DNA of 64,000 bases from Gammaproteobacteria bacterium Ga0077554. GTDB taxonomy: Bacteria > Pseudomonadota > Gammaproteobacteria > Ga0077554 > Ga007554. Below are positions 1-64,000 of this stretch, one piece after another. The notes under the pieces are model-generated. The model was not told the origin of the DNA, did no database searches, and saw only the letters and a program-made list of their open reading frames with translations. A program made the translations under genes and the position numbers. Location: NCBI GenBank assembly GCA_001464585.1, contig LNFF01000031.1, forward strand, positions 67,148 to 131,147, written 5' to 3'. Positions within the stretch are counted from its first letter, which is position 1; the number at the start of each line of letters is the position of its first letter.

Positions 1-821
1 TCGGCCCCCAGCGGGCAATGCTTCACGGGCACGCTGAAGCAAGGCCGCATCCCGCTCAGGTGACCAGATAGTCATCATGTGGCCAAAAATCACCGCATCT
101 ATATCCTTGGGAAAGGGGTCAATGAAAAAATCACCAGGATGCGTATCAATACGCGCTGACAGTCCCGCCTTGGCAATTTTTTTCTTGGCCATTTCACAAG
201 CTGTCTCACCGTCAAAAATAGTGACTTTAAGATTAGGGTGCGCCTGCGCCAGAGTGATGGCATTAGTACCGTCTCCACCCCCGGCATCCACCAGGTGCTT
301 GATCTCGTCGAATACCGGGAGCTTCGCCAAATCAGCATTCGCCGAACGGGAGAGGCTGCTCATGGCATCGTGAAACACTTTTGCGATAAAAGGGTTATGC
401 GGCAAACGATGGTAGATATTGTCCGCATCCCCTTTGAAATGGCGCAGGCCTACGTTCTTGAATTGCTTCAGTGAATCAACAAGGTCGACGGCGGTGGGAT
501 AAACTATGTGGGCTTGCCAACCCAGGACGTCGATCATGTTGTCCGGACTCTCGCGTACAAGCAATCTTTCCACAATTGGTGCATTGCGGAACCGCGCCCC
601 ATCTTTTTGTACGAGCTTGAGTGCGGCAAGGCCGGTCATTAGTATTCTTGCGGGCTGGGACTTGAGTCCGATCTTCGCGGCAATCTCATCCCGCGTCAGG
701 TTAGGGGTCTTTGAAAGCGTGTCAAACACCTCCAGTTGCACACCGGCCCAAAGTAGTTGGAAGGCGGTGTGACCGCAGGCAATAAGCACTAATACATCAA
801 AATCCAAGTCTTCCTTCATGG
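1..821 (-). CDS. Class I SAM-dependent O-methyltransferase (COMT/CrtF-like); C-terminus runs off window start
   Basis: Minus-strand ORF open to the window edge; ATG at 821-819 (MKEDLDFDVLVLI...). Hand translation shows the SAM-binding motif LVDAGGGDG and a downstream R..HPGDFF..P motif typical of Methyltransf_2 O-methyltransferases. Not in the ORF track because it has no stop within the window. Confidence 0.7.
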
Positions 822-1020
822 TTGTCTCCCGCTTTTCAAAATAGTAAATGAAAGATACACAGAAAGCGATCAGAATGCCACCCTGTGGTTATTACCGGAT
901 GTAACGACCGGTCGACTGGAAACTTTAATCCATCCCCGGATCCTCAGAGTAAGGATCACATCTTGAATGAAGCGCCGACTTGACCCAGGCATGTCGGGTT
1001 CGGGGGGTGCAAAAAGCAGG

Positions 1021-2085
1021 TCAGTTCGTGTGTGCAGCGCTACATATAATTTCATTTAACGGTAGTCGACCCGAAACCTTGATTACGCCAATGGGCTTGC
1101 CTATACGCAATAGGCAATGCACGGTATTCTCATGGCCATACTCGGAACGGACGCGGTTTTGCAGCGCCAAGGCATGAGGGATGCATTGCTCCGGCACGCT
1201 GTTTAACTCCAGTCTGTTCAGTAAATCAGCCACCACATAATAAGGCTGGGCTGATAAGCCCTGCTCGGTCACGCTCAACCACACTTGTTGCAGGCAGCGT
1301 CCGGCATCAAAGGCTGCTGCATGATCGGAAGATCCAATGATCGCGACAACCAAGGGCGCTTTCTGGAAATTAGCTGCTTCGATAGCGGCAAACAATTTGT
1401 ATGCCCGGATACGGTTCAACCATTGTAGCCGATTCCAATCGGACATCAACTTCAGCAAACCCACGCCTCCGGGCGGCAATGCCAGTGTATCGACATGCAG
1501 GCCGCTAGCAAAATCTTCCGGCGAATCACCGTAGCGCAGACTTGCCGCAAACCACTCATTTGCCTCACGGGTCTGGAAACGGATCTCCGAAGCCTGTCTG
1601 ACCCAATCCGCTGTTTGACGGATACCGGCTCCCATAATTGTCCTGACGCCCACGTTATTAACCTGACAAGCCGCCAGCCGGTGAGCGACATCTGGGGCAA
1701 TCTCGGGACGATAGGGTAAACGATTTGTGTGGCGCAGTTTCCAAAGAGGTGTGTTGGATGGTTCAATGGCATTTGCTTGCCCCGTTACAGGGCCTCGCGC
1801 AAAAACGCCATCTTCATCAGGTATACCAAGATACCAAGAGGCCATATCCAAGCCAAGGGACTGCATTGCCCAAACCAGATTTTCGGCAGCAGCGCCCAAT
1901 GCAAGCCTGGTGGCGTGATAATCAGCCGGGAAGCCACCACGACGGCGTACCCGACCAGTCAGGGTGCTGGTATTATTATCCCAGTCAAAACACCATGGCT
2001 GGGAATTGTCAGCGGAGGGAGCGCTCCCGGCCGCTTCTATCAAAAATGCAACTTCTGGAATATAGAGTTTAGGTGTGGATATCAT
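1021..2085 (-). CDS. Nitroreductase-superfamily FMN oxidoreductase, two-lobed Acg-like architecture (354 aa)
   Basis: SAPSADNSQPWCF motif (the SxxNxQPW nitroreductase signature) near the N-terminus; about twice the length of a single nitroreductase domain. RBS GAGGGG 6 nt upstream of the ATG at 2085. Confidence 0.65.
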   Translation of the reverse strand: MISTPKLYIPEVAFLIEAAGSAPSADNSQPWCFDWDNNTSTLTGRVRRRGGFPADYHATRLALGAAAENLVWAMQSLGLDMASWYLGIPDEDGVFARGPVTGQANAIEPSNTPLWKLRHTNRLPYRPEIAPDVAHRLAACQVNNVGVRTIMGAGIRQTADWVRQASEIRFQTREANEWFAASLRYGDSPEDFASGLHVDTLALPPGGVGLLKLMSDWNRLQWLNRIRAYKLFAAIEAANFQKAPLVVAIIGSSDHAAAFDAGRCLQQVWLSVTEQGLSAQPYYVVADLLNRLELNSVPEQCIPHALALQNRVRSEYGHENTVHCLLRIGKPIGVIKVSGRLPLNEIICSAAHTN

Positions 2086-2368
2086 AGTTTTCCCCTCTCA
2101 TTCTTCATAACCTTCACTCACCCCCTGCCCCGCAATAGCAATCCTTTTGCCTCGCAGGATGTACTGCTCCGAGCACCGTTGAGGAATCTTAAGCAAGATC
2201 CCTCAATAATGATATGTACCATCCTACTCTTTGGGACATAATTGATTATATTAAAAATTTTTACCACTATCTAAGGAGGAGCACTCACTGTCAACGGGTT
2301 TTAATCCACACTTTTCATGATAGTACAAAACCAATTCGACGGTGATTTTATTTTAGTAAAAAGCTAAT

Positions 2369-2434
2369 AAATTGATTAGCTTGATATTTAATTGTCTCTT
2401 TTTTGAGACAATTAAATATCAAGCTAATCAATTT
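2369..2434. repeat. 66-bp perfect inverted repeat (30-bp arms, TTTTTT loop) containing a TGTCTC-N6-GAGACA core
   Basis: Checked base by base: 2369-2398 is the exact reverse complement of 2405-2434. Lies in the AT-rich divergent intergenic region between the nitroreductase and the acyltransferase genes. Confidence 0.9.
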
Positions 2435-2457
2435 CCATTCTCAAAAAGCAGGCTATC

Positions 2458-2475
2458 TGTCTCCTCATAGAGACA
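2458..2475. promoter_or_regulatory. Second TGTCTC-N6-GAGACA palindrome (operator-like), about 60 bp from the centre of the 66-bp inverted repeat
   Basis: tgtctc ctcata gagaca: same half-sites and spacing as the core of the 2369-2434 palindrome. Confidence 0.5.
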
Positions 2476-2731
2476 ATAATATCTCCCAATAAAACTATAA
2501 AATTAAATATGTATATGATTTTATTAATCTATTTAATTTTGGCCGAATTCTTGCATATAACGCTCCTTGGGCATCTTTGATGTTTAGGTTGTACCGGGTA
2601 ATGAGCAAGGGTTATTCCTGCGATTTTTTCAAAGAAAAATCCAGCACCCATCCAAAATATTACCGTACAATTTCTGGGCAACGGACAATATGACAGGGCT
2701 AGTCTCAGCAGGGACGGCAGGAGAGCTAATT

Positions 2732-3610
2732 ATGATTAACCGAGACATGGGCGAGCAAGTAATCGGCACCATAAAAAATAAAAATATATTGAATACAGGT
2801 GCATCACATTCATCCGGTGGTTTATCCCCCTTACACACACATAACATCAACGAATTAATCAAGAGCTTTTCACGACATTTCGAGATAGTGTCAGCAACTA
2901 CGGAGGAAGAAATCAGGCAGTCCTGGAAATTACGTTATCAGGTGTATAGTGTAGAAAATCACTTTGAAAACCCGGATGATAATCCTGACCAGTTAGAACG
3001 TGATGAGTATGACGCACATTCTGCCCATAGCCTGTTAATACATCGCGCAACGGGATTGGTCGTTGGTACGGTAAGGCTGATTCTCCCCAATCCTGCCAGC
3101 GTTGATGCTTTATTTCCCATTGAAGCGCATTGCGGAACGAGCTTTAATGGAGAAGCATTTAATCGCGCCACTTTGCCACGGCGCTCTTTGGCAGAAATCT
3201 CTCGTTTTGCCATATCGAAGGAATTTAAAAGAAGAATTCCTGATAAAAGTAATGTATTTGGTTCTCCCGATATTAACCAGGGACTCCAGCAGGAGATGGC
3301 TGATTTGGAGCGGCGGCTGATCCCTCACATTACTGTCGGGTTATTTGCTGCAATAGTACGTATGAGCGCAATGCATGGCATTACCCACTGGTATGCAGTA
3401 ATGGAGCCGGCGTTGCTACGCCTCTTGAAGCAGTTCAGTATCAACTTCCAGCCCGTTGGTTCCGCAGTTAATTACCATGGAAAACGCTACCCATGTGTTG
3501 CAACGGCCAGGGATGTGCTTGCACAAATGGAAGTTGGTTGCCCTGAAATCTGGAGACTTATTACCGATGAAGGCAGAATCTGGCCTTCCGCACATTCTCA
3601 GGCAGCATAG
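2732..3610 (+). CDS. LuxI/FeeM-like GNAT N-acyltransferase (N-acyl amino acid synthase / PEP-CTERM-system-associated acyltransferase family), paralog 1
   Basis: Autoinducer-synthase-like N-terminal pattern LRYQVY..E.DEYD....LL....G.VVGTVRL.LP; conserved C-terminal HWYAVMEPALLRLLK. Preferred start is the ATG at 2732 with GGAGAG RBS; the track start at 2690 is an alternative. Confidence 0.65.
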   Translation: MINRDMGEQVIGTIKNKNILNTGASHSSGGLSPLHTHNINELIKSFSRHFEIVSATTEEEIRQSWKLRYQVYSVENHFENPDDNPDQLERDEYDAHSAHSLLIHRATGLVVGTVRLILPNPASVDALFPIEAHCGTSFNGEAFNRATLPRRSLAEISRFAISKEFKRRIPDKSNVFGSPDINQGLQQEMADLERRLIPHITVGLFAAIVRMSAMHGITHWYAVMEPALLRLLKQFSINFQPVGSAVNYHGKRYPCVATARDVLAQMEVGCPEIWRLITDEGRIWPSAHSQAA

Positions 3611-3618
3611 GAACACCG

Positions 3619-3646
3619 GTGTGACGTAGGTGGCTCTTACGTCACG
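3619..3646 (+). terminator. Hairpin (gtgacgtagg...cttacgtcac) immediately after paralog 1 stop; weak U-tract
   Basis: 9-bp stem seen in sequence 9 nt after the stop at 3610. Followed by gctttcccc rather than a clean T-run, so an intrinsic terminator is uncertain. Confidence 0.3.
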
Positions 3647-3988
3647 CTTTCCCCTTGGATGATTCGCGCCAGGCGCTGGCTCCTCTTTTTGGCCGTATGG
3701 TGATTGGTTTATTCAAAGACAACATCAAGCTTTAACCCCGCCTATACCCATCCCTCTATCACCATCTAATTTCACTACATATCGCCATCACCTGCCCGAT
3801 GAGCAATTTATTGGAGCCGGGCAGCTTTGACGGGAACTTTGTGATGTTGCGCACACTTTATGAAGCACTCACCTGAACATCAGCACATGTTCTCACAATA
3901 AAAAATTCATTAAAGTGTGATTTATGTCCGGACAGCGGCGCTTTTCCGGCGTAAGGTTGGAACATCTTAAAAGTTATCAGGATCCGGT

Positions 3989-4810
3989 TTGATCCATCAA
4001 GGACCAGGAGTGATAAAAGTGAATGAGCTAACGGAGAGTTTTTCCAAATATTTTAAAGTGGCAGTTGTGGCGCCAGGCGATGATGCATCGTTACGACAAG
4101 CACTGCATTTACGCTATCAGGTGTATTGTATAGAGCATCCTTTCGAAAAACCTGCGGGCACGGATGAAATCGAGCAGGATGAGTTTGATACATATTCCGC
4201 CCATAGCCTTTTACTCAGCCGCCGCAACGATGAGGTGGTGGGCACTGTGCGACTGGTCTTACCCCGGCGGGAACAGCCGCATATCTTGTTTCCCATTGAG
4301 CAGCATTGCGGAAAATTCTTTGATAAAAAATTGTTTGACACCAGCACGTTGCCCCGTGGTTCTATAGCCGAAATATCGCGTTTTGCAATTTCAAAAGAGT
4401 TCAAGAAACGCCTCATGGATACCGAATATCCCTGGGGTGCCAGTAATTTAAATGAACACGAAACAGAACATATGAAGGTGCTGGAACGTCGCATCATTCC
4501 CCATATCACATTAGGTTTGTTTTTAGCGATAGTGCGCATGAGTGTGCGGCATAATATTACGCATTGGTATGCGGTAATGGAACCGGCATTACTGCGTTTA
4601 TTGAAAAAATTTAGCATTGAATTTATACCGCTTAGCCCCATGGTTGATTACCATGGCAGCCGACAACCTTGTGTAGCAGAACTTGCGACGGTATTAGCGT
4701 CTATGGAACGCAATTGCCCGGACGTTTGGGCGCTGATTACCGACAATGGTGCGACATGGCACAGCGCGCTCGAAGCAGAGCAACACGCCTCCGTTAAACG
4801 CGTGGCATAA
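3989..4810 (+). CDS. LuxI/FeeM-like GNAT N-acyltransferase, paralog 2 (tandem duplicate of 2732-3610)
   Basis: Same motifs as paralog 1 (LRYQVYCIEHPFE, EQDEFDTYSAHSLL, VVGTVRLVLP, ITHWYAVMEPALLRLLKKF), roughly 55 percent identical by eye. The track start is a TTG at 3989; a GTG at 4019 has a better RBS (AGGAG, 9-nt spacing). Confidence 0.65.
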   Translation: MIHQGPGVIKVNELTESFSKYFKVAVVAPGDDASLRQALHLRYQVYCIEHPFEKPAGTDEIEQDEFDTYSAHSLLLSRRNDEVVGTVRLVLPRREQPHILFPIEQHCGKFFDKKLFDTSTLPRGSIAEISRFAISKEFKKRLMDTEYPWGASNLNEHETEHMKVLERRIIPHITLGLFLAIVRMSVRHNITHWYAVMEPALLRLLKKFSIEFIPLSPMVDYHGSRQPCVAELATVLASMERNCPDVWALITDNGATWHSALEAEQHASVKRVA

Positions 4811-5025
4811 TACAGCGCTCCCCCGCCTACGTAGCAGGCATTACCTTGCCCGTGCTAATTGTGTACTTTAATGCCCGCCATTCAGCGAAAATGGGGTGTC
4901 CAGCGCTCTACGAAATGTAGCCATTCATTCAGCCTGTCCTGTCGTGCCTGGAGGCACCTACTTCTGGCGCACACAGCGCACGCTACTCGTGTTTCGGTTA
5001 ACGCCGCGCATGGTCAGATGCTGCC

Positions 5026-5403
5026 TCATGACGCCATCAAATCCTCCACAGCCACGCCCAATACTCTGGATAGCGCGAGCAACACGCTGGCTTTACCTTC
5101 GTGCTTTCCCGACTCAATTTGTGACAGATAAGCTTGGCTGATGCCGGCCCGATCCGCCAGTGCGGAGACCGTCAGACGGCGGTGCTCCCGCCATACACGA
5201 ATAGGCGGCTCACCCTCCGCCAGACGGTGCGCAATGCTGGCGGGAACAAGCTCCTCCTCACCACGCTCCAGCCGCACCCGGATGCGGTCATAGTCCTGAA
5301 TATCCTCCAGCAGCTCGGCGCCCTCAATCAGTCGCTTGTATTCCGCATAGGGAATCACCGCATATTCAGGTTCGCCGTTACGCTCGATAATTTGTGCTTT
5401 CAT
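5026..5403 (-). CDS. XRE-family HTH antitoxin (HigA-like) of a type II TA pair
   Basis: C-terminal HTH (LTVSALADRAGISQAYLSQIESGK). Its ATG overlaps the stop of the upstream RelE/ParE remnant in an ATGA arrangement. Confidence 0.65.
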   Translation of the reverse strand: MKAQIIERNGEPEYAVIPYAEYKRLIEGAELLEDIQDYDRIRVRLERGEEELVPASIAHRLAEGEPPIRVWREHRRLTVSALADRAGISQAYLSQIESGKHEGKASVLLALSRVLGVAVEDLMAS

Positions 5404-5591
5404 CGCGTATACACCCCACCTCGCGGGGTCACTTTGATCACCATGATCACCAGCGCCCCACTATCCACCTCAAACACAATCCGCCAATCCCCTGCGCGCA
5501 TCCGGTAACTGGGACGCCCTTCCAGCTTGATGACATTGCGGTGCTGCGGCGTATTCGCGGGCTGATTTGGATGAGTTGTGTGCCAGATAAT
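5400..5591 (-). pseudogene. RelE/ParE-family toxin remnant, N-terminally truncated (no in-frame start codon)
   Basis: Hand translation of the minus strand gives ...HRNVIKLEGRPSYRMRAGDWRIVFEVDSGALVIMVIKVTPRGGVYTR*, a recognisable RelE/ParE C-terminal half. The frame is closed by a stop at 5592-5594 and contains no ATG/GTG/TTG upstream of the conserved region. Only about 14 nt separate it from the Uma2 stop. Confidence 0.5.
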
Positions 5592-5608
5592 TCAGTCAAA
5601 CCTGCCTG

Positions 5609-6238
5609 TCAGACATTCTCAAAGAACGCGGTCAGACGCACCTGAAACGCCATGCTCTGCAACTCGACCACGTCGTCTTTCCCAAAGTCATAAAGCGCCC
5701 AATGCCCGGTGCTGTCTCGCCTGAAGCAGTCGGCGCGGAGGCTGCCGGGGTCGATCAGCAGGTATTCCTCCAGCGTGGGGATTTGCCTGTAGATGGCGAA
5801 CTTGTCGCCTCTGTCGAAGGCGGCTGTGGAGTCGGAAAGTACTTCGACGATCAGCCTGGGGTGGCTCATGAACAGTTTGGCCTGGTGGTCGCGTTCGTCA
5901 CAGGTGACGAAGACATCCGGGTAGAAGAAAGCGTTCGCTGTTTCGACCCGGAGTTTCATGTCGGAGATATAGGCGCGGCAGGAGCCTGCGCGCAGGTGAT
6001 CTTTCAGCAGGGCAAACACATTCCCGGCGATTGTCACATGCGTCGTGCAGGGATGCGCAAGTGTCGCGGGAGGCAGGATGCCGGGAGCGACCTCGCGCCT
6101 GGCGCCGACCATGGCGAATACCTCGCCGTTGACATATTCATGTTTTTCGACCTGGGTGTTTTCCCATTCCAGGTAGTCGTCAGGCATCAGGTGTGCAACA
6201 GACTGTGGTAATCCCATTTTTAGACCCTTACTTTGCAT
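5609..6238 (-). CDS. Uma2-family (DUF820) PD-(D/E)xK endonuclease, carrying an in-frame 17-aa repeat-encoded insertion
   Basis: MPDDYLEWENTQVEKHEYVNGEVFAM...YPDVFVTC pattern of the Uma2 family. The REVAPGILPPATLAHPCTT segment is encoded by repeat copy 1. Confidence 0.65.
   Translation of the reverse strand: MQSKGLKMGLPQSVAHLMPDDYLEWENTQVEKHEYVNGEVFAMVGARREVAPGILPPATLAHPCTTHVTIAGNVFALLKDHLRAGSCRAYISDMKLRVETANAFFYPDVFVTCDERDHQAKLFMSHPRLIVEVLSDSTAAFDRGDKFAIYRQIPTLEEYLLIDPGSLRADCFRRDSTGHWALYDFGKDDVVELQSMAFQVRLTAFFENV
6041..6091. repeat. Dispersed 51-bp hairpin-containing repeat, copy 1, intragenic and in frame in Uma2, reverse orientation
   Basis: Sequence cgtcgtgcagggatgcgcaagtgtcgcgggaggcaggatgccgggagcgac. 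Reverse complement matches copies at 8541, 21014 and 22414. 51 nt equals 17 codons. Confidence 0.8.
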
Positions 6239-6371
6239 TTTCCGCCTGATCAGATAGGGGCGGAGGCAGTTTGAAATAAGTGTAACGTCAGTTTACGCCA
6301 ATCACCAGGGGAGATCGATCTGTCCATCCCGGGAAATTCTGAAAAATTCGTCGCTGACATTGACTTTATCT

Positions 6372-7619
6372 TTACGCTAGTTTCTCCGGAAAGAGTCCCG
6401 GCATCCAACGCGACGCGAGACTGGCGGGGAAGGCCAGACGCAAAGGGACGCGCGTGCTTTCGGAGACCAGTACACCGCGTTCGCTTAAAGCCGCCACGAC
6501 CCGCCGGGCATGTCGCTCACTCACTCCCAGTATGCCTGCCACATCGCTACGCGGCAGCGCTCCCCGGTATAAGATGGCCTCCAGAAGGCTGCCCGCTTTG
6601 GCTGGTAACGTGCCGCCACGGACTTCTTCTTCGACCCACATCAGGATGCGGGTACGCAGCCGATCCGGCTGAACCAGTTCTTCCATAAACTTTACCTGAT
6701 CAAGGCAGGTTTCGAGAAAGAATCGCGTGAAGGACACCAGCGCTTCCTCGCTCAGATTACCCCTGCCGTCCAAGTCATTACGCCGTTGTAAATCGCATTG
6801 CGCAAGATGATTCTTGTAGGTGCTCACATTTCGCGCCAGGCCGCGTGCGATGGACCAGACACCGCCAGTATCGAGAGCGTCCATCAACATCGCATGGGAC
6901 ATCAGGCGCGCCACGCGGCCATTACCATCAAGGAACGGGTGCATCCAAAGTAGTCGGTGATGCGCGGCAGCGGCAGCGATGATAATTTCCGCTTTGCCGA
7001 GATTGCTGTAAGCGCGCTCGAAATGATCAAGAAAGCGCGGCAGTGCGCCAGGGCTGACCGGTATGTGCTGGCCGACCCTGACATGGCGTTGACGCAGTTT
7101 GCCTGGAATGACCCGCAGACGCTCACCCGCGTCTGGATCGTCCGTCCATAGCAGAGCATCGGGCAGCAACTCACCAAACCGCCGGTGAATGTCACAGATA
7201 CCTGCAACACTGGCTGCATGACCACGTAGATTGCCTGCGTCGATCCATTGCTGAACAGCTATATGCGCCTTGGCTTCGAGTTGAAGGTTGCGCTTTTGCA
7301 CGTTGGTGCTGTAGTCGTTCTTCAGCGCGCGCTCGATATCGACCGGATGGGTGTCGTGACCCTCGATCAGGTTGCTGTAGTAACAGTTCATCGCCCGCAC
7401 CAGATCAGCCAGCGCCGTGAGCAGGCCTTGCGGAAGGCTGCGACGAAACCCTGCCGAATACGCCGCCAGCTCGACTGCAAGATCGGCAAGGTCGGCACGT
7501 TGGCGCGAGCTTTCAGCAATCCGCATTGGCTCCATGGAAGACACCCCCTCGCCGCTGTCGGGAGGCGCTGGGATGTCCGGCATTATGGCCGCTTTAATGT
7601 CCTCACAAAAATCCTTCAT
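6372..7619 (-). CDS. Fic-family protein (AMPylator/Doc-like) with an N-terminal inhibitory-helix-like motif and a C-terminal winged HTH
   Basis: HPFLDGNGRVAR Fic motif. SNLIEG matches the (S/T)xxxE(G/N) inhibitory motif. C-terminal region (VAGILGVSERHARRVVAALSERGVL) looks like a wHTH. Confidence 0.7.
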   Translation of the reverse strand: MKDFCEDIKAAIMPDIPAPPDSGEGVSSMEPMRIAESSRQRADLADLAVELAAYSAGFRRSLPQGLLTALADLVRAMNCYYSNLIEGHDTHPVDIERALKNDYSTNVQKRNLQLEAKAHIAVQQWIDAGNLRGHAASVAGICDIHRRFGELLPDALLWTDDPDAGERLRVIPGKLRQRHVRVGQHIPVSPGALPRFLDHFERAYSNLGKAEIIIAAAAAHHRLLWMHPFLDGNGRVARLMSHAMLMDALDTGGVWSIARGLARNVSTYKNHLAQCDLQRRNDLDGRGNLSEEALVSFTRFFLETCLDQVKFMEELVQPDRLRTRILMWVEEEVRGGTLPAKAGSLLEAILYRGALPRSDVAGILGVSERHARRVVAALSERGVLVSESTRVPLRLAFPASLASRWMPGLFPEKLA

Positions 7620-7817
7620 AATTATTATACTATCATGTATTTATAGTTTAGTTAATGGATTTTTAGGGTTATTTTGGCCGGTTAAAAGGCCGCTTATCAG
7701 GCCGCCTTGGCCGTCTCGCCTAGCCAGAATAGGAGCCTCTAGGCCAGGTGCCTTTTTGGTGCTGAAGCGGATTACATACAGGGCGTGTGACCTCTATCCC
7801 GCGTCTGCACCAACGTG

Positions 7818-9041
7818 CTAAATCAAACCCCGTGCCAGTCGCACTTTAATTCCGCCATTGCGCAGCGAAAATGAGGTATCCACCGTGAGACGTGTTTGCG
7901 CCAGCAATGCCTGGTCGTTGCATAGAATAGCCACGTGCCAACCGCGGCATTGGGTACGTAATACGTTACCGAGTTGCGCATAGAGATTACGCAGATCTTT
8001 ATTGCTGCTGACGCGCACGCCATACGGCGGGTTGGTGATGATCCAGCCGGGTGCGGTTGTCGGGCGAATCGCTGAGACCGCTTGACAGGTGAACTGTATG
8101 TGCTGCGCCACCCCGGCGCGTTCGGCGTTTTCCTGAGCCATGCGGACGGCGCCTGCATCCCGGTCGGAGGCGATAATCCGGCAACCCGGCGGTAATTCAA
8201 TTCTCATCGCCGCTTGGGATTCCGCCAGCAACGCTGTCCAGCGTTTTTCGTCAAAACCCGGCCAGTCCATAAACGCGAAGCGCCGCTGGCGGCCTGGGGC
8301 GGCGCCCAGCGCCAGCAGGGCGGCTTCGATGGGGACAGTACCCGAACCACAAAATGGGTCGATCAAGGGCGTTGCAGTGTCCCACGGCGCGGCCAGCAGC
8401 AATGCAGCGGCAAGGGTTTCACGCAACGGCGCCTTGGCGACGGCCTGACGATAGCCCCGGCGGTGCAGCAGTTCGCCAGACGAATCCACGCTTACGGTGC
8501 AATGATTATGCGACAACTGCACCACAACCAGTTGAGAAGGTCGCTCCCGGCATCCTGCCTCTGGCGACACTTGTGCATCCATGCACGGCGGATTGGTGGC
8601 CTCCTCGTCCCCCAGCTTCTGACGCACGATGGGTTTACCCAAGCTGTCGGCAATCGCACCGGCGATGCGCTCGGCTACGGCGTCGGCATGGTACAGCTTC
8701 GATGCTTTACAGGTGGCGCGAATCGCCACTGGTTGACCGGGCACCAGGTAGCGTTGCCAATCCAGACGGCTGGCTTTTTTGCGTAGTTCGGAAAATGCGG
8801 CGGCGCTGAAATCACCGACACGCACCAGCACACGGCTGGCGGTGCGCAGGTGCAGATTGGCGCGGTACAGGGCGTCCAGATCGCCCTGAAAGGCAACACC
8901 GCCCTGCTCTGCAGTGGGAAGTAGATTAAGACGCTGCAATTCCTGCGTGGTGAGCGCTTCACACCCCGGTGCAGTAACGGCAAAAAATGAATTCGCTCGA
9001 GATGCGGTATTAATGGTGGTGCCCACCATCGCCATGCACAT
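7818..9041 (-). CDS. rlmL: THUMP-domain class I SAM-dependent rRNA (guanine-N2) methyltransferase, RlmL-like, with an in-frame repeat-encoded insertion
   Basis: THUMP-like N-terminal region ending ...LHRRGYR, then the methyltransferase motifs DPFCGSGT and NPPYG. The track start at 9098 would overlap slyD; internal Met codons at 9041-9029 are more plausible but the start is uncertain. PPCMDAQVSPEAGCRERP is encoded by repeat copy 2. Confidence 0.6.
   Translation of the reverse strand: MCMAMVGTTINTASRANSFFAVTAPGCEALTTQELQRLNLLPTAEQGGVAFQGDLDALYRANLHLRTASRVLVRVGDFSAAAFSELRKKASRLDWQRYLVPGQPVAIRATCKASKLYHADAVAERIAGAIADSLGKPIVRQKLGDEEATNPPCMDAQVSPEAGCRERPSQLVVVQLSHNHCTVSVDSSGELLHRRGYRQAVAKAPLRETLAAALLLAAPWDTATPLIDPFCGSGTVPIEAALLALGAAPGRQRRFAFMDWPGFDEKRWTALLAESQAAMRIELPPGCRIIASDRDAGAVRMAQENAERAGVAQHIQFTCQAVSAIRPTTAPGWIITNPPYGVRVSSNKDLRNLYAQLGNVLRTQCRGWHVAILCNDQALLAQTRLTVDTSFSLRNGGIKVRLARGLI
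8541..8591. repeat. Dispersed 51-bp repeat, copy 2, intragenic and in frame in the rlmL-like gene, forward orientation
   Basis: Sequence gtcgctcccggcatcctgcctctggcgacacttgtgcatccatgcacggcg. Contains the GTGCATCCATGCAC palindrome and GTCGC...GCGAC complementary ends. Confidence 0.8.
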
Positions 9042-9504
9042 GACGATGGGCGATTTCTTCCACCGTGGCAGCCCGCACACCGACAATTTCCACTTCAAAC
9101 GTCAGCGTTTTACCTGCCAGCGGATGATTGGTATCAATGTCCAGCGTTTTCAATCCCGCCTTGATCACAATCGCCGGACGCGCGCCATGTTCAGTATTTA
9201 ATTGCACGACACTGCCGGGTTTGTAAGTGACTTTTTTCTTGCTGTCATTAATTACATGCTTGAGGGAGATGCGTTGCTGCGAGCCTTCTTGCCGCATGCC
9301 ATAAGCCTGCTCGGGCGTGAGTGTAACGCTCAACTGGTCACCCGCCTGTTTGCCCGCCATCGCATTTTCCAATCCCTGCAACATGCCTTGATACCCGTGC
9401 AAATAAACCACCGGGTTGCCTTTGCGTGAATCATCAATCACATCATGGCCGGGTTCGCTCATGCGGTAATGAAACGTCACGACTTTGTTTTTTTCAATTA
9501 ACAT
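9010..9504 (-). CDS. slyD: FKBP-type peptidyl-prolyl cis-trans isomerase SlyD with His-rich C-terminal tail
   Basis: MLIEKNKVVTFHYRM...GYQGMLQGLENAMAGKQAGD...HGDGGHHH. The second ATG at 9504 has a GGAGAA RBS. Confidence 0.8.
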   Translation of the reverse strand: MLIEKNKVVTFHYRMSEPGHDVIDDSRKGNPVVYLHGYQGMLQGLENAMAGKQAGDQLSVTLTPEQAYGMRQEGSQQRISLKHVINDSKKKVTYKPGSVVQLNTEHGARPAIVIKAGLKTLDIDTNHPLAGKTLTFEVEIVGVRAATVEEIAHRHVHGDGGHHH

Positions 9505-9807
9505 TGCTGCGTTCTCCAAAAAACCTGTAGTGTTATTTTGGGAGTGATTTTACTATGAAAACACGTGATCGGGGGGTGTGATATGCAAAATTTTGATTCC
9601 CATCCCTACAGGGCCAATAAGAAATCACTTGCGTCAATAATGCGGGGTAGACCACAGGAAGAAAAGGGGGATGGCAACCAATACAACCTCATGGTTGCGA
9701 AGACGTTCTTGCTGTTCATGGAAGCAGGAGGTGATCTGTAGGGTTCCTTATTATTTGCAAAAACTAATCTCTGCCTGCACTGAACATTTTAAAGAAAACA
9801 ATATTTA

Positions 9808-12282
9808 CTATTTATTTCTCTTCAATTTAAGCGGTTTATCCAGCTTGATTTTAATAAATTCACTGTCATCTGGCCTGGCTGGATCGAGGTGGCGACCCAC
9901 ACTGAACGGATAATTATTGTCATTGATCACGCCAATGGTATTTTTATCCAGCACCACTACATCTTCAATAGTGACAAAAGGAAAGGCAAAGTTAAATCCT
10001 GTGCCAATATCGCCGGGCTGTACTGGAAAGCTCAGATGATGTGGATCCTTGATATTCATCAGGTCGACGACTTCTTCTTTTTCAAGATATACGCCTGCAT
10101 CATCCATTTCGACCTTGAAAATCTTTTTGAAGCCATTCAAATCACCCTGGCTACCGTCACGCTCAATCACCAATCCCTCTTCTTCATTAAAAAGAATGAA
10201 ATCACCGATATTGGTACCGCGTGCATCCAGACGGTATTTGAACTGCCTGCCGGTGTAGGCCCGATCTTTAATATTGAACTCATGGATCAGCAGCGTTTTG
10301 GTATCATCACCTGCCAGTGGACGTTCCAGCAGAGGATAAAGCTTCTTGCCATTGCTGGATAGCGCCATGCCTTCAAACCCACCGCTACGCTCCACACGGA
10401 ACGGCGTGGCGTCTTTGGTTACACGATATGGCCAGGACAGGCCAGCCAACCATGGCGTATTACTGCCATGTTCATCTTGCAGATTGGTACCATCATCCGA
10501 CCCGGCGATGGAGGTATCTGCATAAATGGGAAAGTCACCGAAAAGAAATACGGTGCGAATCGCCGGATAGTGCTTGTGCACATGCAGCAAGGTACGGAAA
10601 TCAAAAGACTGTATATCAGCACGCGCTTCCAGACCATTGGTGGAAATCACTCCCGCCACTGCCGCTGTGAAGGGGCCATGTTCCGCCGTGCGATCAGCAA
10701 ATTCGCCACGCGGATTGGTTTTTGTTTCGATGTTATAACGTACTTTCTCGGCGTTTTTCCAACGTACACTGGCATCGGTATGGCTGCTACCGGGGCCGGT
10801 TTTATAATACGTAATGTAGAAATTAACGAAATCAAATAGCTGTTGCGTAGATGGCATGACATACGGATGCATCAAGCCGTGATGGGCGGCGAAAGCTACA
10901 GCTACCGGCGACATCGCCAAGTTGTTGGTTTGCTCTGGTCCGCGAAACACCTTGTCGCAAATAAATTGCGATTGTATCTGTGCCTGGGTTAGATCTTTAA
11001 CCAGCACTTGATCCGCCACGGTGTAGGGTGCACCATCTGCGCGGCGACATTTTTGTGCCTCAATATGCGGATCATGATCCAGCATGGGCACGGCGTCGGC
11101 ACTCACACCGTTATCTGTCTCCAAAGTAGTCATCAGATAGTCAAGCGCGGCTTCCATGGCCGGAAGTGTGTTTTCCGGGCGCAAATTGCGCGCGCCGCGA
11201 TGGCCTTGCGCGTCAAGCTTGTTGATGCTTATCAAACCATCGGCATTCAGAAAATCGCCGTGTATACCATCGCCATTGGCATCAAACTCGCGCGCGGCCT
11301 GTAACAGTAGATCAGGGCGGTCGGAGATGATGCCGTTTACACCGAGCTTCATCAGCTCCAGCATGCGCGCCTTGTCGTTGACCGTCCAGGTCACCACCGG
11401 AAAGCCCGCGCTCTGAATGGATTTGATATTGAATATTTCGCTGGATGCAGCGGCAAGACCCGACCCAGCAGGTGGCGTTTTTCGGTTTTCCACAAACGTA
11501 TTAGCATTGTTGTCATCCAGCATCACATGCCAGGGGGAAAATACTACTTTTCGGTTTGCACCATGCGCATTGGCGTGTGCACGCACGGCGTTCATAACAC
11601 GTACTGCGCTACTTTCTTCACTCAAGGGATTTTGTGGGGAACGTAATTCTTTGCCAGGATTTGAAAAATCCGGCAAGGCAATCGGCGCTTCCAGTACCTT
11701 TCCCCTGGCATCGGCATGAATCAGAAACGGCCCAAATTCCTCACCAAACCAGAGCGTGCCATCTGCTGCCTTCTGCATGGATTCAATGTCAAAGTCCGCA
11801 CCCGTCAGCACACGTTTTTCGGAAAAATGATGGGTAATGGCAAAGGGGATTTTACGGTCAGGATCGTGTAACTCAAAAAACCCCAACACATCTACGCTTC
11901 CATCACCGCGTTGCCTGGCATCACCGCGTTGCCTGGTGTTACCGCCTTGTTTGGTCTTGAAGTGCGGGCGAACATGATAAACACGCAAATGATAATCGGC
12001 GGAGTTTTCCAGACTGCCGAAACCATTGTCTGACATGACCAGGAATGTACCGTCCTGGTTATTATGGACAGCAGAAAACCCTTGCACGGGTTGCTTGTTG
12101 ACAAAAGGTGCGCTAACGCCATTGGCGCCACCGCCAATAAATTGTCCCGATGTGGGGCCAGATGCAAACGTGCTTGCTGGCAATACCGCACGACCCTCTA
12201 GCTTATCTGCGGCAATGCCCTGCGCGGGAATCCCCATCGCCAACATTATCAACAAATACCGTTTGTTTCTTTTGCCAATCAT
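9808..12282 (-). CDS. Secreted multidomain glycerophosphodiester phosphodiesterase (GP-PDE) with phytase-like esterase domains
   Basis: Signal-peptide-like N-terminus (MIGKRNKRYLLIMLAMGIPAQGIAA). Central HRGARNLRPENTLPAMEAALDY...MLDHD GP-PDE signature. C-terminal ...GVINDNNYPFS phytase-like region. Start at 12282 with GGAGG RBS, not the upstream ATG at 12324. Confidence 0.6.
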   Translation of the reverse strand: MIGKRNKRYLLIMLAMGIPAQGIAADKLEGRAVLPASTFASGPTSGQFIGGGANGVSAPFVNKQPVQGFSAVHNNQDGTFLVMSDNGFGSLENSADYHLRVYHVRPHFKTKQGGNTRQRGDARQRGDGSVDVLGFFELHDPDRKIPFAITHHFSEKRVLTGADFDIESMQKAADGTLWFGEEFGPFLIHADARGKVLEAPIALPDFSNPGKELRSPQNPLSEESSAVRVMNAVRAHANAHGANRKVVFSPWHVMLDDNNANTFVENRKTPPAGSGLAAASSEIFNIKSIQSAGFPVVTWTVNDKARMLELMKLGVNGIISDRPDLLLQAAREFDANGDGIHGDFLNADGLISINKLDAQGHRGARNLRPENTLPAMEAALDYLMTTLETDNGVSADAVPMLDHDPHIEAQKCRRADGAPYTVADQVLVKDLTQAQIQSQFICDKVFRGPEQTNNLAMSPVAVAFAAHHGLMHPYVMPSTQQLFDFVNFYITYYKTGPGSSHTDASVRWKNAEKVRYNIETKTNPRGEFADRTAEHGPFTAAVAGVISTNGLEARADIQSFDFRTLLHVHKHYPAIRTVFLFGDFPIYADTSIAGSDDGTNLQDEHGSNTPWLAGLSWPYRVTKDATPFRVERSGGFEGMALSSNGKKLYPLLERPLAGDDTKTLLIHEFNIKDRAYTGRQFKYRLDARGTNIGDFILFNEEEGLVIERDGSQGDLNGFKKIFKVEMDDAGVYLEKEEVVDLMNIKDPHHLSFPVQPGDIGTGFNFAFPFVTIEDVVVLDKNTIGVINDNNYPFSVGRHLDPARPDDSEFIKIKLDKPLKLKRNK

Positions 12283-12621
12283 ATTCACCTCCCAAAGATT
12301 GTGAGTTTCTGAATCGTAAATCATCCAGAAAAAATCCTAGCAAGTAAATATGGCAAGATGATGAAGGTTTCGTGAAGCAATTGCGTCACTGAATTTTTAG
12401 AGTATGGTACACACAACTACCATTAAACCAGTGGGTGTTACTTGAACATGAACCCAATCAATTAATTATTATGTGCTGGAACCCGCCATTTTTCATAGGT
12501 TTCAATAGCGTGTACTCGTTGAAACTATCCGCCTGAACTTTTGAACTAAATGGCAGCCCCCTATGCCTTATAAAAATCGGAATCATTGAAGATAACCCTG
12601 ACATTGCGAACTTATCCAGGA

Positions 12622-13848
12622 CTATCTCAAACTCTTCGAATCCACCACTCGCTGAATCACCGCAACCGCTTCATCAATCTGCTCTTTGGTGACGACCAGC
12701 GGCGGCGCCAGACGCACGACGGTACCATGTGTATCTTTACTCAACACGCCACGGCTCATCATTTCTTCGCAAACATCACGCGCAGTACAATAGACTGGAT
12801 CAATCTCGACACCAATCAGCAGTCCCTTGCCGCGCACCGCCTTGATAAGTGGGCTGTGCAAGGTGCGCAAGCGTTCCATGAAATACTCACCTAACGTCGC
12901 AGCACGACCAATCAGGTCTTCCTCGACCAATACATTGAGCGCTTCCAGCCCCACGGCGGCGGCGAGAAAGTTGCCGCCAAAGGTGCTGCCATGATCACCG
13001 GGATTAAACACGCCCATCACTTCCTTGCGCGCCAGAAACATTGAGACAGGCAATAAACCACCGCCGATAGCTTTACCTAAAATAACGCCATCAGGTTTAA
13101 CGCCGTCATGCTCGCACGCCAGCAAGCGTCCAGTGCGCCCCAGGCCGGTTTGCACTTCATCGCAAATCAACAGAACATTGTGCTCACGGCAAATACGTGC
13201 ACACTCTGCCAGATAACCGGGCGGTGGCACGACGATGCCGCCTTCACCCTGGATGGGTTCTACTAAAAAAGCCGCAGTATTCGGCGTAATTGCAGCGCGC
13301 AAGGCGGCGGCGTCGCCATACGGCACATACTTGAACCCGGCAGGAAACGGGCCAAAACCGTCACGGTATTGCGGCTCGGTGGACATGCCGACAATAGCGA
13401 TGGTGCGGCCATGAAAATTGCCGTTGCACACGATAATTTCAGCCTGATCTGCCGCGACCCCTTTTACTTTGTACGCCCACTTGCGCACGGTCTTCAACGC
13501 GGTTTCCACCGCCTCTGCGCCGGTATTCATGGGAATGGCAAGATCCTGGCCGGTGAGCGTGCAGGCGCGTTCCAGAAATGGCCCCAGCGTATCACTGTAA
13601 AACGCACGCGAGGTAACCGCCACGCGACCCAACTGGCGTGTCAACGCCGCGACCAGGCGCGGGTGTAAATGGCCGTGGCTTACCGCCGAATAGGCGCTCA
13701 TCATGTCGAGATAACGCTTGCCTTTATCATCCCACACATATACACCTTCGCCACGCACTAACATCACCGGCAAGGGCTCATAGTTATGGGCGCTGTAACG
13801 GCGTTCCAGATCCATCGGGCTCATCTTTGAAGCCATCTTTGGGTTCAT
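12622..13848 (-). CDS. rocD: Ornithine--oxo-acid aminotransferase (class III PLP aminotransferase)
   Basis: YLDMMSAYSAVSHGH, PLP-lysine region ICDEVQTGLGRTG...LGKAIGGG. Start overlaps the arginase stop in an ATGA arrangement. Confidence 0.7.
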   Translation of the reverse strand: MNPKMASKMSPMDLERRYSAHNYEPLPVMLVRGEGVYVWDDKGKRYLDMMSAYSAVSHGHLHPRLVAALTRQLGRVAVTSRAFYSDTLGPFLERACTLTGQDLAIPMNTGAEAVETALKTVRKWAYKVKGVAADQAEIIVCNGNFHGRTIAIVGMSTEPQYRDGFGPFPAGFKYVPYGDAAALRAAITPNTAAFLVEPIQGEGGIVVPPPGYLAECARICREHNVLLICDEVQTGLGRTGRLLACEHDGVKPDGVILGKAIGGGLLPVSMFLARKEVMGVFNPGDHGSTFGGNFLAAAVGLEALNVLVEEDLIGRAATLGEYFMERLRTLHSPLIKAVRGKGLLIGVEIDPVYCTARDVCEEMMSRGVLSKDTHGTVVRLAPPLVVTKEQIDEAVAVIQRVVDSKSLR

Positions 13849-14747
13849 CGGCCACCTCCTGTAAAAAACTCTTCAATCAAACGCGTAATTACCCGCGCCG
13901 TTTTATCATCATGATCTCGCGCAGGATTAAATTCGGCAATTTCAATACCCAGTAAACCGGGCTTGGCAGACAGCGGCGCCAACGCTTGCAGTAAATCAGC
14001 CGCAGCGATACCGCCAGGCTCGGGCGAGCCTACGCCGGGGGCATCGAGAGGATCAATTGCATCCAAATCTATCGAGACGCCAAACCGCGTTGTGCCCCGC
14101 GAAATCAATTCATACGCTTCGTTCATCACCGTCGACAAACCGCGCTCGCGCACTTCATCCATGAAATATACCCGTACTTTATGCTGCCGCAAAAACGCGG
14201 CTTCAGTAGATTCGTAACTGCGCACGCCGATCACGCATACATGTTCAGCGAATAATTTCGGGCCAGCAAATTGCACGCTACTCAGACGCGCATCACCATA
14301 GCCCAGTAAACTGGCCAGCGGCATGCCATGCACTGCACCGCTGGTACTGGTCTCGGGGGTATGGCTGTCCATATGCGCGTCGATCCAGATCAACCCCAAT
14401 GGACGGCGATTAGGCAGGGTCGCTACGGCGCCACTCCAGGTGCCAATCGCACAGGAATGATCGCCACCCAGCACCGCAAACGGCGTACCCGCCTGCATCG
14501 CAACCATGACTTCTGCGGCAAGTCGTTGGCATAAATCGGCAATGACATCATAGGCGTCCGTCAGCAGCGGGGTTTGCTGCGGATATAAAATAGCCTGCCA
14601 CACCGCCTCGCAACCAGCGGCGCACAAGGTGCGCTGCAAACCCATACCGCGTAACAACTCCGGCCCCACGCCACAACGTGGATCCCGTGCGCCCAAACCC
14701 GAAGCAGCGCCCAGCAATCGCAGATGAGGGTATAGCGTGGTAGACAT
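13845..14747 (-). CDS. Arginase/agmatinase-family ureohydrolase
   Basis: GGDHSCAIG, DAHMD and SIDLDAIDP manganese-binding motifs of the arginase family. Confidence 0.7.
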   Translation of the reverse strand: MSTTLYPHLRLLGAASGLGARDPRCGVGPELLRGMGLQRTLCAAGCEAVWQAILYPQQTPLLTDAYDVIADLCQRLAAEVMVAMQAGTPFAVLGGDHSCAIGTWSGAVATLPNRRPLGLIWIDAHMDSHTPETSTSGAVHGMPLASLLGYGDARLSSVQFAGPKLFAEHVCVIGVRSYESTEAAFLRQHKVRVYFMDEVRERGLSTVMNEAYELISRGTTRFGVSIDLDAIDPLDAPGVGSPEPGGIAAADLLQALAPLSAKPGLLGIEIAEFNPARDHDDKTARVITRLIEEFFTGGGR

Positions 14748-14925
14748 AACGGCCTCTGTATATGAGGTTATCGGCCGGGTAAGCTCAAGTAATTAGACAC
14801 CTCATCTGCTGTGAAATTCATATTAAAAAATCATGATTTACAAAAACTGTGACGCACTTAACGGTAATTTTCATAGCGCCGCCTTACACTGGCTATACCC
14901 AATAATTTTTTAAGGAGCGGCCGCC

Positions 14926-15306
14926 ATGCACACAAAAATATCAAGCTCACTCTACCTCTGGATTCTCGCTCTCAGCATGGCCTCGCCCGTGATGGCTGGC
15001 GAGGCCGTTGACGCCTTGGACAGCGCCCGCGCGGGTGATTACACCCAGGCTGCCGCCGCCATTAAACCTCTGGCGATTGGCGGCAATCCACAGGCGCAGT
15101 TCAATCTTGCCCTGCTGTATCACAGCGGCGCGGGCATCAGCCAGAATGAAGTCGCGGCAGTTGTGTGGTATCACAAAGCCGCCGAAAACGGCTCTGTAGA
15201 AGCCCAGGAATTTTTAGCGGCGGGTTATGCAGAAGGCTGGTTTGGCTTAAAACGTGATGTGGAAAAAGCGAAATACTGGGATACACAATCTCAATCAAGT
15301 CATTGA
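14926..15306 (+). CDS. Sel1-repeat (TPR-like) secreted protein
   Basis: Signal peptide followed by Sel1-like repeats (AQFNLALLYHSGAGISQNEVAAVVWYHKAAENGSVEAQEFLAAGYAEG). Confidence 0.6.
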   Translation: MHTKISSSLYLWILALSMASPVMAGEAVDALDSARAGDYTQAAAAIKPLAIGGNPQAQFNLALLYHSGAGISQNEVAAVVWYHKAAENGSVEAQEFLAAGYAEGWFGLKRDVEKAKYWDTQSQSSH

Positions 15307-15350
15307 CGATTTATAGATAAATTTATACACGTAAGCCAGGATAGCTTTCT

Positions 15351-16250
15351 CTATACTGGCTTTTTTGCACGTGCCACCGGCATGTTCTTGCCCACCGCCA
15401 CAATCACTACCATGATCACCGCAAATACCAGTATTGTCCCCGTCACTGATTCACCAAACAACAGGCCAGCCGCTGCCAGTGTTAAAAACGGCTGTAAAAG
15501 CTGTATTTGCCCCACCCGCGCCACACCGCCCAGCGCCATGCCGTGATACCACAAAAAAAATGCCAGCCACTGGCTGATCACACTCACATAGCCAAACCCC
15601 AGCCACGCTGACCACGGCACATTAAAATCCTGCCGCCACGCTACCCATCCCACTGGCACCAGCAGCAGCGGTGCCGCGATCACCAGTGCCCAGCAGATCA
15701 CCTGCCATCCCCCCAGGATATGCGCCAGCCGCCCGCCTTCGGCATATCCCAAAGCCACAGCGGCAACACCTGCCAATAACAACAAATCGGCCACCTGCAA
15801 CTGCCCTGCGCCGGAAATGAACGCAAATGTAATCACCACTGCACCGCCCAGTATACTGGTCAGCCAGAATCCCAGCGAGGGTCGCTCGCCCGTGCGAAAT
15901 ACCGCTGCAAGGGTGGTTGCCAGTGGCACGATGCCAATCACGATTGCGGCGTGTGCGGCAGGTACATCACGCATCGCCCAAGATGATAACAACGGGAAAC
16001 CGACAATCGCACCCGCAACCACAATCAGCAAGCCCTTGAGGTGCTGGCGTGCAGGCCATGCCTGCCGCGTCACTGCCAATAACATCGCCGCCAGCACAGC
16101 GGCCACCAACGCCCGCCCCAATCCCACCAGCACCGGGTCAAAATGCGCCACTGCCACCCGCGTAGCGGGCAAGGTGAGGCTAAACCCAACCACGCCCCAG
16201 AAACCATACCACAGCCCACGCGTTTCCGTAATGATTGCAGCGCTTTTCAT
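15351..16250 (-). CDS. DMT-superfamily (EamA-like) permease
   Basis: Ten-helix hydrophobic profile with duplicated EamA-like halves. ATG at 16250 with GAGGA RBS is preferred over the TTG at 16289. Confidence 0.6.
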   Translation of the reverse strand: MKSAAIITETRGLWYGFWGVVGFSLTLPATRVAVAHFDPVLVGLGRALVAAVLAAMLLAVTRQAWPARQHLKGLLIVVAGAIVGFPLLSSWAMRDVPAAHAAIVIGIVPLATTLAAVFRTGERPSLGFWLTSILGGAVVITFAFISGAGQLQVADLLLLAGVAAVALGYAEGGRLAHILGGWQVICWALVIAAPLLLVPVGWVAWRQDFNVPWSAWLGFGYVSVISQWLAFFLWYHGMALGGVARVGQIQLLQPFLTLAAAGLLFGESVTGTILVFAVIMVVIVAVGKNMPVARAKKPV

Positions 16251-16667
16251 ACAGCTATCCTCATCAAACACATATTTATAAATAGCCAAGTTACGCCGAG
16301 GGCAAGCGCCAGCACAGACTCAAAACCGGGAATATGATACGTTACAGCGTACCTCTATTATAAATCCGCTGAAGCTGCGATGGTGGATTTATAGAGGTGC
16401 CCTACAGTTTTGTAAAAAATATAAATGTAATCATCCTGTCACATTGAAGATGTGTTTTACTTAACCCTTCCCAGCTATCATTTTTACGCACCTGCACATC
16501 CATGGAAAGCATAGGCGGGTACCTTGATTTTATCCATAAATTACAGGATATCGCAGCAACGCTACTGCATGAAAATTTTGAACGGGTATTAAAATGATTT
16601 ACAATTTTAGCACGAGTGAAGTAAAGCATAATGCTGCGGTGAGCCAACGCCTTGTGGACTAAATATC

Positions 16668-17618
16668 TTATTCGCGGTAGATGGTGACCCGATTTCGACC
16701 GTTGGCTTTGGATTGATAGAGCGCAGTATCCGCCCGCCGGATCAATTCTTCGTAGCAGGGAATACCGGGCACCCATTGTGACACACCCAGGCTGATGGTA
16801 ACGGGCAACGCCAAATCACCGAAGGTTATGGGGTTGGATCCCATGGCATGGCATAAACGCTCGGCAACGATTAAAGCGCCCTCCAGGGGCGTCTCCGGGA
16901 GCACAACGGCAAATTCTTCGCCGCCATAGCGGGCAAAAGTGTCGACATCACGCAGACATTCGCGCAGGCGTTTGGCAGTATTGCGTAACACTTCGTCCCC
17001 CGCCAAATGACCATGGACATCATTGACGCGTTTGAAGTGGTCGATATCAAGCATGATCAGCGACATCATACTGCCATAGCGTTGCGCGCGGCTGAACTCC
17101 TTATTCACTAGCTCTTCCAGATAGCGGCGGTTGTGGATCCCGGTCAGACCATCGCGATTGCTGGCCTCGGCGAGCGATTTCAAGGCGCTTCTGAGCATGC
17201 GTTGCGTGATACTGGTATCGGTCACATCGAAGAGCGTAATACACACATAGGCAACTTCATCATCTGCGTCTTTCATCGGCAGAAAGGTGCAGTTTTGGTA
17301 CATGGCGTCAATGCCGCCGGTCACAGGACGGTTGTGGCGAAAGTGAAACAAATAAGGCCGTTGTTCCCACGAAGTGAAGGAAAAATTCTTGATCACAAAA
17401 ACATTCGTGATTTTACGTTGCAGCCAGGTAACCGGTAATTCCGGGAAACTCTCGAACAGATTATGGCCCACCACCTCAGCAGCGGAACGACCACTGTTGG
17501 TTTCCATGAAGCGATTCCACAGCACGACATTCATGTCACGATCAACAACGAAAACGCCGACACTCACCCGGTCAACGATGAAGCCAAGCAATTCCGGTGA
17601 TGGCGTGGGGCGATCCAT
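16668..17618 (-). CDS. PAS-GGDEF diguanylate cyclase
   Basis: N-terminal PAS-like region, RYGGEEFAVVL active-site motif and upstream inhibitory-site-like RRAD. Confidence 0.7.
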   Translation of the reverse strand: MDRPTPSPELLGFIVDRVSVGVFVVDRDMNVVLWNRFMETNSGRSAAEVVGHNLFESFPELPVTWLQRKITNVFVIKNFSFTSWEQRPYLFHFRHNRPVTGGIDAMYQNCTFLPMKDADDEVAYVCITLFDVTDTSITQRMLRSALKSLAEASNRDGLTGIHNRRYLEELVNKEFSRAQRYGSMMSLIMLDIDHFKRVNDVHGHLAGDEVLRNTAKRLRECLRDVDTFARYGGEEFAVVLPETPLEGALIVAERLCHAMGSNPITFGDLALPVTISLGVSQWVPGIPCYEELIRRADTALYQSKANGRNRVTIYRE

Positions 17619-18232
17619 TACACCGCTGCCATGAGACGCTCCAGCGACTCCCGCAGTGACTCAATGCCCTCTTCGGCCATGAGGATCAGTAAATGGCTTT
17701 TGAAGTTACTGTTTTCGAGAGTGAAATTGACCTCAACCAGCAGACTGTATTCCCAGGCCAAATTTTCTGGCACCAACACCCTATCCAGCGACGCGTATTC
17801 AGCCATGATGGAGGGCGGATAAAAACTGATATCGGCCTGGAGTTGCGCTCCGATGCCACTGATGCAAGCGCCGATCAGGATATTGCCGACATCAAGCAGC
17901 AACTCTTGTTCGCCGAGGGCGTCCAGATCGGTGGCGTAGCCCATGAGTACAGCAAGATCCAGACAGCCACTGGCGCCAAACAACACAATAGCCTCGCCGC
18001 GCAGGTGATCGTAAAACGATTGGCGCACGGCGGTGATGGCTTCGCGATCATTCACCATGGCGCGAACAGTCTTGACGATTTCCGAAACATGCACCAGACG
18101 AATGCGGGGCACTGAGAGTTCGACGAACACGTCCAGGGTACGCGCCAAACGGTCACCCGCCTGCCCCATGGCGATATTGACGACTTCCTGCAGGGCATCC
18201 GATTGGTCGGTGGTCAGTGGTGCTATGCTCAT
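17618..18232 (-). CDS. CheC-like (CheC/CheX family) phosphatase-domain protein
   Basis: Two CheC-like halves: SDALQEVVNIAMGQAGDRLARTL and LLDVGNILIGACISGIGAQL. Translationally coupled to the flanking genes. Confidence 0.55.
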   Translation of the reverse strand: MSIAPLTTDQSDALQEVVNIAMGQAGDRLARTLDVFVELSVPRIRLVHVSEIVKTVRAMVNDREAITAVRQSFYDHLRGEAIVLFGASGCLDLAVLMGYATDLDALGEQELLLDVGNILIGACISGIGAQLQADISFYPPSIMAEYASLDRVLVPENLAWEYSLLVEVNFTLENSNFKSHLLILMAEEGIESLRESLERLMAAV

Positions 18233-18594
18233 AGTATCCCGTAGTCCTTCAATACCTTCGCCACTTGTTCAGTGCTGACTGGTTTCTTGAGAAACGCGAT
18301 AGCACCCATCGACCGCACCCGCTCCTGGGCCTTGGGTTGGATGTCGGCAGAAACCACGATCACAAAACTGTTCAGCCCTTCACGCTTTAAATGTTCCAGC
18401 ACCTCGTAGCCATCCATAACCGGCATGGTCAAATCCAGGAACATGACATGCGCCTTGCCGGCGCGGCAGGCGTCCAAAGCCTCCACACCATTGGACGCCT
18501 GCGTGACTTCAACATTCCAGTCCGGCGGCAATGCTTTGATTATCAGCTTACGCGACAACGAGGAATCGTCGACTATAGTGACCGGTGTTGACAT
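18229..18594 (-). CDS. Stand-alone CheY-like response-regulator receiver domain
   Basis: IVDDS...MFLDLTMPVMDG...VSADIQPK...FLKKP. Acidic pocket, phospho-acceptor Asp and conserved Lys present. Confidence 0.75.
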   Translation of the reverse strand: MSTPVTIVDDSSLSRKLIIKALPPDWNVEVTQASNGVEALDACRAGKAHVMFLDLTMPVMDGYEVLEHLKREGLNSFVIVVSADIQPKAQERVRSMGAIAFLKKPVSTEQVAKVLKDYGIL

Positions 18595-18751
18595 TCAGAT
18601 AGACCCCGTCCTTAGTGAAATTCCAGTGTAGACACAATCCTGGCAAACCTCTATGTGCATAGGTAACGGCTTCATCCCAAAAAAGTTGAGCGGGTCTGTC
18701 CAGCCCCATACGCATTTGCGCCAGGTCCTATCCCACTGTTGCCCACCGTTA

Positions 18752-21700
18752 TCAGGCGCGCTGTTTCAGCGAGAGAAGACGATCCAGCGGACAGGGCTTA
18801 TCTATGGCATACCCTTGCGCGTAGTCGACACCAATCTCGCAAAGCAGGTTGAGAATTTTGTCGTTTTCGACATATTCCGCCACCACTTTTTTATTCATGA
18901 AATGTCCAACCTCACAGATCGATTTTACCAACGCATAGTCGATGGAATTGACTTCCATATTTCTTACAAATACGCCGTCGATTTTAATGAAATCAACCGG
19001 CAAATTTTTAAGGTATGCATAGCTTGACATGCCACTTCCAAAGTCATCCAGCGCAAACATACAACCCGTTTTCTTAATCTCCGTTATAAATGCCGCCGCA
19101 TCCGAAAGATTGGTAATGCCGGCAGTTTCCGTGACCTCAAAACATATTTTATGCTGCGGGATCTGCGTGTTATTCATCTGCTCAAGGACAAAACCTATAA
19201 AGCTATCGTCGGTGATGCTTTGGCCTGAAAGATTGATGGTAAAAGCGGTAATATCCTCAAGGGCCTCGCGATGGTCCGCCATCCACTTAAAAACCTTTGT
19301 AATTACCCAGCGGTCCACTGCCGCCATACGCCCATACCATTCTGCCGCCTGTATGAATTCATGGGGAGATATAATATTTTTCTGGTCTTCCGCGACGCGC
19401 AGGAGTATCTCAAAATGGGGTTGTACCGAGGTGTCTCCATTAATCGGGACTATGCGCTGGCAGAAAAGTAGCAGGCGGTCTTCCTCCAGGATCCTGTCGA
19501 TTTTCCCCACCCATTTCATTACCGCGCTGTGCTGAACCAACTGGAAATTGTCAGCATGGTAGACTTGTAACCGGTTGCCTCCAGCAACTTTAGCAAGATT
19601 GCAGCTCGACTGTGCTGCCTGTAACAATTCTGTAATGTTATTACCGTGCGTATCCACCGGAACCAGCCCCATGCTCAGGGACACCGAAAAACGTTTGTCC
19701 TCCCACTCAAAGCGATAACCAGCAACGGCGTTAATCTGTTGCTCGGCAATAGCCCGTGCATCATCGGGAGAGGCGTTCTCCACAAGCATGCCGAACTCAT
19801 CACTACCCAGCCGCGCCAGCACGCCTCGGCCACTCAGCGTTTTCTTGAGTAACGCCGCCAGCTCCTTGAGCAGCGTATCACCGCCCACAGACCCGCAACT
19901 GTTATTGACCGCGCTGAACTTATCCACATCAACAAGACACAGCACATGTCGCAGACCGATCTGCTGCGCGCTCACCACAGCTTTGCCCAGCATGGACTCA
20001 AATTCCCGCCGGCTTATCAAGCCTGTCACCTGATCGTGGGTGGTTTCATAGAGCAGTTGCTTATGCAACTCCTGCAGTGCCGTATACTGCGCGCGATCCA
20101 TCGCCAGATCATCGGCATTGTCCAAGGGTATGGCATTGCCCAGACGCATTTTCCTGGCAAGATCCTTCGCACCAAGCACCTTCTCCTTCAGCCCCCGGGA
20201 ATTCACGAATACATAGACACCGCTGGTGGACTTGCTGACCCACGCAACCCGGAGCCGCTGCGCTTTTTCCTCATGCGTCAAAAACAGCATCCAGTCCCCT
20301 TCCTTGAGGCGGCGCGCTTGCTTCAACCACTTTTTCCATATCACATCGGCAGGATCTTCTGCGCTTTCTGGTTCATCGCCCCACTCTGCAACCACAGGGA
20401 CTTTCTCACATACCGTGACCACGTCCTTCACATTCTCTGCATAGGCCTTATCCTGCGCCTGGGTCAGCTTGTCCAACTGTACCAGAATCTTCGAAAATAC
20501 CTCGGAAGTGCCGTCGAACTCCTTGTTAATCCGGTCTATCAGACGGTCAATCGTATTCTTGATCGGGCTCTGGCTGGAACCAGTCTGTTCATTATCATGA
20601 ATTTCCAGTTGAGCAATCTTGTTTAGCACCTGGCGCGCGACATGGGCCCTGTCAAGAAACACTGTATTGTCCGCAAGGGTCAGCTTGAGAATAGGCAACT
20701 CGAGCCGCTTGAGCCAGGGTCTCACGCTCTCAGCGACGAGTGGATCATCCTGAATAGCATGAAAAAGATCACCAGCAACTTCCATGACACTGCTGTCATG
20801 TGCGCTGATCTCTTTATCAGCGCTTCCTGGATTAGCACGTTCCAGAACAGCGCGAACAAGGGATTTGATGTTTCTGGGCGCATTATTGCCAGCGATCTGA
20901 TCACTGTAATCTGCTTGCAAGCTGGCCAAAGCCGAAATGACATCCGAGACTGCGTATACCTGGCCGGGTGGCTGCGTTGATGGTGGCGGCTCACGATATG
21001 GCATTTGCACATCCGTGTGCGGCGGTCGCTCCCGGCATCCTGCCTCCCGCAACACTTGCACATCCGTGTGCGGCGCAAATACAGTTTCCGTCGGGCGCGA
21101 CACCTGATGCGCAACACCATCCCGAAGTCTGCGTATCTCGTGAGAGACCTGATATAGATTGCGTCCTCCCGGGCCAGCATTCCCAGTGATATTCGGGGGG
21201 ACATGCGGGGACGGCGCTACATCTCGTGGTGGCGCCGTATTTTCCCTAAGCACCCTGGATTTGAGATCGGGCAATACACCGAAGTCTACCAGGACAGCGT
21301 TGAGTTTTTGGTAAAGATCATTTGTTTTTTCAACAAGCACATCCTTGAAAACAGCGAGGCAGGCCGTGTTAGCCACCGGATCCAACCCCAGGGGTTTAAT
21401 GGCACTCAAGAAAGACTCTACAAAAAGGCCGGGGCCATAAGGGTTGTTATCTTTACCAATCGGTACATTACATACCATGGAGAGGCGTTGCTCTATCGCA
21501 AAGAGCAATTTCTTGTGCGTGGACTCAACATTGTAGTTAATATCCGAAATGGATAACCAGTCGGTCAGCGCATCATCTTCGACCAGCGACAACTCAGACA
21601 TGGGCACGCCATTTTTATCAGACGTTGCCTTCGATTGTGCTCTCAGTTGTTTGGGGGCAATATTTGCCAGGCGCTTATGGACGGCGACACGGAAAAGATC

Positions 21701-22381
21701 CGTCAGTGTTACGGCTGATCGATTCAGTACGTCACGTGCGTTAAAATACGAGTTCTGTTCCTTATGATTTTTTGTATCACGTGATAGTTCAAACATGCGG
21801 TTCGGCATTTTTGAGTTCACACTTTGAGAAATCCCATCAAGGGCGCTTTCGATTACACGGTTACATTCTTTCATGATCGTGTCGCCTTTCATATTATCGG
21901 TCATGTCACCGGTAACATTCATGGAAACATGGGATGTTTTTTCATCGCCAGGACTCGACCCCCTCGCGATGCTCCCCCCACTCGACATTCCAATGGCTGG
22001 CTGGATGGCAAAATCCTGCATGATCTGCAAAGCGGTCAGGTCAGGGTTAATGAACGCCATACCTGCGCCATCTTCAAAAGTACGGACAACACGTGCCTGA
22101 AATTGTAGCCGGTTATCCTGGTTTGTGGCCTGGACGATACAGTGGATGGTAATAATGTCGCCAGCAGCAGGTAAATGTCCCTGGGTGGCCGCCGCCAGAC
22201 TGGTAGGTTTCTGGTAGCTTAGAAGCATGCCGCCAATGCAGAAGTTACGTATGACGCATGACAGATGGGCGCCTCCTGCAACCCTGATGAATGCAGGCAG
22301 ATCTAAAGAATAACGCTGAAATGCACGCTTCCCTGCAGGATCAGCACACGTCTGCGATGGTGTTGAATAGTTGTTGTGCAT
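18752..22381 (-). CDS. Large c-di-GMP signalling protein: N-terminal PilZ-like domain, long middle region of unknown function, GGDEF domain with GSDEF variant motif, C-terminal EAL domain
   Basis: PilZ-like QRYSLDLPAFIRV...NFCIGGM. GGDEF region RLGSDEFGML. EAL region FEVTETAG...DDFGSGMSS...KIDGVFV. Preferred start is the ATG at 22381; the track start at 22504 lies inside repeat copy 4. Contains repeat copy 3 in frame. Confidence 0.65.
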   Translation of the reverse strand: MHNNYSTPSQTCADPAGKRAFQRYSLDLPAFIRVAGGAHLSCVIRNFCIGGMLLSYQKPTSLAAATQGHLPAAGDIITIHCIVQATNQDNRLQFQARVVRTFEDGAGMAFINPDLTALQIMQDFAIQPAIGMSSGGSIARGSSPGDEKTSHVSMNVTGDMTDNMKGDTIMKECNRVIESALDGISQSVNSKMPNRMFELSRDTKNHKEQNSYFNARDVLNRSAVTLTDLFRVAVHKRLANIAPKQLRAQSKATSDKNGVPMSELSLVEDDALTDWLSISDINYNVESTHKKLLFAIEQRLSMVCNVPIGKDNNPYGPGLFVESFLSAIKPLGLDPVANTACLAVFKDVLVEKTNDLYQKLNAVLVDFGVLPDLKSRVLRENTAPPRDVAPSPHVPPNITGNAGPGGRNLYQVSHEIRRLRDGVAHQVSRPTETVFAPHTDVQVLREAGCRERPPHTDVQMPYREPPPSTQPPGQVYAVSDVISALASLQADYSDQIAGNNAPRNIKSLVRAVLERANPGSADKEISAHDSSVMEVAGDLFHAIQDDPLVAESVRPWLKRLELPILKLTLADNTVFLDRAHVARQVLNKIAQLEIHDNEQTGSSQSPIKNTIDRLIDRINKEFDGTSEVFSKILVQLDKLTQAQDKAYAENVKDVVTVCEKVPVVAEWGDEPESAEDPADVIWKKWLKQARRLKEGDWMLFLTHEEKAQRLRVAWVSKSTSGVYVFVNSRGLKEKVLGAKDLARKMRLGNAIPLDNADDLAMDRAQYTALQELHKQLLYETTHDQVTGLISRREFESMLGKAVVSAQQIGLRHVLCLVDVDKFSAVNNSCGSVGGDTLLKELAALLKKTLSGRGVLARLGSDEFGMLVENASPDDARAIAEQQINAVAGYRFEWEDKRFSVSLSMGLVPVDTHGNNITELLQAAQSSCNLAKVAGGNRLQVYHADNFQLVQHSAVMKWVGKIDRILEEDRLLLFCQRIVPINGDTSVQPHFEILLRVAEDQKNIISPHEFIQAAEWYGRMAAVDRWVITKVFKWMADHREALEDITAFTINLSGQSITDDSFIGFVLEQMNNTQIPQHKICFEVTETAGITNLSDAAAFITEIKKTGCMFALDDFGSGMSSYAYLKNLPVDFIKIDGVFVRNMEVNSIDYALVKSICEVGHFMNKKVVAEYVENDKILNLLCEIGVDYAQGYAIDKPCPLDRLLSLKQRA
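20997..21064. repeat. Dispersed repeat, copy 3 (one 51-bp unit plus a 17-bp flanking direct repeat), intragenic and in frame in the PilZ-GGDEF-EAL gene
   Basis: cacatccgtgtgcggcg | gtcgctcccggcatcctgcctcccgcaacacttgcacatccgtgtgcggcg. Encodes PHTDVQVLREAGCRERPPHTDVQ on the minus strand. Confidence 0.8.
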
Positions 22382-22413
22382 CACTTCCTTAGCCTGACAC
22401 AGGAGGGTACCAC

Positions 22414-22565
22414 GGTCGCTTCCGGCATCCGACCGCCATGGATGGCGGAAGTGTCGAAAATGCAGGAGCATTTTTTCGACCTGCCTCTGGCGACACTTGT
22501 GCATCTCGGCAACTGCTCCTGCGTTGCTCTACCTTCCGCCATCCCTGGCGGTCGCATGCACGGCG
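22414..22565. repeat. Dispersed repeat, copy 4: composite of about 150 bp with two extra hairpin-containing segments nested in the unit
   Basis: ggtcgcttccggcatcc ... ctgcctctggcgacacttgtgcatc ... catgcacggcg, interrupted by segments containing ccgccatggatggcgg and ccgccatccctggcgg palindromes. Lies at or just upstream of the 5' end of the large c-di-GMP gene. Confidence 0.7.
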
Positions 22566-22856
22566 TAAACGAAAGACGCCCCTTTAACCTGAAAACGGCG
22601 ATTCAAGATTAACCCTCACCTTGCAACGCTGATTCAGCAACCAGACAGGGGGGTCTGTCAACTCTAATTATCGGCATTCCTTCATGCATTCTTTAAGATT
22701 GTGGGAGCCTCTGTCCAATCTAATCACAGCCGGACAGGGATCGAGTCCGGACGATGCACATCGCGTGTAATGAAACAAGGAGCAAAAACGAGGGGGACTG
22801 GCTGTGCCTGTTAAGGAACAACTCAACGGATACAAACAAGTCATGAGGAAGAAATG

Positions 22857-22933
22857 TGGTGCGCCCAGAGAGATTCGAACTCCCGACCGCCTGGTTCGTA
22901 GCCAGGTACTCTATCCAGCTGAGCTATGGGCGC
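22857..22933 (-). tRNA. tRNA-Arg (anticodon ACG)
   Basis: Reverse complement GCGCCCATAGCTCAGCTGGATAGAGTACCTGGCTACGAACCAGGCGGTCGGGAGTTCGAATCTCTCTGGGCGCACCA. Cloverleaf with CT-ACG-AA anticodon loop and 3' CCA. Confidence 0.9.
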
Positions 22934-23004
22934 ACAAGAAAGCCGTCTATTATGAATCATCCTGACGGGGTGTCAAGAACAAGACGTTACAACAGTAAAT
23001 AAGG

Positions 23005-23097
23005 TGGCGGAGAGAGAGGGATTCGAACCCTCGATGGAGTATTAAGCCCCATACTCCCTTAGCAGGGGAGCGCCTTCGACCACTCGGCCATCTCTCC
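23005..23097 (-). tRNA. tRNA-Ser (anticodon GCT), long variable arm
   Basis: Reverse complement GGAGAGATGGCCGAGTGGTCGAAGGCGCTCCCCTGCTAAGGGAG...GGGTTCGAATCCCTCTCTCTCCGCCA, 93 nt. The csrA - tRNA-Ser - tRNA-Arg order matches the E. coli csrA-serV-argV arrangement. Confidence 0.9.
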
Positions 23098-23180
23098 AAG
23101 GCTAGGGCAACCGCCATAAATAAGGCATCACTCTAGCGGGCGCTATCTTACCATTATTGGTCTGTCAGGGGGAGTAACTT

Positions 23181-23219
23181 TTGAAAAAAATAAAGGCCTC
23201 TGAAAGTTTCAGAAGCCTT
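23181..23219 (-). terminator. Rho-independent terminator downstream of csrA
   Basis: aaggcctctgaaa g tttcagaagcctt: 13-bp stem with one mismatch, followed on the minus strand by ttatttttttc. Confidence 0.7.
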
Positions 23220-23248
23220 CATTTTTCAAATCAGCGGTATGTGTAACG

Positions 23249-23458
23249 CTAAATCCCTAACCCTTCGTCGTCCGAACTGGGAGGATTCTGCTCTTTTTCT
23301 TTTTTGATACGCTCATAAATTTCTTCACGATGCACTGTCACGTCTTTTGGCGCATTGACGCCAATCCGTACCTGGTTACCCTTCACGCCCAGTACAGTAA
23401 CAGTGACGTTATCACCTATTATTAGTGTCTCACCCACACGACGGGTTAGAATCAACAT
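23249..23458 (-). CDS. csrA: Carbon storage regulator CsrA (RNA-binding translational regulator)
   Basis: [51 protein letters not shown], near-identical to canonical CsrA. Confidence 0.95.
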
Positions 23459-23535
23459 GATTCATCTCCTTGAAATTCAAGCTACTGTCCCAGGTTTTCC
23501 AGGCTGTAAAATACTTTAATACTTGTGTACCCTTA

Positions 23536-23553
23536 CTATCTATATATAGATAG
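23536..23553. promoter_or_regulatory. 18-bp perfect palindrome ctatctatatatagatag about 80 nt upstream of csrA
   Basis: Self-complementary sequence in the csrA upstream region; possible operator. Confidence 0.35.
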
Positions 23554-23690
23554 CGGCGGCATTGTCGGAAACTGTATACGATCCATCCGAAAAAGTACGC
23601 TACTTTTCAGGATATATTACAGAAATCTTGCCCCAAGGAACGAGCGCTTGCCGCTATTGCTATATAAGACATTGTTTTTATTTAAATTAA

Positions 23691-24923
23691 TTATTTTTTT
23701 GCTGCTATTGGAGCGTCCAGATTAAATGCTGCGTGCAAGGCGCGCACGCCTAATTCCAGGTATTTTTCATCGACCACCACGGAAATTTTTATTTCGGAGG
23801 TGGATATCATACGGATATTAATACCTTCAGTGGCCAGGGCGCGGAACATGGTGCTGGCAATGCCGGCATGGGAGCGCATGCCTACACCCACCAGGGAAAC
23901 TTTAACGATTTTGTTGTCGCCGGTAACTTCGCGTGCGCCTAAATCTTTGGCGACGCCGCGCAAGATCCGCAACGCCTTGTCGTAGTCGTTACGGTGGACG
24001 GTGAAGGTGAAGTCGGTTGTGGTGTCTTCGGCAATATTCTGCACGATCATGTCCACTTCAATATTCGCATCGGCCACCGGGCCAAGAATACGGTACGCCA
24101 CGCCCGGTTGGTCGGGGACGCCCAAAATCGTTAATTTGGCCTCATCTCGGTTAAAGGCGATGCCGGAAATTAGCGCCTGTTCCATGCTGTTTTCCTCAGA
24201 GGTAATCAACGTGCCCGACCCTTCGGTGAAGGACGACAGCACGCGCAACGGTACATTATATTTGCTGGCAAATTCTACCGAGCGGATCTGCAACACTTTG
24301 GCGCCCAGGCTCGCCATTTCCAGCATTTCTTCGTAGGTAATGCGGTCGAGGCGGCGCGCTTGCGGCACCACGCGGGGATCCGTGGTGTAGACGCCATCCA
24401 CATCGGTGTAAATCTGGCATTCATCGGCTTTCAGCGCAGCTGCCAAGGCGACGGCGGTGGTATCTGACCCGCCGCGACCCAAAGTGGTGATGCTGCCGTT
24501 TTCATCTACACCCTGAAAACCGGCCACCACCAGCACGCGACCACACGCCAGATCTTTACGCAACCGCTCGGCGTCAATTTCGGTGATGCGCGCTTTGTTA
24601 AAGGCGCTGTCGGTGAGAATGCGCACTTGCGCGCCAGTATAAGAACGCGCCGGACAGCCACGCTTTTCCAGCGCCATGCTCAGTAATGCGATAGTGACTT
24701 GTTCGCCGGTGGATAGCAACACATCCAGTTCACGCGGGTCGGGCTGCGCGGCGATGGCTTTGGCCAGTCCCAGCAGACGATCGGTTTCGCCCGTCATGGC
24801 CGACAGCACCACAATCAGGTCATCGCCTGCCGCACGCGCGGCGGCGACCTTGTCGGCCACTTTGCCAATGCGTTCCAGCGAACCCACCGAGGTGCCACCG
24901 TATTTTTGGACTATCAATGCCAC
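23691..24923 (-). CDS. lysC: Aspartate kinase (LysC-type, ACT-domain containing)
   Basis: ALIVQKYGGTSVGS...VVLSAMTGETDRLL kinase N-terminus and C-terminal ACT repeats. Likely GTG start at 24923 (V-ALIVQKYGG). The track ORF extends 75 codons further upstream with no family support. Confidence 0.7.
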   Translation of the reverse strand: MALIVQKYGGTSVGSLERIGKVADKVAAARAAGDDLIVVLSAMTGETDRLLGLAKAIAAQPDPRELDVLLSTGEQVTIALLSMALEKRGCPARSYTGAQVRILTDSAFNKARITEIDAERLRKDLACGRVLVVAGFQGVDENGSITTLGRGGSDTTAVALAAALKADECQIYTDVDGVYTTDPRVVPQARRLDRITYEEMLEMASLGAKVLQIRSVEFASKYNVPLRVLSSFTEGSGTLITSEENSMEQALISGIAFNRDEAKLTILGVPDQPGVAYRILGPVADANIEVDMIVQNIAEDTTTDFTFTVHRNDYDKALRILRGVAKDLGAREVTGDNKIVKVSLVGVGMRSHAGIASTMFRALATEGINIRMISTSEIKISVVVDEKYLELGVRALHAAFNLDAPIAAKK

Positions 24924-25306
24924 TAGTTTCGCCGGATAGATCAAGAAGCCAGAAAAAGACGGGGATTTTACTTTAATACCGGGGAAAAGGGAACTATTAT
25001 CCTGTGGCAACTCGACATGCAGCACCCACCGTTGCGGTAGTCCGGCGCGTTGTGTAGTATCGGTTTGGGTATCCGATGTGCGTCTCGATAACCCACATCT
25101 TGCAGAAATGGCAGCACCCAACCCACGCTTTTTACAGTAATAAATCAACCCTAAATGGTGAATTTTGCAACTGCTTCGAATGCAAACAATTAAAGATTAT
25201 TAATTTTTTTTATGTAAATAGTGAAAGTTATTAATTTTTGTTTTTTTATTTCGCAACATACACTGACAGTAAGTAGCAAGCCACATACCTATTGGGGGAT
25301 CAAACC

Positions 25307-25633
25307 ATGAGACGGCTGGAACAGAAAAAACTACTGACCATCATCACCTCGCGCGCATTCGAAAAAATTATTATCGAGGCGGTGCGCATGCGCGGTGTCG
25401 GCGGCTATACCGTGGTGCAGGCCAGCAGCGGAGCCGGTGCTTCCGGGACTCAGGCGGGCATGTTCGACGGCGACTCCAACATCCTGATTTATATTATTAT
25501 GTCGGAGGCTCGCCTGGTCACCGTGCTTGATGATCTCGAAGACATGATGAACCGGGGCTACCGGATCAAGGCGGTCGTGACGGACATCTCGATCCTGCCA
25601 CGCAAGAATGCCTCCGGCGCATCCACGAACTAG
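25307..25633 (+). CDS. sbtB: P-II-like signalling protein, SbtB-like
   Basis: KKLLTIITSRAFEKIIIEAVRMRGVGGYTVV resembles SbtB/P-II (KKLVIVTEKILLKKI...GAKGYTVM). ATG at 25307 with GGGGGA RBS. Immediately upstream of the SbtA-family permease. Confidence 0.6.
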   Translation: MRRLEQKKLLTIITSRAFEKIIIEAVRMRGVGGYTVVQASSGAGASGTQAGMFDGDSNILIYIIMSEARLVTVLDDLEDMMNRGYRIKAVVTDISILPRKNASGASTN

Positions 25634-25874
25634 TCCTACTGTGTCACAAAGCGATCAAGGGATGCAGTGCAAGGCGAAATCGGGCGAAAAAGCGGAGTTT
25701 ACACGAAGTAAATGAGCATTTTGAGCCCGATTTTAACGCCGCAATGCGCCCTTCAGCGCTTTGTGACACAGTAGGGCTGGCACCGGAACTGGATGGAGCT
25801 ACCCTCGGGCACGAGTCCTCAGCACCGAAAAATCATATAATAAATAAGCCGATAGAAAATCAGGAAGATGCACC

Positions 25875-26879
25875 ATGGACATCAAATTATTTGCCACCCT
25901 GCTTGATCCCGCCATTTTATTCTTTTTCCTGGGCATATTTGCCGCGCTGGTGCGATCCAATCTGGAGATACCGGCGCCCATCGCCAAATTCCTGTCCTTG
26001 TACCTGCTCATGGCGATAGGTATCAAAGGTGGGGTGGCCTTGAGCGTGAGCGGCTTCCATATGCAGATGCTGGTCGGGCTTGCGATCGCGCTGTTCATGG
26101 CCTTCCTTGTGCCGCTGTACACCTTTCCCCTGCTGCGCCGCAAGCTCGACGGCTTCAACGCCGCCGCCATCGCGGCAACCTATGGCTCGGTGAGCGCGGT
26201 GACCTTTATCGCCGCTGGACAATTCCTCGACAATCAGGGTATCGAATACGGCGGATACATGGCGGTGGCGCTGGTGATTATGGAGGCGCCGGCCGTGATC
26301 ATGGCGGTAGGGCTCGCCGCCATGACGCGCGCGAGCCTGGCGAAGCACGGCGCGGGCGCTGCAGTGACGAATATTGGGCAACATGACGGTTCGTTTTCAT
26401 TGAAAAAGATCCTGCACGAGTCGTTCACCGACGGGGCCATCCTCTTGCTGATGGGGAGTCTCTTAATCGGCTTTATCGTGGGGGCGGAGAGCTATAAGGT
26501 CATGAAGCCTTTCACCGGCGACCTGTTCAAGGGCTTGTTAGCATTTTTCCTGTTGGAGATGGGAATTCTGGTCGCCCGGCGCATCCGCGAGATGAAGGGT
26601 GTAGGGCCGTTCCTTATAGCCTTTGCCTTCCTGATACCGGTGGTCAACGCGGTGATTGTCATCACCTTGTCCCACCTCGCCGGCTTATCAGCGGGGGATA
26701 CGCTGATGCTCGCGGTGCTCGCGGCGAGCGCCTCCTATATCGTGGTGCCGGCGGTAGTCCGCGTCGCCATTCCGGAGGCAAATCCGGGACTCTACTTCGG
26801 CATGGCGCTGGCGCTCACCTTCCCGTTCAACGTCGTGCTCGGGATACCGATGTATTACCAAATGATCCAACTTTTGTGA
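25875..26879 (+). CDS. sbtA: SbtA-family sodium-dependent bicarbonate transporter-like permease
   Basis: LSLYLLMAIGIKGGVAL, AAIAATYGSVSAVTF and C-terminal MLAVLAASASYIVVP...AIPEANPGLYFG segments align by eye with cyanobacterial SbtA (LLTKIGLTGG, ALATGGLFGAVSG, VLAVIAASSSDISGPP..IPSANPSAYIG). Confidence 0.65.
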   Translation: MDIKLFATLLDPAILFFFLGIFAALVRSNLEIPAPIAKFLSLYLLMAIGIKGGVALSVSGFHMQMLVGLAIALFMAFLVPLYTFPLLRRKLDGFNAAAIAATYGSVSAVTFIAAGQFLDNQGIEYGGYMAVALVIMEAPAVIMAVGLAAMTRASLAKHGAGAAVTNIGQHDGSFSLKKILHESFTDGAILLLMGSLLIGFIVGAESYKVMKPFTGDLFKGLLAFFLLEMGILVARRIREMKGVGPFLIAFAFLIPVVNAVIVITLSHLAGLSAGDTLMLAVLAASASYIVVPAVVRVAIPEANPGLYFGMALALTFPFNVVLGIPMYYQMIQLL

Positions 26880-26890
26880 GCAGTTAAGCC

Positions 26891-27754
26891 ATGAGCCCGA
26901 CGCCGTCTTTGACCTATGCCGAAAGCCGGGTGGCCCTGCTCACCCAGCACGGCAAGGAAGGTGTGATCGCCCCGGTGCTTGATACGGCGCTCGGCTGCCG
27001 GGTCGAGCGGGTGGCTGGCTACGACACGGATCTCCTCGGCACCTTCACCCGCGACATTCCGCGCGCAGGCATGCAGCTTGAGGCGGCACGCAAGAAGGCG
27101 CGCATCGGTATGCGGCTTTCCGGTCTGCCGCTCGGGCTCGCCAGCGAGGGCTCGTTCGGCCTCGACCCGTTCGCGGGGATGTTTCCCTGGAACGTGGAGT
27201 TCCTGATTTTTCTTGATGATGAGCGCGGCCTGGAGGTCGTGGGCGTAGCCCAGGGCGCGGCGAACTTCTCCCACCTGCTGACGGACGATTGGGCTGCGGC
27301 CGAGGCCTTCGCCAAGCAGGCGGGATTTCCCGCACACCATCTGGTGGTACGCCCCGAGAGCGAGGACGACCCGCGCATGCGCAAGGGGATCGCCGCCTGG
27401 GTAGCGCTGGAAGCCGTCTTTGCCTGGGCGCTTGCTGCATCGGCCAGCGGGCGGGTATTCGTCGAAACCGACGTGCGCGTGCGCGCCCATGCCAATCCCA
27501 CGCGCATGGACAACATCCGCCTGGCGGCCGAAGACCTGGTGAAAAAGCTGCGCTCGCTCTGTCCGTCCTGCGGCACGCCAGGATTCTGGATCGTCGAGCG
27601 CGTGGATGGTCTCCCGTGCGAAGCCTGCGGCGCACCCACGCGCGAAACCCGCGCCGAGATTCTCGGCTGCCTCAAGTGCCCGCACCGCGAGACCCGCAAG
27701 CGGGCCGACCGGCAATACGCCGATCCGAGCCGCTGCGACTCCTGCAACCCCTGA
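26891..27754 (+). CDS. Hypothetical protein with C-terminal four-CxxC zinc-ribbon-like region, possibly translationally coupled to sbtA
   Basis: Starts 12 nt after the sbtA stop. Strong GC3 bias in this frame; the overlapping minus-strand ORFs are judged antisense artefacts. C-terminus CPSCG...CEACG...CLKCP...CDSC. Confidence 0.5.
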   Translation: MSPTPSLTYAESRVALLTQHGKEGVIAPVLDTALGCRVERVAGYDTDLLGTFTRDIPRAGMQLEAARKKARIGMRLSGLPLGLASEGSFGLDPFAGMFPWNVEFLIFLDDERGLEVVGVAQGAANFSHLLTDDWAAAEAFAKQAGFPAHHLVVRPESEDDPRMRKGIAAWVALEAVFAWALAASASGRVFVETDVRVRAHANPTRMDNIRLAAEDLVKKLRSLCPSCGTPGFWIVERVDGLPCEACGAPTRETRAEILGCLKCPHRETRKRADRQYADPSRCDSCNP

Positions 27755-28162
27755 CGCTCGCATGAGATCATGACCTTTAACGATTTCGTGAAAACTGGTG
27801 GAAAACCCGCACTGGCTCGTTTGCAGGATTCCATCCGCAAACGGGCAACATGGGCAGTGATTTGTAGTGGGTAACCCTCGGTAAGCGCAGGGAAAACAGC
27901 AAGGAATAGTCAGCCAAAAATCCGTCCGTCCTGACCCTTCGTCCGCCTGAGGTTGGAAGTTGATTGCCTACTGTATTCCACATAGAGGCGCCATAATATA
28001 TCCTTCCTGGCACAAAATAATCATTTATAAAAATGAATGCACATAGTAAAAAAGATTAACTATTGTTTTTCGATGCCCGGACATAGACTGACCCCAACCA
28101 AAAAACTATGGATACTACGGTACAGGTATGTGCATGAATTGGTCTGATTTAAACGCGTCACT

Positions 28163-30454
28163 ATGAGCGGCCTTCCCGAAGTTTCTGAAAAACCGCAAAA
28201 CGGGATAAAAGGCCTGAAGTACTGGCGCTATGACCTGCTGGCGGGTCTGCAGGTCGCCCTGGTGTCATTGCCGTTGTCACTGGGCATCGCCATCGCCTCG
28301 GGCGCGCCGCCGGTGACGGGCGTGATCTCCGCAATTATTGCCGGATTGATCTTCCCCTTCCTGGGCGGTGCTTATGTCACTATCAGCGGGCCGGCGGCGG
28401 GGCTGGCTCCGGCGCTGCTCGCGGGCATGGTGATGCTCGGCGGCGGCGATCTTGCGGCGGGTTATCCGGTGTTGCTGGTGGCGATCTGCCTTACCGGTCT
28501 GCTGCAGGTGGTACTGGCTTTGTTCAAGGCTGGACGCTTTGCGTTGTTTCTTCCGGTGACGGTGGTCGAGGGGATGCTGGCGGCGATCGGCATCATGATT
28601 ATCGTTAAACAGATCCCGGCACTGCTGGGCGATTTCGTGCCGCCCGCGAAGAGCATGCTGGTGACGATTTCGAACCTGCCCGGCAGTTTCTTCAGGTTCG
28701 ATCCGGCGATCACGTTGATCGGTGGCGTCTGCCTGTTCCTGATGTTCTACCTCAATCGCACGCACCATGCCTGGCTGCGGCGCATTCCGGCGCCGCTGTC
28801 CGTGGCAGGCATCGGCATCGGGCTTGGCTACCTGTTACAGCTTGACCCAAGGTATCTGATCACCATGCCCGGCAATATCATTGAGGGCGGCATCACGTTG
28901 CCAGCTTTCGATACGGTGTGGAATAACCCGGATCTGTGGTGGACAATACTGCTGGTGGTGATCACGCTTACGCTTATTGACGGCATTGAGTCACTGGCGA
29001 CCATCGCTGCGGTGGACAAGATCGATCCTTATCAACGCAAATCGGATCCCAACGTGACGCTACGCGCCATGGGCGTGTCAAACACGTTGTCGAGTATCTT
29101 TGGTGGGCTCACCATCATCCCCGGTGGCGTCAAAAGCCGCGTTAACATTGATGCGGGTGGGCGCACCTTGTGGGCCAACTTTTACAATGCGATGTTCCTG
29201 ATCGCGTTTCTATTCCTCGCCAAGGATTTGATCAGCCGCATCCCGCTTGCCGCCATCGGCGCGATTCTGGTGTATGTCGGCTGGCGGTTATGCGAGATCC
29301 AGGTGTTCCGTAAAACTTTCCGCATCGGGCGAGACCAGATCATCATTTTTGTGACAACGGTCACGGCGGTTCTCGCCACCGATCTTCTGTTCGGGATCCT
29401 GATTGGCGTCGTGGCGAAGATCGCGCTGCACGTGTACCTGCTCACGCCGTCGTTGCGTGCGGTGCTGACGGGACGCCTCACCTTTATCCAGTCGTGGCGG
29501 CTGTTGTGGGAAAATTTCTCGGGACTGTTCCGCAGCCCGGTTATCAAGGTCAAAGAAATCACTGACGGCGAGCATACGCAGCAGCACTACCGCATCTCGC
29601 TCGGCTCGATCGTGTGCTTCAATCTGCTGCCGTTCGACAAGTTGCTGCAATCCCTGCCACCCACGGCGGGCATCACGCTCGCCATCACTGAATCCGGCCA
29701 TATTATTGACCACACGGCGATGGAATACCTGCACCAGTTCCAGGAAGCGTGCCTGCAGACGGGCCGGCCCTTCGAGATGCTCGGCCTGGAGAATTTCTAC
29801 CCGTTTACGTCCCATCCATTGTCGGCGCGCATGCGCGATGCGAAACTCGTCAAGGACAAGGCGCAGATGTCAACACGCGAACAGCAGATGGCTGAGGTGG
29901 CGAGTCATTATGGTTTCCAGTTCACGCCGGACACGGTGGGCATGTTCAACAGCCACGATTTTATCTACCTGCGCCGTGGCAACAACCGTCAGGAGAGTTG
30001 TGTAATGACGGGGTCTTATCAGGGTTGCCGTATCAAGCTCTTCGATTACAGCCACACCGCCGCCCCGGATTATTACGCGGAGCACCGCCACACGCTGATC
30101 CAGCTCTACCGCCTGGAGACGGGCGATGTACAACTGCCAAATCTTGCGATCACGCCCGGAGAATATCTTGAACGTTACCTGGTGGAATATCAGGAAGTGG
30201 ATATGGCAGGCTGCCCGGGACTCGCCCCGCACTACCGTTTCTACGCGCAAGATCCTGCGCAGGCGCTGGCCTTTATCAGAACAGGACTCGAACAGTTGTT
30301 AAGTCAGCACCCCGGTATATATGTGGAGATCCGCAACAACGCCCTCCTGGCTTTTCGCCCGGATGAAGCGCTGGAACCCCCGGAGGCCATCGCATTATTG
30401 CTCGAATTCGCCGGGCTTGTGGGCAGCGCGCGCCGCGCGCCAGGCGCCCAATGA
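28163..30454 (+). CDS. SulP-family anion transporter (BicA-like) with STAS domain and an additional C-terminal extension of about 230 aa of unknown function
   Basis: N-terminal SulP signature (LKYWRYDLLAGLQVALVSLPLSLGIAIASGAPP). STAS-like region (...ITLAITESGHIIDHTAMEYLHQF). 763 aa against roughly 550-600 aa for typical SulP proteins. Confidence 0.65.
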   Translation: MSGLPEVSEKPQNGIKGLKYWRYDLLAGLQVALVSLPLSLGIAIASGAPPVTGVISAIIAGLIFPFLGGAYVTISGPAAGLAPALLAGMVMLGGGDLAAGYPVLLVAICLTGLLQVVLALFKAGRFALFLPVTVVEGMLAAIGIMIIVKQIPALLGDFVPPAKSMLVTISNLPGSFFRFDPAITLIGGVCLFLMFYLNRTHHAWLRRIPAPLSVAGIGIGLGYLLQLDPRYLITMPGNIIEGGITLPAFDTVWNNPDLWWTILLVVITLTLIDGIESLATIAAVDKIDPYQRKSDPNVTLRAMGVSNTLSSIFGGLTIIPGGVKSRVNIDAGGRTLWANFYNAMFLIAFLFLAKDLISRIPLAAIGAILVYVGWRLCEIQVFRKTFRIGRDQIIIFVTTVTAVLATDLLFGILIGVVAKIALHVYLLTPSLRAVLTGRLTFIQSWRLLWENFSGLFRSPVIKVKEITDGEHTQQHYRISLGSIVCFNLLPFDKLLQSLPPTAGITLAITESGHIIDHTAMEYLHQFQEACLQTGRPFEMLGLENFYPFTSHPLSARMRDAKLVKDKAQMSTREQQMAEVASHYGFQFTPDTVGMFNSHDFIYLRRGNNRQESCVMTGSYQGCRIKLFDYSHTAAPDYYAEHRHTLIQLYRLETGDVQLPNLAITPGEYLERYLVEYQEVDMAGCPGLAPHYRFYAQDPAQALAFIRTGLEQLLSQHPGIYVEIRNNALLAFRPDEALEPPEAIALLLEFAGLVGSARRAPGAQ

Positions 30455-30474
30455 CGGGTCAGTTACGCATGCGC

Positions 30475-31398
30475 TTATCCATCGTTGGGCTCTGGAATTT
30501 TGATGAGTTTATTTCCTTCTTGCAGCACAAACTCCTTGAATGCCTGGGCCGCAGCGGAAAAGCGCTTGCCCTCCCGATGCACGATGTACCAGTCTTTCAG
30601 GATAGGAAAACCTTCCACATTCAGCAACACCAACCGCCCCAGCTTAAATTCCATTTCCAGCGTATGCACCGATACGATACCCAGCCCCAGCCCCGCCATT
30701 ACAGCGTGTTTGATGGCTTCGTTACCGCTCATCTCCATGGTGGTGGTCATAGTCTGACCGTGTTGCTCGAGAAAGCGCTCAATGGCATTGCGTGTGCCCG
30801 ACCCTCTTTCGCGCACAATGAAGCTTTCTTCCAGAAGTCTGTGCAATGGAATACGACCGCTATGCGCCAAGGGATGGCCGGAGGGGGCAATGACCACCAA
30901 TGGGTTGCTCATGAACGAATCGGCTATCAACGGCATCTCTTTCGGCGGGCCGCCCATGATCGCCATGTCGGGAATATTATCCATCAATTGACGCAGAATC
31001 GTTTCCCGGTTGGTTACGTTGAGATTAACGGTAATCCCGGCATGCTGCTTGCAAAATGCCGCCAGTAGATAGGGTGCAAAATATTTTGCGGTGCTGGTGA
31101 CGGCGATGTCGAGCTTGCCGTGCTGGATGCCTTTCATATCCTCCAGCACGGCGCGGATATCGGTGAACTGTTGGGCAATGGTGCGGCTGAACACATACAT
31201 TTCACGCCCTGCGGCGGTGAGGAAAATCTTTTTTCCCATGTGTTCAAACAGCGGCATGCCCACTTCCTCTTCAAGCTGTTTAATCTGAATGGAAACGGCG
31301 GGTTGGGTGAGGTGGAGCTCTTCAGAGGCGCGTGTGAAACTTGAGTTGCGGGCGACTGCCTCAAGTAGCTTGAGCTGCCTGAAAGTGAAGTTCTTCAT
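30475..31398 (-). CDS. cbbR: LysR-family transcriptional regulator CbbR (divergent from cbbL)
   Basis: N-terminal HTH FRQLKLLEAVARNSSFTRASEELHLTQPAVSIQIKQLEEEVG. Divergently oriented immediately upstream of the form I RuBisCO genes. ATG at 31398 preferred over the track start. Confidence 0.8.
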   Translation of the reverse strand: MKNFTFRQLKLLEAVARNSSFTRASEELHLTQPAVSIQIKQLEEEVGMPLFEHMGKKIFLTAAGREMYVFSRTIAQQFTDIRAVLEDMKGIQHGKLDIAVTSTAKYFAPYLLAAFCKQHAGITVNLNVTNRETILRQLMDNIPDMAIMGGPPKEMPLIADSFMSNPLVVIAPSGHPLAHSGRIPLHRLLEESFIVRERGSGTRNAIERFLEQHGQTMTTTMEMSGNEAIKHAVMAGLGLGIVSVHTLEMEFKLGRLVLLNVEGFPILKDWYIVHREGKRFSAAAQAFKEFVLQEGNKLIKIPEPNDG

Positions 31399-31619
31399 CT
31401 TTAAAATATGCTCCTTGATTAAACGGCCGTGTATCTGTGAGCGGCACAATCCATTTGCAATAATATATGAATAGTATAATAATAATTAATTATCAATAAT
31501 GATTCAATTTATTTATAGTCTTTTTTAACTAACACAGGGTTTGGGTCATCAAAGTGGTTTTATTGGTAGTAGCGTTTTTTAATTATGGCTTTCGGGCTGA
31601 AGCTGAAAGGAGATGGTAA
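31399..31619. promoter_or_regulatory. cbbR-cbbL divergent promoter/operator region (AT-rich)
   Basis: 221-bp AT-rich intergenic region between divergent cbbR and cbbL. RBS AAAGGAG ahead of the cbbL ATG. Confidence 0.5.
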
Positions 31620-33044
31620 ATGAGTGATAAGAAAAAATTTAGCGCGGGTGTTAAAGAATATCGACAGAACTACTGGATGCCCAATTATGTGCCTCTGGAC
31701 ACCGATATTCTAGCGTGCTTCAAGATCGTCCCGCAAGCGGGTGTAGACCGTGAAGAAGTCGCCGCTGCCGTGGCCGCCGAATCTTCCACCGGCACCTGGA
31801 CCACAGTGTGGACCGACCTGTTGACCGACATGGATTATTACAAGGGCCGCGCCTACCGCATCGAAGACGTGCCCGGTGATGACACCTGCTTCTATGCTTT
31901 CGTTGCTTACCCGATTGACCTGTTCGAAGAAGGCTCCGTGGTCAACGTGTTTACCTCGCTGGTGGGTAACGTTTTCGGCTTTAAAGCCCTGCGTGCGCTG
32001 CGCCTTGAAGATGTGCGCTTCCCCATCGCTTATGTGAAAACCTGCGGCGGCCCGCCCAGCGGTATTCAGGTTGAGCGTGACAAGATGAACAAGTACGGTC
32101 GTCCATTGCTGGGCTGCACCATCAAGCCCAAGCTCGGCTTGTCTGCCAAGAACTACGGCCGTGCGGTATACGAATGCCTGCGCGGTGGCCTGGATTTCAC
32201 CAAGGACGACGAGAACATTAACAGCCAGCCCTTTATGCGCTGGCGTGACCGCTTCCTGTTTGTGCATGACGCAACCCTGTCCGCACAAGCTGAAACCGGC
32301 GAGCGTAAAGGCCACTACCTGAATGTCACCGCACCGACCCCGGAAATGATGTATCAGCGTGCTGAGTTCGCCAAAGAAATCGGCGCACCGATCATCATGC
32401 ACGATTACATCACCGGCGGCTTCTGCGCCAATACGGGTCTGGCCAACTGGTGCCGTGACAACGGTATGCTGCTGCATATCCATCGCGCCATGCACGCTGT
32501 AATCGACCGTAACCCGCACCACGGTATTCACTTCCGCGTGCTGGCAAAGATTCTGCGCCTCTCCGGCGGTGACCATCTGCACTCGGGCACCGTAGTTGGC
32601 AAGCTCGAAGGTGATCGCGCGCCGACCCTGGGTTTTGTTGACTTGATGCGTGAATCATTCATTCCTGAAGACCGCTCGCGCGGCATTTTCTTCGATCAGG
32701 ACTGGGGCTCCATGCCTGGCGTATTCCCGGTGGCATCCGGTGGTATTCACGTCTGGCACATGCCGGCACTGGTGAACATTTTCGGCGATGATTCGATTCT
32801 GCAATTCGGTGGTGGAACGCTCGGCCATCCATGGGGTAACGCCGCAGGTGCCTGCGCTAACCGTGTCGCACTTGAAGCCTGTGTTGATGCGCGCAATGAA
32901 GGCCGTGAAATTGAACGTGAAGGCAAAGAGATTCTTGCCAACGCCGCCAAGACCAGCCCCGAATTGAAAATCGCCATGGAAACCTGGAAAGAGATCAAGT
33001 TCGAGTTTGATACCGTGGATAAGCTGGACGTAGTGAACCGTTAA
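31620..33044 (+). CDS. cbbL: RuBisCO large subunit, form IA
   Basis: 474 aa; [20 protein letters not shown]...[24 protein letters not shown]...; carboxysome-type gene context. Confidence 0.95.
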
Positions 33045-33112
33045 TTTTTGGCTCGCTTTTTCTGAGTTGCATGATACGTGGGTGTTAAAACGCCTCTGCA
33101 AATGACCACTTT

Positions 33113-33153
33113 CGCCGTATATGTCGCCATTCATGAAATGGCAATATACGGCG
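33113..33153 (+). other. Stable imperfect hairpin in the cbbL-cbbS intergenic region
   Basis: cgccgtatatgtcgccatt catgaa atggcaatatacggcg. Possible processing or stability element between the large and small subunit cistrons. Confidence 0.5.
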
Positions 33154-33175
33154 ATTCAAAAGAAAGGAAATAAAA

Positions 33176-33508
33176 ATGTCTGATATTCAAGATTACAAAT
33201 CAACGCCCAAATTTGAAACCTTTTCGTATTTGCCAGCGATGACGCCGGAAAAAACCCGCCGTCAGATCGCCTACATTGTGAGTCAGGGCTGGAACCCGGG
33301 CATTGAACATGTAGAGCCTGAACGCGCTTTTAATTATTACTGGTATATGTGGAAGTTGCCGATGTTTGGTGAGCAGTCGGTCGATGTCATCATCGCTGAA
33401 CTGGAAGCCTGTCACCGCGCGCATCCCAATAACCACGTGCGACTGATCGGCTACGACAATTACTCGCAGAGTCAGGGCAGCGCTTTCGTGGTGTTTCGCG
33501 GCCGGTAA
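33176..33508 (+). CDS. cbbS: RuBisCO small subunit
   Basis: 110 aa, [20 protein letters not shown]...[13 protein letters not shown]. Confidence 0.95.
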
Positions 33509-33532
33509 TCCGATGCCTAGGTAAGCAACCGA

Positions 33533-33562
33533 TAGTGGGCGATCCGGCACAGGCTCGCCCAC
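33533..33562 (+). other. Hairpin (gtgggcga...tcgcccac) between cbbS and csoS2; possible partial terminator or attenuator
   Basis: 8-bp GC-rich stem with 12-nt loop, no clear U-tract. Confidence 0.35.
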
Positions 33563-33613
33563 GTATCACATGAATTGCCGATTGTAGTAAAAGTGTAATG
33601 GAAGGATAAAAGC

Positions 33614-35890
33614 ATGAGCAACGCCATGGCAGAAAATCAGGGTTCCGTGCCCAGCGGCACAGCGGGTCGCATGTTATCACGTGCGCGCCGTCAAGCACTG
33701 TCGCACGGCGGTAAGTCGGGCACCGGACAGGTTGCAGCAAAACCGCAACCAGCCAGGGTGAAACCGGGTTCTGACGCCCGTTCCACCGCCTCGGCCACTG
33801 CCCCGGTCTATTCTGCCCCGGCAAATAACAGCCCGCCACCCAGCAACGGCGACGCGCAGGGAAAAGCTAGTGTTGCGGGAAGTAGGATGTCGGAAGCGAC
33901 CGAAAAAACCGACACCTGTGGCTGCAAAAATACCCCAGCACAACAAACGCTGGAAGCCATCTGCGCCTTGGTGGATGCAGAGCCAAGCGCCGTAGGGTCG
34001 AGTGCTTCCAGTGTTCGCCAGCTCTGCCAAAGCCGCCGCCAGGCACTTTCCAGTCAAGGCAAACTGGCCATCAAGCCCAACGGCAAGAATGGTTCGGCGC
34101 GTCGCAACAGTGGCGGCTCCAGAATGGTGAATAGCGTGATGAATGGCCTGAGCGGGCGTGCAGCAGCCCAGGCGCGACGTGAAGAGTTATGCGTGAATGG
34201 TCGCGGCGATAGCCCAGTGTGCCGCCCCAGTGGACGGGTGCGCAGCACGGCCGCCGTTACGCCAGTCAAGGTAGAAGAAGGCAACACCCTGCGTGGCAAC
34301 CTGATTACCGGCACCCAGGTAGAGCGTAACAACAAGATAACAGGTATCGAGGCCGGCAGTTGCCGCGCGATCACCGGCACCGAATACATTGGTACAGAAC
34401 AGTACGAGACATTATGCGCCACCACACCTTCCGCAGCACCCGCTAAAGTGGGCGTGGGTTCAACCAGCCGCAGCCAGCGCGTAAGTGGTACGCAGGTGGG
34501 CCGCAGCACCCAGGTAACGGGTGACGAGTATGGCGCCTGCAAGAATGTGACGGGCAACGAATACCTGAACGCCGAACAATTTGAATCACTGTGCGCCAGC
34601 AAGCCCGCGCCCAGCCCCGCCAAGGTGGGCATGTTTGCTACGCGCGCCGGGCACTCCGTCAGCGGTACTGAAGTCGGTCGTAGCCTCAAAGTAACCGGAG
34701 ATGAACCCGGCGCCTGCCTTAAGTTGACCGGTAGCCAGTATTATCAACCCGATCAGTCCGGCGCCGTATGTCAGGGCAGCGGTGTACCGCACAAAGTAAG
34801 CGTGATGAGCACGATCCGTGGACGCCAGGTCACCGGCGTCAACGTGGCATCAAGCGCATCTGTCACCGGAAGTGAATACGGTGCATGTGCGGGCGTGACG
34901 GGCACTGAATACACTGGGCTGCAACAATATCAGGGCTGTAACCGTGCACCGGTATTAACACCAGAAAAAGTTACCGTACTGGGCACCTGGCGCGGCCAGG
35001 CGGTTTCTGGTACGAACGTGGAACACAACTCAAAAGTCACTGGCGATGAGTATGGGGGTTGCCAGCCGATTTCCGGTACTGAATACATTGGTCCCGGCCA
35101 ATATACGGCAGTGTGCGCGCCCAATGCGCTTACCGCTACACGGGAGCGTATTTCCACACCACGCGGTGCGGCGGGCGCCAGCATGACGGGCGTACGGCAA
35201 GGCATTGAGAACAAAGTCACAAGCAGTGCGCGTGGAGCCAGTGGATTAAGTGCCGGCCAGCGCCTAAGTGGCACACCTTATTCAGATGACGCGCGCCCCG
35301 CTCTTTCGGGCGCGGTAGGAATGAGCCAGCACCCTTTGACACGGGGTCCTGCTGATCAAACCAATCGGGTTAACATGAGCAGTGTTGTCGCCCCTGTGCA
35401 ACGTAATTTCAGCGTGATGTCACCCGCGCGCACGGCGCAGGAAAGCCAGCTTAGCCGGATTACCGGCACGGCTTACGGCGCACAAGGCCGTATTACCGGG
35501 CCGGTGAATCTGGCCGCCGGACTGGTTTCTGGCACACCGGAGTTTCGTTATCGTGACGATCAGGACGCTGGCTATGTCGCCGCGCCACCTGTCGCACAGA
35601 CGCCAGCAGTAGTATCATCCAATCGTGTCACAGGGGAAGGTCGTGAAGGAGGTTTTTCCATCACGGGCGCCGCATGGAAACGCGGCGGCACCACCACGGG
35701 TACCGAAGGTACCTCTGCAACGCGGCGCAATCCGACATTGCGCGGCGATCAGCGCAGCATGGCGATGCAGCAAATCACTGCGATGAAAGAACGCGAACAT
35801 CTGCAAGTGCCACCAAGCAAAGTAACTGGCAGCAGCGGCAACACCGCTACTGGTTCCACTATCACTTACTCGGGAGGCGCGCGCGGCTGA
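33614..35890 (+). CDS. csoS2: Carboxysome assembly protein CsoS2
   Basis: 758 aa, repetitive V(T/S)G.EYG and Cys-containing repeat motifs, N-terminal RARRQALSHGGKSG. Follows cbbS. Confidence 0.9.
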   Translation: MSNAMAENQGSVPSGTAGRMLSRARRQALSHGGKSGTGQVAAKPQPARVKPGSDARSTASATAPVYSAPANNSPPPSNGDAQGKASVAGSRMSEATEKTDTCGCKNTPAQQTLEAICALVDAEPSAVGSSASSVRQLCQSRRQALSSQGKLAIKPNGKNGSARRNSGGSRMVNSVMNGLSGRAAAQARREELCVNGRGDSPVCRPSGRVRSTAAVTPVKVEEGNTLRGNLITGTQVERNNKITGIEAGSCRAITGTEYIGTEQYETLCATTPSAAPAKVGVGSTSRSQRVSGTQVGRSTQVTGDEYGACKNVTGNEYLNAEQFESLCASKPAPSPAKVGMFATRAGHSVSGTEVGRSLKVTGDEPGACLKLTGSQYYQPDQSGAVCQGSGVPHKVSVMSTIRGRQVTGVNVASSASVTGSEYGACAGVTGTEYTGLQQYQGCNRAPVLTPEKVTVLGTWRGQAVSGTNVEHNSKVTGDEYGGCQPISGTEYIGPGQYTAVCAPNALTATRERISTPRGAAGASMTGVRQGIENKVTSSARGASGLSAGQRLSGTPYSDDARPALSGAVGMSQHPLTRGPADQTNRVNMSSVVAPVQRNFSVMSPARTAQESQLSRITGTAYGAQGRITGPVNLAAGLVSGTPEFRYRDDQDAGYVAAPPVAQTPAVVSSNRVTGEGREGGFSITGAAWKRGGTTTGTEGTSATRRNPTLRGDQRSMAMQQITAMKEREHLQVPPSKVTGSSGNTATGSTITYSGGARG

Positions 35891-35895
35891 TCTGA

Positions 35896-37527
35896 ATGAA
35901 TACTCGCAACCGCCCCGCGCGTAGCACAAGCTCATTAGCTGGAGTACGCCCCACCCCTTACGGGCTGGGGACGCCAAGCGGTGCCTTGCCCGGACGCCAG
36001 CCTGCCTATGCCTATCCGGCGCGGCAGCCAGTGCATACGGTGGCGAGCACAGCGAGCGCGATGGAACCCAACCCGGCCTGCACGATACAGAGCGGCCGTT
36101 TGTGTCGCCACCCATTGACGAACGACATTGAAAATCGGCGTTTGCTGGCGCATGAGCGAACCATTAAGGAACGCTTTGCCAATATCGTTCCGGTATTGAA
36201 GCGCATTGCTGGCTTACAGCATACGCCAGACTTTGTCGAGCAGGCGCAAGCCATTGCCGTTCAGGAGCTGGGCTTTTCGCTACGCACCTCGATTCTCGCG
36301 GATGCCTGGGCGACTGATCTTGATATGCGCGCCCTGTACGGCGAAAGTGTGCTGGGTACATTACGTTTACTGGCGGAGCAAACCCGCGCAGCAAATCCGA
36401 CTGAAACCGGGGAAGGAAACGTAGATGAGGCGATGTCATTTTTACTGGATTGTGGTTACCACGCCGTGGACATTTCGCCTTGCTCGGACGGGCGATTAAA
36501 AGGCTTGGCGCGTTACATTTTACGCCTGCCCGCCGCTGCGGTGCGCAGCCGCAAGTCGTATGCTGGCGCAATGTTTGATGTGGAGGCCAATGTAAAACGC
36601 TGGGTCGAAACCGAGTTGATGCGTTTTCGTGAAGGCCGCCCAGTCACCGCTGATGCCGGTACGCGTTATCTGAAGATGGTGGTATACCACACCAGCAGTT
36701 CTGATCCCGCGCACGAGGGTTGCGCCGCGCATGGCAGCAATGAAACCCAGGCGGCAGGAAAAGGGCTGGAGCGCTTGCGCGAGTTCCGCCAGGCGATTGA
36801 AAACAGTTTTTGTTGTGGTGCATCGGTGGATATGTTGCTGGTGGGTGTCGATACCGATACCGATGCAATCAAGGTACACATACCCGATGCTGACGGTGAG
36901 ATAAGTTTGTATCGCGCCGTGGATAACCTGAGCCTGTATCGCGAGACGGTCAACGATAGCGAAAACAGCGCGCGGCTCAAGGTGTATCAGGCGATTCAGG
37001 CGGCCAGCGCCAAAGAGGGCTGGGCCGGCGGCAACGGCGAACCTCATGAAGGTATGCGGCGTTTGATTGCCACGCTGTTGATTAACAACCTGTCGCAGAT
37101 CGAATATGTGTGCGGCAACTGGGGTGGACGTTACCCCGACATCGGGCATAACGAACGCTTTATCAGTGTCGGCGATGGCTTTGAAGAATTTCAGTTACGC
37201 AACCTGGCGTACTTCGCCCACCTGCATACAGTGGAAGAAGGCGCGCCGGATATGGATATCGGTATTAAAATTTTCAAAATGTTGAACGTGAGCCATGGCT
37301 TGCCGATCCCACTGGCAATTCACTTCCGCTACGACAGTCGCGTGCCGGGTAACCGTGAACGCACCGTGGAACGCTGCCAGCGCATCAAGGCAGCAATTGA
37401 ATCGCGCTATAGCGAGTTGGCGCGTCAAGGGCTATTAGTGAGCGGCATGACAGTACAGGATAAACAGCCTGGCAGCCCGATTGAATTGATCGGCACCAGT
37501 GGCACTGAAAGTTTTGCGGGGCACTGA
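35896..37527 (+). CDS. csoSCA: Carboxysome shell carbonic anhydrase CsoSCA (CsoS3)
   Basis: 543 aa, CSDGRLKG motif; position after csoS2. Confidence 0.85.
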   Translation: MNTRNRPARSTSSLAGVRPTPYGLGTPSGALPGRQPAYAYPARQPVHTVASTASAMEPNPACTIQSGRLCRHPLTNDIENRRLLAHERTIKERFANIVPVLKRIAGLQHTPDFVEQAQAIAVQELGFSLRTSILADAWATDLDMRALYGESVLGTLRLLAEQTRAANPTETGEGNVDEAMSFLLDCGYHAVDISPCSDGRLKGLARYILRLPAAAVRSRKSYAGAMFDVEANVKRWVETELMRFREGRPVTADAGTRYLKMVVYHTSSSDPAHEGCAAHGSNETQAAGKGLERLREFRQAIENSFCCGASVDMLLVGVDTDTDAIKVHIPDADGEISLYRAVDNLSLYRETVNDSENSARLKVYQAIQAASAKEGWAGGNGEPHEGMRRLIATLLINNLSQIEYVCGNWGGRYPDIGHNERFISVGDGFEEFQLRNLAYFAHLHTVEEGAPDMDIGIKIFKMLNVSHGLPIPLAIHFRYDSRVPGNRERTVERCQRIKAAIESRYSELARQGLLVSGMTVQDKQPGSPIELIGTSGTESFAGH

Positions 37528-37776
37528 ATGAAAATTTGTCAGGTGGAAAAAACCCTGGTTTCGACCAACCGGATTAAAGAGATGGGGCATCGCCCATTGC
37601 TGGTGGTGAAAGAAAAAGGTGGTACACGCAGCATCGCAGTAGATGCCGTGGGCTGCATCCCAGGCGACTGGGTGATTTGCGTAGGCTCATCTGCTGCACG
37701 CGAAGCCGCAGGCAGCAAGGAATATCCCAGCGACCTGACCATCGTCGGCATCATCGACCATTGGTCAGAAGACTGA
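37528..37776 (+). CDS. csoS4A: Carboxysome vertex protein CsoS4A (EutN/CcmL family)
   Basis: 82 aa, MKICQVEKTLVSTNRIKEMGHRPLLVV... Confidence 0.85.
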   Translation: MKICQVEKTLVSTNRIKEMGHRPLLVVKEKGGTRSIAVDAVGCIPGDWVICVGSSAAREAAGSKEYPSDLTIVGIIDHWSED

Positions 37777-37777
37777 C

Positions 37778-38041
37778 ATGGAGATTATGCAGGTGGTGTC
37801 AGATCTCGTAGCCACACGCCGGGTGCCCGGCCTGTATAGCGCCTCGTTGCGGGTAGTGCGTGACGCCAAGGGCAGGCTCAATGTAGCCACCGACCCGGTG
37901 GGTGTGCCTGAGGGTAAATGGGTGTTTACGCTGGCGGGATCACCCGCACGCTATGGCATGGGTAATTACAGGATTCTTACTGACCTAACCATCGGCGGCA
38001 TTATTGATGGATGGGATCCGGATACTGGGCGCACCGGGTAA
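37778..38041 (+). CDS. csoS4B: Carboxysome vertex protein CsoS4B (EutN/CcmL family)
   Basis: 87 aa paralog immediately after csoS4A. Confidence 0.85.
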   Translation: MEIMQVVSDLVATRRVPGLYSASLRVVRDAKGRLNVATDPVGVPEGKWVFTLAGSPARYGMGNYRILTDLTIGGIIDGWDPDTGRTG

Positions 38042-38118
38042 AAACGAAGTCGTGGTTGTTTGAGAAAACAGTTTTTATTAACGTAGCTTTATATTAACGT
38101 AAACTTAAGGAGTGCAAG

Positions 38119-38418
38119 ATGGCGATTGAAAGACAGGGTATTGCATTAGGCATGATCGAAACACGCGGCCTGGTACCGGCGATTGAAGCCGCAGACGCAA
38201 TGACCAAAGCAGCGGAAGTACGCCTGATTGGGCGTCAGTTTGTCGGTGGCGGTTATGTCACAGTGTTGGTACGTGGCGAAACCGGTGCGGTAAACGCCGC
38301 CGTGCGTGCCGGCGCAGATGCGTGTGAGCGCGTGGGTGATGGCCTGGTTGCAGCGCACATCATTGCCCGCGTACATAATGAAGTGGAAAACATTCTGCCG
38401 ACGCAAGTCTCGGCTTAA
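38119..38418 (+). CDS. csoS1: Carboxysome shell hexamer protein CsoS1 (BMC-H), copy 1
   Basis: 99 aa, [41 protein letters not shown]. Confidence 0.9.
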   Translation: MAIERQGIALGMIETRGLVPAIEAADAMTKAAEVRLIGRQFVGGGYVTVLVRGETGAVNAAVRAGADACERVGDGLVAAHIIARVHNEVENILPTQVSA

Positions 38419-38473
38419 AGGTGTATCGTTTAACAACGTTTAATAACTAAATGTAAAGAGAAGGAAATATATC

Positions 38474-38773
38474 ATGGCAAACACAGTAAGCGGTATTGCA
38501 TTAGGTATGATCGAAACACGCGGCCTGGTACCGGCGATTGAAGCCGCAGACGCAATGACCAAAGCAGCGGAAGTACGTCTGATTGGACGCCAGTTTGTCG
38601 GTGGCGGTTATGTCACCGTGTTGGTTCGCGGCGAGACCGGCGCGGTAAACGCCGCAGTACGTGCCGGTGCGGATGCGTGTGAGCGCGTCGGTGATGGCTT
38701 GGTTGCAGCGCACATCATTGCCCGCGTGCATAACGAAGTGGAAAACATTTTGCCGACGCAAATCTCGGTTTAA
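38474..38773 (+). CDS. csoS1: Carboxysome shell hexamer protein CsoS1 (BMC-H), copy 2
   Basis: 99 aa, near-identical to copy 1. Confidence 0.9.
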   Translation: MANTVSGIALGMIETRGLVPAIEAADAMTKAAEVRLIGRQFVGGGYVTVLVRGETGAVNAAVRAGADACERVGDGLVAAHIIARVHNEVENILPTQISV

Positions 38774-38856
38774 TATATCACCGGGTTCAGCCTCGGTTTA
38801 AAGAAGCGTCGTTTAATAACGCTTAACAATCAGATGAAAAGAGAAGGAAATATATC

Positions 38857-39186
38857 ATGGCAAACACAGTAGGTGGCGTTGCATTAGGTATGATCGAAAC
38901 ACGTGGCTTGGTACCGGCTATTGAAGCGGCAGACGCGATGACCAAAGCGGCAGAAGTACGTCTGGTAGGCCGCGAGTTTGTCGGTGGCGGTTATGTCACG
39001 GTATTGGTGCGCGGCGAAACCGGTGCGGTGAATGCAGCGGTACGTGCTGGTGCAGATGCATGTGAGCGTGTGGGTGATGGCTTGGTTGCGGCGCACATTA
39101 TTGCACGCGTACATAATGAAGTGGAAAACATTCTGCCGGCCAAGCCTGATACAGGCACCAGTGGGCGTGATGGGGATATCAGCTAA
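38857..39186 (+). CDS. csoS1: Carboxysome shell hexamer protein CsoS1 (BMC-H), copy 3 with a short C-terminal extension (CsoS1B-like)
   Basis: 109 aa; same core plus tail [15 protein letters not shown]. Confidence 0.9.
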
Positions 39187-39227
39187 GACCACGGTCTGAG
39201 CTGAACCCTCTACTGAAGAGTATAACC

Positions 39228-39662
39228 ATGCAAACAGATCCCCGTTTGGGCAGCTACCTGTCGCGCGCGCTCAGCCATGAAATGGCCGCCGTGCAACAGT
39301 ATTTACTGCAAGCCAAATTGACCAGCATGTGGGGCTTATCTGCCCAGAGCGCCCACTTTCGCCAGGATGTCAGCGGTGAGTTGGCACATGCTGAACGGCT
39401 GATGGAACGCATGTTGATTTTGGGTATTCCTTGTAATGCTACCCAATTACCTGCGGCCCGGCCCGGCAGGACGCTGGAGGAAATGCTGCACATTGATCGC
39501 CTTCTGGAAATTGAAGCGATTCGCCTTTATGAAGAGGCGGCGCTCTATTGTGGCAGACGCCAGGACGGTGAAACACAGGCCTTGATGCGCGCCATTATGG
39601 AAGATGAGTTAAGTCATCTCCAGGATCTTGATCAACAACTGTCAGCATTCCGCAAGGGGTAA
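39228..39662 (+). CDS. Bacterioferritin/ferritin-like protein of the carboxysome operon
   Basis: 144 aa four-helix ferritin-like pattern (EMAAVQQYLLQA...ELAHAERLMERM...EIEAIRLYEEAA...EDELSHLQ). Confidence 0.7.
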   Translation: MQTDPRLGSYLSRALSHEMAAVQQYLLQAKLTSMWGLSAQSAHFRQDVSGELAHAERLMERMLILGIPCNATQLPAARPGRTLEEMLHIDRLLEIEAIRLYEEAALYCGRRQDGETQALMRAIMEDELSHLQDLDQQLSAFRKG

Positions 39663-39666
39663 GATC

Positions 39667-39927
39667 ATGGCGCCAACCGACATAAAGACCACAGCACACA
39701 AGCCAGCATTACACTGGCGTTTTGATTTCGGCAGCTATGGTGAAGCACGGCGCTTCCTTGATCAACTCGCCGACTTGTCGAAGCGCGATAATTATTATCC
39801 CAATATTAATTTCGGCAAAACTTATGTCAATGTCAGCATTGACGCCGAAGGTCAAATGGAATTGGCCGAAAAAGAAGCCGCTTTCATCGATGAGATGAAA
39901 AAATACGCGGCACAAAGCCCGGCGTAA
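39667..39927 (+). CDS. Pterin-4a-carbinolamine dehydratase-like protein (carboxysome-operon RuBisCO assembly factor-like)
   Basis: PCD/DCoH-like HWRFDFGSYGEARRFLDQLADLSKRDNYYPNINFGKTYVNVSI. ATG at 39667 directly after the bfr-like stop. Confidence 0.65.
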   Translation: MAPTDIKTTAHKPALHWRFDFGSYGEARRFLDQLADLSKRDNYYPNINFGKTYVNVSIDAEGQMELAEKEAAFIDEMKKYAAQSPA

Positions 39928-39982
39928 TACGCGCCCCACATAGGTGGGGCACAGACAGGTCACCGAGGCGAATCGAGGCGAT

Positions 39983-40618
39983 ATGACTGACAGGGTAATC
40001 GCGGTAATCAACCAGAAAGGTGGCACTGGCAAAACCACGCTGGCACTCAATCTCGCCGCTGGTCTGGCGCGCCGCGCGGCCACAGCGATCGCCGACGCTG
40101 ATCCGCAGCGTTCTATCAGCCAATGGGTTGCGATGGGAGGGAATGAGGATGCATTGCCTCGTGTAACCCAGGTCGGCGACTCGGCAGCGGCGGCGATTTT
40201 CCACCTCAAGAAAAATCATCGCTACGTGGTGGTGGATTGCCCGCCCGCCGTGCAGGGCGCTGCCATTGAAGAGATCATGGCCTCAGCAGACCGGGTGTTA
40301 ATTCCGGTGTTGCCCTCGCCCCTCGATTTATGGGCAAGCGTGGAAATGGCGGCGCTGGTGAATGCGGCGCAGAAGAAAAATGGGGCATTGCAAGCCTGGC
40401 TGGTATTGAATCAGGTAGAAACGCGCAATGCCTTGTCGCGGGTCATGCAACAAGCGGTCGCTGAATTCGATGTGCCGCTACTGCAGGCAAGCATTCAACG
40501 GCGTGCGGCCTACCGTAGCGCCGCAGTCGAAGGTGTTAGCGTGTATGCGCTCGGCAGCCGTGGATTACAAGCGGTAGCGGATATCGAAGCAATTATTGAA
40601 GAGGTGTTACGTCAATGA
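39983..40618 (+). CDS. mcdA: ParA-family ATPase, McdA-like (carboxysome positioning)
   Basis: Deviant Walker A IAVINQKGGTGKTTLALNLAAGLA. Located in the alpha-carboxysome operon. Confidence 0.75.
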   Translation: MTDRVIAVINQKGGTGKTTLALNLAAGLARRAATAIADADPQRSISQWVAMGGNEDALPRVTQVGDSAAAAIFHLKKNHRYVVVDCPPAVQGAAIEEIMASADRVLIPVLPSPLDLWASVEMAALVNAAQKKNGALQAWLVLNQVETRNALSRVMQQAVAEFDVPLLQASIQRRAAYRSAAVEGVSVYALGSRGLQAVADIEAIIEEVLRQ

Positions 40619-40860
40619 AAAAGAAACTGGAATCCAAGCTCGCGCAAGGCGTGCGCCAGGTTAAATCCCAAACTAAGCCACAGGTTCAATCACAGCACGA
40701 ACAAGAGCCCGAAGCAACGTCTGCCAACTTGGCAACGCCGCGCGCCGCGCAGGGACGCGCAAGTGTCGCGGGCGCAGGAGCGACCGCCGCGCAGCCGCCA
40801 GCGGCGAATCCAGTGACGCGTTCAGATGATCTGCACCCGCAGCGGGTCTGGCCCGATTAA
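40615..40860 (+). CDS. Small low-complexity protein, McdB-like candidate (McdA partner)
   Basis: 81 aa, basic N-terminus, Q/A/P-rich disordered middle, Trp near the C-terminus (...LHPQRVWPD). Start overlaps the mcdA stop in an ATGA arrangement. Confidence 0.5.
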
Positions 40861-40883
40861 ATTGCATTAAGAGGTTTGTAGAA

Positions 40884-41687
40884 ATGTCAGAAGGATTGGA
40901 ACAATACCGGGTTCGTAAAGAACCCTACTACCGTGCCGTGAGCGATGAGGTGGCATTGTACGAAGCCGCCTATTCGGTGCGTATGCCGATCATGCTAAAA
41001 GGCCCGACCGGGTGCGGCAAAACACGTTTCGTGGAATACATGGCGTGGAAACTTGGCAAGCCCTTGATCACTGTAGCGTGCAACGAAGACATGACCGCCT
41101 CTGATCTGGTGGGGCGTTTCCTGCTCGCTGCCAGTGGCACGCGCTGGCAGGATGGCCCGCTCGCACTGGCGGCACGGTATGGCGCGATCTGTTACCTGGA
41201 TGAAGTGGTGGAAGCGCGTCAGGACACTACGGTGGTGATTCATCCGCTCACGGATAATCGCCGTGTGTTGCCGCTGGAAAAAAAAGGCGAGCTGCTCAAC
41301 GCGCACGCCGATTTCCAGATTGTGATTTCGTATAACCCCGGCTATCAAAGCTTGATGAAAGACCTGAAGCAATCCACCAAACAACGCTTTGGCGCGCTGG
41401 ATTTTAATTACCCCGCGCACGATATCGAAACCGAAATCGTCGCCCACGAAACCGGCGTGAGCAGTGATGTCGCTGGCAAGCTGGTGAGCATCGCCGAACG
41501 TGCGCGTAATCTCAAAGGCCACGGTCTCGATGAAGGTATCTCGACGCGCATGTTGATCTATGCAGGTTCGCTGATCAACAAAGGTGTCGACCCTGTTGCG
41601 GCATGCCGCGTCACCCTGGTACGCCCCATTACTGATGACCCGGATATGCGCGATGCGCTGGATGCGGCTGTAACGACATTCTTTTAA
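40884..41687 (+). CDS. cbbQ: CbbQ, MoxR-type AAA+ ATPase RuBisCO activase subunit
   Basis: 267 aa, Walker [11 protein letters not shown]. Confidence 0.9.
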
Positions 41688-41707
41688 TCTGGCCATAGAT
41701 CAAGATA

Positions 41708-44053
41708 ATGGCGGTCGAACTCGAAAAATATCAGGACATCCTCGACGAACTTGGCGATCATGCGGGTGAAGTGCTGCGTGCCTCGTGGACCGAAGCGGCG
41801 CGGACCTTCACGCCGCGTGGCCTGGAAGCGTATCTGCAAGGTGCCGCCAGCCTGAAGTCTTTGGGTCGTGGCACGGATCTGGTAGTGAGCTTTATTCAAA
41901 GTGCCCCAGCGGTGGCGCACGAAATCGGCGAAGATGCTGTCAGTGATCTATTAAGCACCGCCATTAAGATGTATTCCAAGACCAGTGCCACGGTCATCTC
42001 CCTGATTTTCTCTTCCAGCCCGGTGGCTGCGGCGCGACTCGGTGATCTGGAATTATTTCGCGGTTATCTCCACCTCCTCGACACCTTAATGGCGCAAGCG
42101 CCGCGCGGCATACGCCCGATGCTGGATCAGCTCGGCACGCTGCTCGGACAATTGACGCTGGGCGGATTACGCCGCTGGGCGCTGTGGGGCGCGCACGCAC
42201 ATAAAACCGACTTCGATGCACAGCAACTTTATTTCAGCCTGCAAAGCCCGGAATCATTGGGCGTGCTGCAAAAAGAACGCAAAGGTACTTTATTCATTGA
42301 CGTACAGCGGCGCATCGGTATGTATTTGCGCGCGCTGTGGGCGCGCGATTTTTACATGCGCCCCACCAGTGGCGATTTTGAATCGCGCGAAGGTTATCGC
42401 CCCTACATCGAAGGCTTCATCATGCATTTGCCCGATGCTTATGATGATCACCCCCCAGGCGATGCCGGGGTAGAACAGCGTAGCGGACTGGAAGTATATC
42501 GCGCCGCTGCCGCACATGCCGCGTGCCATGTAGTTTACACCACCACACAGTTTGACAATGCAGGACTCTCCGCCTTGCAGATAGCACTGATCGGTCTGGT
42601 CGAAGATGCGCGGGTGGAGGCATTGGCCGTGCAGCGTTTCCCTGGCTTACAGCACATCTGGTTACCCTTACATACTGCAACGCCAGCAACCGGTGAATCA
42701 GCGGGCGCATTGATGGCGCGTCTGGCGCATGCCTGGCTGGATCCCGATTATCGTGACGATCACGCCTGGGTAACACTGGGTCGCCAATTATTTAACGAGC
42801 AACAGGCACAATTACAATCCACAGAAATATCGCGCGCGATTGGGCTGCAACTGAGCGCTGAACTATTAGAGATGGGGATAGTTTTTTCATCGGCAACCGA
42901 TGTGGCGGATATCCCCTATCGCGACGACAACCGCTATATGTGGGAGTTCGCTGATTTGCGCGAAGCGGGACAGGTCGTCGCAGGCGTGAATGTGCAGCAA
43001 GTACGTAAATATGCCAGCCTGATGGAAATGTTGAACACGCTGGACGTGCCTGGCGCGGGTGACGATGCCGGTGAAATCTGGGTGTTGCCTACGGAATTTT
43101 TCCACGACGAGGATCCGACGACCAGCATCAACCAGAAAGAAGGCCGCGAGCCACCGCCGCAACCTTATCATTACGCGGAATGGGATTACCAGATGCAACT
43201 GGAGCGACCCGATTGGTGTACCGTTCTCGAAAAACGTGCCCCGTCCGGCGATGTGGCGATCATCGAGGAGATCGTGGTCAAACACAAGCCGATTATCAGC
43301 CGCCTGAAATTCCTCATCGAAGGTATGCAGCCGCAAGGCGTACAGCGCATCCGCAAACAGGAAGATGGCGACGATATTGATTTGAATGCGGCGATTCGCG
43401 CCATGATCGAAATTCGCATGGGCGAGCAGCCCGATCCCCGTATCATGATGCGTAATGTGCGCAAGGTGCGTGACCTGTCGGTGCTATTGCTGATTGATCT
43501 CTCCGCATCCACCAATGACCCGGTGCGCGGTTCGGACAACACGGTGTTGCAACTGGCGCGTGAGGCGGCGGTGTTGCTGGCGGATGCGCTGAATAAAATC
43601 GGCGACCCGTTTGCCATTCACGGCTTCGACTCGAATGGCCGTCACGATATTGAGTATTTCCGTTTCAAGGATTTTGACGCGCCTTATGACGACAAGGCCA
43701 AAGCCCGGCTGGCGGGTATGCGCGGCGAACTCTCCACGCGCATGGGCGCGGCGATGCGTCATGCTGGCTCGTTCCTCAAGCGCCAGCCCAATCAGAAAAA
43801 ATTATTGCTGGTGGTGACCGATGGCGAACCGGCGGATAACGATGTACGCGATCCGCAGTATTTGCGCTTCGATGCCAAAAAATCCGTCGAAGAGTTGGCG
43901 CGCAATGGCATTACGACGTATTGCTTGAGCCTCGATCCCGGCGCTGACCAATATGTCTCGCGTATTTTCGGCGCGAAGAATTATATGGTGGTGGATCATG
44001 TGCAACGGCTGCCGGAAAAACTGCCGCTGCTCTATATGGGATTGACGCGATAA
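41708..44053 (+). CDS. cbbO: CbbO, von Willebrand factor A domain RuBisCO activase adaptor
   Basis: 781 aa, C-terminal VWA domain with MIDAS motif (LLLIDLSAST...DG). Follows cbbQ. Confidence 0.85.
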   Translation: MAVELEKYQDILDELGDHAGEVLRASWTEAARTFTPRGLEAYLQGAASLKSLGRGTDLVVSFIQSAPAVAHEIGEDAVSDLLSTAIKMYSKTSATVISLIFSSSPVAAARLGDLELFRGYLHLLDTLMAQAPRGIRPMLDQLGTLLGQLTLGGLRRWALWGAHAHKTDFDAQQLYFSLQSPESLGVLQKERKGTLFIDVQRRIGMYLRALWARDFYMRPTSGDFESREGYRPYIEGFIMHLPDAYDDHPPGDAGVEQRSGLEVYRAAAAHAACHVVYTTTQFDNAGLSALQIALIGLVEDARVEALAVQRFPGLQHIWLPLHTATPATGESAGALMARLAHAWLDPDYRDDHAWVTLGRQLFNEQQAQLQSTEISRAIGLQLSAELLEMGIVFSSATDVADIPYRDDNRYMWEFADLREAGQVVAGVNVQQVRKYASLMEMLNTLDVPGAGDDAGEIWVLPTEFFHDEDPTTSINQKEGREPPPQPYHYAEWDYQMQLERPDWCTVLEKRAPSGDVAIIEEIVVKHKPIISRLKFLIEGMQPQGVQRIRKQEDGDDIDLNAAIRAMIEIRMGEQPDPRIMMRNVRKVRDLSVLLLIDLSASTNDPVRGSDNTVLQLAREAAVLLADALNKIGDPFAIHGFDSNGRHDIEYFRFKDFDAPYDDKAKARLAGMRGELSTRMGAAMRHAGSFLKRQPNQKKLLLVVTDGEPADNDVRDPQYLRFDAKKSVEELARNGITTYCLSLDPGADQYVSRIFGAKNYMVVDHVQRLPEKLPLLYMGLTR

Positions 44054-44079
44054 ACTCTGCATTGCCTTAGGATTATAAG

Positions 44080-45033
44080 ATGCCTTTAATCAACATGAAC
44101 GATATGTTGCAGCACGCTTACCGTTACAACTATGCGGTTGGTGCATTTGGTGTTGCGGGCTGGGATATGCTGGGGGGTGTAGTGGAAGCGGCGGAAACCA
44201 TGCGCTCGCCTATCATTTTGAGTTTGTCAAAAGCCTATCCTGGCACGGAGAATATTGAACCACTGGCTCTGGCGGTAGTGAGTATGGCGCAGCGCGCCAG
44301 CATACCCATTGCATTTCAGGTGGAAGTGGAAGACGATCCCAACACCGTGGTGGAAGCCATCAAAACAGGTTGCGGCGGTGTGGTTTTTAATGCCTCTCAA
44401 CTCAACTTTCCTGACAATGTAGCGTTGACGAAGAAAGCGGTGGAATTGGCGGCGCCACGCGGTGTTATGGTGGTGGGCGAGCTGGCTAATCTCGACAATG
44501 GAGAAACGCCGGAATCAACAGCAGGCAGAGTGACCTCGCCCATCGAAGCCAAACATTATGTAGAACGCACCGGCGTCACTTGCCTGGCGGTATCCGTCAG
44601 CCGGATGGAGCGCGGCAGCGCTAAGCACGATTTCTCGCGTCTGGCGAAAATCAACCAGGCACTCAGTATCCCACTGGGTATTCATGGCGGCGGCGACCTG
44701 TCGGACGATCAATTCCGGCGCATGATCCAGTGCGGCGCGACTAAAATCAATTACAGCGCGCCACTGTTCGACGTGGTTGCAAAGCGCATTCGCCAGAATG
44801 CACGGACGCCCGACACTGGCTATGCAGAACTCGTGGAACAGACACGCGATGCGATTCGTATCGAGGTCGAACGCTGCATTCGCCTGTGGGGATGCGGTGG
44901 ACGGGCGGCGGAAGTTTTACAGCAAAGCCGTGCATGGCTACTCAATGCAACCAGCGAAACCGAAACAGCAGTGGGCGCTACGGCGCTGGGTGCCAGCAGC
45001 GCTTCATCCGTAGTTGCCAAGCGTCGTTTTTAG
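44080..45033 (+). CDS. Class II fructose-bisphosphate aldolase-family protein (CbbA-like) with apparently degenerate Zn/catalytic motifs
   Basis: N-terminus aligns by eye with Calvin-cycle CbbA (MPLINMNDMLQHAYRYNYAVGAFGV). Where CbbA has HQDHG this protein has FQVEVEDD. The GTSHGAYK His motif is not recognisable (AVSVSRMERG). IHGGGD is retained. Confidence 0.55.
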   Translation: MPLINMNDMLQHAYRYNYAVGAFGVAGWDMLGGVVEAAETMRSPIILSLSKAYPGTENIEPLALAVVSMAQRASIPIAFQVEVEDDPNTVVEAIKTGCGGVVFNASQLNFPDNVALTKKAVELAAPRGVMVVGELANLDNGETPESTAGRVTSPIEAKHYVERTGVTCLAVSVSRMERGSAKHDFSRLAKINQALSIPLGIHGGGDLSDDQFRRMIQCGATKINYSAPLFDVVAKRIRQNARTPDTGYAELVEQTRDAIRIEVERCIRLWGCGGRAAEVLQQSRAWLLNATSETETAVGATALGASSASSVVAKRRF

Positions 45034-45070
45034 ATAGGACTTACGCAAAATTTAAATGCCCGTTCGTGGT

Positions 45071-45119
45071 GAGCCTGTCGAACCACTCGCCCCGCATCCA
45101 GATGCCCTTCGACAGGCTC
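45071..45119. other. 12-bp-stem hairpin (gagcctgtcgaa...ttcgacaggctc) between the convergent aldolase-like gene and alaS
   Basis: Seen in sequence; 25-nt loop, no U-tract. Possible bidirectional terminator or REP-like element. Confidence 0.35.
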
Positions 45120-45151
45120 AGGGCGAACGGAGGTAGGGTGTTTTGCTAGAT

Positions 45152-47914
45152 TTAACCTAACCGACTCCGCACCCATTCCGGCACCGAGGCCAGCGCAGCA
45201 GCGAGCGCTGCCGGGTTATCGCCGCCGGCCTGTGCCATGTCAGGGCGACCACCGCCTTTGCCGCCCACTTGCAACGCCACGGCATTCACCAGATCACCCG
45301 CCTTGACTTGAGCCATGCAATCTTTGGTGACGCCCGCCACCAGGCTGACTTTTCCGTCTGCCACGGCGGCGAGGATAATCGCTGCTGAGCCGAGTTTGTT
45401 TTTGAGCTGATCCACAGTATCGCGCAAGGCTTTGGGGTCAACGCCCTCAAGCAACGCCGCCAGCACCTTGATGCCGCCGACATCCACCGCCTGCGTGGCA
45501 AAGTCACTGCCTTGGCTGCTGGCGATTTTGCCCTTGAGCTGTTCCAGTTCTTTTTCCAGTTTGCGGGTACGTTCCAGAAGCTGGCGCACCTTGTCGTCCA
45601 CCGCGTCACGGCTGGATTTGACCAGGTCGGCAATCACCAGCAGCCGCGTTTCGTCAGCGGCGATCCAGTCCAGCGCACGCTGGCCGGTGACGGCTTCGAT
45701 GCGCCGCACACCCGACGCGACGCCGGCTTCGGCGGTGATTTTGAACACGCCGATGTCACCAGCGCGTTGCACATGCGTGCCGCCACACAATTCCGTGGAA
45801 AATTCACCGATGCTCAACACCCGTACTTCGTCGCCGTATTTTTCACCGAACAGCGCCATCGCCCCCGCGCCCACCGCTTGGTCATAGGCCATGACGCGGG
45901 TCTGAGCCTCGCGGTTGACGCGAATCTGCTCGTTGACCAGGGTTTCGACCTCTTTGATCTGGGACGGCGTCATCGGCTCAAAATGTGAAAAATCAAAACG
46001 CAGACGCTGCGGATCAACCAGCGATCCTTTTTGTGTGACATGGGTACCCAGCACGCTACGTAGCGCGGCGTGCAGCAAGTGCGTCGCAGAGTGGTTGAGT
46101 GCGATGGCTTGGCGCGCCTCGGGGCGCACAGCGGCTTCCACCTTATCACCCACGCGCAGCACGCCCTTGGTGAGCGCGCCATTATGAATATGCACGCCCT
46201 CACCCTGCTTCTGGGTATCGCGCACCTCGAAGCTGGCCTGGGCGGTGCTGATGACGCCAACATCGCCCACTTGCCCGCCGGACTCGGCATAAAACGGCGT
46301 GCGATCCAGCACTATTTTGCCGGCTTGTGCAGCCTCAAGCATTGGCACGGCGCTGCCGTCTTCACGATACAGCGCGATGACGGTGGCGGTGTCCGCAAGT
46401 TGCGTGTAGCCGCTGAAATCCGTCTTGCCTTCTACGCCCATGAGGCGGCCACCATAGGCTATATCAAACTGGCTGGCGGCACGGGCGCGATCACGCTGCG
46501 CCGCCATTTCACGCTCAAACCCGGCCATATCGAGGCTCAGGCCACGCTCGCGGGCAATGTCACCAGTGAGGTCAACCGGAAAGCCGTAGGTGTCGTAGAG
46601 ACGGAATAGGGTGTCGCCAGGGATGACTTTGCCTTGAGTGACTACAATCGCCTGTCCGGTGATTGGTACCGTAACATTGGCTTGTACTGTGCCCTGTGAT
46701 GAGGTCATGCTTTGGCCAGTGATAGCCACTGTTACGTCGCTACTGGCACTCAGCGTGTCACTGGCTTGGATGATGTTGTCGTTACCGCTGAGTTTCGCTA
46801 TGTCCTGCTCCAGCATTTTCAGGCCATTTTCCAGCGTTTCGGCAAAGCGTTCTTCTTCGAGGCGCAGCATGCGTTCTACCTGTTCCTGGGCGCGCGTCAG
46901 CTCAGGGTAAGCGCTACCCATTTCAACCACCAGCGGCGCGACCAGCTTGTGGAAAAACGGTTCTTTGAAGCCCAGCTTATGACCATGCCGAATCGCACGG
47001 CGGATGATGCGCCGCAGCACATAGCCACGCCCTTCGTTGGAGGGCATTACGCCATCGGTGATCAAAAACGCACTGGCGCGGATGTGATCCGCCACAACTT
47101 TCAGTGAATTTCCAGAAATATCATCGATATTCGCCAATTTTGCGATGGCGCGGATCAGGTTGCCAAACAGGTCTATATCATAATTGCTATGCACTTTCTG
47201 CATCACCGCCGCGAGGCGCTCCAGCCCCATGCCGGTATCAACTGAGGGCTTGGGCAACGGCGTCAGCGTGCCATCAGGCGCGCGGTTATACTGCATGAAT
47301 ACCAGGTTCCAGATTTCGACGTAGCGGTCACCATCGCCCTCAGGCGTGCCGGGCGGGCCGCCGGCAATCGCCGGGCCGTGGTCATAAAATATTTCGGAAC
47401 ACGGGCCGCAGGGGCCGGTATCACCCATCGCCCAGAAATTATCATGTGCGCCGATGCGCGAAAAACGCTGCGGACTGACCTTGATCTCGTTAAGCCAGAT
47501 GTCGGCAGCTTCCTGGTCTTCTTCAAACACCGTGATCCACAACCGCTCCGGCGGCAGCTTTAACACCTGGGTGAGAAATTCCCAGCCGTAACGGATCGCA
47601 TCACGCTTGAAGTAATCACCAAAACTGAAGTTGCCGAGCATTTCAAAAAAAGTGTGGTGGCGCGCCGTGTAACCGACATTTTCCAAATCATTGTGTTTGC
47701 CACCGGCACGCACGCAGCGCTGCGAACTCACCGCACGCACGTAAGGGCGCTGCTCCAGCCCGAGGAACACGTCTTTAAATTGCACCATGCCAGCATTGGT
47801 AAACAACAGTGTGGCGTCATTGGACGGCACCAGGGAACTGCTGGGCACGATAGTGTGGCCATGTCCACGAAAAAATTCGAGGAAGGTATTGCGGAGTTCG
47901 GCACTGGTCATCAT
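45152..47914 (-). CDS. alaS: Alanine--tRNA ligase
   Basis: [30 protein letters not shown] matches the AlaS N-terminus; HxxxH editing motif and C-terminal DHHA1 region present. Start set at the Met pair at 47914 rather than the long N-terminal extension of the track ORF. Confidence 0.9.
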
Positions 47915-47948
47915 TTTCACTTCATCACTCTGCCGCTTGGCGGCGTTA

Positions 47949-48452
47949 TCATTCATCACCCCCACGCGACTTGAAAGCCGCGCGGATTTGCTCCGAGGTA
48001 AATCCCCGGTATTGCAAAAATCGCATTTGTTTGGCGCGCTCATCAATAGTGCTCGGCAGGCTCGCGCCAAAGCGCTTGTGTCGCACTTCTTTAATTTTGT
48101 CATGCCACTGCGGGTCGTTTACATCCACAGCGGCGCTGACCAAGTCATCACTCACACCGTGTTCGCGCAATTCGGCCTGGATGCGCAGCGGTCCCTGACC
48201 TTTGCTGATGCGTGAATGCACCAGCATTTCCACAAAGCGTTCATCACTGAGCAGCCGCTCCTCTTGCAAAGCAGCCAGGGCTTGATCGACGGCAGCGCCC
48301 TCCATGCCACGCACTTTCAACTTGCGCTTCAGTTCGCGGGTGGAGTGCTCGCGCCGCGCCAACAGATTCATGGCGGTGCGGCGCGGCTGGCCTGGATCTC
48401 CTGCTGGAGATTGGCCAGCTTCAGTAGCAGATCGGGAACGGCGGCCGTTCAC
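47949..48452 (-). CDS. recX: Recombination regulator RecX
   Basis: Directly downstream of recA. RecX-like helical repeats ([16 protein letters not shown]...); the internal Met at 48374 is an alternative start. Confidence 0.8.
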
Positions 48453-48462
48453 GGCATCAAGC

Positions 48463-49488
48463 TCAAGCGTCGAGCTTCTCGGGTTCGGCGCTGACGGTTT
48501 TGGTCAGCAGCTTGGCGCGGATTTTATCTTCGATGCTGCGTGCAAGCGCGGGATGCTCTTTCAGGTAAATACGCGCATTGTCCTTACCCTGGCCGATGCG
48601 CTCACCTTCACAGCTATACCAGGCGCCGGATTTTTCAACGAAGCCGTGTGTTACGCCCAGCTCCACCAGCTCACCTTGCAGTGAAATGCCTTCGCCATAA
48701 AGAATTTCGAAGCAGGCTTCCTTGAACGGCGGCGCTACTTTATTTTTCACCACTTTAACACGGGTTTCACTGCCCACCACCTCGTCACCACGCTTGATGG
48801 CGCCGGTGCGGCGGATGTCCAGACGCACCGAGGCGTAGAATTTAAGCGCATTACCGCCGGTGGTAGTTTCGGGGCTGCCAAACATCACGCCAATCTTCAT
48901 GCGGATCTGGTTGATGAAGATCACCATGGTATTGGAGCGATTGATGTTGGCGGTGAGTTTGCGCAACGCCTGCGACATCAGGCGCGCCTGCAAGCCCATG
49001 TGCGAATCACCCATCTCGCCTTCGATTTCAGCCTTGGGGGTAAGTGCCGCCACCGAGTCGATGACAACCACATCTACTGCGCCGGAGCGCACCAGCATAT
49101 CGGCAATTTCCAGCGCCTGTTCGCCGGTATCCGGCTGCGACACCAGCAGGTCGTCGACATTGACACCCAGCTTTTTCGCATAGGTGGGATCGAGCGCATG
49201 CTCGGCGTCGACAAACGCCGCCGTGCCGCCCAGTTTCTGCGCTTCCGCAATCACTTGCAGGGTGAGCGTGGTTTTACCGGACGATTCCGGGCCGTAGATT
49301 TCGACAATGCGGCCGCGCGGCAAACCGCCGATACCCAGCGCAATATCCAGTCCCAACGAACCGGTGGAAATCACGCCAATATCGCGCGCCACACCGCCAT
49401 CGCCCATACGCATCACCGAGCCTTTACCAAACTGCTTTTCAATCTGGCTCAGCGCTGCACTGAGCGCCTTGCGCTTATTGTCATCCAT
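48463..49488 (-). CDS. recA: Recombinase RecA
   Basis: 341 aa; [19 protein letters not shown] and [12 protein letters not shown] Walker A. Confidence 0.97.
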
Positions 49489-49713
49489 TGTATTTACCCG
49501 CCGCCTTACTTAATCTGCTGTCTATTTAACCTGAATCGCCCACTGCCCTACTATATACTGTTAACTTAGCCCGCACAGATAAACAGAGGGGGGCGGAAGC
49601 TAACAGCCGAGTCTCCGCCCATTATTTCATAAACAAGGGGGGTGGCCTAGCCCCTAAAACCGTGTAGGCTATGATTTTAACCATTTTCGACGTAACCCAA
49701 GGAAACTCCCGAC

Positions 49714-50934
49714 TTGACTCCGACCATCAACACCGCGCGCCTGACCAATGGAGTGACCATTATCAGCTACACCCTGCCCACCGCACATAGCACGTCACTA
49801 GGCGTATGGATTTTTAACGGCGGGCGTCACCAGACGCCGATGCAAGTGGGCTATGCGCATCTGCTGGAACATGTGCTGTTCAAAGGCACTGGCACTCACA
49901 GCGCGCTGGCGCTGGCACGCCGTTTTGAAGCCATGGGGGGGCAGATTAATGCGCATACGGGGCGCGAGCTTACTGCTTTGCATGGCTTGGTGCCTAGCCA
50001 GTATATGGCTGAATTAGTTCAACTATTTGTCGGTATGCTGGTTAACCCGCGCTTTGATGAGCAAGATCTTGAAATCGAACGTGAGGTGGTGTTGCAGGAG
50101 GTGGCGATGATCGCCGACACTCCCGAAGAAGCCATCGAAGAAACCGCTGTGGAGCAGGCCTGGCCCGAGCATCCCCTGGGTTGGCCGATTCTGGGACGGG
50201 AGGCGGTCATCGCCAACGCCACCAGCGCCGCGCTACATGCTTATCTGCGCGATTTGCTGACAGGTGGTCGGCTGTGGGTGGTGGCGGCTGGGGCGGTCGA
50301 TCATGCTGCCCTGATACAGGCATGTGCGCCACTTGCTCATCTGCCCGCTGGCGGGGTGCCGCCGCTCTCCGCTCCCGACTTCAAGACAGGCCACAACCGC
50401 GCCCAGCAAGATCTGGCGCAAAGCCATCTGGTGTGGGCGATGAATGCTCCCGCAATCAATGACAGCGCGCGCTATCCTGCGCTGGTGGTCGCCAATCACC
50501 TGCTGGGCGGCGGTGCATCGTCGCGCTTATTTCAGGAAATCCGTGAACGGCGTGGCCTGGCTTATTCCATACAATCGCGTTTGGATTTATATTCCGACTG
50601 CGGCTTGTGGATGATTCAAACCGCCTGTGAGCCGGAACGCGTTGACGAATGCCGCCGTGCGGTGGAAGATACGCTGCAACAACTGATGCGTGATGGCCCC
50701 GCCGCCGATGAGCTGGAAATATCACGCGATCATTTGCGCGCCAGCATGTTGATTGCGGAAGACGACACTGAAGAGTGCATGGAACGATTGGCCCGTGAGG
50801 CGATCTATCAACAGCACCACTGGTCGATGGAGGAGCGTTTGGCGCAGTTAACGGCAGTGACACCGCAGGACATCAAGGATGTTTTGACGCATGCGTGGGC
50901 GCAGACGCTGCATCTGGAATGGTCGCCTGAATAA
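49714..50934 (+). CDS. M16-family (pitrilysin-like) zinc peptidase
   Basis: Inverted zinc motif HLLEHVLFKGT. TTG start at 49714 with AAGGAA RBS. Confidence 0.7.
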   Translation: MTPTINTARLTNGVTIISYTLPTAHSTSLGVWIFNGGRHQTPMQVGYAHLLEHVLFKGTGTHSALALARRFEAMGGQINAHTGRELTALHGLVPSQYMAELVQLFVGMLVNPRFDEQDLEIEREVVLQEVAMIADTPEEAIEETAVEQAWPEHPLGWPILGREAVIANATSAALHAYLRDLLTGGRLWVVAAGAVDHAALIQACAPLAHLPAGGVPPLSAPDFKTGHNRAQQDLAQSHLVWAMNAPAINDSARYPALVVANHLLGGGASSRLFQEIRERRGLAYSIQSRLDLYSDCGLWMIQTACEPERVDECRRAVEDTLQQLMRDGPAADELEISRDHLRASMLIAEDDTEECMERLAREAIYQQHHWSMEERLAQLTAVTPQDIKDVLTHAWAQTLHLEWSPE

Positions 50935-50946
50935 CCGGGAATTACC

Positions 50947-51696
50947 ATGATATTCAAACAATTATTCGAACCCAATTCATCAAGCTATACTTATTTGCTG
51001 GGCTGCCGTGACAGCGGGCAAGCGGTGCTCATTGACCCAGTACTGGAAACGGTAGAGCGGGATCAGCGTGTCATACAGGAACTCGGGCTGAAGCTCGCCT
51101 ATTGCGTAGAAACCCATATTCACGCCGACCATCTCACCGGCGCGCGCAAATTAAAATATTTGTTGGGCAGTAAAATCGCGGGGCCCGCACTGGATGGCAT
51201 GGCCTGCCGTGATGTTGGGCTGCGCGAAGGCGAACTGTTCCGCGTCGGCAGCATTGTAATCCGCCCGCTGTTCACACCTGGCCACACCGACACGCATCAC
51301 GCTTATTTGCTCGACAATGGCACGCACACGCTGCTGTTTACGGGCGATGCGTTATTGATTGATAGCTGCGGGCGCACTGACTTTCAAAGCGGTGATGCCG
51401 CTACACTTTACGAATCAATCCATAAAAAATTCTTTACCCTGCCCGACGAAACCCTGGTGTATCCCGCACATGATTACAACCAGCGGCAAATATCCACCAT
51501 CGGCCAGGAAAAAATCCGTAATCCGCGCATTGGCGGAAAAACCGAGCAGGAGTTTGTCAGTCTCATGCAGAATCTGAATTTACCTTATCCGAAAAAAATG
51601 GAATTCGCCGTACCCGGCAATCTGAGTTGCGGCGAATGCCCGCCGAATGTGCCAGAGGAATTTAAAGGGCCGTGCGAGGTTAGCGAGCAGGGGTAA
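50947..51696 (+). CDS. MBL-fold persulfide dioxygenase (ETHE1-like)
   Basis: MIFKQLFEPNSSSYTYLLG...HIHADHLTG...TPGHTDTHHAY...PAHDY metal-binding pattern of ETHE1-type dioxygenases. Confidence 0.7.
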   Translation: MIFKQLFEPNSSSYTYLLGCRDSGQAVLIDPVLETVERDQRVIQELGLKLAYCVETHIHADHLTGARKLKYLLGSKIAGPALDGMACRDVGLREGELFRVGSIVIRPLFTPGHTDTHHAYLLDNGTHTLLFTGDALLIDSCGRTDFQSGDAATLYESIHKKFFTLPDETLVYPAHDYNQRQISTIGQEKIRNPRIGGKTEQEFVSLMQNLNLPYPKKMEFAVPGNLSCGECPPNVPEEFKGPCEVSEQG

Positions 51697-51710
51697 ATCA
51701 ACAGTGAAAT

Positions 51711-52118
51711 TTATTCGCTCTCTGGCGGCACAACTTTCGGCTTGCGGTTTTCGTCAATCGCCACGTAGGTGAGTGTGGCTTCGGTGACTTTCGCAATGTG
51801 CAATCCCTGTGGGTTGATTCGCTCCGCATAAACATCCACGCTCACCGTCAGCGAAGTGCGTCCCACCTTAATGACATCCGCATAACAGCTAATTACATCG
51901 CCAACAAATGTTGGCTCATGGAATTGCACGGAATTTATGGCGACAGTTACCACATGGCAACGCGCACGACGGTACGCGGCGATACTCCCAGCGATGTCAA
52001 TTTGGGAAACCATCCAGCCACCAAAAATATCACCCGCCGCATTGGTGTCAGACGGCATGGGAGTTAAACGCAGGGTGGGTTGACGATCTTGTGGCAGCAT
52101 GGTCTTTTCAGCGTCCAT
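51711..52118 (-). CDS. yciA: Acyl-CoA thioester hydrolase (hotdog fold, YciA-like)
   Basis: NAAGDIFGGWMVSQIDIAGS...GRTSLTVSVDVY hotdog-fold thioesterase pattern. Confidence 0.75.
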   Translation of the reverse strand: MDAEKTMLPQDRQPTLRLTPMPSDTNAAGDIFGGWMVSQIDIAGSIAAYRRARCHVVTVAINSVQFHEPTFVGDVISCYADVIKVGRTSLTVSVDVYAERINPQGLHIAKVTEATLTYVAIDENRKPKVVPPESE

Positions 52119-53923
52119 TAATGTCCTTCATAAAGTTTTTCCACCAGACCGCTATAACGCGTCATCACCAGATTGCGGCGTACTTTAAGCGTCGGCGTGA
52201 GCAGTCCATTTTCCACAGTCCACGGCTCCAGGCTCAAGGCGATGCGCCGCACCTGGGCATACGCATGGAAACTGCGCAACTGTGCGCTTAATCTTTCCAG
52301 CACGGCATCGCAGGCGCGCTTATCTTGCAGCAGCTTGGCATCCAGCCCCAGCGTGCTGGCTACTGCCGACCATTGCTCTGCATTAAGCACTGCCAATGCA
52401 GCCAGATAAGGCCGGCCTTCGCCAATCACCATGACTTGTTCAAACAGGGGATCCAGCGCAATCGCCAGCTCCATATCCGCAGGCGGTACTTTTTCGCCGT
52501 TGGCCATAACTATAATATCTTTAAGGCGGCCAGTAATATAAATATGATTGTTTTCGATGCGCGCCTTGTCGCCGGTGTGTAGCCAACCTTCAGCATCAAT
52601 AATTTTGGCAGTGGCCTCGGGGTTACCCCAGTAACCTAGCATGACACTGGCACTTTTGGTTAGCAGCTCGTCGTTTTCACCAATGCGCACTTGTATGCCC
52701 TGTAATGGTGTCCCGACACCTATCGGGTCATTATTATCGAGCCGATTGCCACTGATTACGGGGCTGGTTTCAGTCAGGCCATAACCCAGTGTCAACGGCA
52801 AGCCAAAACCGAGAAATACTTTGGCGATCGGCATAGACAACGGCGCGCCGCCACACACCGCCAGGCGCACACGCCCGCCTAATTTTGCCATGACTTTGCT
52901 GGCCACCAATTTATTCAACACCGGCCACAACAAATGGCTGGGACGATTAGGGCCGCGCCCCTGCAAGTATTGAAAACGTGACCAGCCGACTTCAACCGCC
53001 AGATTAAACAGTTTTTGCGCCAGCGGTGATTTCGCATCCATCTGCGCTTTAATCTTGCCATAAACTCTTTCGAAAATACGCGGCACGGACACTATCGCGG
53101 TGGGACGTAGCGTCAACAAATCTTCGGCAAGCACCGGAATGCCGCGCGCATACGCCACAGTAGCGCCACACATCATCGGCGAATAGTAGCCCACGGTACG
53201 TTCAAAGGTATGGCATAGCGGCAAAAATGATAAAAACAAATCGTCGGGATAGGCAGGAAATCCTTCTACACATCCAACAACATTTGAAAGGATATTATTA
53301 TGACTGAGCATCACGCCTTTGGGGCGGCCAGTGGTGCCCGAGGTGTAGACGATGGTGGCGAGCGCGTCGGGGGCGGCATCGCGCGCAATCAACTCACCAC
53401 CCGCTTCAGGCAACCATTCCATAGCTGTTTTCAGGCGTGGTTCATGCGTATCCACAATCGGCTGCAAGCTGACAATGCGTTGTAAACCTTGCAACTGATC
53501 CTTAATTTCTTGTGGAACTTCTGACAGAGTGCGCCAATGTTCCGCGCCCTCAATAACCAGCAAACGCACGCCAGCATTTTGCACGATATAGGCAATATTG
53601 TCGGCGCGGTCATTTGGATAAAGCGGCACTACCACCAAACCTAAACCCAATGCCGCCTGCTCGAACATCACCCATTCACGGCAATTGCGTAACAACATCG
53701 CCACGCGCTCACCGGGTTGCAATCCTTCATGCAGCAAGGCATGTTGCCAACGCGCCACCCATGCAGCCATTTCTGCCCATGAGGTATCTTTCCATGATTT
53801 GCTGGATTCCTCGAAATAACGATACGCAATCGCATTGGGGCTGCGCCGGACACGCTCGCGGAACAGACCCGCCAAGGTGTGGGCGGTTTCAAAGGGGATA
53901 ATGTCACTGGTATGGTATGCCAT
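52118..53923 (-). CDS. Long-chain fatty acid--CoA ligase (AMP-binding family)
   Basis: YTSGTTGRPKGV AMP-binding motif. ATG at 53923 with GGAG RBS, 3 nt after the fadB stop. Confidence 0.8.
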   Translation of the reverse strand: MAYHTSDIIPFETAHTLAGLFRERVRRSPNAIAYRYFEESSKSWKDTSWAEMAAWVARWQHALLHEGLQPGERVAMLLRNCREWVMFEQAALGLGLVVVPLYPNDRADNIAYIVQNAGVRLLVIEGAEHWRTLSEVPQEIKDQLQGLQRIVSLQPIVDTHEPRLKTAMEWLPEAGGELIARDAAPDALATIVYTSGTTGRPKGVMLSHNNILSNVVGCVEGFPAYPDDLFLSFLPLCHTFERTVGYYSPMMCGATVAYARGIPVLAEDLLTLRPTAIVSVPRIFERVYGKIKAQMDAKSPLAQKLFNLAVEVGWSRFQYLQGRGPNRPSHLLWPVLNKLVASKVMAKLGGRVRLAVCGGAPLSMPIAKVFLGFGLPLTLGYGLTETSPVISGNRLDNNDPIGVGTPLQGIQVRIGENDELLTKSASVMLGYWGNPEATAKIIDAEGWLHTGDKARIENNHIYITGRLKDIIVMANGEKVPPADMELAIALDPLFEQVMVIGEGRPYLAALAVLNAEQWSAVASTLGLDAKLLQDKRACDAVLERLSAQLRSFHAYAQVRRIALSLEPWTVENGLLTPTLKVRRNLVMTRYSGLVEKLYEGH

Positions 53924-53925
53924 AA

Positions 53926-55974
53926 CTATAACTCCGCCCATTCCGCATCGGCCACAAAACGCTTGCCGTAATGTTGCTCCAGCTCATGCAGTTTTTTGCG
54001 CTGGATGTCGACACCGGCTTCCTGCACATAATTGATTGGCCCACCCCGGAACGGCGCAAAGCCCGTGCCAAAAATAATACCCGCATCCAGCAGATCGGCA
54101 TCCGCCACCACACCTTCACGCAAACACGCGGCGGCTTCATTGAGTAAACGCAGCATCAGTCGCTCGGCAATATCGGCAGGTGGTGTATAACCGGGCTTGG
54201 CGCGCGGAATCTGCGGCTTGTCGCCGTGATAGGTATAAAACCCTTGCCCGCTCTTTACGCCCAATCGGCCTGCGCTCACCAATTCACGCAAGCGCGGCGG
54301 CACGTCAACATTAAGACGCTGTGATAATATTTCTGCCACCGACAAACAAATATCCAGACCCACTGTATCAGCAAGGCGAATCGGCCCCATCGGCATACCG
54401 AAATCCAGCGCCGCTTTGTCAATCATTGCCGCTGGTACACCTTCCCACTCCATGGTGACAGCTTCCAGCAGATAAGGCATGAGAACGCGATTCACCAGGA
54501 AGCCCGGCGAGCTCTTGACTGGCAAGGGCAAGCGATCAATATGCCGCACAAATGCAGCGGCCTGACGCGTCACCACCGGATCGGTAATGAAGCTGCTGAC
54601 CACTTCCACCAGTTGCATTTGCGCGACTGGATTGAAGAAGTGTATACCGACCAGACGACTGGGCTTTGCCAGGGCTTCACTCAAAATCTCCAGAGGGATG
54701 CTGGAGGTATTGGTCGCCAGCAAAGCGCCCGCTTTCATTTTCGGCTCAATCTCACGGTATAAAGCCTGCTTTGCCAGAATGTCTTCGAAAATGGCTTCAA
54801 TCACCACATCGGCATGGCTGACGCCGACACCTTTGTCATCCGGGATCAGGCGATCCATGGCGGCCTGTATCAAACGTGGTTGCTTAAAGCGTTTTTTAAA
54901 CAGCGCGTACGCACGCTTGATGACTTTTGCCATGGCATCATGGCGCGTCTCCTGCACTGTTACGCGCAGGCCTTGCAGGGCGCACCAGATGGCAATATCA
55001 CCGCCCATCACGCCGCCACCAATTACATGCACATGCTGCGGTGCAATCAGTGTTTTTTTGCCGAGTGATTTGAGGCGTTCCTGCAGGAAAAACACCCGCA
55101 CCAGATTATGCGCGGTTTTACCCAACACAAAACGTGCGACTGATGCCGCTTCTTCTTCCATCATTTTTACAGGGTCGTGGGCGTGTTTCACCCACAGATC
55201 TATGAGCGCATAAGGTGCGGGGTAATGCGCTTCGCTGGCTTTTTCCGCAACGCGATGACGCATCGCGCTCGCCAATATGTTTCTTATGAAGCCTTTGTTG
55301 GTCAGCGACTGAATGAAGCCGGGGCGATGCGGTGCGGGCGGGTTCATGATCACAGACATTGCGGCACGCTTGAGGTGGCGCGCGGGAACCGCATAATCAA
55401 TCAAACCGATTTTTTTTGCGGTGCGTGCATCAATGGTTTTTCCGGTCAACATCAAATCCATCGCTGCCGGTGCGCCAATCAATGGCGGCAAACGTACCGT
55501 GCCACCGAACCCGGGATGAATGCCCAATTTAATTTCAGGCAAGCCTAAACGCGTACGTGGATCTTCATCTGCGATGCGATAACGGCACGCCAGCGCCAGT
55601 TCCATGCCGCCACCCAGACAAAACCCGTGGATCAGCGCCACGGTAGGACATTTTAATTCTGCCAGGCGATTCATGGCGCGCTGTCCGCGCCGCAACAACA
55701 CCAGCGCCTCGGCAGTTTCTTTCAGGGGAACAAACTCTTTGACATCGGCGCCTGCAATAAAACCATTCGGCTTGTCTGACAAGACAATCACGCCGCGCGG
55801 CAATTCGTAAGTCAATTTTTCCAGAATTTCATTCAGCTCATCCAGCACGCTCGAAGAAAGTACATTGGCGCTGTTATTGGAATTGGTGCTGCCAACGTCT
55901 ATATGGAGCCACACAATAGCGTCATTATCACGCTCAACGTGCCAATGTTTATAGGCTGGCTGGTTCATTGCCAT
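53926..55974 (-). CDS. fadB: Fatty-acid oxidation complex alpha subunit (enoyl-CoA hydratase / 3-hydroxyacyl-CoA dehydrogenase)
   Basis: 682 aa, N-terminal crotonase domain and NAD-binding GGGVMGGDIA dehydrogenase domain. Confidence 0.85.
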   Translation of the reverse strand: MAMNQPAYKHWHVERDNDAIVWLHIDVGSTNSNNSANVLSSSVLDELNEILEKLTYELPRGVIVLSDKPNGFIAGADVKEFVPLKETAEALVLLRRGQRAMNRLAELKCPTVALIHGFCLGGGMELALACRYRIADEDPRTRLGLPEIKLGIHPGFGGTVRLPPLIGAPAAMDLMLTGKTIDARTAKKIGLIDYAVPARHLKRAAMSVIMNPPAPHRPGFIQSLTNKGFIRNILASAMRHRVAEKASEAHYPAPYALIDLWVKHAHDPVKMMEEEAASVARFVLGKTAHNLVRVFFLQERLKSLGKKTLIAPQHVHVIGGGVMGGDIAIWCALQGLRVTVQETRHDAMAKVIKRAYALFKKRFKQPRLIQAAMDRLIPDDKGVGVSHADVVIEAIFEDILAKQALYREIEPKMKAGALLATNTSSIPLEILSEALAKPSRLVGIHFFNPVAQMQLVEVVSSFITDPVVTRQAAAFVRHIDRLPLPVKSSPGFLVNRVLMPYLLEAVTMEWEGVPAAMIDKAALDFGMPMGPIRLADTVGLDICLSVAEILSQRLNVDVPPRLRELVSAGRLGVKSGQGFYTYHGDKPQIPRAKPGYTPPADIAERLMLRLLNEAAACLREGVVADADLLDAGIIFGTGFAPFRGGPINYVQEAGVDIQRKKLHELEQHYGKRFVADAEWAEL

Positions 55975-57347
55975 TACTCCCTTCCACTTTCAACTAGCAT
56001 GGCGCCACCCTGGCCACCACCGATACATAAACTGGCCATGCCGCGACGGGTTTTGGTTCGCTTCAGCACATTCAGCAAATGCAAGACAATGCGCGCGCCA
56101 CTGGCGCCGACGGGATGTCCGAGGCTTACGCCACCGCCATCAACATTCAGCCTGGCGAGGTCGATTTCACCGAAGGCACGATCGAGCCCTAATTCTGTGC
56201 GGCAATAATCACTGTCTTTCCACGCTTCCAGGCATGCCAATACTTGCGCAGCAAACGCTTCATTGATTTCCCAGTAGTCAATATCCTGAATCGCAAGGCC
56301 ATGCCGTTGCATGATCGGCGCCATGGAATGCGCAGGGCCCAAGCCCATTTGCGCTGGCTCCAGGCCCGCCCACTGAACATCAATAATCCGCCCCAACACC
56401 GGCAGTTTATATTTTTCAACAGCCTCCGCACTGGCTAAAATCAGCAGCGCGGCGCCGTCAGTAATCTGCGCGCTGTTACCCGCCGTGACATTACCAAAGT
56501 GACGATCGAACACTGGCTTGAGTTTGGCCATTTTTGCCATGTCATCCTCGTGGTCTTTGCCGCGGCGCAAACCATCATCATGCTCGTAAGCATGACCCTG
56601 GGTATCGTAAAGGGTTTCGATTTCCCCGAGCAATTTGTCATCTTGCGCTTTGGCAAGCCGGCGATGGCTTTCCAGCGCAAAGGCATCCATACGTTCACGG
56701 CTGATATTAAAGCGATGCGCGAGATTTTCGGCGGTTTGACCCATGGACAGGCCGACAACAGGGTCCGTAAGGCCGCGCAATAAGCCGATGATGGGTTTGA
56801 AATGTCCCGCACGTAATTTACTTAATGCCGCCAGGCGCGCGCCGAAATTACGCTCGGCACTCCACTCGCCGAGCCACGTTACCATGTCGTTATTGAGCAA
56901 GACGGGGGCATGGCTCATCGCCTCTACACCGCCTGCCAGAATCAAGTGTGCGCGCCCCAATGCAATATTGCGCGCGGCACAATCCAGCGCCTGCATCCCG
57001 GAAGCGCAATTGCGCTGCACCGTCCACGCCGGAACATGTTTGCCACACCCCAGACGTAGCGCAACCACGCGTGCGATATTTGCTTCATCCGGGCCGGGCA
57101 TGACGCAACCGAGAATGACTTCGTCGAAATCACTGGGTTGAAAATTTTGGCGCATCAATAAAGGACGCCCCGCGCCAATGGCAAGATCAGCCGCCTGGAA
57201 AGGCCCCGGCTTGTTCTTTGCCTTTAACTGCGGCGTGCGGCTACCGTCAACTACATATACCGTTTTGCCGGTTTGGCCAATTTTGCCGGGCTTATCGGCT
57301 TGGTCGGATCGACTTGATCGACCGGGGCCGTCTGTTCCGTTGGACAT
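55974..57347 (-). CDS. fadA: Acetyl-CoA C-acyltransferase (3-ketoacyl-CoA thiolase) with a ~28-aa low-complexity N-terminal extension
   Basis: Thiolase motifs (VVDGSRTPQ, NRNCASGMQA, GGGQGGAMLVE). ATG at 57347 with GGGAG RBS. Confidence 0.85.
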   Translation of the reverse strand: MSNGTDGPGRSSRSDQADKPGKIGQTGKTVYVVDGSRTPQLKAKNKPGPFQAADLAIGAGRPLLMRQNFQPSDFDEVILGCVMPGPDEANIARVVALRLGCGKHVPAWTVQRNCASGMQALDCAARNIALGRAHLILAGGVEAMSHAPVLLNNDMVTWLGEWSAERNFGARLAALSKLRAGHFKPIIGLLRGLTDPVVGLSMGQTAENLAHRFNISRERMDAFALESHRRLAKAQDDKLLGEIETLYDTQGHAYEHDDGLRRGKDHEDDMAKMAKLKPVFDRHFGNVTAGNSAQITDGAALLILASAEAVEKYKLPVLGRIIDVQWAGLEPAQMGLGPAHSMAPIMQRHGLAIQDIDYWEINEAFAAQVLACLEAWKDSDYCRTELGLDRAFGEIDLARLNVDGGGVSLGHPVGASGARIVLHLLNVLKRTKTRRGMASLCIGGGQGGAMLVESGRE

Positions 57348-59785
57348 TCTACTTTCTCCCTTCGCCAGTAGTCTTGCGTGAAATCATCTACTTTAATCAC
57401 TTCCCTGCGCGCAGCAATGGCATCATACATCAATTGAGCTTCTTCTTCCGTAATAACACCCAGCTTGATGCCAGCCTGCACACGCGGTGTTTCATCATTG
57501 CCGCTGTATCCGCCCGGCCCGAGTCCGATGCGTAATTTTTTCTCTGTAACCTCTGCGGCAATCGCTTTATTTAGCGCATCTTCCAAGCGGCCTAATGGCT
57601 CATTGAGTGAGGCAGGAACATACAAGCCCGCAGTCAAACGATCCCGCGCCTCTGAAGGTTGCAGTAACACGCCTGCCACTTCATGACCCAATGCATCACG
57701 TGGTGCGGCATAGGGTTTGCCCAGCGGGAATATCAGCCTGCGCAATATCCACGCGACCGGACGGCTGGGGAGGTTATGTAATATTCCATCCAGTGCATTC
57801 TGGATGTTGCACAAGGCATCCTGACACGCCCATTGCACCATGGGCAGATCACTGTCGGGCCGCCCCTGATTGACAAAGCGCTTTAACACGGTGGAGGCAA
57901 GATACAGATGGCTCAACACATCGGCCAGTCGCCCTGAAATTTTTTCCCGCCGCTTTAATGAACCGCCCGCCACCAGCATGGCTGCGTCGGCTACCAAGGC
58001 AAACGCTGCGCTCATGCGGGTGAGTTGCTTATAGTAATGCTCTTCCGGGCCAGATACTGGCACAAACACAAAGCGCGCGCCACTGATGCCCAGCCAGAAT
58101 GCACCGGCTGCATTGCTCATGGTAAAACCTATGTGGCTGAACAATGCGTCATCAAATTTCAAGGAAGCCTGATGCGCATCCGGCTCTGCCGCCGCCTGCA
58201 TTTCCTTGATCACATACGGATGGCAGCGTATTGCACCCTGGCCAAAAATAATCAGACTGCGTGTAAGAATATTCGCGCCTTCAACGGTGATGCCAATCGG
58301 AATGGATTGATAGATGCGTCCCAGCAAATTGCGCGGCCCCATGCAGATACCGCTGCCGCCCTGTATATCCATCGCATCATTTACCACCTTTCTCATGCAC
58401 TCTGTCAGGTGATATTTGACGATGGCGGACACTACAGAAGGTTTCTCACCCAGATCTATTGCGCCTGCGGTCATGGTGCGCGCCGCATCCATCATGTAAG
58501 TGTAACCTGCCATACGCGCCAGCACTTCTTCGACACCTTCAAAGCGGCCGATGGAGGTTTTGAATTGTTTGCGGACGCGAGCATACGCACCCGTGGCGCG
58601 GCATCCCATTTTGCCCGCGCCTGTTGACAGTGCCGGCAATGAAATGGAGCGCCCTGCCGCCAGGCATTCCATTAACATGCGCCACCCTTGCCCCGCGCGC
58701 TTCGGCCCACCAATAATCCAGTCCACGGGAATGAACACATCCTTGCCGCTGTTAGGTCCATTCTGAAAAGGAATGTTGAGAGGGAAATGCCGATTGCCAA
58801 TCACCACGCCGGGAGTCTTGGTGGGAATTAACGCGCAGGTAATACCAACGTCACTTCTGTCCCCCAGCAAGCGATCTGGATCATAGAGTTTAAAGGCCAG
58901 CCCCAACACCGTCGCCACTGGCCCCAGGGTGATATAACGCTTGTCCCAATTCAGGCGTATGCCAATTATTTCTTTACCCTCAAAGGTACCGCGACACACC
59001 ACCCCGCTATCCGGCATTGAGCTGGCATCACTGCCCGCTTCTGGGCCAGTCAAGGCAAAGCAGGGGACTTCTTCACCGCGCGCCAGGCGTGGCAAATAAT
59101 AATTTTTTTGCTCATCCGTACCGTAATGCAGCAGCAATTCGGCAGGCCCCAATGAATTGGGCACCATGACAGTCACAGCGGCCGTGACGCTGCGGCTGGA
59201 AATTTTCATGACGACTTCTGAATGGGCCAGCGCGGAGAATTCCAGGCCACCGTATTGTTTCGGAATAATCATGCCGAAAAAGCGCTTATCCTTGATGAAC
59301 TGCCAGACGTGCGGCGGTAGGTCATGCAGTTCTTCGGTGATTTCCCAATCATTCAGCATGCGGCACAATTCTTCAGCTGGCCCATCCAGAAAAGCCTGCT
59401 CCTCTGCGCTGAGCTGTGGCGTGGGAATAGTCAGCAATTTGAGCCAGTCCGGATTGCCGCTGAACAATTCACCGTCCCACCACACGGTGCCTGCTTCCAG
59501 CGCATCGCGCTCGGTTTTTGACATGGGCGGCAACGCGGTGCGAAACAGCGGCAGCACACGATTGCTAATCCACGCGCGGCGCAGTTTGGGTACGTTGAGA
59601 AAAAGGGCCGTGACAATAAAGGTAGACCAGAGTAACGCTATGACGGCGGGTGAAGGTGTATCAAGCACCGTCCATAAAATGGGTACTCCTGATACAATCA
59701 CCGTTGCAATAATTAAAGGCACCCGCATGTATGCCAGCAGGCCTATCATGGCTACCAGCAATCCTATCCAGAAAAATGACATCAT
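57251..59785 (-). CDS. fadE: Large acyl-CoA dehydrogenase, FadE-type
   Basis: 844 aa; collinear by eye with E. coli FadE (membrane-like N-terminus, ...GTDEQK..YLPRLARGEE.PCFALT.PEAGSDA...). Confidence 0.85.
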   Translation of the reverse strand: MMSFFWIGLLVAMIGLLAYMRVPLIIATVIVSGVPILWTVLDTPSPAVIALLWSTFIVTALFLNVPKLRRAWISNRVLPLFRTALPPMSKTERDALEAGTVWWDGELFSGNPDWLKLLTIPTPQLSAEEQAFLDGPAEELCRMLNDWEITEELHDLPPHVWQFIKDKRFFGMIIPKQYGGLEFSALAHSEVVMKISSRSVTAAVTVMVPNSLGPAELLLHYGTDEQKNYYLPRLARGEEVPCFALTGPEAGSDASSMPDSGVVCRGTFEGKEIIGIRLNWDKRYITLGPVATVLGLAFKLYDPDRLLGDRSDVGITCALIPTKTPGVVIGNRHFPLNIPFQNGPNSGKDVFIPVDWIIGGPKRAGQGWRMLMECLAAGRSISLPALSTGAGKMGCRATGAYARVRKQFKTSIGRFEGVEEVLARMAGYTYMMDAARTMTAGAIDLGEKPSVVSAIVKYHLTECMRKVVNDAMDIQGGSGICMGPRNLLGRIYQSIPIGITVEGANILTRSLIIFGQGAIRCHPYVIKEMQAAAEPDAHQASLKFDDALFSHIGFTMSNAAGAFWLGISGARFVFVPVSGPEEHYYKQLTRMSAAFALVADAAMLVAGGSLKRREKISGRLADVLSHLYLASTVLKRFVNQGRPDSDLPMVQWACQDALCNIQNALDGILHNLPSRPVAWILRRLIFPLGKPYAAPRDALGHEVAGVLLQPSEARDRLTAGLYVPASLNEPLGRLEDALNKAIAAEVTEKKLRIGLGPGGYSGNDETPRVQAGIKLGVITEEEAQLMYDAIAARREVIKVDDFTQDYWRREKVECPTEQTAPVDQVDPTKPISPAKLAKPAKRYM

Positions 59786-59803
59786 CTCCTGTTCACTCCC
59801 AGA

Positions 59804-60817
59804 TTATTCACGACCTACTCCTAAAACAACTTTATGCTTTTTTATGCGACGGCTTGCGCCACGATGCCTGGCACGCACATGGCGCCAGTTCAACGCATGT
59901 CGTGAAATATCGTCATCTTTCACATCACTTTTCATATAATAAGGCAAAATAGAATCCCGGGTAACATCCGGAAGGAAACATTCATGCTCATCATTACAGA
60001 TCGTACCGTGCTTATCCCAGGGCAGATGACGATAAGCGCCAATATCATCCATTGCCACTACAGAAAATTTCACACTATCAAAATAAGGTGAATAATCAAA
60101 ATCCCGTGGCGTACATAAGCGGGGATTGCGCGGATAAAACCGCAATCCGCCATCATCACTGCGATGCACCACCGGCCTGACCGGAAAATGTACTGAGTCA
60201 AACGCTGCTGCGATCAGTGTGGAGCATATTGTGCGCTCAGACAAGTTTGTACCAATCTCAAACAATGTTGAACCTAAGCGTCGCGGTAACCAGGCGTGCG
60301 GCGACATCCAGCGCGCCAGATCAAACAATTGACGTATATCATACTGCACCCCCAGATGACGCGCCGCAAACCGCAACACCCGTGAAGCATCATCGGACGA
60401 CAAGCCGCGCGGCTGGCACACGCGCATATTCATCCCACGGTATTTACGTAGCGGCTCGATAATAATTCCTTGTCCGATTAATCCCTCGATGATTAACGGC
60501 TCATCCAGACTTAACGGCTTGGCCAAATTTAACGGCGCAGCCTGGCTTTCCTGATAATGCCGCTGAATATGCTGCCGCAGCACGGCATCGCCAATCTCAC
60601 AGAGACGCCCAACGTATAACGCAGAGTGTGTCCACTGGCTTTGTGTAATATTTTTTATAAAATGGCTAAGGCGGGTATTCCCCTCGACTAAGATCACGTC
60701 GGCCGGACGCAATGCGCGGCTCAATCGATCAAAGTCACACAGAGGCACCGCTGAAGCAGTTTCTTCTTCCCTCAACCAGCCGATAAATTTTTCTTTCAGC
60801 CAGCCTGACATGCTCAC
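59804..60817 (-). CDS. YiiX/YebB-like permuted papain-fold (NlpC/P60 superfamily) hydrolase-family protein with a C-terminal extension
   Basis: ADVILVEGNTRLSHFIKNITQSQWTHSALYVG and a downstream candidate catalytic Cys (ICSTLIAAAF). Assignment is moderate. Confidence 0.45.
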   Translation of the reverse strand: MSMSGWLKEKFIGWLREEETASAVPLCDFDRLSRALRPADVILVEGNTRLSHFIKNITQSQWTHSALYVGRLCEIGDAVLRQHIQRHYQESQAAPLNLAKPLSLDEPLIIEGLIGQGIIIEPLRKYRGMNMRVCQPRGLSSDDASRVLRFAARHLGVQYDIRQLFDLARWMSPHAWLPRRLGSTLFEIGTNLSERTICSTLIAAAFDSVHFPVRPVVHRSDDGGLRFYPRNPRLCTPRDFDYSPYFDSVKFSVVAMDDIGAYRHLPWDKHGTICNDEHECFLPDVTRDSILPYYMKSDVKDDDISRHALNWRHVRARHRGASRRIKKHKVVLGVGRE

Positions 60818-61096
60818 CTCTTGGTCTTAAAATATATACACTGAGGGGAATTTCATCACGTAGACGGGTACGCCCCTACACTCCTGTAGCGGCAAAATGC
60901 AGGTCTCCTTGAAGGGTTAACGCCACTTAGCGCCAGTTCTCATGAATATGGACAACTTCATGGGAGACATTGCAGATAATATTAAATCGTTTTATAATTC
61001 AAAAGGTTAAATTTAATAAATCTTTCTGGTCAGCTCCAGCAGTGAAATTCCCGGCCAATACCTTATCTATTTCACGTTTTGTTCCGACATATAACC

Positions 61097-61909
61097 ATGC
61101 AACCCAACCCTAAAAACGCCATTGGCGTATTTGACTCCGGTGTCGGCGGCCTGACGGTGGTGCGCACCCTGATGGAGCGCCTGCCGTTTGAAAATATCAT
61201 CTATTTTGGTGATACGGCGCGCGTACCGTATGGCGTAAAGTCGGTCGACACCATCCGTCATTTCACGGCGCAAATCACGCAATTTCTGCTGCAAAAAGAA
61301 GTCAAATTATTGATTATTGCGTGCAATACCATGGCCGCCGTGGCTGCGCAGGTAGTACGCGATCTGTCTGCCGTGCCGGTGCTGGATGTGATTGAGGCTG
61401 GCGCATTGGGCGCCATTGCTACCACCCAACGCAAACAGGTGGGCGTGATCGGTACGCCCACTACAATTAACAGCAACGCCTATGCGCGCGCCATACACCA
61501 GCATGCGGCAGATATCCGTATTTATTCCCAGGCCTGCGCGCTGTTCGTGCCGCTGGTGGAAGAAGGCTGGCTTGACCATGAAGTGACGCGCCTCACTGCA
61601 CACGAATATCTGCGGCCACTACTGGCGCACAACATTGATACACTGGTGCTAGGTTGCACCCATTACCCGCTGCTGATTCCATTATTGCAAGACACTGTGG
61701 GGCCGGATGTGCGCCTCGTTGATTCTGCGGAAACCATGGCGCAACAAACTGCTGCATTGCTGGAAAAAATGAACCTGGCGAACCCGCAACGCCTTGCGCC
61801 GGAATATCACTTCTATGTCACTGACGTGCCGTTGCGTTTTCAGACCATCGGTGAGCGCTTTATGGGACGGGCTTTGCCGAATGTGCATCATCATACAGCG
61901 AAGTGGTAA
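61097..61909 (+). CDS. murI: Glutamate racemase
   Basis: VFDSGVGGLTV...IACNT...GCTHYP motifs. ATG at 61097; the track start at 61079 is a TTG. Confidence 0.85.
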   Translation: MQPNPKNAIGVFDSGVGGLTVVRTLMERLPFENIIYFGDTARVPYGVKSVDTIRHFTAQITQFLLQKEVKLLIIACNTMAAVAAQVVRDLSAVPVLDVIEAGALGAIATTQRKQVGVIGTPTTINSNAYARAIHQHAADIRIYSQACALFVPLVEEGWLDHEVTRLTAHEYLRPLLAHNIDTLVLGCTHYPLLIPLLQDTVGPDVRLVDSAETMAQQTAALLEKMNLANPQRLAPEYHFYVTDVPLRFQTIGERFMGRALPNVHHHTAKW

Positions 61910-61961
61910 GATTACAGCGAAGTGGTAAGCGTATACTTGCGCCAAAGATTTCTCGCTCCAC

Positions 61962-62019
61962 TTCGATGTGCATGGATGCACAAGTGCCGTGAGCGCATGG
62001 ATGCGCAAGAACGGTGAAA
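61962..62019. repeat. Variant/partial copy of the dispersed repeat (copy 5), intergenic between murI and hrpB
   Basis: Contains GTGCATGGATGCACAAGTG (shared with copies 2 and 4) and a second GCGCATGGATGCGC palindrome. Confidence 0.6.
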
Positions 62020-62022
62020 TGA

Positions 62023-64000
62023 TATAAAAACATGTCCCCAACCCCTCGCTATGCCCTCCCCATCGAAGAAATCCTGCCGCAACTGCGCGAAGCTCTTGCG
62101 TCGCATTCAGCCGTGGTATTGCAGGCACCACCTGGCGCCGGTAAGACTACGCTTGTGCCATTGGCCTTATTGGATGAACCGTGGCTGCAAGGCCAGTCAA
62201 TTGTGATGCTGGAACCTCGCCGCCTGGCGACACGTGCAGCAGCGATGCGTATGGCTGATATGCGCGGCGAAAAAGTCGGGCGCACCGTGGGCTACCGCGT
62301 GCGCTTTGATAGCCAGGTGTCGCGCCATACACGCATTGAAGTGGTTACCGAAGGTATACTCACGCGCCGCTTGCAGGGCGACCAGGCACTGGAAGGCGTG
62401 GGGCTGGTGATTTTCGATGAATTTCACGAGCGCAATCTCAACACCGATCTGGCGCTGGCGCTGTGCATCGACAGCCTGCGCACACTGCGCGAAGATCTCA
62501 AAGTGCTGGTGATGTCAGCCACACTGGATGCGGAAGGTGTCGCCAAACTGCTTGGTAACACGCCTATCATCACCAGTATGGGGCGCAGCTTTCCTGTCAC
62601 TGTAAATTATTTTCCGCGCGAACCTGTTGGCCGCCTCGCGGACATCATGGCCGCTGCGTTGCGCCGTGCATTAACAGAGCGCACCGGGGATATTCTTGCC
62701 TTTTTGCCGGGTAGCGGAGAAATTCGCCGCGTACAACAATTGCTGCAAGCCGATGTGGTGTGTGCGGACATCAGCATTCATCCTCTCTATGGCGATCTGC
62801 CGCGTGAAGCGCAAGACAAAGCACTACAGCCCGACACATCCGGGCGGCGCAAAATCGTGCTGGCGACGCCGATTGCCGAAACCAGTTTGACCATTGAAGG
62901 CATTATCACCGTGGTGGACAGCGGCTGGGCGCGCGTGCCGCGCTTTGATCCGAACAGCGGACTGACGCGCCTCGACACCGTGCGCATCTCACGCGCTTCT
63001 GCAGAACAGCGCACCGGGCGTGCCGGACGCCTGTCACCGGGCCACTGCTATCGCCTATGGACTGAGTCCACGCAGCGCGGTCTGCAAGCGCAAACCGCCC
63101 CGGAAATTCTGGCGGCTGACCTCACACCGCTGGCACTGGAACTCGCGCAATGGGGTGTGCGTGATGCCGCCAATCTCGATTGGCTCGACCCGCCGCCCGC
63201 AGGCACCCTGGCACAGGCGCGGCAATTGCTCACCGAATTGGATGCGCTCGACGCCAAGGGCATGATCACTACAACGGGCAAAGCGATGGCGGCACTGCCT
63301 GCGCATCCGCGACTGGCGCATCTACTGCTGAAAGGGGATAAATTAGGGCTGGGTGCTTTGGCCTGCGACATTGCCGCCCTGCTCAGTGAACGCGATATCA
63401 TTAACACGGATGCAACACAAACCCGCTCCTGCGATTTGCTGGAACGCGTTGAAGCGATCATGGCTTTTCGCAAACGCGGCAGGGCTGGTGCGCAAGCGCA
63501 TAACGCCGATCCGTATGCCTGCGAGCGCATTGAACAAACGTCGCAACAATGGCGACGCCTGCTTAATATTAAACACGCCGCCAACGAACTCGCGGCCGCA
63601 CAGGAAAGCACTGGACTATTGCTGGCGCTCGCCTACCCCGACCGCATCGCCGCACAACGCGAAGCTAACACTGGCCGCTATCGCCTCGCCAATGGCCGTG
63701 GCGCGCGCCTCGCCAGCCACGATCATCTTGCCAAATCACCCTATCTGGTCGCCGCGCATCTGAATGCCAACTCCAATACCAGCCACGATACCATTCTCAA
63801 TAAAGGCCATGGCGAGGGCACCATCTACCTCGCCGCGCCCATCACCGTGCAAGCATTGCGCGAACATTTGACACAACACATACAAAGTTACGACAGCGTG
63901 CGTTGGGATACACAACAACAGGCCGTCATCGCGCGCCGCGAAGAACGTCTTGGTGAATTGATTCTTTCAACCCAGGCATGGGACACCGCACCGCCCGAAA
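62023..64000 (+). CDS. hrpB: ATP-dependent RNA helicase HrpB (DEAH-box), 3' partial
   Basis: ORF open to the window end. Walker A LQAPPGAGKTT, DEFHER box, SATLD, TGRAGR. Confidence 0.85.

Follow-up and report, generated by a model that had tools for sequence, protein, structure and literature searches.

A gene cluster beside PEP-CTERM-system genes, probably for a tailored N-acyl amino acid lipid, in Gammaproteobacteria bacterium Ga0077554

The window analysed here is a stretch of 64,000 nucleotides from Gammaproteobacteria bacterium Ga0077554 (NCBI GenBank assembly GCA_001464585.1, contig LNFF01000031.1, positions 67,148 to 131,147). Positions 1-4810 hold two tandem acyltransferase genes, which are divergent from a nitroreductase-superfamily gene and a PF00891 methyltransferase gene across an AT-rich spacer. 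The GC profile of this region was checked against the remaining window (0.478 vs. 0.547), and third-position GC is 0.43-0.47 in the acyltransferase genes against 0.61-0.68 in housekeeping genes. On the source contig, the methyltransferase gene continues past window position 1, and behind it lie the genes for a 300-aa ThiF protein, a PEP-CTERM protein and PrsT, none of them more than about 6 kb from the window edge. The nitroreductase, methyltransferase and ThiF genes form a single co-directional run, divergent from the synthases, with the PEP-CTERM gene and prsT after it. The PEP-CTERM protein matches TIGR02595 with 26.3 bits (cutoff 16) and PrsT matches TIGR02917 with 829 bits (cutoff 312), and the PEP-CTERM gene has three copies of the published TTTACA-type motif and a sigma-54 promoter. 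The ThiF gene, which encodes the key third enzyme, lies outside the window and was missed by the preliminary description. That description had reported no LuxR, exosortase or PEP-CTERM gene in the window. None was indeed found among the window ORFs scanned, but the implied detachment from such systems does not stand, because the window ends short of the PEP-CTERM gene. An exosortase/PEP-CTERM locus immediately outside had been named as the finding that would make the arrangement a known one; with the PEP-CTERM gene and PrsT beside the cluster, this is therefore largely the case, although exosortase, prsK and prsR genes were not seen in the sequence available.

The first acyltransferase, ACT1 (2732-3610, + strand), is a 292-aa protein whose start is preceded by an AGGAG Shine-Dalgarno sequence and is also the start used by the source-contig gene calls. 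ACT2 (4019-4810, + strand) encodes 263 aa from a GTG at 4019, which follows a conserved AGGAG and replaces the previously proposed TTG at 3989 without a change of frame. The two proteins are paralogues with about 55-56% identity, and both contain the previously noted motif in the form LRYQVY...E.DE(Y/F)D...VVGTVRL.LP. [quoted passage not shown] ACT1 also matches the Pfam models PF13444 and PF21926 (FeeM), and has an N-terminal extension of about 45 aa that is disordered in its AF2 model. The best structural matches of the acyltransferase AF2 model are LasI, TofI, FeeM and BjaI. ACT1 and ACT2 are thus, as first described, LuxI/FeeM-fold N-acyltransferases, and they belong to the exosortase-associated family. 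The spacer between them (3611-4018) measures 408 nt from the GTG start, or the 378 nt originally given if counted from the TTG. The several hairpins ascribed to it come down to two stems, one of 8 bp (3621-3645) and one of 5 bp (3668-3680), the latter part of a weak terminator-like site (3668-3690); neither is conserved in an 82%-identical relative (locus L090). The tandem synthase pair itself is kept in L090 and in L005 plus L008.

The divergent spacer (2086-2731), which separates the synthase genes from the tailoring operon, is putatively regulatory. It is 646 bp long and, in line with the earlier estimate of some 600 AT-rich bp, has a GC content of 0.368, dropping to 0.28 in the lowest 300-bp segment, compared with 0.542 over the whole window. 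No Rfam family reached threshold in this spacer. It aligns with the equivalent spacer of L090, and the conserved blocks coincide with the motifs described below. A 66-bp inverted repeat (2369-2434), previously called a perfect palindrome, has two 30-nt arms (2369-2398 and 2405-2434) that are 100% complementary, although its TTTTTT centre is non-palindromic. It occurs once in the window, with 0 matches expected by chance. Long inverted repeats are found at the equivalent positions in L090 (26-nt arms, 88%) and L005 (25-nt arms, 92%), where the arm sequences differ and the TTGATTA...TAATCAA ends are kept. The 66-bp repeat is probably an enhancer or operator element common to the divergent promoters.

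The repeat encloses the first of two GTCTC-N6-GAGAC palindromes (2394-2409), which is conserved in L090. The other (2459-2474), a putative enhancer-binding-protein site, lies 81 bp upstream of a sigma-54-type -24/-12 promoter, TGGCCGAATTCTTGCA (2540-2555, + strand), located upstream of ACT1 with the canonical GG-N10-GC spacing. These two are the only matches to the palindrome in 64 kb (0.01 expected), and in L090, L005, L006 and L007 it is likewise found 81-83 bp ahead of a TGGCA-N6-TTGC promoter. The promoter block is unchanged in L090 and has counterparts in L005, L006 and L007. By itself, the sigma-54 pattern turns up in the window no less often than expected by chance, so support for the promoter comes from conservation and fixed spacing. 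Nor is the pattern family-wide, being present in 7 of 96 synthase upstream regions against a background of 4%. Judging from these sequence features, the synthases are probably transcribed from a sigma-54 promoter activated via the GTCTC-N6-GAGAC enhancer sites in the AT-rich spacer.

The gene at 1021-2085 (- strand) encodes a stand-alone nitroreductase-superfamily flavin oxidase of 354 aa, a monomer that is two-lobed and Acg-like as first described; the best PDB match of its AF2 model (pLDDT 91) is 2YMV (E 1e-11, TM 0.64). TrzS has likewise been reported with 2YMV as its best solved match (PMC12856293). The oxidase scores 102.6 bits on the Acg family, under the cutoff of 199. It aligns with positions 378-702 of the NCBIfam Rv1355c-family (TrzS) model (E 1.2e-25) and with positions 328-637 of PRK14851 (E 8e-23). 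It also aligns by hhalign with the nitroreductase domain of synthase-adjacent ThiF-nitroreductase fusions (probability 99.9%, E 1e-32, 333 columns), at only 24-29% identity to the fusion-type domains. The ThiF protein of the source contig scores 381 bits on NF006077 (cutoff 266). In PRK14851, PRK14852 and the Rv1355c-family model it aligns with the ThiF half, and the window's nitroreductase aligns with the other half. All scores against the fusion-family models fall under their full-length cutoffs, as expected because the proteins here are single-domain. The nearest solved structure to ThiF is TcdA (oxazolone-forming), with which the nucleotide-binding motifs GxGGxG and DxD/NxNRQ and the Lys and Asp residues align. 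PRK14852 is a three-domain model, synthase-ThiF-nitroreductase, and the FeeM-type synthases at L085 and L087 align with its N-terminal positions 82-212. The link to characterised oxidases and cyclases is drawn through the Rv1355c-family (TrzS) model, domain architecture and structure. The 1021-2085 product is a TyzC-type partner and the predicted C-alpha/C-beta desaturase.

The first 273 of the 342 methyltransferase codons occupy positions 1-819 (- strand), and the gene (PF00891/Dimerisation) continues beyond the window edge (full length: L001 11267-12295 on the source contig). Its assignment to the COMT/CrtF family is correct at the level of Pfam (PF00891 70.9 bits; PF08100 36.1 bits), but O-methylation does not follow from it: the His/Asp position of O-methyltransferases is Thr/Ile, and the closest characterised protein is the 3-hydroxykynurenine C-methyltransferase SibL (PDB 4QVG; PMC4426599; E 4e-71, 38.6% identity over 334 residues), which also has no His/Asp dyad. 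The catalytic Tyr134 of SibL, its Tyr295 and the carboxylate-binding His335 are kept, and all eight synthase-linked homologues (8/8) retain the catalytic Tyr and are devoid of the O-methyltransferase His/Asp. Compared with SibL, Ser and Gly take the place of the alpha-amine binders Tyr288 and Asp292, Trp that of the ring-amine residue Tyr99, and Asn or Thr that of Asp132 (Asn in the window methyltransferase). The amine-holding residues are replaced, and therefore the substrate differs from that of SibL; it is plausibly an N-acylated aromatic amino acid. C-methylation beside the phenol appears more likely than O-methylation, a call based on about ten aligned residues.

[quoted passage not shown] The activity of OxzA/OxzB has been demonstrated in vitro (bioRxiv 10.1101/2020.06.11.147165). 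Compared by description, the N-acyl tyrazolone cluster of Mycobacterium tuberculosis (PMC10404671) resembles the present one in having three separate proteins, namely a FeeM/LuxI-fold N-acyltransferase (TyzA), a ThiF-like ATP-dependent cyclase (TyzB) and a monomeric, Acg-lidded flavin oxidase of about 340-370 aa (TyzC), with the acyltransferase divergent from the oxidase/ThiF operon. It differs in that TyzA is not a TIGR03694 member and is largely mycobacterial, and in having no methyltransferase, second synthase or PEP-CTERM context. OxzA/OxzB (Pseudoalteromonas rubra and other proteobacteria) and TrzA/TrzS (Rv1356c/Rv1355c; PMC12856293) share the same three activities, and ThiF and the oxidase here match the two halves of the ThiF-nitroreductase fusion models, the Rv1355c family among them, whereas in the present cluster these domains are separate genes with the methyltransferase gene between them. 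[quoted passage not shown] These clusters, whose own biochemistry is only partly proven, occur in other phyla or genera, and their proposed methyltransferases are SfmM2-, UbiE- or MfnG-like instead of SibL-like. The synthases themselves have full HMM membership in the PEP-CTERM/exosortase-associated family (TIGR03694; Craig, Cherry & Brady 2011, as cited in PMC7293339 and PMC11072679). The adjacent prsT and PEP-CTERM genes, with the TTTACA-type motif and sigma-54 promoter, recall the PrsK/PrsR/PrsT regulon (Haft 2006, PMC1569441), although the synthase promoter has GTCTC-N6-GAGAC upstream and not a PrsR-type motif.

We surveyed 80 species-level TIGR03694 loci, scoring ThiF homologues within 10 kb. 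A ThiF homologue neighbours the synthase in half of the loci (40/80); in 28 of the 40 it is an ORF of fusion length (at least 600 aa), a ThiF-nitroreductase di-domain being confirmed in three representatives. PrsT is found in 25/80 loci, ThiF and PrsT together in 19/80, and at least two synthases in 19/80. L090 has a layout identical to the window cluster. In betaproteobacterial contigs the genes form the string synthase-nitroreductase-methyltransferase-ThiF-PEP-CTERM-PrsT-PrsT-(sigma-54 activator), and in L085-L088 the synthase and cassette are co-operonic, with overlapping or near-abutting genes.

We consider it likely that the locus is half of a PEP-CTERM/XrtA-locus-associated cluster whose product is a tailored N-acyl amino acid lipid in the oxazolone/N-acyl-dehydro-amino-acid class, a reading that builds on the observed gene content, family memberships, fusions and conserved neighbourhoods. 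The ThiF, oxidase and methyltransferase genes could instead encode RiPP-like or E1-like modifiers of the PEP-CTERM protein or of exosortase-cleaved C-termini, with the acyltransferases lipidating the PEP-CTERM protein and a modified sorted protein, not a free lipid, as the product. We regard this as improbable. An E1-like protein, an FMN-dehydrogenase and a methyltransferase are a typical RiPP tailoring set, every ThiF-family substrate characterised before OxzB was a polypeptide or tRNA (bioRxiv 10.1101/2020.06.11.147165; PMC12596934), the PEP-CTERM gene is directly behind ThiF here, in L085-L088 and in L090, and the 19 loci with both ThiF and PrsT point the same way. However, the closest characterised relatives of the three core enzymes use free N-acyl amino acids (PMC10404671; PMC12856293), the synthase-ThiF-nitroreductase fusions favour small-molecule channelling, and the methyltransferase keeps the SibL residues that bind the substrate carboxylate and ring. 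Furthermore, no YcaO or small precursor peptide gene was seen on the source contig, and many loci with a synthase and ThiF-nitroreductase are without a nearby PEP-CTERM homologue, which only 5/80 possess.

Slightly less probable still is that the synthases supply the PEP-CTERM system with plain long-chain N-acyl amino acids and that the other three genes form an independent operon, adjacent by chance, in which ThiF serves sulfur-carrier or cofactor chemistry, the oxidase is an Acg-like stress flavoprotein and the methyltransferase is unrelated. The cassette is absent from half of the TIGR03694 loci, its form varies among close relatives (JANOOA01 has a fused ThiF-nitroreductase and no methyltransferase, against the split genes here), and identity to betaproteobacterial homologues is 74% for the oxidase, 42% for ThiF and 51% for the methyltransferase; these unequal values show that the tailoring cassette is a separable module. 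Where present, though, the cassette in any form adjoins the synthase, to which it is fused in the PRK14852-type architecture and joined in the L085-L088 operons, and the source-contig gene calls place no ThiS/MoaD-like carrier gene adjacent to it. That both acyltransferases are LuxI-type AHL synthases of a quorum-sensing circuit with unrelated neighbours is very improbable: LasI and TofI are among the best structural matches and Pfam Autoind_synth is barely above its gathering score (25.9 and 31.6 bits vs. 24), but the TIGR03694 scores exceed these about tenfold, the AHL-synthase models of NCBIfam give only 17-21 bits (cutoffs 250-292), and the partners conserved across loci are genes for ThiF and nitroreductase rather than for LuxR, for which no gene was found among the window ORFs scanned. 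Family members are also reported and annotated as N-acyl amino acid synthases (Craig et al. 2011, as cited in PMC7293339).

In the tailored-lipid pathway, the NasY-type synthases would each, by family membership, acylate the alpha-amine of an amino acid with a fatty acyl group taken from acyl-ACP or acyl-CoA. This amino acid is most likely aromatic (Tyr or Phe), as it is in all homologous pathways characterised, and the paralogues probably differ in acyl-chain or amino-acid preference. By homology to the TrzS family and OxzB-type domains, the flavin oxidase would carry out an O2-dependent C-alpha/C-beta desaturation. The ThiF-family enzyme, from homology and gene fusions, would adenylate the free carboxylate so that the amide oxygen closes a 5(4H)-oxazolone, a ring that may be retained or be opened by hydrolysis to give the N-acyl dehydro-amino acid. 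No oxazolones were observed in proteobacterial and planctomycete producers (Sauer et al., PMC12479983), so the ThiF step may be transient or serve another purpose. The active-site residues of the SibL-like methyltransferase suggest methylation of the aromatic ring, probably on the N-acylated substrate.

A small acylated molecule, as first supposed, is the likely product, but not an undescribed signal or lipid, as published oxazolone and N-acyl-dehydrotyrosine chemistry covers the synthase, ThiF and flavin oxidase. This kind of cluster is essentially already described: split enzymes, multiple synthases, a methyltransferase and a PEP-CTERM gene all occur in published versions; stieleriacine producers combine NasY, ThiF, nitroreductase and methyltransferase with such a gene (PMC7293339; PMC12479983). 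What is new relative to the preliminary description is the SibL kinship of the methyltransferase and the sigma-54-type promoter with conserved GTCTC-N6-GAGAC sites. Most likely, the cluster yields an N-acyl aromatic amino acid that is methylated and desaturated, or the corresponding oxazolone.

The gene cluster at window positions 1–4810 is an uncultured-gammaproteobacterial member of a known biosynthetic class, comprising a NasY-type N-acyl amino acid synthase, a ThiF protein and a flavin oxidase, with or without a methyltransferase, and it is located in a PEP-CTERM locus. FeeM/LuxI-fold synthase genes adjoin tailoring genes in divergent orientation. The minus strand carries a 354-aa oxidase ORF (1021–2085) and, from 819 onward, the methyltransferase gene, which continues past the window edge. 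A divergent spacer of 646 bp (2086–2731; GC 0.368 vs. 0.542 for the window) precedes the paralogous synthase genes ACT1 (2732–3610) and ACT2 (4019–4810), both on the plus strand. The ORF listing and the composition bear out the anatomy given in the preliminary description as a real observation. The GC content of 1–4810 (0.478) is below that of the remaining window (0.547), and third-position GC in this region is lower than in housekeeping genes. Two details require amendment. ACT2 had been started at 3989, which is in the correct frame (an in-frame TTG), but the start itself is called at GTG 4019, with a conserved AGGAG ahead. Of the “several hairpins” described between the paralogues, only an 8-bp stem and a weak terminator-like site could be confirmed, and a close relative keeps neither.

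Both acyltransferases are unambiguous members of TIGR03694 (NasY), and N-acyl amino acid synthase activity is predicted for them. ACT1 and ACT2 score 280.6 and 274.2 bits against a curated cutoff of 111.95, covering model positions 2–240 of 241. They also match the FeeM family PF21926 (43.9 and 36.4 bits vs. 27) and, marginally, the LuxI family PF00765 (25.9 and 31.6 bits vs. 24). An identity as LuxI-type AHL synthases was rejected, with NCBIfam TraI/AHL models giving 17–21 bits against cutoffs of 250–292. No cognate LuxR gene was found among the window ORFs scanned. The AlphaFold model of ACT1 (pLDDT 80, with the N-terminal ~35–45 residues disordered) has LasI, TofI, FeeM, and BjaI as its best Foldseek matches. 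ACT1 carries an N-terminal extension of ~45 residues (window 2732–2870), which begins MINRDMGEQVIGTIKNKNILNTGASHSSGGLSPLH and is predicted to be disordered over residues 1–34 (pLDDT <50). This extension is missing from ACT2 and most family members, and is conserved in a relative whose sequence is 82% identical (L090).

Profile matches of the oxidase are limited to models of the flavin-dependent oxidase (FDO) branch of the nitroreductase superfamily, namely the Rv1355c family, PRK14851, PRK14852 and the Acg family, and the protein belongs to the FDO subgroup. It matches the C-terminal half of the Rv1355c family model at E 1e-25. With 102.6 bits against a cutoff of 199 for the Acg family FMN-binding oxidoreductase model NF047509, the oxidase is a relative of the Acg family within the same subgroup and not a member of that family. 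Its structural model (pLDDT 91) is a two-lobed monomer, for which the best solved match is the Mycobacterium smegmatis Acg homologue 2YMV. A sequence search of the PDB returned spurious designed-repeat matches, and 2YMV at E 0.7 only. The oxidase-family profile aligned end to end with the nitroreductase domains of fusion proteins in hhalign (probability 99.9%, E 1e-32, 333 columns). Metagenomic relatives are many (60–90% identity), most of them without a source name; the named ones are annotated as “hypothetical protein” and one as “nitroreductase.” The 300-aa ThiF protein, a candidate ATP-dependent cyclase encoded beyond window position 1, scores 381 bits against NF006077 (cutoff 266). It also matches the ThiF (N-terminal) halves of PRK14851 (334 bits), PRK14852 and the Rv1355c family model (79 bits), all below the full-length cutoffs, and it is the C-terminal halves of these same fusion models that match the oxidase. 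The nucleotide-binding motifs of ThiF are conserved, and its nearest structure is TcdA.

The methyltransferase belongs to PF00891 and contains a dimerisation domain. Among solved structures, SibL (E 4e-71, 38.6% identity over 334 residues), a ring C-methyltransferase of 3-hydroxykynurenine (PMC4426599), is its closest relative by a wide margin. The SibL catalytic base Tyr134, phenol-binding Tyr295 and carboxylate-binding His335 are conserved in the window protein as Tyr136, Tyr297, and His335. At the position of the His/Asp dyad of O-methyltransferases, SibL has Val248/Ile249 and the window protein Thr250/Ile251. The residues of SibL that hold the free alpha-amine, Tyr288 and Asp292, correspond to Ser290 and Gly294, and Tyr99, which binds the ring amine, corresponds to Trp101. 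All mapped positions except that of Tyr99 hold in the eight methyltransferases of synthase-linked loci (8/8), the base Tyr134 included; at the Tyr99 position, Leu replaces Trp in one of the eight. From about ten residues, the enzyme is predicted to methylate a ring carbon adjacent to a phenol, in an amino acid substrate that no longer has a free amine.

In gene content, the window's cluster has every element of clusters already published. De Rond et al. reported that OxzA makes N-decanoyl-tyrosine in vitro, and that the ThiF-nitroreductase fusion OxzB uses ATP to turn this compound into an oxazolone (bioRxiv 10.1101/2020.06.11.147165). Grigg et al. showed that in Mycobacterium tuberculosis this chemistry is divided among three proteins: TyzA, a FeeM/LuxI-fold acyltransferase; TyzB, a ThiF cyclase; and TyzC, a flavin oxidase of ~370 residues that is monomeric and Acg-like, with tyzA divergent from tyzCB (PMC10404671). 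For tryptophan, the corresponding fusion protein is TrzS (Rv1355c), with 2YMV as the nearest solved structure to its oxidase (PMC12856293). Kallscheuer et al. and Sauer et al. described clusters of one to four NasY-type synthases with ThiF, nitroreductase and methyltransferase genes, in which a PEP-CTERM gene was noted and whose products are N-acyl dehydrotyrosines methylated at a ring carbon or oxygen (PMC7293339, PMC12479983). The family assignments in the preliminary description were essentially correct, and its suggestion of an undescribed combination is not supported.

The sequence past window position 1 was retrieved from the source contig (L001; activated-carbon metagenome ERZ922818/SRR2905791), which was located by exact-protein look-up. 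The rest of the methyltransferase gene is followed, after 23 bp, by the ThiF gene and then by a PEP-CTERM protein gene (TIGR02595 in NCBIfam, 26.3 bits vs. cutoff 16). Next, on the other strand, is the gene for a 931-aa TPR protein, PrsT (TIGR02917 in NCBIfam, 828.8 bits vs. cutoff 312.2), followed by HicAB, a DegP-like protease, HSP20, and MacB. The PEP-CTERM gene and PrsT are within ~6 kb past window position 1. Within the window, the earlier report of no visible PEP-CTERM gene is correct, and a regular-expression search of the ORFs for PEP-CTERM-like C-termini found none. The placing of the cluster outside an exosortase context is not supported, as the PEP-CTERM gene and PrsT follow ThiF on the source contig. 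It had also been held that an exosortase/PEP-CTERM locus immediately upstream would make this a known arrangement; the PEP-CTERM part of such a locus is largely present, and no exosortase gene was seen in 21 kb of source-contig sequence.

Upstream of the PEP-CTERM gene (L001 13500–13860), there are three direct copies of TGTCGGATTTCTTTACA, ~110–120 bp apart, with the sigma-54 promoter TGGCATGGTATCTGCAT downstream of them and ahead of the gene. A TTTACA motif and a sigma-54 site upstream of proteobacterial PEP-CTERM genes have been described by Haft et al. (PMC1569441), and the elements on L001 match their motif 1 and motif 2. In the divergent spacer, TGGCCGAATTCTTGCA (2540–2555) has the −24 GG and −12 GC at canonical spacing. 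Two GTCTC-N6-GAGAC palindromes are present at 2394–2409 and 2459–2474, which are the only two in the 64 kb (0.01 expected), and such a site is found 81 bp upstream of TGGCCGAATTCTTGCA. We infer that 2540–2555 is a sigma-54 promoter served by enhancer sites of its own. The palindromic element ahead of the synthases is unlike the TTTACA-type motif ahead of the PEP-CTERM gene. The long perfect palindrome reported for the spacer was confirmed, with 30-nt perfect arms (2369–2398 and 2405–2434) flanking TTTTTT, and the 2394–2409 palindrome forms the core of this 66-bp inverted repeat.

In L090, the promoter block and the two GTCTC palindromes are conserved. A palindrome 81–83 bp ahead of a TGGCA-N6-TTGC promoter was also found in three further relatives' loci (L005, L006, and L007), and L090 and L005 have long inverted repeats at the same place with different arm sequences. 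Only close relatives of the window share the arrangement, which was rejected as a family-wide feature. A REP/MITE mobile element was likewise rejected as an explanation of the palindrome, which is unique in the 64-kb window. No enhancer-binding protein gene was found among the window ORFs scanned. For the divergent oxidase operon, no sigma-54 promoter was found, and weak sigma-70-like matches did not exceed the shuffled-sequence expectation. An Rfam scan of 1–6000 gave only sub-threshold matches to hairpin families (miRNA precursors and RNA-OUT) on the 66-bp repeat. If transcription begins at the sigma-54 promoter, ACT1 would have a leader of ~165 nt (2567–2731), which holds blocks conserved with L090, such as GGTTATTCCTGCGATTTTTT, and has no Rfam match.

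Scanning one genome per species, we detected 80 loci with a TIGR03694 relative, mostly in MAGs of Gamma-, Alpha-, and Betaproteobacteria. Neighbours were counted by ORF-level BLAST within 10 kb of the synthase, and, with many contigs being short, the counts are minimum values. A ThiF homologue is near the synthase in at least 40 of the 80 loci, in at least 28 of them within an ORF of 600 aa or more. PrsT is found near the synthase in at least 25 loci, both ThiF and PrsT in at least 19, and two or more synthase genes in at least 19. A separate oxidase gene (at least 6/80) and the methyltransferase (at least 4/80) are less frequent. Three representative long ORFs each comprise ThiF and an Acg-like nitroreductase domain, which is the architecture of OxzB. 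PRK14852 is a three-domain model, of which the N-terminal part (positions 82–212) is matched by the FeeM-type synthases of two betaproteobacterial contigs (L085 and L087); together with the ThiF-nitroreductase fusions, it links all three activities by gene fusion.

Gene order was further compared among relatives. Betaproteobacterial contigs carry a tight co-directional string encoding a FeeM-type synthase, oxidase, methyltransferase, ThiF, PEP-CTERM protein, two PrsT proteins and a sigma-54 response regulator. The window's oxidase is 74% identical to its betaproteobacterial homologues, compared with only 42% for ThiF and 51% for the methyltransferase. The layout of L090 is exactly that of the window, tandem synthases and downstream Uma2/Fic/RlmL genes included. 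JANOOA01 (L005 and L008), the closest genome in the species collection, keeps the tandem synthases (76 and 88% identity), but its ThiF and nitroreductase form one fused protein of 660 aa and the methyltransferase is absent. The tailoring cassette therefore looks mosaic and exchangeable between close relatives.

Toxin-antitoxin or mobile-type genes flank the cluster, with an XRE-HTH gene (5026–5403), a Uma2 endonuclease gene (5609–6238) and a Fic gene (6372–7619) on one side, and HicA/HicB beyond PrsT (L001 18084–18546) on the other. L007, L009, and L090 share the synthase-Uma2 order, which extends to Fic only in L007 and L090; the neighbourhood is therefore old rather than recently inserted. 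A tRNA-linked island was rejected, as the sole window tRNAs are at ~22.9–23.1 kb, away from the cluster.

Elsewhere, the window contains an alpha-carboxysome/RuBisCO operon (31620–44053) with genes for the RuBisCO large subunit (31620–33044), CsoS2 (33614–35890), the carboxysome carbonic anhydrase CsoSCA (35896–37527), CbbQ (40884–41687) and a VWA-domain CbbO-like protein (41708–44053); a chemolithoautotrophic gammaproteobacterium is therefore the probable host. At 18752–22504, the minus strand encodes a signalling protein of 1250 aa with PilZ, DUF1631, GGDEF, and EAL domains, near a PAS-GGDEF diguanylate cyclase gene (16668–17618). A fatty-acid beta-oxidation operon (52118–59785, minus strand), encoding an acyl-CoA synthetase-like protein, a FadB-like protein, a thiolase and a large acyl-CoA dehydrogenase, is found 47 kb away from the cluster. 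It is from the beta-oxidation pool that OxzA-type enzymes are believed to take their acyl-CoAs.

It might be, though we regard this as improbable, that the predicted oxazolone (azlactone) is no free signal or antibiotic but a reactive lipid electrophile with a functional role in PEP-CTERM/exosortase sorting. In such a role, the azlactone could serve as the acceptor or anchor that is still missing, or could lipidate sorted proteins or exopolysaccharide; it could alternatively be a ligand that controls the PEP-CTERM/exosortase system. A part in sorting, if true, would explain why, in Planctomycetes as well as in Gamma-, Beta-, and Alphaproteobacteria, NasY and ThiF-nitroreductase genes have prsT and PEP-CTERM genes as neighbours, and why the synthase genes of this cluster, like the PEP-CTERM genes, would be under sigma-54 control. 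In the searched literature, nothing past a coincidental co-citation ties “oxazolone” to “exosortase,” and a ThiF review leaves PEP-CTERM unmentioned.

As a discovery in its own right, the cluster is incremental. What is new, in a minor way, is its SibL-like methyltransferase, a sigma-54/GTCTC control region specific to the clade, a cassette swapped between relatives, and the pairing of an exosortase-associated acyltransferase with an oxazolone-synthetase-type module in at least half of the loci. It provides a concrete prediction of the product, an N-acyl oxazolone or an N-acyl 2,3-dehydro amino acid, for a gene set whose members are nearly always annotated as “hypothetical protein,” the oxidase family above all. 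The oxazolone/N-acyl-dehydro-amino-acid module is a frequent companion of this acyltransferase in uncultured environmental proteobacteria (40/80 species-level loci), a link represented in the searched literature by a few cultured producers only. Being compact and having a clear regulatory signature, the cluster is a reasonable handle on N-acyl amino acids in PEP-CTERM/exosortase biology, including the way in which wastewater and sediment bacteria form flocs and biofilms.

Follow-up and report, generated by a model that had tools for sequence, protein, structure and literature searches.

We consider it quite likely that two copies of the palindromic motif TGTCTC-N6-GAGACA, placed upstream of a tandem pair of N-acyl amino acid synthase genes, form the enhancer of a sigma-54 promoter that is served by a GlrR/QseF-type activator, and that the long arms around the distal copy are a lineage-specific mirror extension, for which concerted evolution is the likeliest origin. 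The core of this arrangement is an ordinary sigma-54 enhancer, and overturns nothing in current understanding. To our knowledge, nearly all that is known of the GlrR/QseF two-component system concerns the enterobacterial control of glmY/glmZ and of rpoE; if our reading is right, its regulon would be widened, in a manner that fits the idea of sigma-54 governing the cell exterior, and one regulator family together with two defined sites would open a poorly understood family of synthases to testing. The features discussed below are collected in Table 1, with positions counted from the first nucleotide of the window, i.e., the whole stretch of 64,000 nucleotides that was analysed.

Table 1. Positions of genes, candidate regulatory sites and repeats in the window
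Feature	Position	Strand	Remarks
Divergent gene, nitroreductase-like FMN protein	1021..2085	-	first gene of the nitroreductase, O-methyltransferase, ThiF operon
Direct repeat AAGCTAAT	copy 1, 2361..2368; copy 2, 2421-2428	+	ends of the 60-bp deletion allele
66-bp perfect palindrome	2369..2434	.	30-nt arms round site 1, adding 24 nt per side
Outer motif TTGATTA, left arm	2373..2379	+	mirror of the right-arm element; in the four closest loci only (alignments A1, A3)
Site 1, distal candidate activator site, TGTCTC-TTTTTT-GAGACA	2393..2410	.	centre at about -164 from the predicted start
E1, TAATCAAT, right arm	2425..2432	+	possible IHF-type bending site
Site 2, proximal candidate activator site, TGTCTC-CTCATA-GAGACA	2458..2475	.	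centre at about -99
E2, TGATTTTA	2516..2523	+	from 40 nt past site 2 to 16 nt before the promoter; possible IHF-type bending site
Predicted sigma-54 promoter TGGCCGAATTCTTGCA	2540..2555	+	-24 GG at 2541-2542; -12 GC at 2553-2554; predicted start at about 2566
Target gene 1 (P0001), PEP-CTERM/exosortase-associated acyltransferase (N-acyl amino acid synthase)	2732..3610	+	292 aa as called
Target gene 2, paralogous N-acyl amino acid synthase	4019..4810	+	263 aa as called; TIGR03694, 274.2 bits

Two palindromic sites precede a predicted sigma-54 promoter

The product of gene 1 matched TIGR03694 with 280.6 bits (cutoff 111.95), and the Pfam families FeeM and Acetyltransf_5. Gene 2 is probably part of the same transcript, and the tandem pair of synthase genes is kept in two related loci (L007 and L128). 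Both genes adjoin a gene for a PEP-CTERM protein and a gene for a PrsT-like TPR protein. Counted from its first ATG, the open reading frame of gene 1 would encode 306 aa, the called start being at 2732.

The motif TGTCTC-N6-GAGACA matched the 64 kb at 2393-2410 and 2458-2475 only (~0.01 matches expected, even with one mismatch accepted), and the looser form TGTC-N10-GACA selected the same two places. The sequence-only reading had reported that the core of the palindrome recurs 60 bp away; the recurrence at 2458-2475 was found as described, but the distance, start to start, is 65 bp. The layout of site 1, site 2 and promoter recurs in five acyltransferase loci besides that of the window (54-82% protein identity), and all six were aligned (alignment A1, comprising the window, L007, L008, L128, L129 and L134; 54-100% protein identity). 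In L007, L008, L128 and L129 the two sites are again 65 bp apart, and in L134 they are 62 bp apart. The invariant columns of A1 read, in order, GTCTC, GAC, AATCA, GTCTC, ACA, TTTA, TGG and TTGC, of which the first two belong to site 1, so that the half-sites are kept in the orthologous loci. This conservation supports the proposal, made from the window alone, that the two copies are paired sites for a dimeric regulator, which is how they are best read from their sequences. The same layout is carried by GCA_040183005.1, GCA_031421115.1 and GCA_947085745.1.

The pattern TGGC-N7-TTGCW had a single match in the 64 kb (2540-2555), beginning 64 nt past site 2. One match against 2.85 expected per 64 kb is non-significant when taken alone, and the weight of this promoter therefore comes from its position and its conservation: a sigma-54 match (9-11 of 12 positions) is present at the aligned position in 6/6 loci, with TGG and TTGC invariant. 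In L128, a deletion of ~22-23 nt lies between site 2 and the promoter. The predicted promoter faces the acyltransferase genes only, and no conserved sigma-54 promoter directed toward the nitroreductase gene was found in the six loci compared. An enhancer that works in both directions and serves a leftward sigma-54 promoter was weighed as well, but its candidate promoter, AGGCAAAAGGATTGCT (2152-2137, minus strand), was rejected, since it lies in a window-specific insertion and is absent from the other five loci. When more distant synthase loci from metagenomes were searched, a perfect GTCTC-N6-GAGAC was present upstream in 3/69, all three of which had a sigma-54 promoter matching at 11/12 positions. 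A strong sigma-54 promoter was detected in 7/61 of the distant loci (versus 1.0 in shuffles), and most of these seven carried TGTC-N10-GACA ~100-130 nt further upstream. The full pattern TAATCAA-N{24,28}-GTCTC-N6-GAGACA-N{38,43}-TGATTT, which the window itself fits, had 0 matches in JGI metagenome contigs.

The sequence-only reading had suggested a single regulator for both the acyltransferase and the nitroreductase arms of the divergent region. As a classical operator pair, the sites would be bound cooperatively by a dimeric repressor or activator that controls both divergent sigma-70 promoters, i.e., those of the nitroreductase and acyltransferase operons. The occurrence of a palindromic site twice in a divergent intergenic region is compatible with such a role, and the minus strand has weak sigma-70-like matches (2294-2266, 2273-2245 and 2444-2415); however, sigma-70 matches showed no excess (4 versus 3.0 in shuffles), conservation is poor in the left half of the intergenic region, where the loci differ by ~100 nt in length, and L007 has not kept the nearby HTH_3 gene (5026-5403). 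Furthermore, the distance from the sites to the conserved sigma-54 promoter of the acyltransferase genes is fixed in all six loci, and the motif of the sites is that of a known sigma-54 activator. The sites are centred at about -164 and -99 relative to a sigma-54 promoter facing only the acyltransferases, which does not suggest an operator common to both arms, and we give very little credence to the operator pair.

Two A/T-rich elements, AATCA (within E1) and TGATTT (within E2), flank site 2. The AATCA core of E1 lies 15-16 nt past the GAGAC of site 1 in 6/6 loci, including the two that have no long palindrome, and E2 is kept as TGATTT(T)A, 40-41 nt from site 2, in the window, L007, L008 and L134, with no clear conservation in L129. 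Both conserved elements match the IHF consensus poorly; a full match, AATCAATTTATTA, was found only at the edge of the left arm (2377-2365, minus strand), in the window and in L007. A role of IHF at E1 and E2 is possible, by analogy with glmY only (PMC3045617).

The double site is found beside glmY/glmZ and beside genes for GlrR-like proteins

Both sites fit TGTCN10GACA, the published GlrR/QseF consensus (PMC3045617). More than 119 loci with the double site emerged when species genomes were scanned, ~45 Enterobacterales being among the matches listed. Many matches proved to be repeat arrays or REP-like hairpins with no relation to the sites, in which GTCTC-N6-GAGAC occurs by chance, and were set aside (those in Acidobacteriaceae, Bacteroidaceae and cyanobacteria, and L022, L115 and L120). 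In 6/6 Enterobacterales loci scanned with Rfam the double site preceded GlmY or GlmZ. In five Methylobacillus species, in Motiliproteus and in one unclassified proteobacterium (L065) it adjoined a gene for a GlrR-like protein; where the locus contained most of the gene, the product was 58-64% identical to GlrR, and the short C-terminal fragments of L025 and L039 were 48-51% identical. The GlrR model was the best NCBIfam match of the three products scanned (L010, L033 and L065; 629-685 bits). Pairs of GTCTC-N6-GAGAC also adjoined genes for NtrC-family proteins only 38-47% identical to GlrR, in Pseudomonas, in Cupriavidus and in a Rhodocyclaceae MAG, and because of these less GlrR-like neighbors the motif is not diagnostic of a GlrR ortholog. 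In the window, and within 10 kb of any related locus, no gene for an enhancer-binding protein was found. Judged by their sequence, sites 1 and 2 are most likely docking sites for a GlrR/QseF-type activator of the sigma-54 promoter of the synthase genes.

The neighborhood of the synthase genes raises the alternative that PrsR, which is the response regulator of PEP-CTERM boxes, or a paralogue of PrsR occupies the sites, in which case the synthases would fall within the PEP-CTERM regulon. In the PEP-CTERM box system, a 17-nt motif 1 that ends in TTTACA is followed, after ~63 nt, by a sigma-54 motif, and the proteins PrsK, PrsR and PrsT are involved (Haft et al. 2006, PMC1569441). The synthases belong to a PEP-CTERM/exosortase-associated family and lie next to PEP-CTERM and PrsT-like TPR genes; the distance from site 2 to the promoter (64 nt) is close to the mean for PEP-CTERM boxes (62.8 nt; PMC1569441); a TGTC start and an ACA end are common to both motifs; and the PrsR model, too, gives the GlrR-like proteins 355-397 bits. 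Hence, the locus resembles the box system in its neighborhood and functional setting, and in having a repeated motif, a spacer of ~63 nt and a -24/-12 promoter. It differs in that the sites here are 18-nt perfect palindromes of another sequence, whereas the sequence of the genuine boxes, both on this contig and in L007, is TGTCGGATTTCTTTACA, i.e., 17 nt, non-palindromic and ending in TTTACA. Sites 1 and 2 were thus rejected as PEP-CTERM boxes, their spacing notwithstanding. In addition, the exact motif and its spacing adjoin GlrR-like genes and glmY/glmZ rather than PEP-CTERM genes, and binding by PrsR receives little credence from us. The PEP-CTERM gene that lies 4-5 kb to the left has three TGTCGGATTTCTTTACA boxes and its own sigma-54 promoter, which indicates that the organism uses sigma-54.

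Proposed action of the enhancer and comparison with known systems

Binding, looping, the involvement of IHF and the identity of the regulator are all inferred here, and the activation that we propose would proceed as follows. A phosphorylated response regulator of the NtrC family, with a specificity of the GlrR/QseF type, would bind sites 1 and 2 as dimers. As the 65-bp spacing amounts to ~6 helical turns, both dimers would lie on one face of the DNA, and there they would oligomerise. The AT-rich DNA between the dimers and the promoter would then bend, probably through an IHF-type protein that acts at the AATCA and TGATTT elements, so that the activator could touch the sigma-54 RNA polymerase at -24/-12 and lead it to an open complex, and both N-acyl amino acid synthase genes would be transcribed from the promoter at 2540-2555.

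At glmY/glmZ, more than 100 bp separate the GlrR motifs from the sigma-54 promoter downstream of them, and IHF-like sites flank the proximal motif (PMC3045617). The present locus has the same TGTCN10GACA as the GlrR/QseF (YfhA) sites described there (Reichenbach 2009; Goepel 2011, PMC3045617), although in the stricter form TGTCTC-N6-GAGACA. It shares the pairing distance of the Enterobacterales GlmY/GlmZ loci, i.e., a gap of 47-49 nt (six loci checked with Rfam, of ~45); its site centres, at about -99 and -164 from the -24/-12 promoter, are likewise ~100 bp or more upstream, and A/T-rich elements of the TTGATT/AATCA type flank the proximal site here too. On the other hand, the target consists of two protein-coding synthase genes instead of an sRNA gene, there are two sites compared with three at glmY, and no glrK-glrR operon lies next to them. 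The locus belongs to an uncultured, autotrophic gammaproteobacterium, whose RecA is 91% identical to that of uncultured Gammaproteobacteria and 85% to that of Thioalbus. Finally, the distal candidate site here lies inside a 66-bp perfect palindrome, unlike those of glmY/glmZ. The arrangement also resembles the enhancers of the NtrC type (glnAp2, and the IHF-assisted nifH and Pu), with paired dyads on one helical face ~100-165 bp upstream and bendable AT-rich DNA between the sites and the sigma-54 promoter, but the sequence of the half-sites is different. The centres at about -99 and -164 fall within the roughly 80-200 bp expected of activator dyads at bEBP-dependent promoters. At glnAp2 there are two adjacent sites for NtrC dimers, and the 65-bp spacing found here is wider.

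The 66-bp palindrome is genuine and is located at a conserved position

The segment 2369-2434 is an exact inverted repeat, as the sequence-only reading had stated: its arms (2369-2398 and 2405-2434, 30 nt each) are 100% complementary and are separated by the 6-nt loop TTTTTT, with an A-T pair at 22/30 positions of the stem. Folded as single-stranded DNA it has an energy of -29.7 kcal/mol (z = -10.5 to -14.5 versus shuffles). In a locus from an independent sample (L005), the right arm, the loop and the inner left arm are all identical to those of the window, and long palindromes homologous to that of the window occupy the same position in three diverged orthologous loci (L007, L008 and L128). 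Hence, the palindrome is not an assembly artefact. A 30-bp arm is, as was also pointed out from the sequence, far beyond the needs of an operator, and calls for a separate explanation.

Two explanations offered earlier were a scar of a mobile element (MITE or IS end) and a bidirectional terminator, the latter being weighed together with a transcribed RNA hairpin. The arms are indeed perfect, long and AT-rich, and short direct repeats (AAGCTAAT) lie near their ends; an Rfam search of the palindrome gave RNA-OUT and miRNA precursors, but all matches were below the gathering scores (best mir-190, 33.9 bits versus 48; RNA-OUT, 31.2 bits versus 41). A mobile element would be expected elsewhere, yet no further copy of the arms was found in the 64-kb window with up to three mismatches allowed, matches among 134 other loci were confined to the same locus, and there were none in 72,556 plasmids. 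The palindrome sits at the same position in orthologs of 72-82% protein identity, where its sequence has diverged, and its centre is the motif of site 2, which has no such palindrome around it. As for a terminator, the palindrome lies between two divergent gene starts, where there is nothing to terminate; its stem is AT-rich and is followed by no T-run, so that a transcript would have no U-tract, and a terminator scan made no call. Furthermore, it is upstream of the predicted transcription start. We therefore abandoned both proposals, to which, scar and terminator or RNA hairpin together, we give practically no credence.

The arms co-vary among the closest loci

Long arms are limited to the four closest loci (the window, L007, L008 and L128), with hairpin energies of -29.7 (window), -18.9, -16.8 and -9.3 kcal/mol (L128), and no comparable hairpin was found in L134 and L129 (z of -0.1 and -2.5). 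Both members of the pair have changed at 11/30 positions of the arms, a number that 0/500 shuffles reached and that compares with 1-5 in slid controls. The arms have thus diverged between loci and yet have remained complementary, so that something must maintain their symmetry, which suggests that it is upheld either by hairpin-templated repair or by selection for a hairpin or cruciform. In 4/4 of the closest loci, both arms carry the outer TTGATT/AATCAA motif unchanged. Shorter extensions, of unrelated sequence, are present around GlrR-type sites elsewhere (6-13 nt in Methylobacillus, 9 in Symbiopectobacterium, 8 in Acerihabitans and 8 in Xenorhabdus).

Concerted evolution of the two arms, specific to this lineage, is the most likely origin of the 24-nt extension on each side. 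The core palindrome, itself under selection, would nucleate a hairpin during replication, and template switching would copy one flank, AATCAAT included, onto the other; the perfection of the arms would then be a by-product, unneeded for binding. Selection could equally account for the long arms, because four diverged lineages keep the symmetry and TTGATT is invariant on both arms. Template-switch mutagenesis at quasipalindromes, and palindrome-stimulated deletion between short direct repeats, have been described in Escherichia coli. The arms here resemble the products of the former in that they co-vary as if one had been copied from the other, but the process would run over evolutionary time, and on a regulatory site. 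If our overall reading is right, the co-varying arms would be a compact natural case of a regulatory palindrome that stays symmetric through sequence change.

A counterpart to palindrome-stimulated deletion was also found. In a second assembly of the same run (SRR2905791), 60 bp are missing between 8-nt direct repeats (junction TAGTAAAAAGCTAATCAATTTCC), and this allele is present in reads of the same sample. The deletion takes 16 nt of the right arm together with the loop and the left arm, and hence all of site 1, and it ends, like its E. coli counterparts, in short direct repeats, which here bracket most of the hairpin. The arms and the matching deletion allele, both from one sample, would help to separate mutational bias from selection in the evolution of palindromes.

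These observations also bear on the view that the long palindrome is functional as a DNA structure, either as a cruciform or hairpin that forms under negative supercoiling and alters the distal site, or through a hairpin-driven deletion that acts as a one-way switch. Extrusion would alter the availability or geometry of site 1 and of the flanking AATCAAT, and the enhancer would become sensitive to supercoiling; such a role would be a layer added to the sigma-54 enhancer, not a replacement of it. Dyad symmetry that has been kept through change in four lineages, with its compensatory pairs, speaks for it, as do the very stable hairpin (z down to -14.5), the invariance of TTGATT/AATCAA on both arms of all four loci, and an allele without site 1 in the same sample. 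However, the two more distant loci (L134 and L129) have the same layout with no long palindrome, in L128 the palindrome is largely lost, and other taxa show short, scattered extensions of their GlrR-type sites, as a mutational bias predicts. Moreover, the 60-bp deletion could be an in vitro product of library amplification. We consider a structural function unlikely. The specific form in which the palindrome is a selected structure that gates the distal site and the mirrored bending sites, with the AAGCTAAT deletion as a heritable low-expression allele, is distinctly unlikely in our judgment; if it were true, the output of N-acyl amino acid signal or surfactant would be sensitive to supercoiling and variable within the population. 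We know of no DNA-structure-dependent sigma-54 enhancer of such a kind.

An additional imperfect palindrome, noticed earlier at about 2170-2200, has no counterpart in the orthologous loci and falls inside the ~100-nt segment that they lack. It is nevertheless a real inverted repeat, with arms at 2179-2190 and 2195-2206 that are complementary at 11/12 positions around a 4-nt loop.

Paired sites and a palindrome between two divergent gene starts

Direct inspection of the sequence bore out the 66-bp inverted repeat described in the sequence-only reading, i.e., two 30-nt arms of full complementarity with TTTTTT between them. The second copy of TGTCTC-N6-GAGACA claimed there was recovered as well: when the 64-kb window was scanned with one mismatch allowed, only site 1 and site 2 were found (0.01 expected), and these are also the only matches to TGTCN10GACA in the window. 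A second copy of the 30-nt arm was not found in the window at up to 3 mismatches. The palindrome is no assembly artefact, because a contig from an independent sample (L005) is identical to it in the right arm, the loop and the inner part of the left arm, and because homologous palindromes occupy the equivalent position in diverged orthologous loci.

The paired sites sit in the gap separating two divergent gene starts. The two genes to the right are paralogues of the PEP-CTERM/exosortase-associated acyltransferase family, also termed N-acyl amino acid synthase. Beyond the nitroreductase-like gene on the left, the longer source contig (L001) holds an O-methyltransferase gene, a ThiF-like gene, a PEP-CTERM protein gene and a PrsT-like TPR gene. 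The ThiF-like (L001 6134-7036) and nitroreductase-like genes are separate in this lineage; in two of the other acyltransferase loci (L008 861-2843 and L129 7225-9201) they are fused, encoding one protein of ~660 aa, and the fused gene invariably faces away from the acyltransferase gene. This fusion and the constant divergent arrangement point to a putative functional unit that includes the synthase. An activated-carbon metagenome yielded the contig. An alpha-carboxysome/carbon-concentrating cluster (window 25875-37527 and 40884-41687) includes genes for an SbtA-like bicarbonate transporter, form I RuBisCO large subunit, CsoS2, CsoSCA carbonic anhydrase and CbbQ, and RecA is 91% identical to that of Gammaproteobacteria MAGs and 85% to that of Thioalbus; judged from this operon and these identities, the host is an uncultured autotrophic gammaproteobacterium.

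Features of the intergenic region and its surroundings (window coordinates unless a contig is named)
Feature	Location	Strand	Remark
Nitroreductase-like gene	1021-2085	minus	left of the sites, divergent
Sigma-54-like match AGGCAAAAGGATTGCT	2152-2137	minus	beside third palindrome, not conserved
Third palindrome TTGAGGAATCTT/AAGATCCCTCAA	2179-2206 (arms 2179-2190/2195-2206)		11/12 complementary
Direct repeats AAGCTAAT	2361-2368 and 2421-2428		flank the deletion
Deletion	L002 9630-9700 vs L001 9569-9769		window 2361-2420 or 2369-2428
Palindrome	2369-2434 (arms 2369-2398/2405-2434)		66 bp
Site 1	2393-2410		TGTCTC-N6-GAGACA
Site 2	2458-2475		TGTCTC-N6-GAGACA
Predicted sigma-54 promoter TGGCCGAATTCTTGCA	2540-2555	plus	sole TGGC-N7-TTGCW in window
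Acyltransferase gene 1, TIGR03694	called start 2732	plus	280.6 bits, cutoff 111.95
Acyltransferase gene 2, TIGR03694	called start 4019	plus	274.2 bits, cutoff 111.95
Three TGTCGGATTTCTTTACA boxes	L001 5423-5860	minus	~4-5 kb left of window position 1
PEP-CTERM boxes	L007 1560-2000		upstream of PEP-CTERM gene ortholog

The sites precede a conserved, predicted sigma-54 promoter

The sequence-only reading had made its operator hang on half-site conservation in orthologous loci. Five other acyltransferase loci were recovered (protein identity 82% in L007, 76% in L008, 72% in L128, 57% in L134 and 54% in L129), and both sites were present in all of them, with one degenerate half-site each in L008, L134 and L129. 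Across the six loci the centre-to-centre distance of the sites is 65 bp (62 bp in L134), and a conserved AATCA element starts 15-16 nt past site 1. A TGATTT(T)A element is located 40-41 nt past site 2 in the window, L007, L008 and L134; about two helical turns are missing in this region of L128, and the element is not clearly conserved in L129. At the aligned position all six loci carry a sigma-54 promoter match of 9-11/12, and the invariant columns of the six-way alignment are essentially GTCTC, GAC, AATCA, GTCTC, ACA, TTTA, TGG and TTGC. In the window, TGGCCGAATTCTTGCA begins 64 nt past site 2 and ~175 nt ahead of the called start codon. One match in 64 kb against 2.85 expected is not significant alone; its weight comes from its position, since the site centres fall at about -99 and -164, where a sigma-54 enhancer usually lies. 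The element is a conserved regulatory one, most likely a sigma-54 enhancer, with two GlrR/QseF-type sites, before N-acyl amino acid synthase genes. Such an enhancer is a known kind of system; its target here is new.

A conserved sigma-54 promoter toward the nitroreductase was not found among the six loci, and little of the left half of the intergenic region is conserved; by this comparison the element looks unidirectional. The operator proposed for both gene arms is supported as regards its paired, conserved sites and unsupported as regards control of both genes, the sigma-54 promoter being conserved on the acyltransferase side only. A shared sigma-70 operator was rejected, as sigma-70-like matches are no commoner than chance allows and the conserved arrangement singles out the sigma-54 promoter. 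Three orthologous loci, L008 (3399-3440), L128 (431-470) and L133 (108-150), have a longer leader ahead of the acyltransferase gene, and past the sigma-54 promoter this leader holds a conserved sigma-70-like promoter (TTGACA, 17 nt, TATATT) overlapped by the perfect palindrome GGGAATATATTCCC; the segment is absent from the window and L007.

The third, imperfect palindrome of the earlier reading does exist, as one copy in the window. It lies within a segment of ~100 nt (~2118-2215) that is missing from L007 and L008, no counterpart was detected in the other acyltransferase loci, and it is outside the conserved enhancer.

The sites are probably of the GlrR/QseF type

Two kinds of regulator were considered. 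The PEP-CTERM box, attributed to PrsR, the response regulator of PEP-CTERM genes, is a 17-nt motif with a TTTACA end, ~63 nt ahead of a sigma-54 motif (Haft et al., PMC1569441). Three such boxes, TGTCGGATTTCTTTACA, and a separate sigma-54 promoter precede the PEP-CTERM gene 4-5 kb leftward, and likewise its L007 ortholog, which indicates that the organism uses sigma-54. The copies are ~110-120 nt apart, the promoter TGGCATGGTATCTGCA follows, and the box is that of Haft et al. 2006. PrsR was rejected as the binder of site 1 and site 2, since these genuine local boxes differ from them in sequence.

GlrR (QseF), of the NtrC family, is a sigma-54 activator with the binding consensus TGTCN10GACA at glmY/glmZ; its sites lie >100 bp ahead of the promoter, the proximal one being flanked by IHF-like sites (PMC3045617). 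Both window sites match this consensus. A scan for two GTCTC-N6-GAGAC sites 44-52 nt apart, with one genome per species, returned >119 loci, ~45 of them from Enterobacterales, and in 6/6 enterobacterial loci scanned with Rfam the double site was upstream of glmY or glmZ sRNA genes. In five Methylobacillus species, a Motiliproteus MAG and one unclassified proteobacterium it directly adjoins a GlrR-like gene, the product of which is 58-64% identical to Escherichia albertii GlrR where the locus holds most of the gene (L025 and L039 hold short C-terminal fragments only, 48-51% identical). With NCBIfam, the GlrR model scored best for all three of the products searched (L010, L033 and L065), at 629-685 bits vs ~420 for the next family. 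In Pseudomonas, Cupriavidus and a Rhodocyclaceae MAG, similar site pairs adjoin genes of NtrC-family proteins whose identity to GlrR is no more than 38-47%, so the motif indicates GlrR-like specificity and not necessarily a strict ortholog. We consider the chance of a true GlrR/QseF ortholog as the activator slightly better than even; a search of the window and of 10 kb around each related locus found no activator gene.

In Stutzerimonas, Pseudomonas and Cupriavidus (L109 5806-5907, L124 6731-6814 and L090 6714-6795), GTCTC-N6-GAGAC pairs adjoin a different NtrC-family gene (38-46% identity to GlrR); L109 and L124 have the pair just past the gene's 3′ end, and L090 has it upstream of the gene's start. 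A sigma-54-type promoter follows the pairs, and then a gene for a membrane permease. Hence, the half-site is common to more than one activator subfamily.

The long arms and a deletion allele

The unusual part is the perfect palindrome round the distal site, the symmetry of which is kept despite sequence change. A MITE or IS end, as the sequence-only reading had allowed, was discarded, because the palindrome is single-copy in the window, without a copy in the other loci searched or a plasmid match, and syntenic and diverged in orthologs. The bidirectional terminator that it had also suggested, and an RNA hairpin, fared no better: the palindrome has a gene start on either side and precedes the predicted transcription start, its stem is AT-rich with no U-tract, the terminator scan did not call it, and Rfam gave generic hairpin matches only, all below threshold.

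Long arms are confined to the four closest loci (window, L007, L008 and L128), in which TTGATT(A/T) recurs as an outer motif on either side, 20-22 nt away from the core, and the sequence in between is mostly complementary. Folded as ssDNA, the hairpins reach -29.7 kcal/mol in the window (z about -10 to -14), -18.9 in L007, -16.8 in L008 and -9.3 in L128; no comparable hairpin was found in L134 or L129. The arm sequences vary among loci yet remain paired: 12 of the 30 arm pairs are invariant, 11 have changed on both sides, and pairing holds in 85% of cells. In 500 shuffles these values were never reached, and slid controls gave 1-5 compensatory pairs. Selection for a hairpin or cruciform, which might have kept the arms, is the main rival reading, and we give it limited credence. 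The right-hand AATCA is present in 6/6 loci and the left-hand copy only in the palindromic clade; most simply, the left flank of site 1 arose as a mirror copy of the right one. Short extensions of unrelated sequence occur sporadically at GlrR-type sites (6-13 nt in Methylobacillus, 9 in Symbiopectobacterium, 8 in Acerihabitans and 8 in one Xenorhabdus), and most enterobacterial sites have none. Because of these sporadic extensions and the clade-limited mirrored arms we favour, tentatively, a mutation process as the origin of the long arms. The selected core palindrome would seed hairpins in replication, and template switching might then copy one arm from the other; such copying at quasipalindromes is known in E. 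coli.

The palindrome is associated with a deletion allele. A Logan assembly (L002) and the ENA contig, both from run SRR2905791, differ by 1 mismatch over 11.5 kb aligned, and exactly 60 bp are missing from L002 between the direct repeats AAGCTAAT. What is lost comprises the left arm, the loop and most of the right arm; site 1 is wholly gone, and AATCAAT and site 2 are kept. Reads with this junction exist, because a de Bruijn assembler cannot invent junction k-mers. The deletion is either a population variant or the result of polymerase slippage across the hairpin at library preparation.

The motif at other loci

Among 69 metagenome loci with distant synthases (38-55% identity), a perfect GTCTC-N6-GAGAC was found upstream in three, all with an 11/12 sigma-54 promoter. 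A strong sigma-54 promoter was present in 7/61 loci vs 1.0 in shuffles, most of the seven having TGTC-N10-GACA ~100-130 nt upstream. By these counts the predicted link between a GlrR-type enhancer and a synthase gene is that of a minority of lineages, yet recurrent.

In Methylobacillus (L010 5152-5231, L039 7519-7598, L061 965-1044, L117 7081-7160 and L025 463-542) the double site comes directly past the stop codon of the GlrR-like gene and is followed by a sigma-54 promoter, TGGCAC-N5-TCGCT, and the gene of a conserved ~150-aa protein that matched no family. Four of the five loci have 6-13 extra, species-specific palindromic bases per side on the glrR-distal site, and in L025 a 10-nt extension is on the other site; the extended site could double as an operon terminator. 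Regular GTCTC-N6-GAGAC hairpin arrays with periods of ~63-66 or 22 nt were also matched by the scan (L067 5841-6426, L016 95-429, L099 1472-1883, L020 42-211 and L069 4-151); these arrays, of Acidobacteriaceae, Bacteroidaceae and Thermoanaerobaculia MAGs, were set aside as repeats unrelated to the finding. In a biocathode gammaproteobacterial MAG (L066 7500-7760) a double site lies ~87 nt from the minus-strand sigma-54 promoter TGGCATATCGATTGC; the region past this promoter has no evident ORF start and no Rfam match, and is possibly an unannotated small RNA.

What the first reader, a model, noticed from the sequence alone, without database searches (positions are those of the whole stretch)
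6041..21064. A dispersed ~51-bp repeat sits inside three coding genes without breaking the frame
One ~51-bp element, consensus GTCGCTCCCGGCATCCTGCCTC(C/T)(C/G)GCGACACTTG(C/T)GCATCC(A/C)TGCACGGCG, occurs at 8541-8591, 21014-21064 and reverse-complemented at 6041-6091.

All three copies lie inside ORFs with clear family identity: an rlmL-like methyltransferase, the PilZ-GGDEF-EAL protein, and a Uma2 nuclease. Each copy is a whole number of codons, contains no stop in the host frame, and adds about 17 aa to the protein. The two forward-orientation hosts read the element in the same frame (...PEAGCRERP...). The reverse-orientation host reads it as VAPGILPPATLAHPC.

In the rlmL-like protein the insertion falls in the THUMP-methyltransferase linker. 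In Uma2 it falls between conserved blocks (GEVFAM | insert | HVTIAGN). The element carries the GTGCATCCATGCAC palindrome and GTCGC/GCGAC complementary ends, so it resembles a REP or MITE element.

In-frame, stop-free colonisation of coding genes is known for Rickettsia palindromic elements but is not typical of REP elements.
Basis: seen in the sequence. Interest (0 to 1): 0.8.

Follow-up and report, generated by a model that had tools for sequence, protein, structure and literature searches.

The report
Coding-compatible 51-nt hairpin repeat element
A 51-base, two-hairpin mobile DNA repeat, exactly 17 codons long and mostly free of stop codons, has inserted in frame into many real genes, here and in at least 70 other, mostly gammaproteobacterial, genomes; it resembles the Rickettsia palindromic elements but occurs in free-living bacteria and appears to be undescribed.

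Summary
The window holds three intact 51-nt copies: 6041-6091(-), 8540-8590(+) and 21025-21075(+). It also holds two decayed in-frame copies (in CsoS2 and a McdB-like ORF), one intergenic composite copy and one copy of a sister family.

Close relatives of Uma2, RlmL and CsoS2 lack the segment. At DNA level the Uma2 and RlmL insertions are exactly 51 nt with no target-site duplication, so this is inserted DNA, not a shared protein motif.

The same 22-mer occurs in more than 112 loci from about 70 species-level genomes, mostly Gammaproteobacteria. About half of those copies lie inside long ORFs. Of 30 such ORFs sampled, 27 are recognisable genes (UvrA, RecG, MutL, PolA, ClpB, NrdA and others).

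Element boundaries are sharp, and the second hairpin shows Watson-Crick compensatory changes. Copies form tandem arrays and insert into one another.

My best reading is a non-autonomous, REP- or IS200/IS605-PATE-like element moved as single-stranded DNA by an unidentified HUH tyrosine transposase. It persists in genes because its length is 3n, it is largely stop-free, and surviving copies sit in loops or linkers. The transposase step is inferred, not shown. No description was found in Rfam or in the paper library searched.

The parts
6041..6091 (-). Intact 51-nt element (family A) inside the Uma2 gene, read as VAPGILPPATLAHPCTT
   Evidence: The empty site in syntenic L115 shows an exact 51-nt insertion with no TSD.
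5609..6238 (-). Host gene: Uma2 family nuclease. The true start is probably 6217, by comparison with the 185-aa ortholog in L115.
   Evidence: Pfam PF05685, E=1.9e-34; ortholog without the insert.
8540..8590 (+). Intact 51-nt element (family A) inside the RlmL-like methyltransferase gene on the opposite strand, read as PCMDAQVSPEAGCRER
   Evidence: Orthologs lack it. The AlphaFold2 model has pLDDT <50 at residues 144-163, in the linker that holds the insert.
7818..9041 (-). Host gene: THUMP / class I SAM-dependent RNA methyltransferase (RlmL-like), 407 aa
   Evidence: Pfam; identical protein P0001, called as a gene in public assemblies.
21025..21075 (+). Intact 51-nt element (family A) inside the PilZ-DUF1631-GGDEF-EAL gene, read as ..LREAGCRERP..
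   Evidence: Relatives P0241 and P0242 lack most of this segment.
21002..21024 (+). Partial unit (second-hairpin module only) directly 5' of the full copy. It produces the duplicated peptide PHTDVQ.
   Evidence: (D5).
18752..22378 (-). Host gene: PilZ-DUF1631-GGDEF-EAL protein. The true start is near 22378, by alignment with P0241.
22415..22565 (+). Composite, intergenic, upstream of the GGDEF-EAL gene. A family-A copy is split by two sister-family (C) units inserted into the loops of its two hairpins: 22430-22480 inverted and 22506-22554 direct.
   Evidence: (I10, D8). It folds as a long hairpin, z = -7.9.
33850..33900 (-). Decayed 51-nt copy (about 80% identity) inside csoS2, read as DAQGKASVAGSRMSEAT in a disordered N-terminal linker
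   Evidence: (I3). Orthologs P0122, P0124 and P0126 lack the 17 aa.
40743..40784 (-). 42-nt copy with a 9-nt internal deletion, inside an 81-aa McdB-like ORF (40615-40860) that follows a ParA/McdA-like gene. Read as [14 protein letters not shown].
61964..62012 (-). Sister-family (B) copy with two CATCCATG-looped hairpins, about 55 nt downstream of a racemase gene. It lies outside any supported gene; a 149-aa ORF with no Pfam hit overlaps it.
   Evidence: (I4).

Best explanation
This is a family of non-autonomous mobile DNA elements exactly 51 nt (17 codons) long. Each is built of two small hairpins:

5'-GTCGC-TCCC-GGCA-TCC-TGCC-TCCC-GCGAC-ACTN-(4-bp stem)-ATCCNT-(stem)-NNCG-3'

Shown here:
- It inserts as a discrete 51-nt block with no target-site duplication.
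- The 5' flank is usually YG (pyrimidine then G). In tandem and nested copies the element sits directly after a resident copy's own 3' GTCG or GGCG, or a GTCG inside it.
- The length is 3n. Four of the six reading frames are open in at least 95% of copies, and all six are open in about half.
- Copies therefore persist inside genes as 17-aa additions. In the cases examined they sit in linkers or variable regions.

Inferred:
- The element is mobilised in trans as single-stranded DNA by an HUH tyrosine (Y1) transposase of the RAYT or IS200/IS605 type. The enzyme would bind the two similar CATCC(N)TG hairpins as left and right ends and cleave after the terminal CG.
- The covariation between the nucleotides 5' of the second hairpin and the last nucleotide of the element would then be the guide / cleavage-site pairing known from IS608.
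- The 3n, stop-free design is an element-level adaptation to genomes that are mostly coding. Selection then keeps only insertions at permissive positions and in tolerable frames.
For: Repeat and boundaries:
- The 22-mer is far beyond chance.
- Information content falls to background immediately outside positions -1 to 50 across 112 copies.

Insertion:
- Empty sites in L115 for Uma2 and RlmL show an exact 51-nt difference with no duplication.
- Presence, absence and in-frame decay are seen among RlmL orthologs and CsoS2 orthologs.

Structure:
- As single-stranded DNA the element folds into two hairpins, z = -3.2 to -3.6 for canonical copies.
- In the second hairpin 98.4% of cells are paired and 57 cells show changes on both sides; 0 of 500 shuffles reach this.
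- The strongest mutual information is between columns 40-51, 41-50 and 39-52. Columns 36-56 also covary (C-G 56, T-A 17, other 3).

Distribution and context:
- More than 112 loci in about 70 species-level genomes.
- 51% of copies lie in open stretches of at least 300 codons, against 70% of random positions.
- 27 of 30 element-spanning ORFs have strong Pfam domains in that frame.

Coding compatibility:
- 75 of 76 distinct copies are 51 nt long; one (L027) has a 1-nt deletion. 37 of 76 are open in all six frames, against 6% of composition-matched shuffles.
- The two frames that often carry stops are the least used.

Transposition style:
- Head-to-tail arrays occur in L097, L089, L049 and L094.
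- Inverted self-insertions occur in a 3-nt hot spot, model positions 26-28, in L012, L044, L071, L096 and L106.
- The 5' flank is G in 79% and YG in about 78% of copies.
- Sister families B and C share the GTCG start, the ACTT spacer, the ATCCNT-looped second hairpin and the 51-nt length.
Against: - No transposase was linked to the element. No gene recurs next to copies.
- The window contains no transposase among the ORFs tested.
- The one RAYT-like gene seen (L052) is flanked by a different repeat.
- A scan for left ends not followed by the right half gave only point variants, one nested copy and one truncated copy.
- The left end shows no guide-like covariation. The first hairpin could not be tested because the search pattern fixed its sequence.
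- The 36-56 covariation may partly reflect descent of subfamilies, not independent events.
- The target motif is weak (YG).
- Copies show no orientation bias relative to host genes (30 same, 36 opposite). This is uninformative for a replication-strand test.
Confidence: 0.55

Rival explanations
1. The segments are a conserved 17-aa protein motif or domain shared by unrelated proteins, not a DNA element.
For: The same peptides recur in many proteins, for example ..VAGGRMPGAT.. and VAPGILPPATL...
Against: - The same DNA is read in at least five different frames and orientations and also lies between genes.
- Conservation is at nucleotide level, with sharp nucleotide boundaries.
- Close orthologs lack it.
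- No Pfam family covers it.
Confidence: 0.01
2. It is a classical MITE: an internally deleted DDE-type insertion sequence with terminal inverted repeats, moved by cut-and-paste with target-site duplication.
For: It is small, dispersed, high in copy number and non-coding by itself.
Against: - The ends are direct (5' GTCG ... NNCG 3'), not inverted.
- The two empty sites show no TSD.
- Tandem head-to-tail arrays with zero spacing, and nested insertions without duplication, are seen.
Confidence: 0.04
3. It is mobile, but moved by some other machinery than a Y1/HUH transposase. Candidates are a serine, tyrosine or DEDD (IS110/IS1111-type) recombinase that targets hairpins; a reverse-transcriptase-based route; or spread mainly by slippage and gene conversion after rare transfers.
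For: - No cognate enzyme was found.
- Insertions cluster in the hairpin loops and stems of other copies. By recall, not tested here, IS1111-type elements also target such structures.
- Tandem copy-number variation within one gene (Methylomonas E1 dehydrogenase, 1 versus 2 units) fits slippage.
Against: - By recall, not tested here, IS110-type elements are autonomous and no 51-nt derivatives are known.
- Two similar subterminal hairpins, no TSD, insertion next to a motif resembling the element's own 3' end, and stem covariation are the signature of IS200/IS605/REP biology.
Confidence: 0.25
4. It is primarily a functional host motif kept by selection for that role, with its position in genes incidental. 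It could be a structured RNA or DNA site, such as an mRNA-stability or termination hairpin, or a binding site for a host protein.
For: - Compensatory changes keep the second hairpin.
- The 22-mer is identical across distant orders.
- Many classical REPs act as RNA elements (PMC3733652).
Against: - Both orientations relative to transcription are about equally common.
- Copies decay by in-frame deletion at orthologous sites.
- Presence or absence is polymorphic among close relatives.
- No Rfam family matches.
- Positions inside housekeeping enzymes are not where regulatory hairpins are expected.
Confidence: 0.1

Closest known systems
Rickettsia palindromic elements (RPE)
   Same: Palindromic repeats that insert in frame into unrelated housekeeping genes and add a peptide segment without destroying the protein. 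The transposase is unknown. (As summarised in PMC10969869 and PMC3733652.)
   Different: RPE-1-type elements are about 100-150 bp and are confined to the obligate intracellular Rickettsia. This element is 51 nt, has no sequence similarity to them, and occurs in at least 70 species-level genomes of mostly free-living Gammaproteobacteria. It forms tandem and nested arrays.
REP / BIME elements and the REP-RAYT system (GTAG- and CGTC-tagged REPs, Di Nocera et al. 2013, PMC3733652)
   Same: - Short GC-rich hairpin repeats in high copy number.
- Stem covariation.
- Dimers and clusters.
- Some families have intragenic members, often in DNA repair genes (uvrA, recB, polA). Copies of this element were also found in UvrA, RecG, MutL, PolA and a UvrD/PD-(D/E)XK helicase-nuclease.
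- The 5' GTCG fits the degenerate GTMG form of the GTAG tag.
   Different: - REPs are 20-40 nt single hairpins and overwhelmingly extragenic. Here the unit is a fixed 51-nt head-to-tail pair of two different hairpins, and about half or more of the copies are intragenic.
- No flanking RAYT gene was found.
- The sequence was not found in that paper's supplementary lists held as text.
IS200/IS605 family and its miniature derivatives (PATEs)
   Same: Subterminal hairpins at both ends, no terminal inverted repeats, no target-site duplication, insertion directly 3' of a short motif, and covariation between the nucleotides 5' of the hairpin foot and the terminal nucleotide, resembling guide / cleavage-site pairing. 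(The family properties are recalled knowledge.)
   Different: No tnpA-bearing parent was found. The element is far shorter than the PATEs I recall. The target motif is only about 2 nt. The left end shows no guide signal.
Intragenic MITEs of Coxiella (QMITE), ERIC and Nezha-type elements
   Same: Small non-autonomous repeats that occasionally make in-frame fusions with host ORFs (PMC10969869, PMC5896051).
   Different: Those have terminal inverted repeats, and usually target-site duplications, and are mainly intergenic. In-frame cases are the exception, not the rule.

Membership tests
REP / REPIN-RAYT system | Short imperfect palindrome forming a stem-loop | tested here: met
   Two hairpins are predicted as single-stranded DNA, z about -3.2 to -3.6. 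The second hairpin is 98.4% paired, with 57 compensatory cells.
REP / REPIN-RAYT system | Conserved unpaired GTAG (or CGTC) tag at one end | tested here: inconclusive
   The element starts with an invariant GTCG, though the search pattern fixed this. GTCG fits the degenerate GTMG noted in PMC3733652. Here, however, it is paired with CGAC (positions 26-29) and not left unpaired.
REP / REPIN-RAYT system | Predominantly extragenic location | tested here: not met
   51% of copies lie in open stretches of at least 300 codons, against 70% of random positions. 27 of 30 spanning ORFs carry Pfam domains. Five of the seven window copies are intragenic.
REP / REPIN-RAYT system | A RAYT gene flanked by the same REPs in the genome | not testable with these tools
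   Whole genomes could not be scanned. In about 0.95 Mb of loci the only RAYT-like ORF (L052 5328-5988) is flanked by an unrelated repeat.
IS200/IS605-derived miniature element (PATE) | Subterminal hairpins at both ends and no terminal inverted repeats | tested here: met
   Hairpin 1 spans positions 1-29 and hairpin 2 positions 34-47. The ends are GTCG... and ...NNCG, which are direct and not inverted.
IS200/IS605-derived miniature element (PATE) | Insertion without target-site duplication, 3' of a specific short motif | tested here: inconclusive
   Two empty sites show no TSD. The 5' flank is G in 79% and YG in about 78% of copies, and GTCG/GGCG in tandem and nested cases. There are only two empty sites, and the motif is shorter than the 4-5 nt typical of the family.
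IS200/IS605-derived miniature element (PATE) | Cognate Y1 (HUH) transposase, and a full-length parent with the same ends | tested here: not met
   None was found next to copies or in the scan for left ends without right halves.
MITE (TIR + TSD, DDE transposase) | Terminal inverted repeats | tested here: not met
   The consensus ends are not reverse complements of each other.
MITE (TIR + TSD, DDE transposase) | Target-site duplication | tested here: not met
   The Uma2 and RlmL filled and empty sites differ by exactly 51 nt with at most 1 nt of ambiguity.
Rickettsia palindromic elements | Sequence similarity to RPE families and restriction to Rickettsiales | not tested
   No RPE sequences were compared. 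The length (51 nt against about 100-150 bp for RPE-1) and the hosts (Gammaproteobacteria) differ. The resemblance is functional only.
Known RNA families (Rfam 15) | Match at gathering score | tested here: not met
   Only two tRNAs were found in the window.

The most novel reading that the evidence does not exclude
An undescribed superfamily of 51-nt, 17-codon, largely six-frame-open hairpin transposons (families A, B, C and others) spans many gammaproteobacterial orders. On this reading it has evolved to be translation-compatible and colonises housekeeping genes (DNA repair, replication, translation, carboxysome proteins) about as readily as intergenic DNA. It would then be a widespread, ongoing source of loop insertions in bacterial proteins. 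It would be driven by a single-strand transposase, not yet identified, that recognises CATCC(N)TG hairpins.
Probability: 0.4. Interest if true: 0.8.

Novelty: new variant of a known kind. Interest (0 to 1): 0.68.

Why it matters
In-frame colonisation of genes by palindromic repeats has been treated as a curiosity of Rickettsia, plus a few REP families. Here one short element with a near-identical 22-nt core sits inside essential genes of many free-living bacteria: sulfur oxidisers, methanotrophs, a nitrifier, Halomonas and an enterobacterial plasmid.

- For annotation: recurrent 17-aa inserts such as ..VAGGRMPGAT.. or VAPGILPPATL.. are repeat-derived, not protein motifs.
- For protein evolution: the element provides natural, dated loop insertions in well-studied enzymes and in disordered carboxysome proteins (CsoS2, McdB).
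- For mobile-DNA biology: this is a minimal two-hairpin substrate whose enzyme can now be sought by phylogenetic profiling.
- It also offers a test of whether mobile elements evolve a 3n length and stop-free sequence as an adaptation to gene-dense genomes.

Tried and rejected
- Rfam at gathering thresholds found only two tRNAs.
- Literal searches of the paper library for the element's DNA strings and encoded peptides found nothing relevant. The supplements of the REP survey PMC3733652 also gave nothing.
- No copies were found in IMG/VR viral contigs, GenBank phages or 5,426 E. coli genomes. The plasmid collection gave one hit, in a Lonsdalea DNA primase gene.
- Guilt by association: all-against-all BLASTP of ORFs from 112 loci found no gene family that recurs next to the element. 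The largest cluster was GGDEF proteins in 7 loci.
- A regex screen for HUH/Y1 motifs found one RAYT-like gene (L052), but it is flanked by a different palindromic repeat.
- A metagenome scan for left ends not followed by the usual right half returned 10 loci. These were A-to-G point variants, one nested copy and one truncated copy, with no full-length parent.
- I looked for left-end guide/target covariation by eye in the alignment (T at column 12 is mostly paired with flank G) and in the mutual-information ranking. No left-end pair ranked near the top.
- A replication-strand bias test was not possible on 8-kb fragments.
- CRISPR repeat, integron attC site and dif-like site were rejected on inspection. 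There are no unique spacers, tandem units abut with a 51-nt period, and the consensus signatures are absent.

Full report
**1. The observation**

The 22-mer GTCGCTCCCGGCATCCTGCCTC occurs exactly at 6070-6091(-), 8540-8561(+) and 21025-21046(+). None of 100 dinucleotide-preserving shuffles gave a match, even with three mismatches allowed.

Reading the sequence and a profile search give three full 51-nt copies: 6041-6091(-), 8540-8590(+) and 21025-21075(+). It straddles a partial duplicate of the second hairpin (21002-21024) and the true copy.

The window holds further members:
- A decayed copy at 33850-33900(-).
- A 42-nt copy with a 9-nt internal deletion at 40743-40784(-).
- A 151-nt composite at 22415-22565(+).
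- A sister-family copy at 61964-62012(-).

**2. Host genes in the window**

Pfam confirms Uma2 (5609-6238-), an RlmL_1st/THUMP/UPF0020 methyltransferase (7818-9041-) and a PilZ-DUF1631-GGDEF-EAL protein. The decayed copies lie in CsoS2 (33614-35890+) and in an 81-aa ORF that directly follows a ParA/McdA-like gene in the carboxysome locus. That ORF is McdB-like by position and composition only.

Uma2 reads VAPGILPPATLAHPCTT, while RlmL and GGDEF-EAL read ..EAGCRERP. CsoS2 and the McdB-like ORF use a third frame..AQG.ASVAG...

By alignment with P0241, the GGDEF-EAL gene starts near 22378. The composite at 22415-22565 is therefore upstream of the gene, not coding.

**3. It is inserted DNA**

A syntenic contig (L115: RlmL-Fic-Uma2) lacks the element in both genes. 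In Uma2 the filled and empty sites differ by exactly 51 nt:

...GCGCGA|GGTCGC...CACGAC|GCATG...

There is no duplication beyond a 1-nt G ambiguity. The RlmL site behaves the same way.

Among RlmL orthologs:
- Proteins 80-87% identical (P0005, P0007, P0009) lack the 17 aa.
- P0003, P0008 and P0010 carry in-frame partial deletions of it.
- P0002 (L117) carries a second 51-nt element nested in the loop of the first.

CsoS2 orthologs at 77-86% identity lack the segment. For GGDEF-EAL only two relatives, at 59-68% identity, were available. They lack most of the segment, but the boundaries are unresolved.

An AlphaFold2 model of the RlmL-like protein has pLDDT below 50 at residues 144-163. This is the THUMP-methyltransferase linker that holds the insert.

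**4. Anatomy**

Across 112 copies, information content is at background on both sides and rises sharply from position -1 (G in 79%) to position 50. Of 76 distinct copies, 75 are 51 nt long; L027 has a 1-nt deletion.

The consensus is GTCGCTCCCGGCATCCTGCCTCCCGCGACACTNGTACATCCCTGTACGTCG. As single-stranded DNA it folds into two hairpins, GTCGC-TCCC-GGCA-TCC-TGCC-TCCC-GCGAC and GYRC-ATCCNT-GYRC, with z = -3.2 to -3.6 for canonical copies.

The first hairpin was fixed by my search pattern, so it cannot be tested for covariation. The second hairpin is 98.4% paired, with 57 cells changed on both sides (GTAC, GTGC/GCAC, GCAC/GTGC, ATAC/GTAT, GTCC/GGAC). None of 500 shuffles reaches this.

Mutual information ranks columns 40-51, 41-50 and 39-52 highest. 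It also picks out columns 36-56: the second nucleotide of the four that precede the hairpin foot covaries with the last nucleotide of the element (C-G 56, T-A 17, other 3). The next two nucleotides show weaker coupling.

The two halves of the element are directly similar to each other. The unit therefore looks like a head-to-tail pair of two REP-like modules.

**5. Distribution**

By my count of contig prefixes these come from about 70 assemblies.

Nearly all are Gammaproteobacteria:
- Acidiferrobacterales, Chromatiales, Ectothiorhodospiraceae, Thiohalophilus, Sulfuricaulis, Sedimenticola.
- A Solemya symbiont.
- Methylomonas rosea and M. defluvii.
- Halomonas casei, Gilvimarinus, Parendozoicomonas, Lysobacterales.

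Nitrosomonas eutropha also carries it. A few hits come from MAGs labelled otherwise, which may be mis-binned, and one hit (L026) is a chance coding match.

An 85%-identical copy lies inside the RefSeq-annotated DNA primase CDS of a Lonsdalea populi plasmid. No copies were found in E. coli genomes, phage records or IMG/VR.

The window itself comes from an activated-carbon (water filter) metagenome contig. Its closest relatives are unnamed gammaproteobacterial MAGs that are themselves rich in the element.

**6. Intragenic, in-frame location is the rule**

For 92 copies with enough flank, 51% lie in a stop-free stretch of at least 300 codons, and 64% in one of at least 200. The figures for random positions in the same loci are 70% and 83%.

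Of 30 element-spanning ORFs sampled, 27 have strong Pfam domains in that frame, often on both sides of the insert:
- DNA repair and replication: UvrA, RecG, MutL, DNA polymerase I, a UvrD/PD-(D/E)XK helicase-nuclease, NrdA.
- Other housekeeping: ClpB, class I tRNA synthetase, CysN/C, GlgB, Mur ligase, PcnB, SufB/D, PurD, MnmA, ferrochelatase, GcvT, E1 dehydrogenase.
- Also HsdS, among others.

Three Methylococcaceae genomes (two Methylomonas species and a Methylococcaceae MAG) share an orthologous copy in the E1 dehydrogenase gene, with one or two tandem units. HsdM genes of three distant genera carry a copy in the same loop region.

**7. Why it is tolerated**

The length is 3n. Four of the six frames are open in at least 95% of copies. 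Thirty-seven of 76 copies are open in all six frames, against 6% of composition-matched shuffles.

Frame usage among copies in ORFs of at least 150 codons is uneven:

| Frame (consensus peptide) | Copies |
|---|---|
| DVQGCTSVAGGRMPGA (Gly/Ala/Ser-rich) | 27 |
| VAPGILPPATLVHPCTS (Pro-rich) | 16 |
| RSRHPASRDT.. | 9 |
| ..VSREAGCRER | 6 |
| SLPASCLPRH.. (often has a stop) | 5 |
| RRTGMYKCRGRQDAGSD (often has a stop, very basic) | 3 |

This pattern is what purifying selection on random insertions would leave. The same nucleotides are conserved whichever frame reads them, which places the constraint on the DNA, not the peptide.

**8. How it moves (inferred)**

Copies form head-to-tail arrays with zero spacing (L097 has three units; also L089, L049 and L094; and the partial-plus-full pair in the window). 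Inverted self-insertions fall in a 3-nt hot spot of the host copy, model positions 26-28, in L012, L044, L071, L096 and L106.

Read on the strand of the inserted copy, these insertions lie directly 3' of GTCG or GGCG. In one case (L071) the site is 3 nt further on. That is the same motif as the element's own 3' end. Elsewhere the 5' flank is YG in about 78% of copies.

Sister families B and C share the 5' GTCG, the ACTT spacer, an ATCCNT-looped second hairpin and the 51-nt length. They insert into the loops of family A hairpins. Perfect hairpins of the form stem-ATCCNT-stem occur 7 times in the window, against 0.46 expected.

Taken together, the features are:
- Two similar subterminal hairpins.
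- No terminal inverted repeats.
- No target-site duplication.
- Insertion next to a short motif like the element's own end.
- Stem covariation, and a coupling between the hairpin foot and the terminus.

These are the hallmarks of HUH (Y1) single-strand transposition as known for IS200/IS605 and proposed for REP/RAYT. The family mechanism is recalled knowledge, and REP biology is as described in PMC3733652.

I could not find the enzyme:
- No gene recurs next to copies.
- The window has no transposase among the ORFs tested.
- The one RAYT-like gene seen is flanked by another repeat.
- A scan for orphan left ends found no parent element.

**9. Comparison and novelty**

Functionally this matches the Rickettsia palindromic elements and the minority of intragenic REPs reported by Di Nocera et al., who also noted a bias toward DNA repair genes (PMC3733652; PMC10969869).

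It fails the 'extragenic' criterion of REPs. It lacks the TIR and TSD of MITEs. It cannot be placed in the RAYT or IS200/IS605 families without the enzyme.

I found no description of its sequence or peptides in Rfam or in the paper library searched. I rate it a new variant of a known kind.

**10. Verdict**

The insertion and tolerance steps are shown here. The transposition mechanism is inferred, and I give it moderate confidence.

Noticed in passing
window 2369-2434: A perfect 30-nt inverted repeat with a 6-nt loop lies in an AT-rich (43% GC) spacer. It is upstream of two paralogous FeeM/GNAT N-acyl-amino-acid-synthase-like genes (2690-3610, 3989-4810), which also share repeated 5' segments.
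   Followed up: partly
window 25632-25778: A 147-nt unit bounded by 30-nt terminal inverted repeats (90% complementary), MITE-like, lies just upstream of an SbtA-type bicarbonate transporter gene (25875-26879). It is a different family from the 51-nt element.
   Followed up: no
window 45060-45130: A hairpin with 23-nt arms (87% complementary, 25-nt spacer) lies between convergent genes. It looks like a terminator or another REP-type repeat.
   Followed up: no
window 31620-44053: A complete alpha-carboxysome locus: CbbL, CsoS2, CsoSCA, three tandem CsoS1 paralogs (38119-39186), a ferritin-like gene, McdA-like ParA (39944-40618) with a small McdB-like ORF, CbbQ, and a CbbO-like VWA protein. Two of its intrinsically disordered proteins (CsoS2 and the McdB-like ORF) carry decayed copies of the element.
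   Followed up: partly
L052 5326-6114: A RAYT-like Y1 transposase gene (HLH and YIHFNPV motifs) is flanked on both sides by complex palindromic repeats of about 110 nt, unrelated to the 51-nt element. This is a separate REPIN-type system in a genome that also carries the element.
   Followed up: partly
L016 and L050 (inside hairpin 2 of the element); L011 and L081 (adjacent): Another short repeat, about 45 nt (GGCCCAGGCCAGCCTCTCGACCGG..CCGGTCTCACCTTCTCC), is inserted into the loop of the element's second hairpin. It recurs next to copies in other genomes.
   Followed up: no
L014, L023, L037, L038, L053, L065, L066, L092, L101, L105, L112: In several Chromatiales and Pseudomonadota MAGs the 51-nt unit forms the core of a longer composite repeat (over 150 nt). 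It has extra CATCCNTG-looped hairpins on both sides and is present in many near-identical copies.
   Followed up: no
L046, L087, L093: Type I restriction-modification methylase (HsdM) genes of Nitrosomonas eutropha, Halomonas casei and Parendozoicomonas each carry one in-frame copy in the same C-terminal loop region, at slightly different residues. This suggests either independent hits in a permissive loop or transfer of the genes.
   Followed up: partly
L116 8230-9462: The RlmL ortholog of MAG GCA_031421115.1 lacks the insert at the window's site. It carries a 29-aa insert at a second site (..QGSTSAGRFQHPVSGDTHAPGRMPEASAR..), apparently made of nested element copies.
   Followed up: no
window 22860-22933 and 23008-23097: Two tRNA genes on the minus strand lie about 300 nt beyond the composite repeat, on the side away from the GGDEF-EAL gene.
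   Followed up: no
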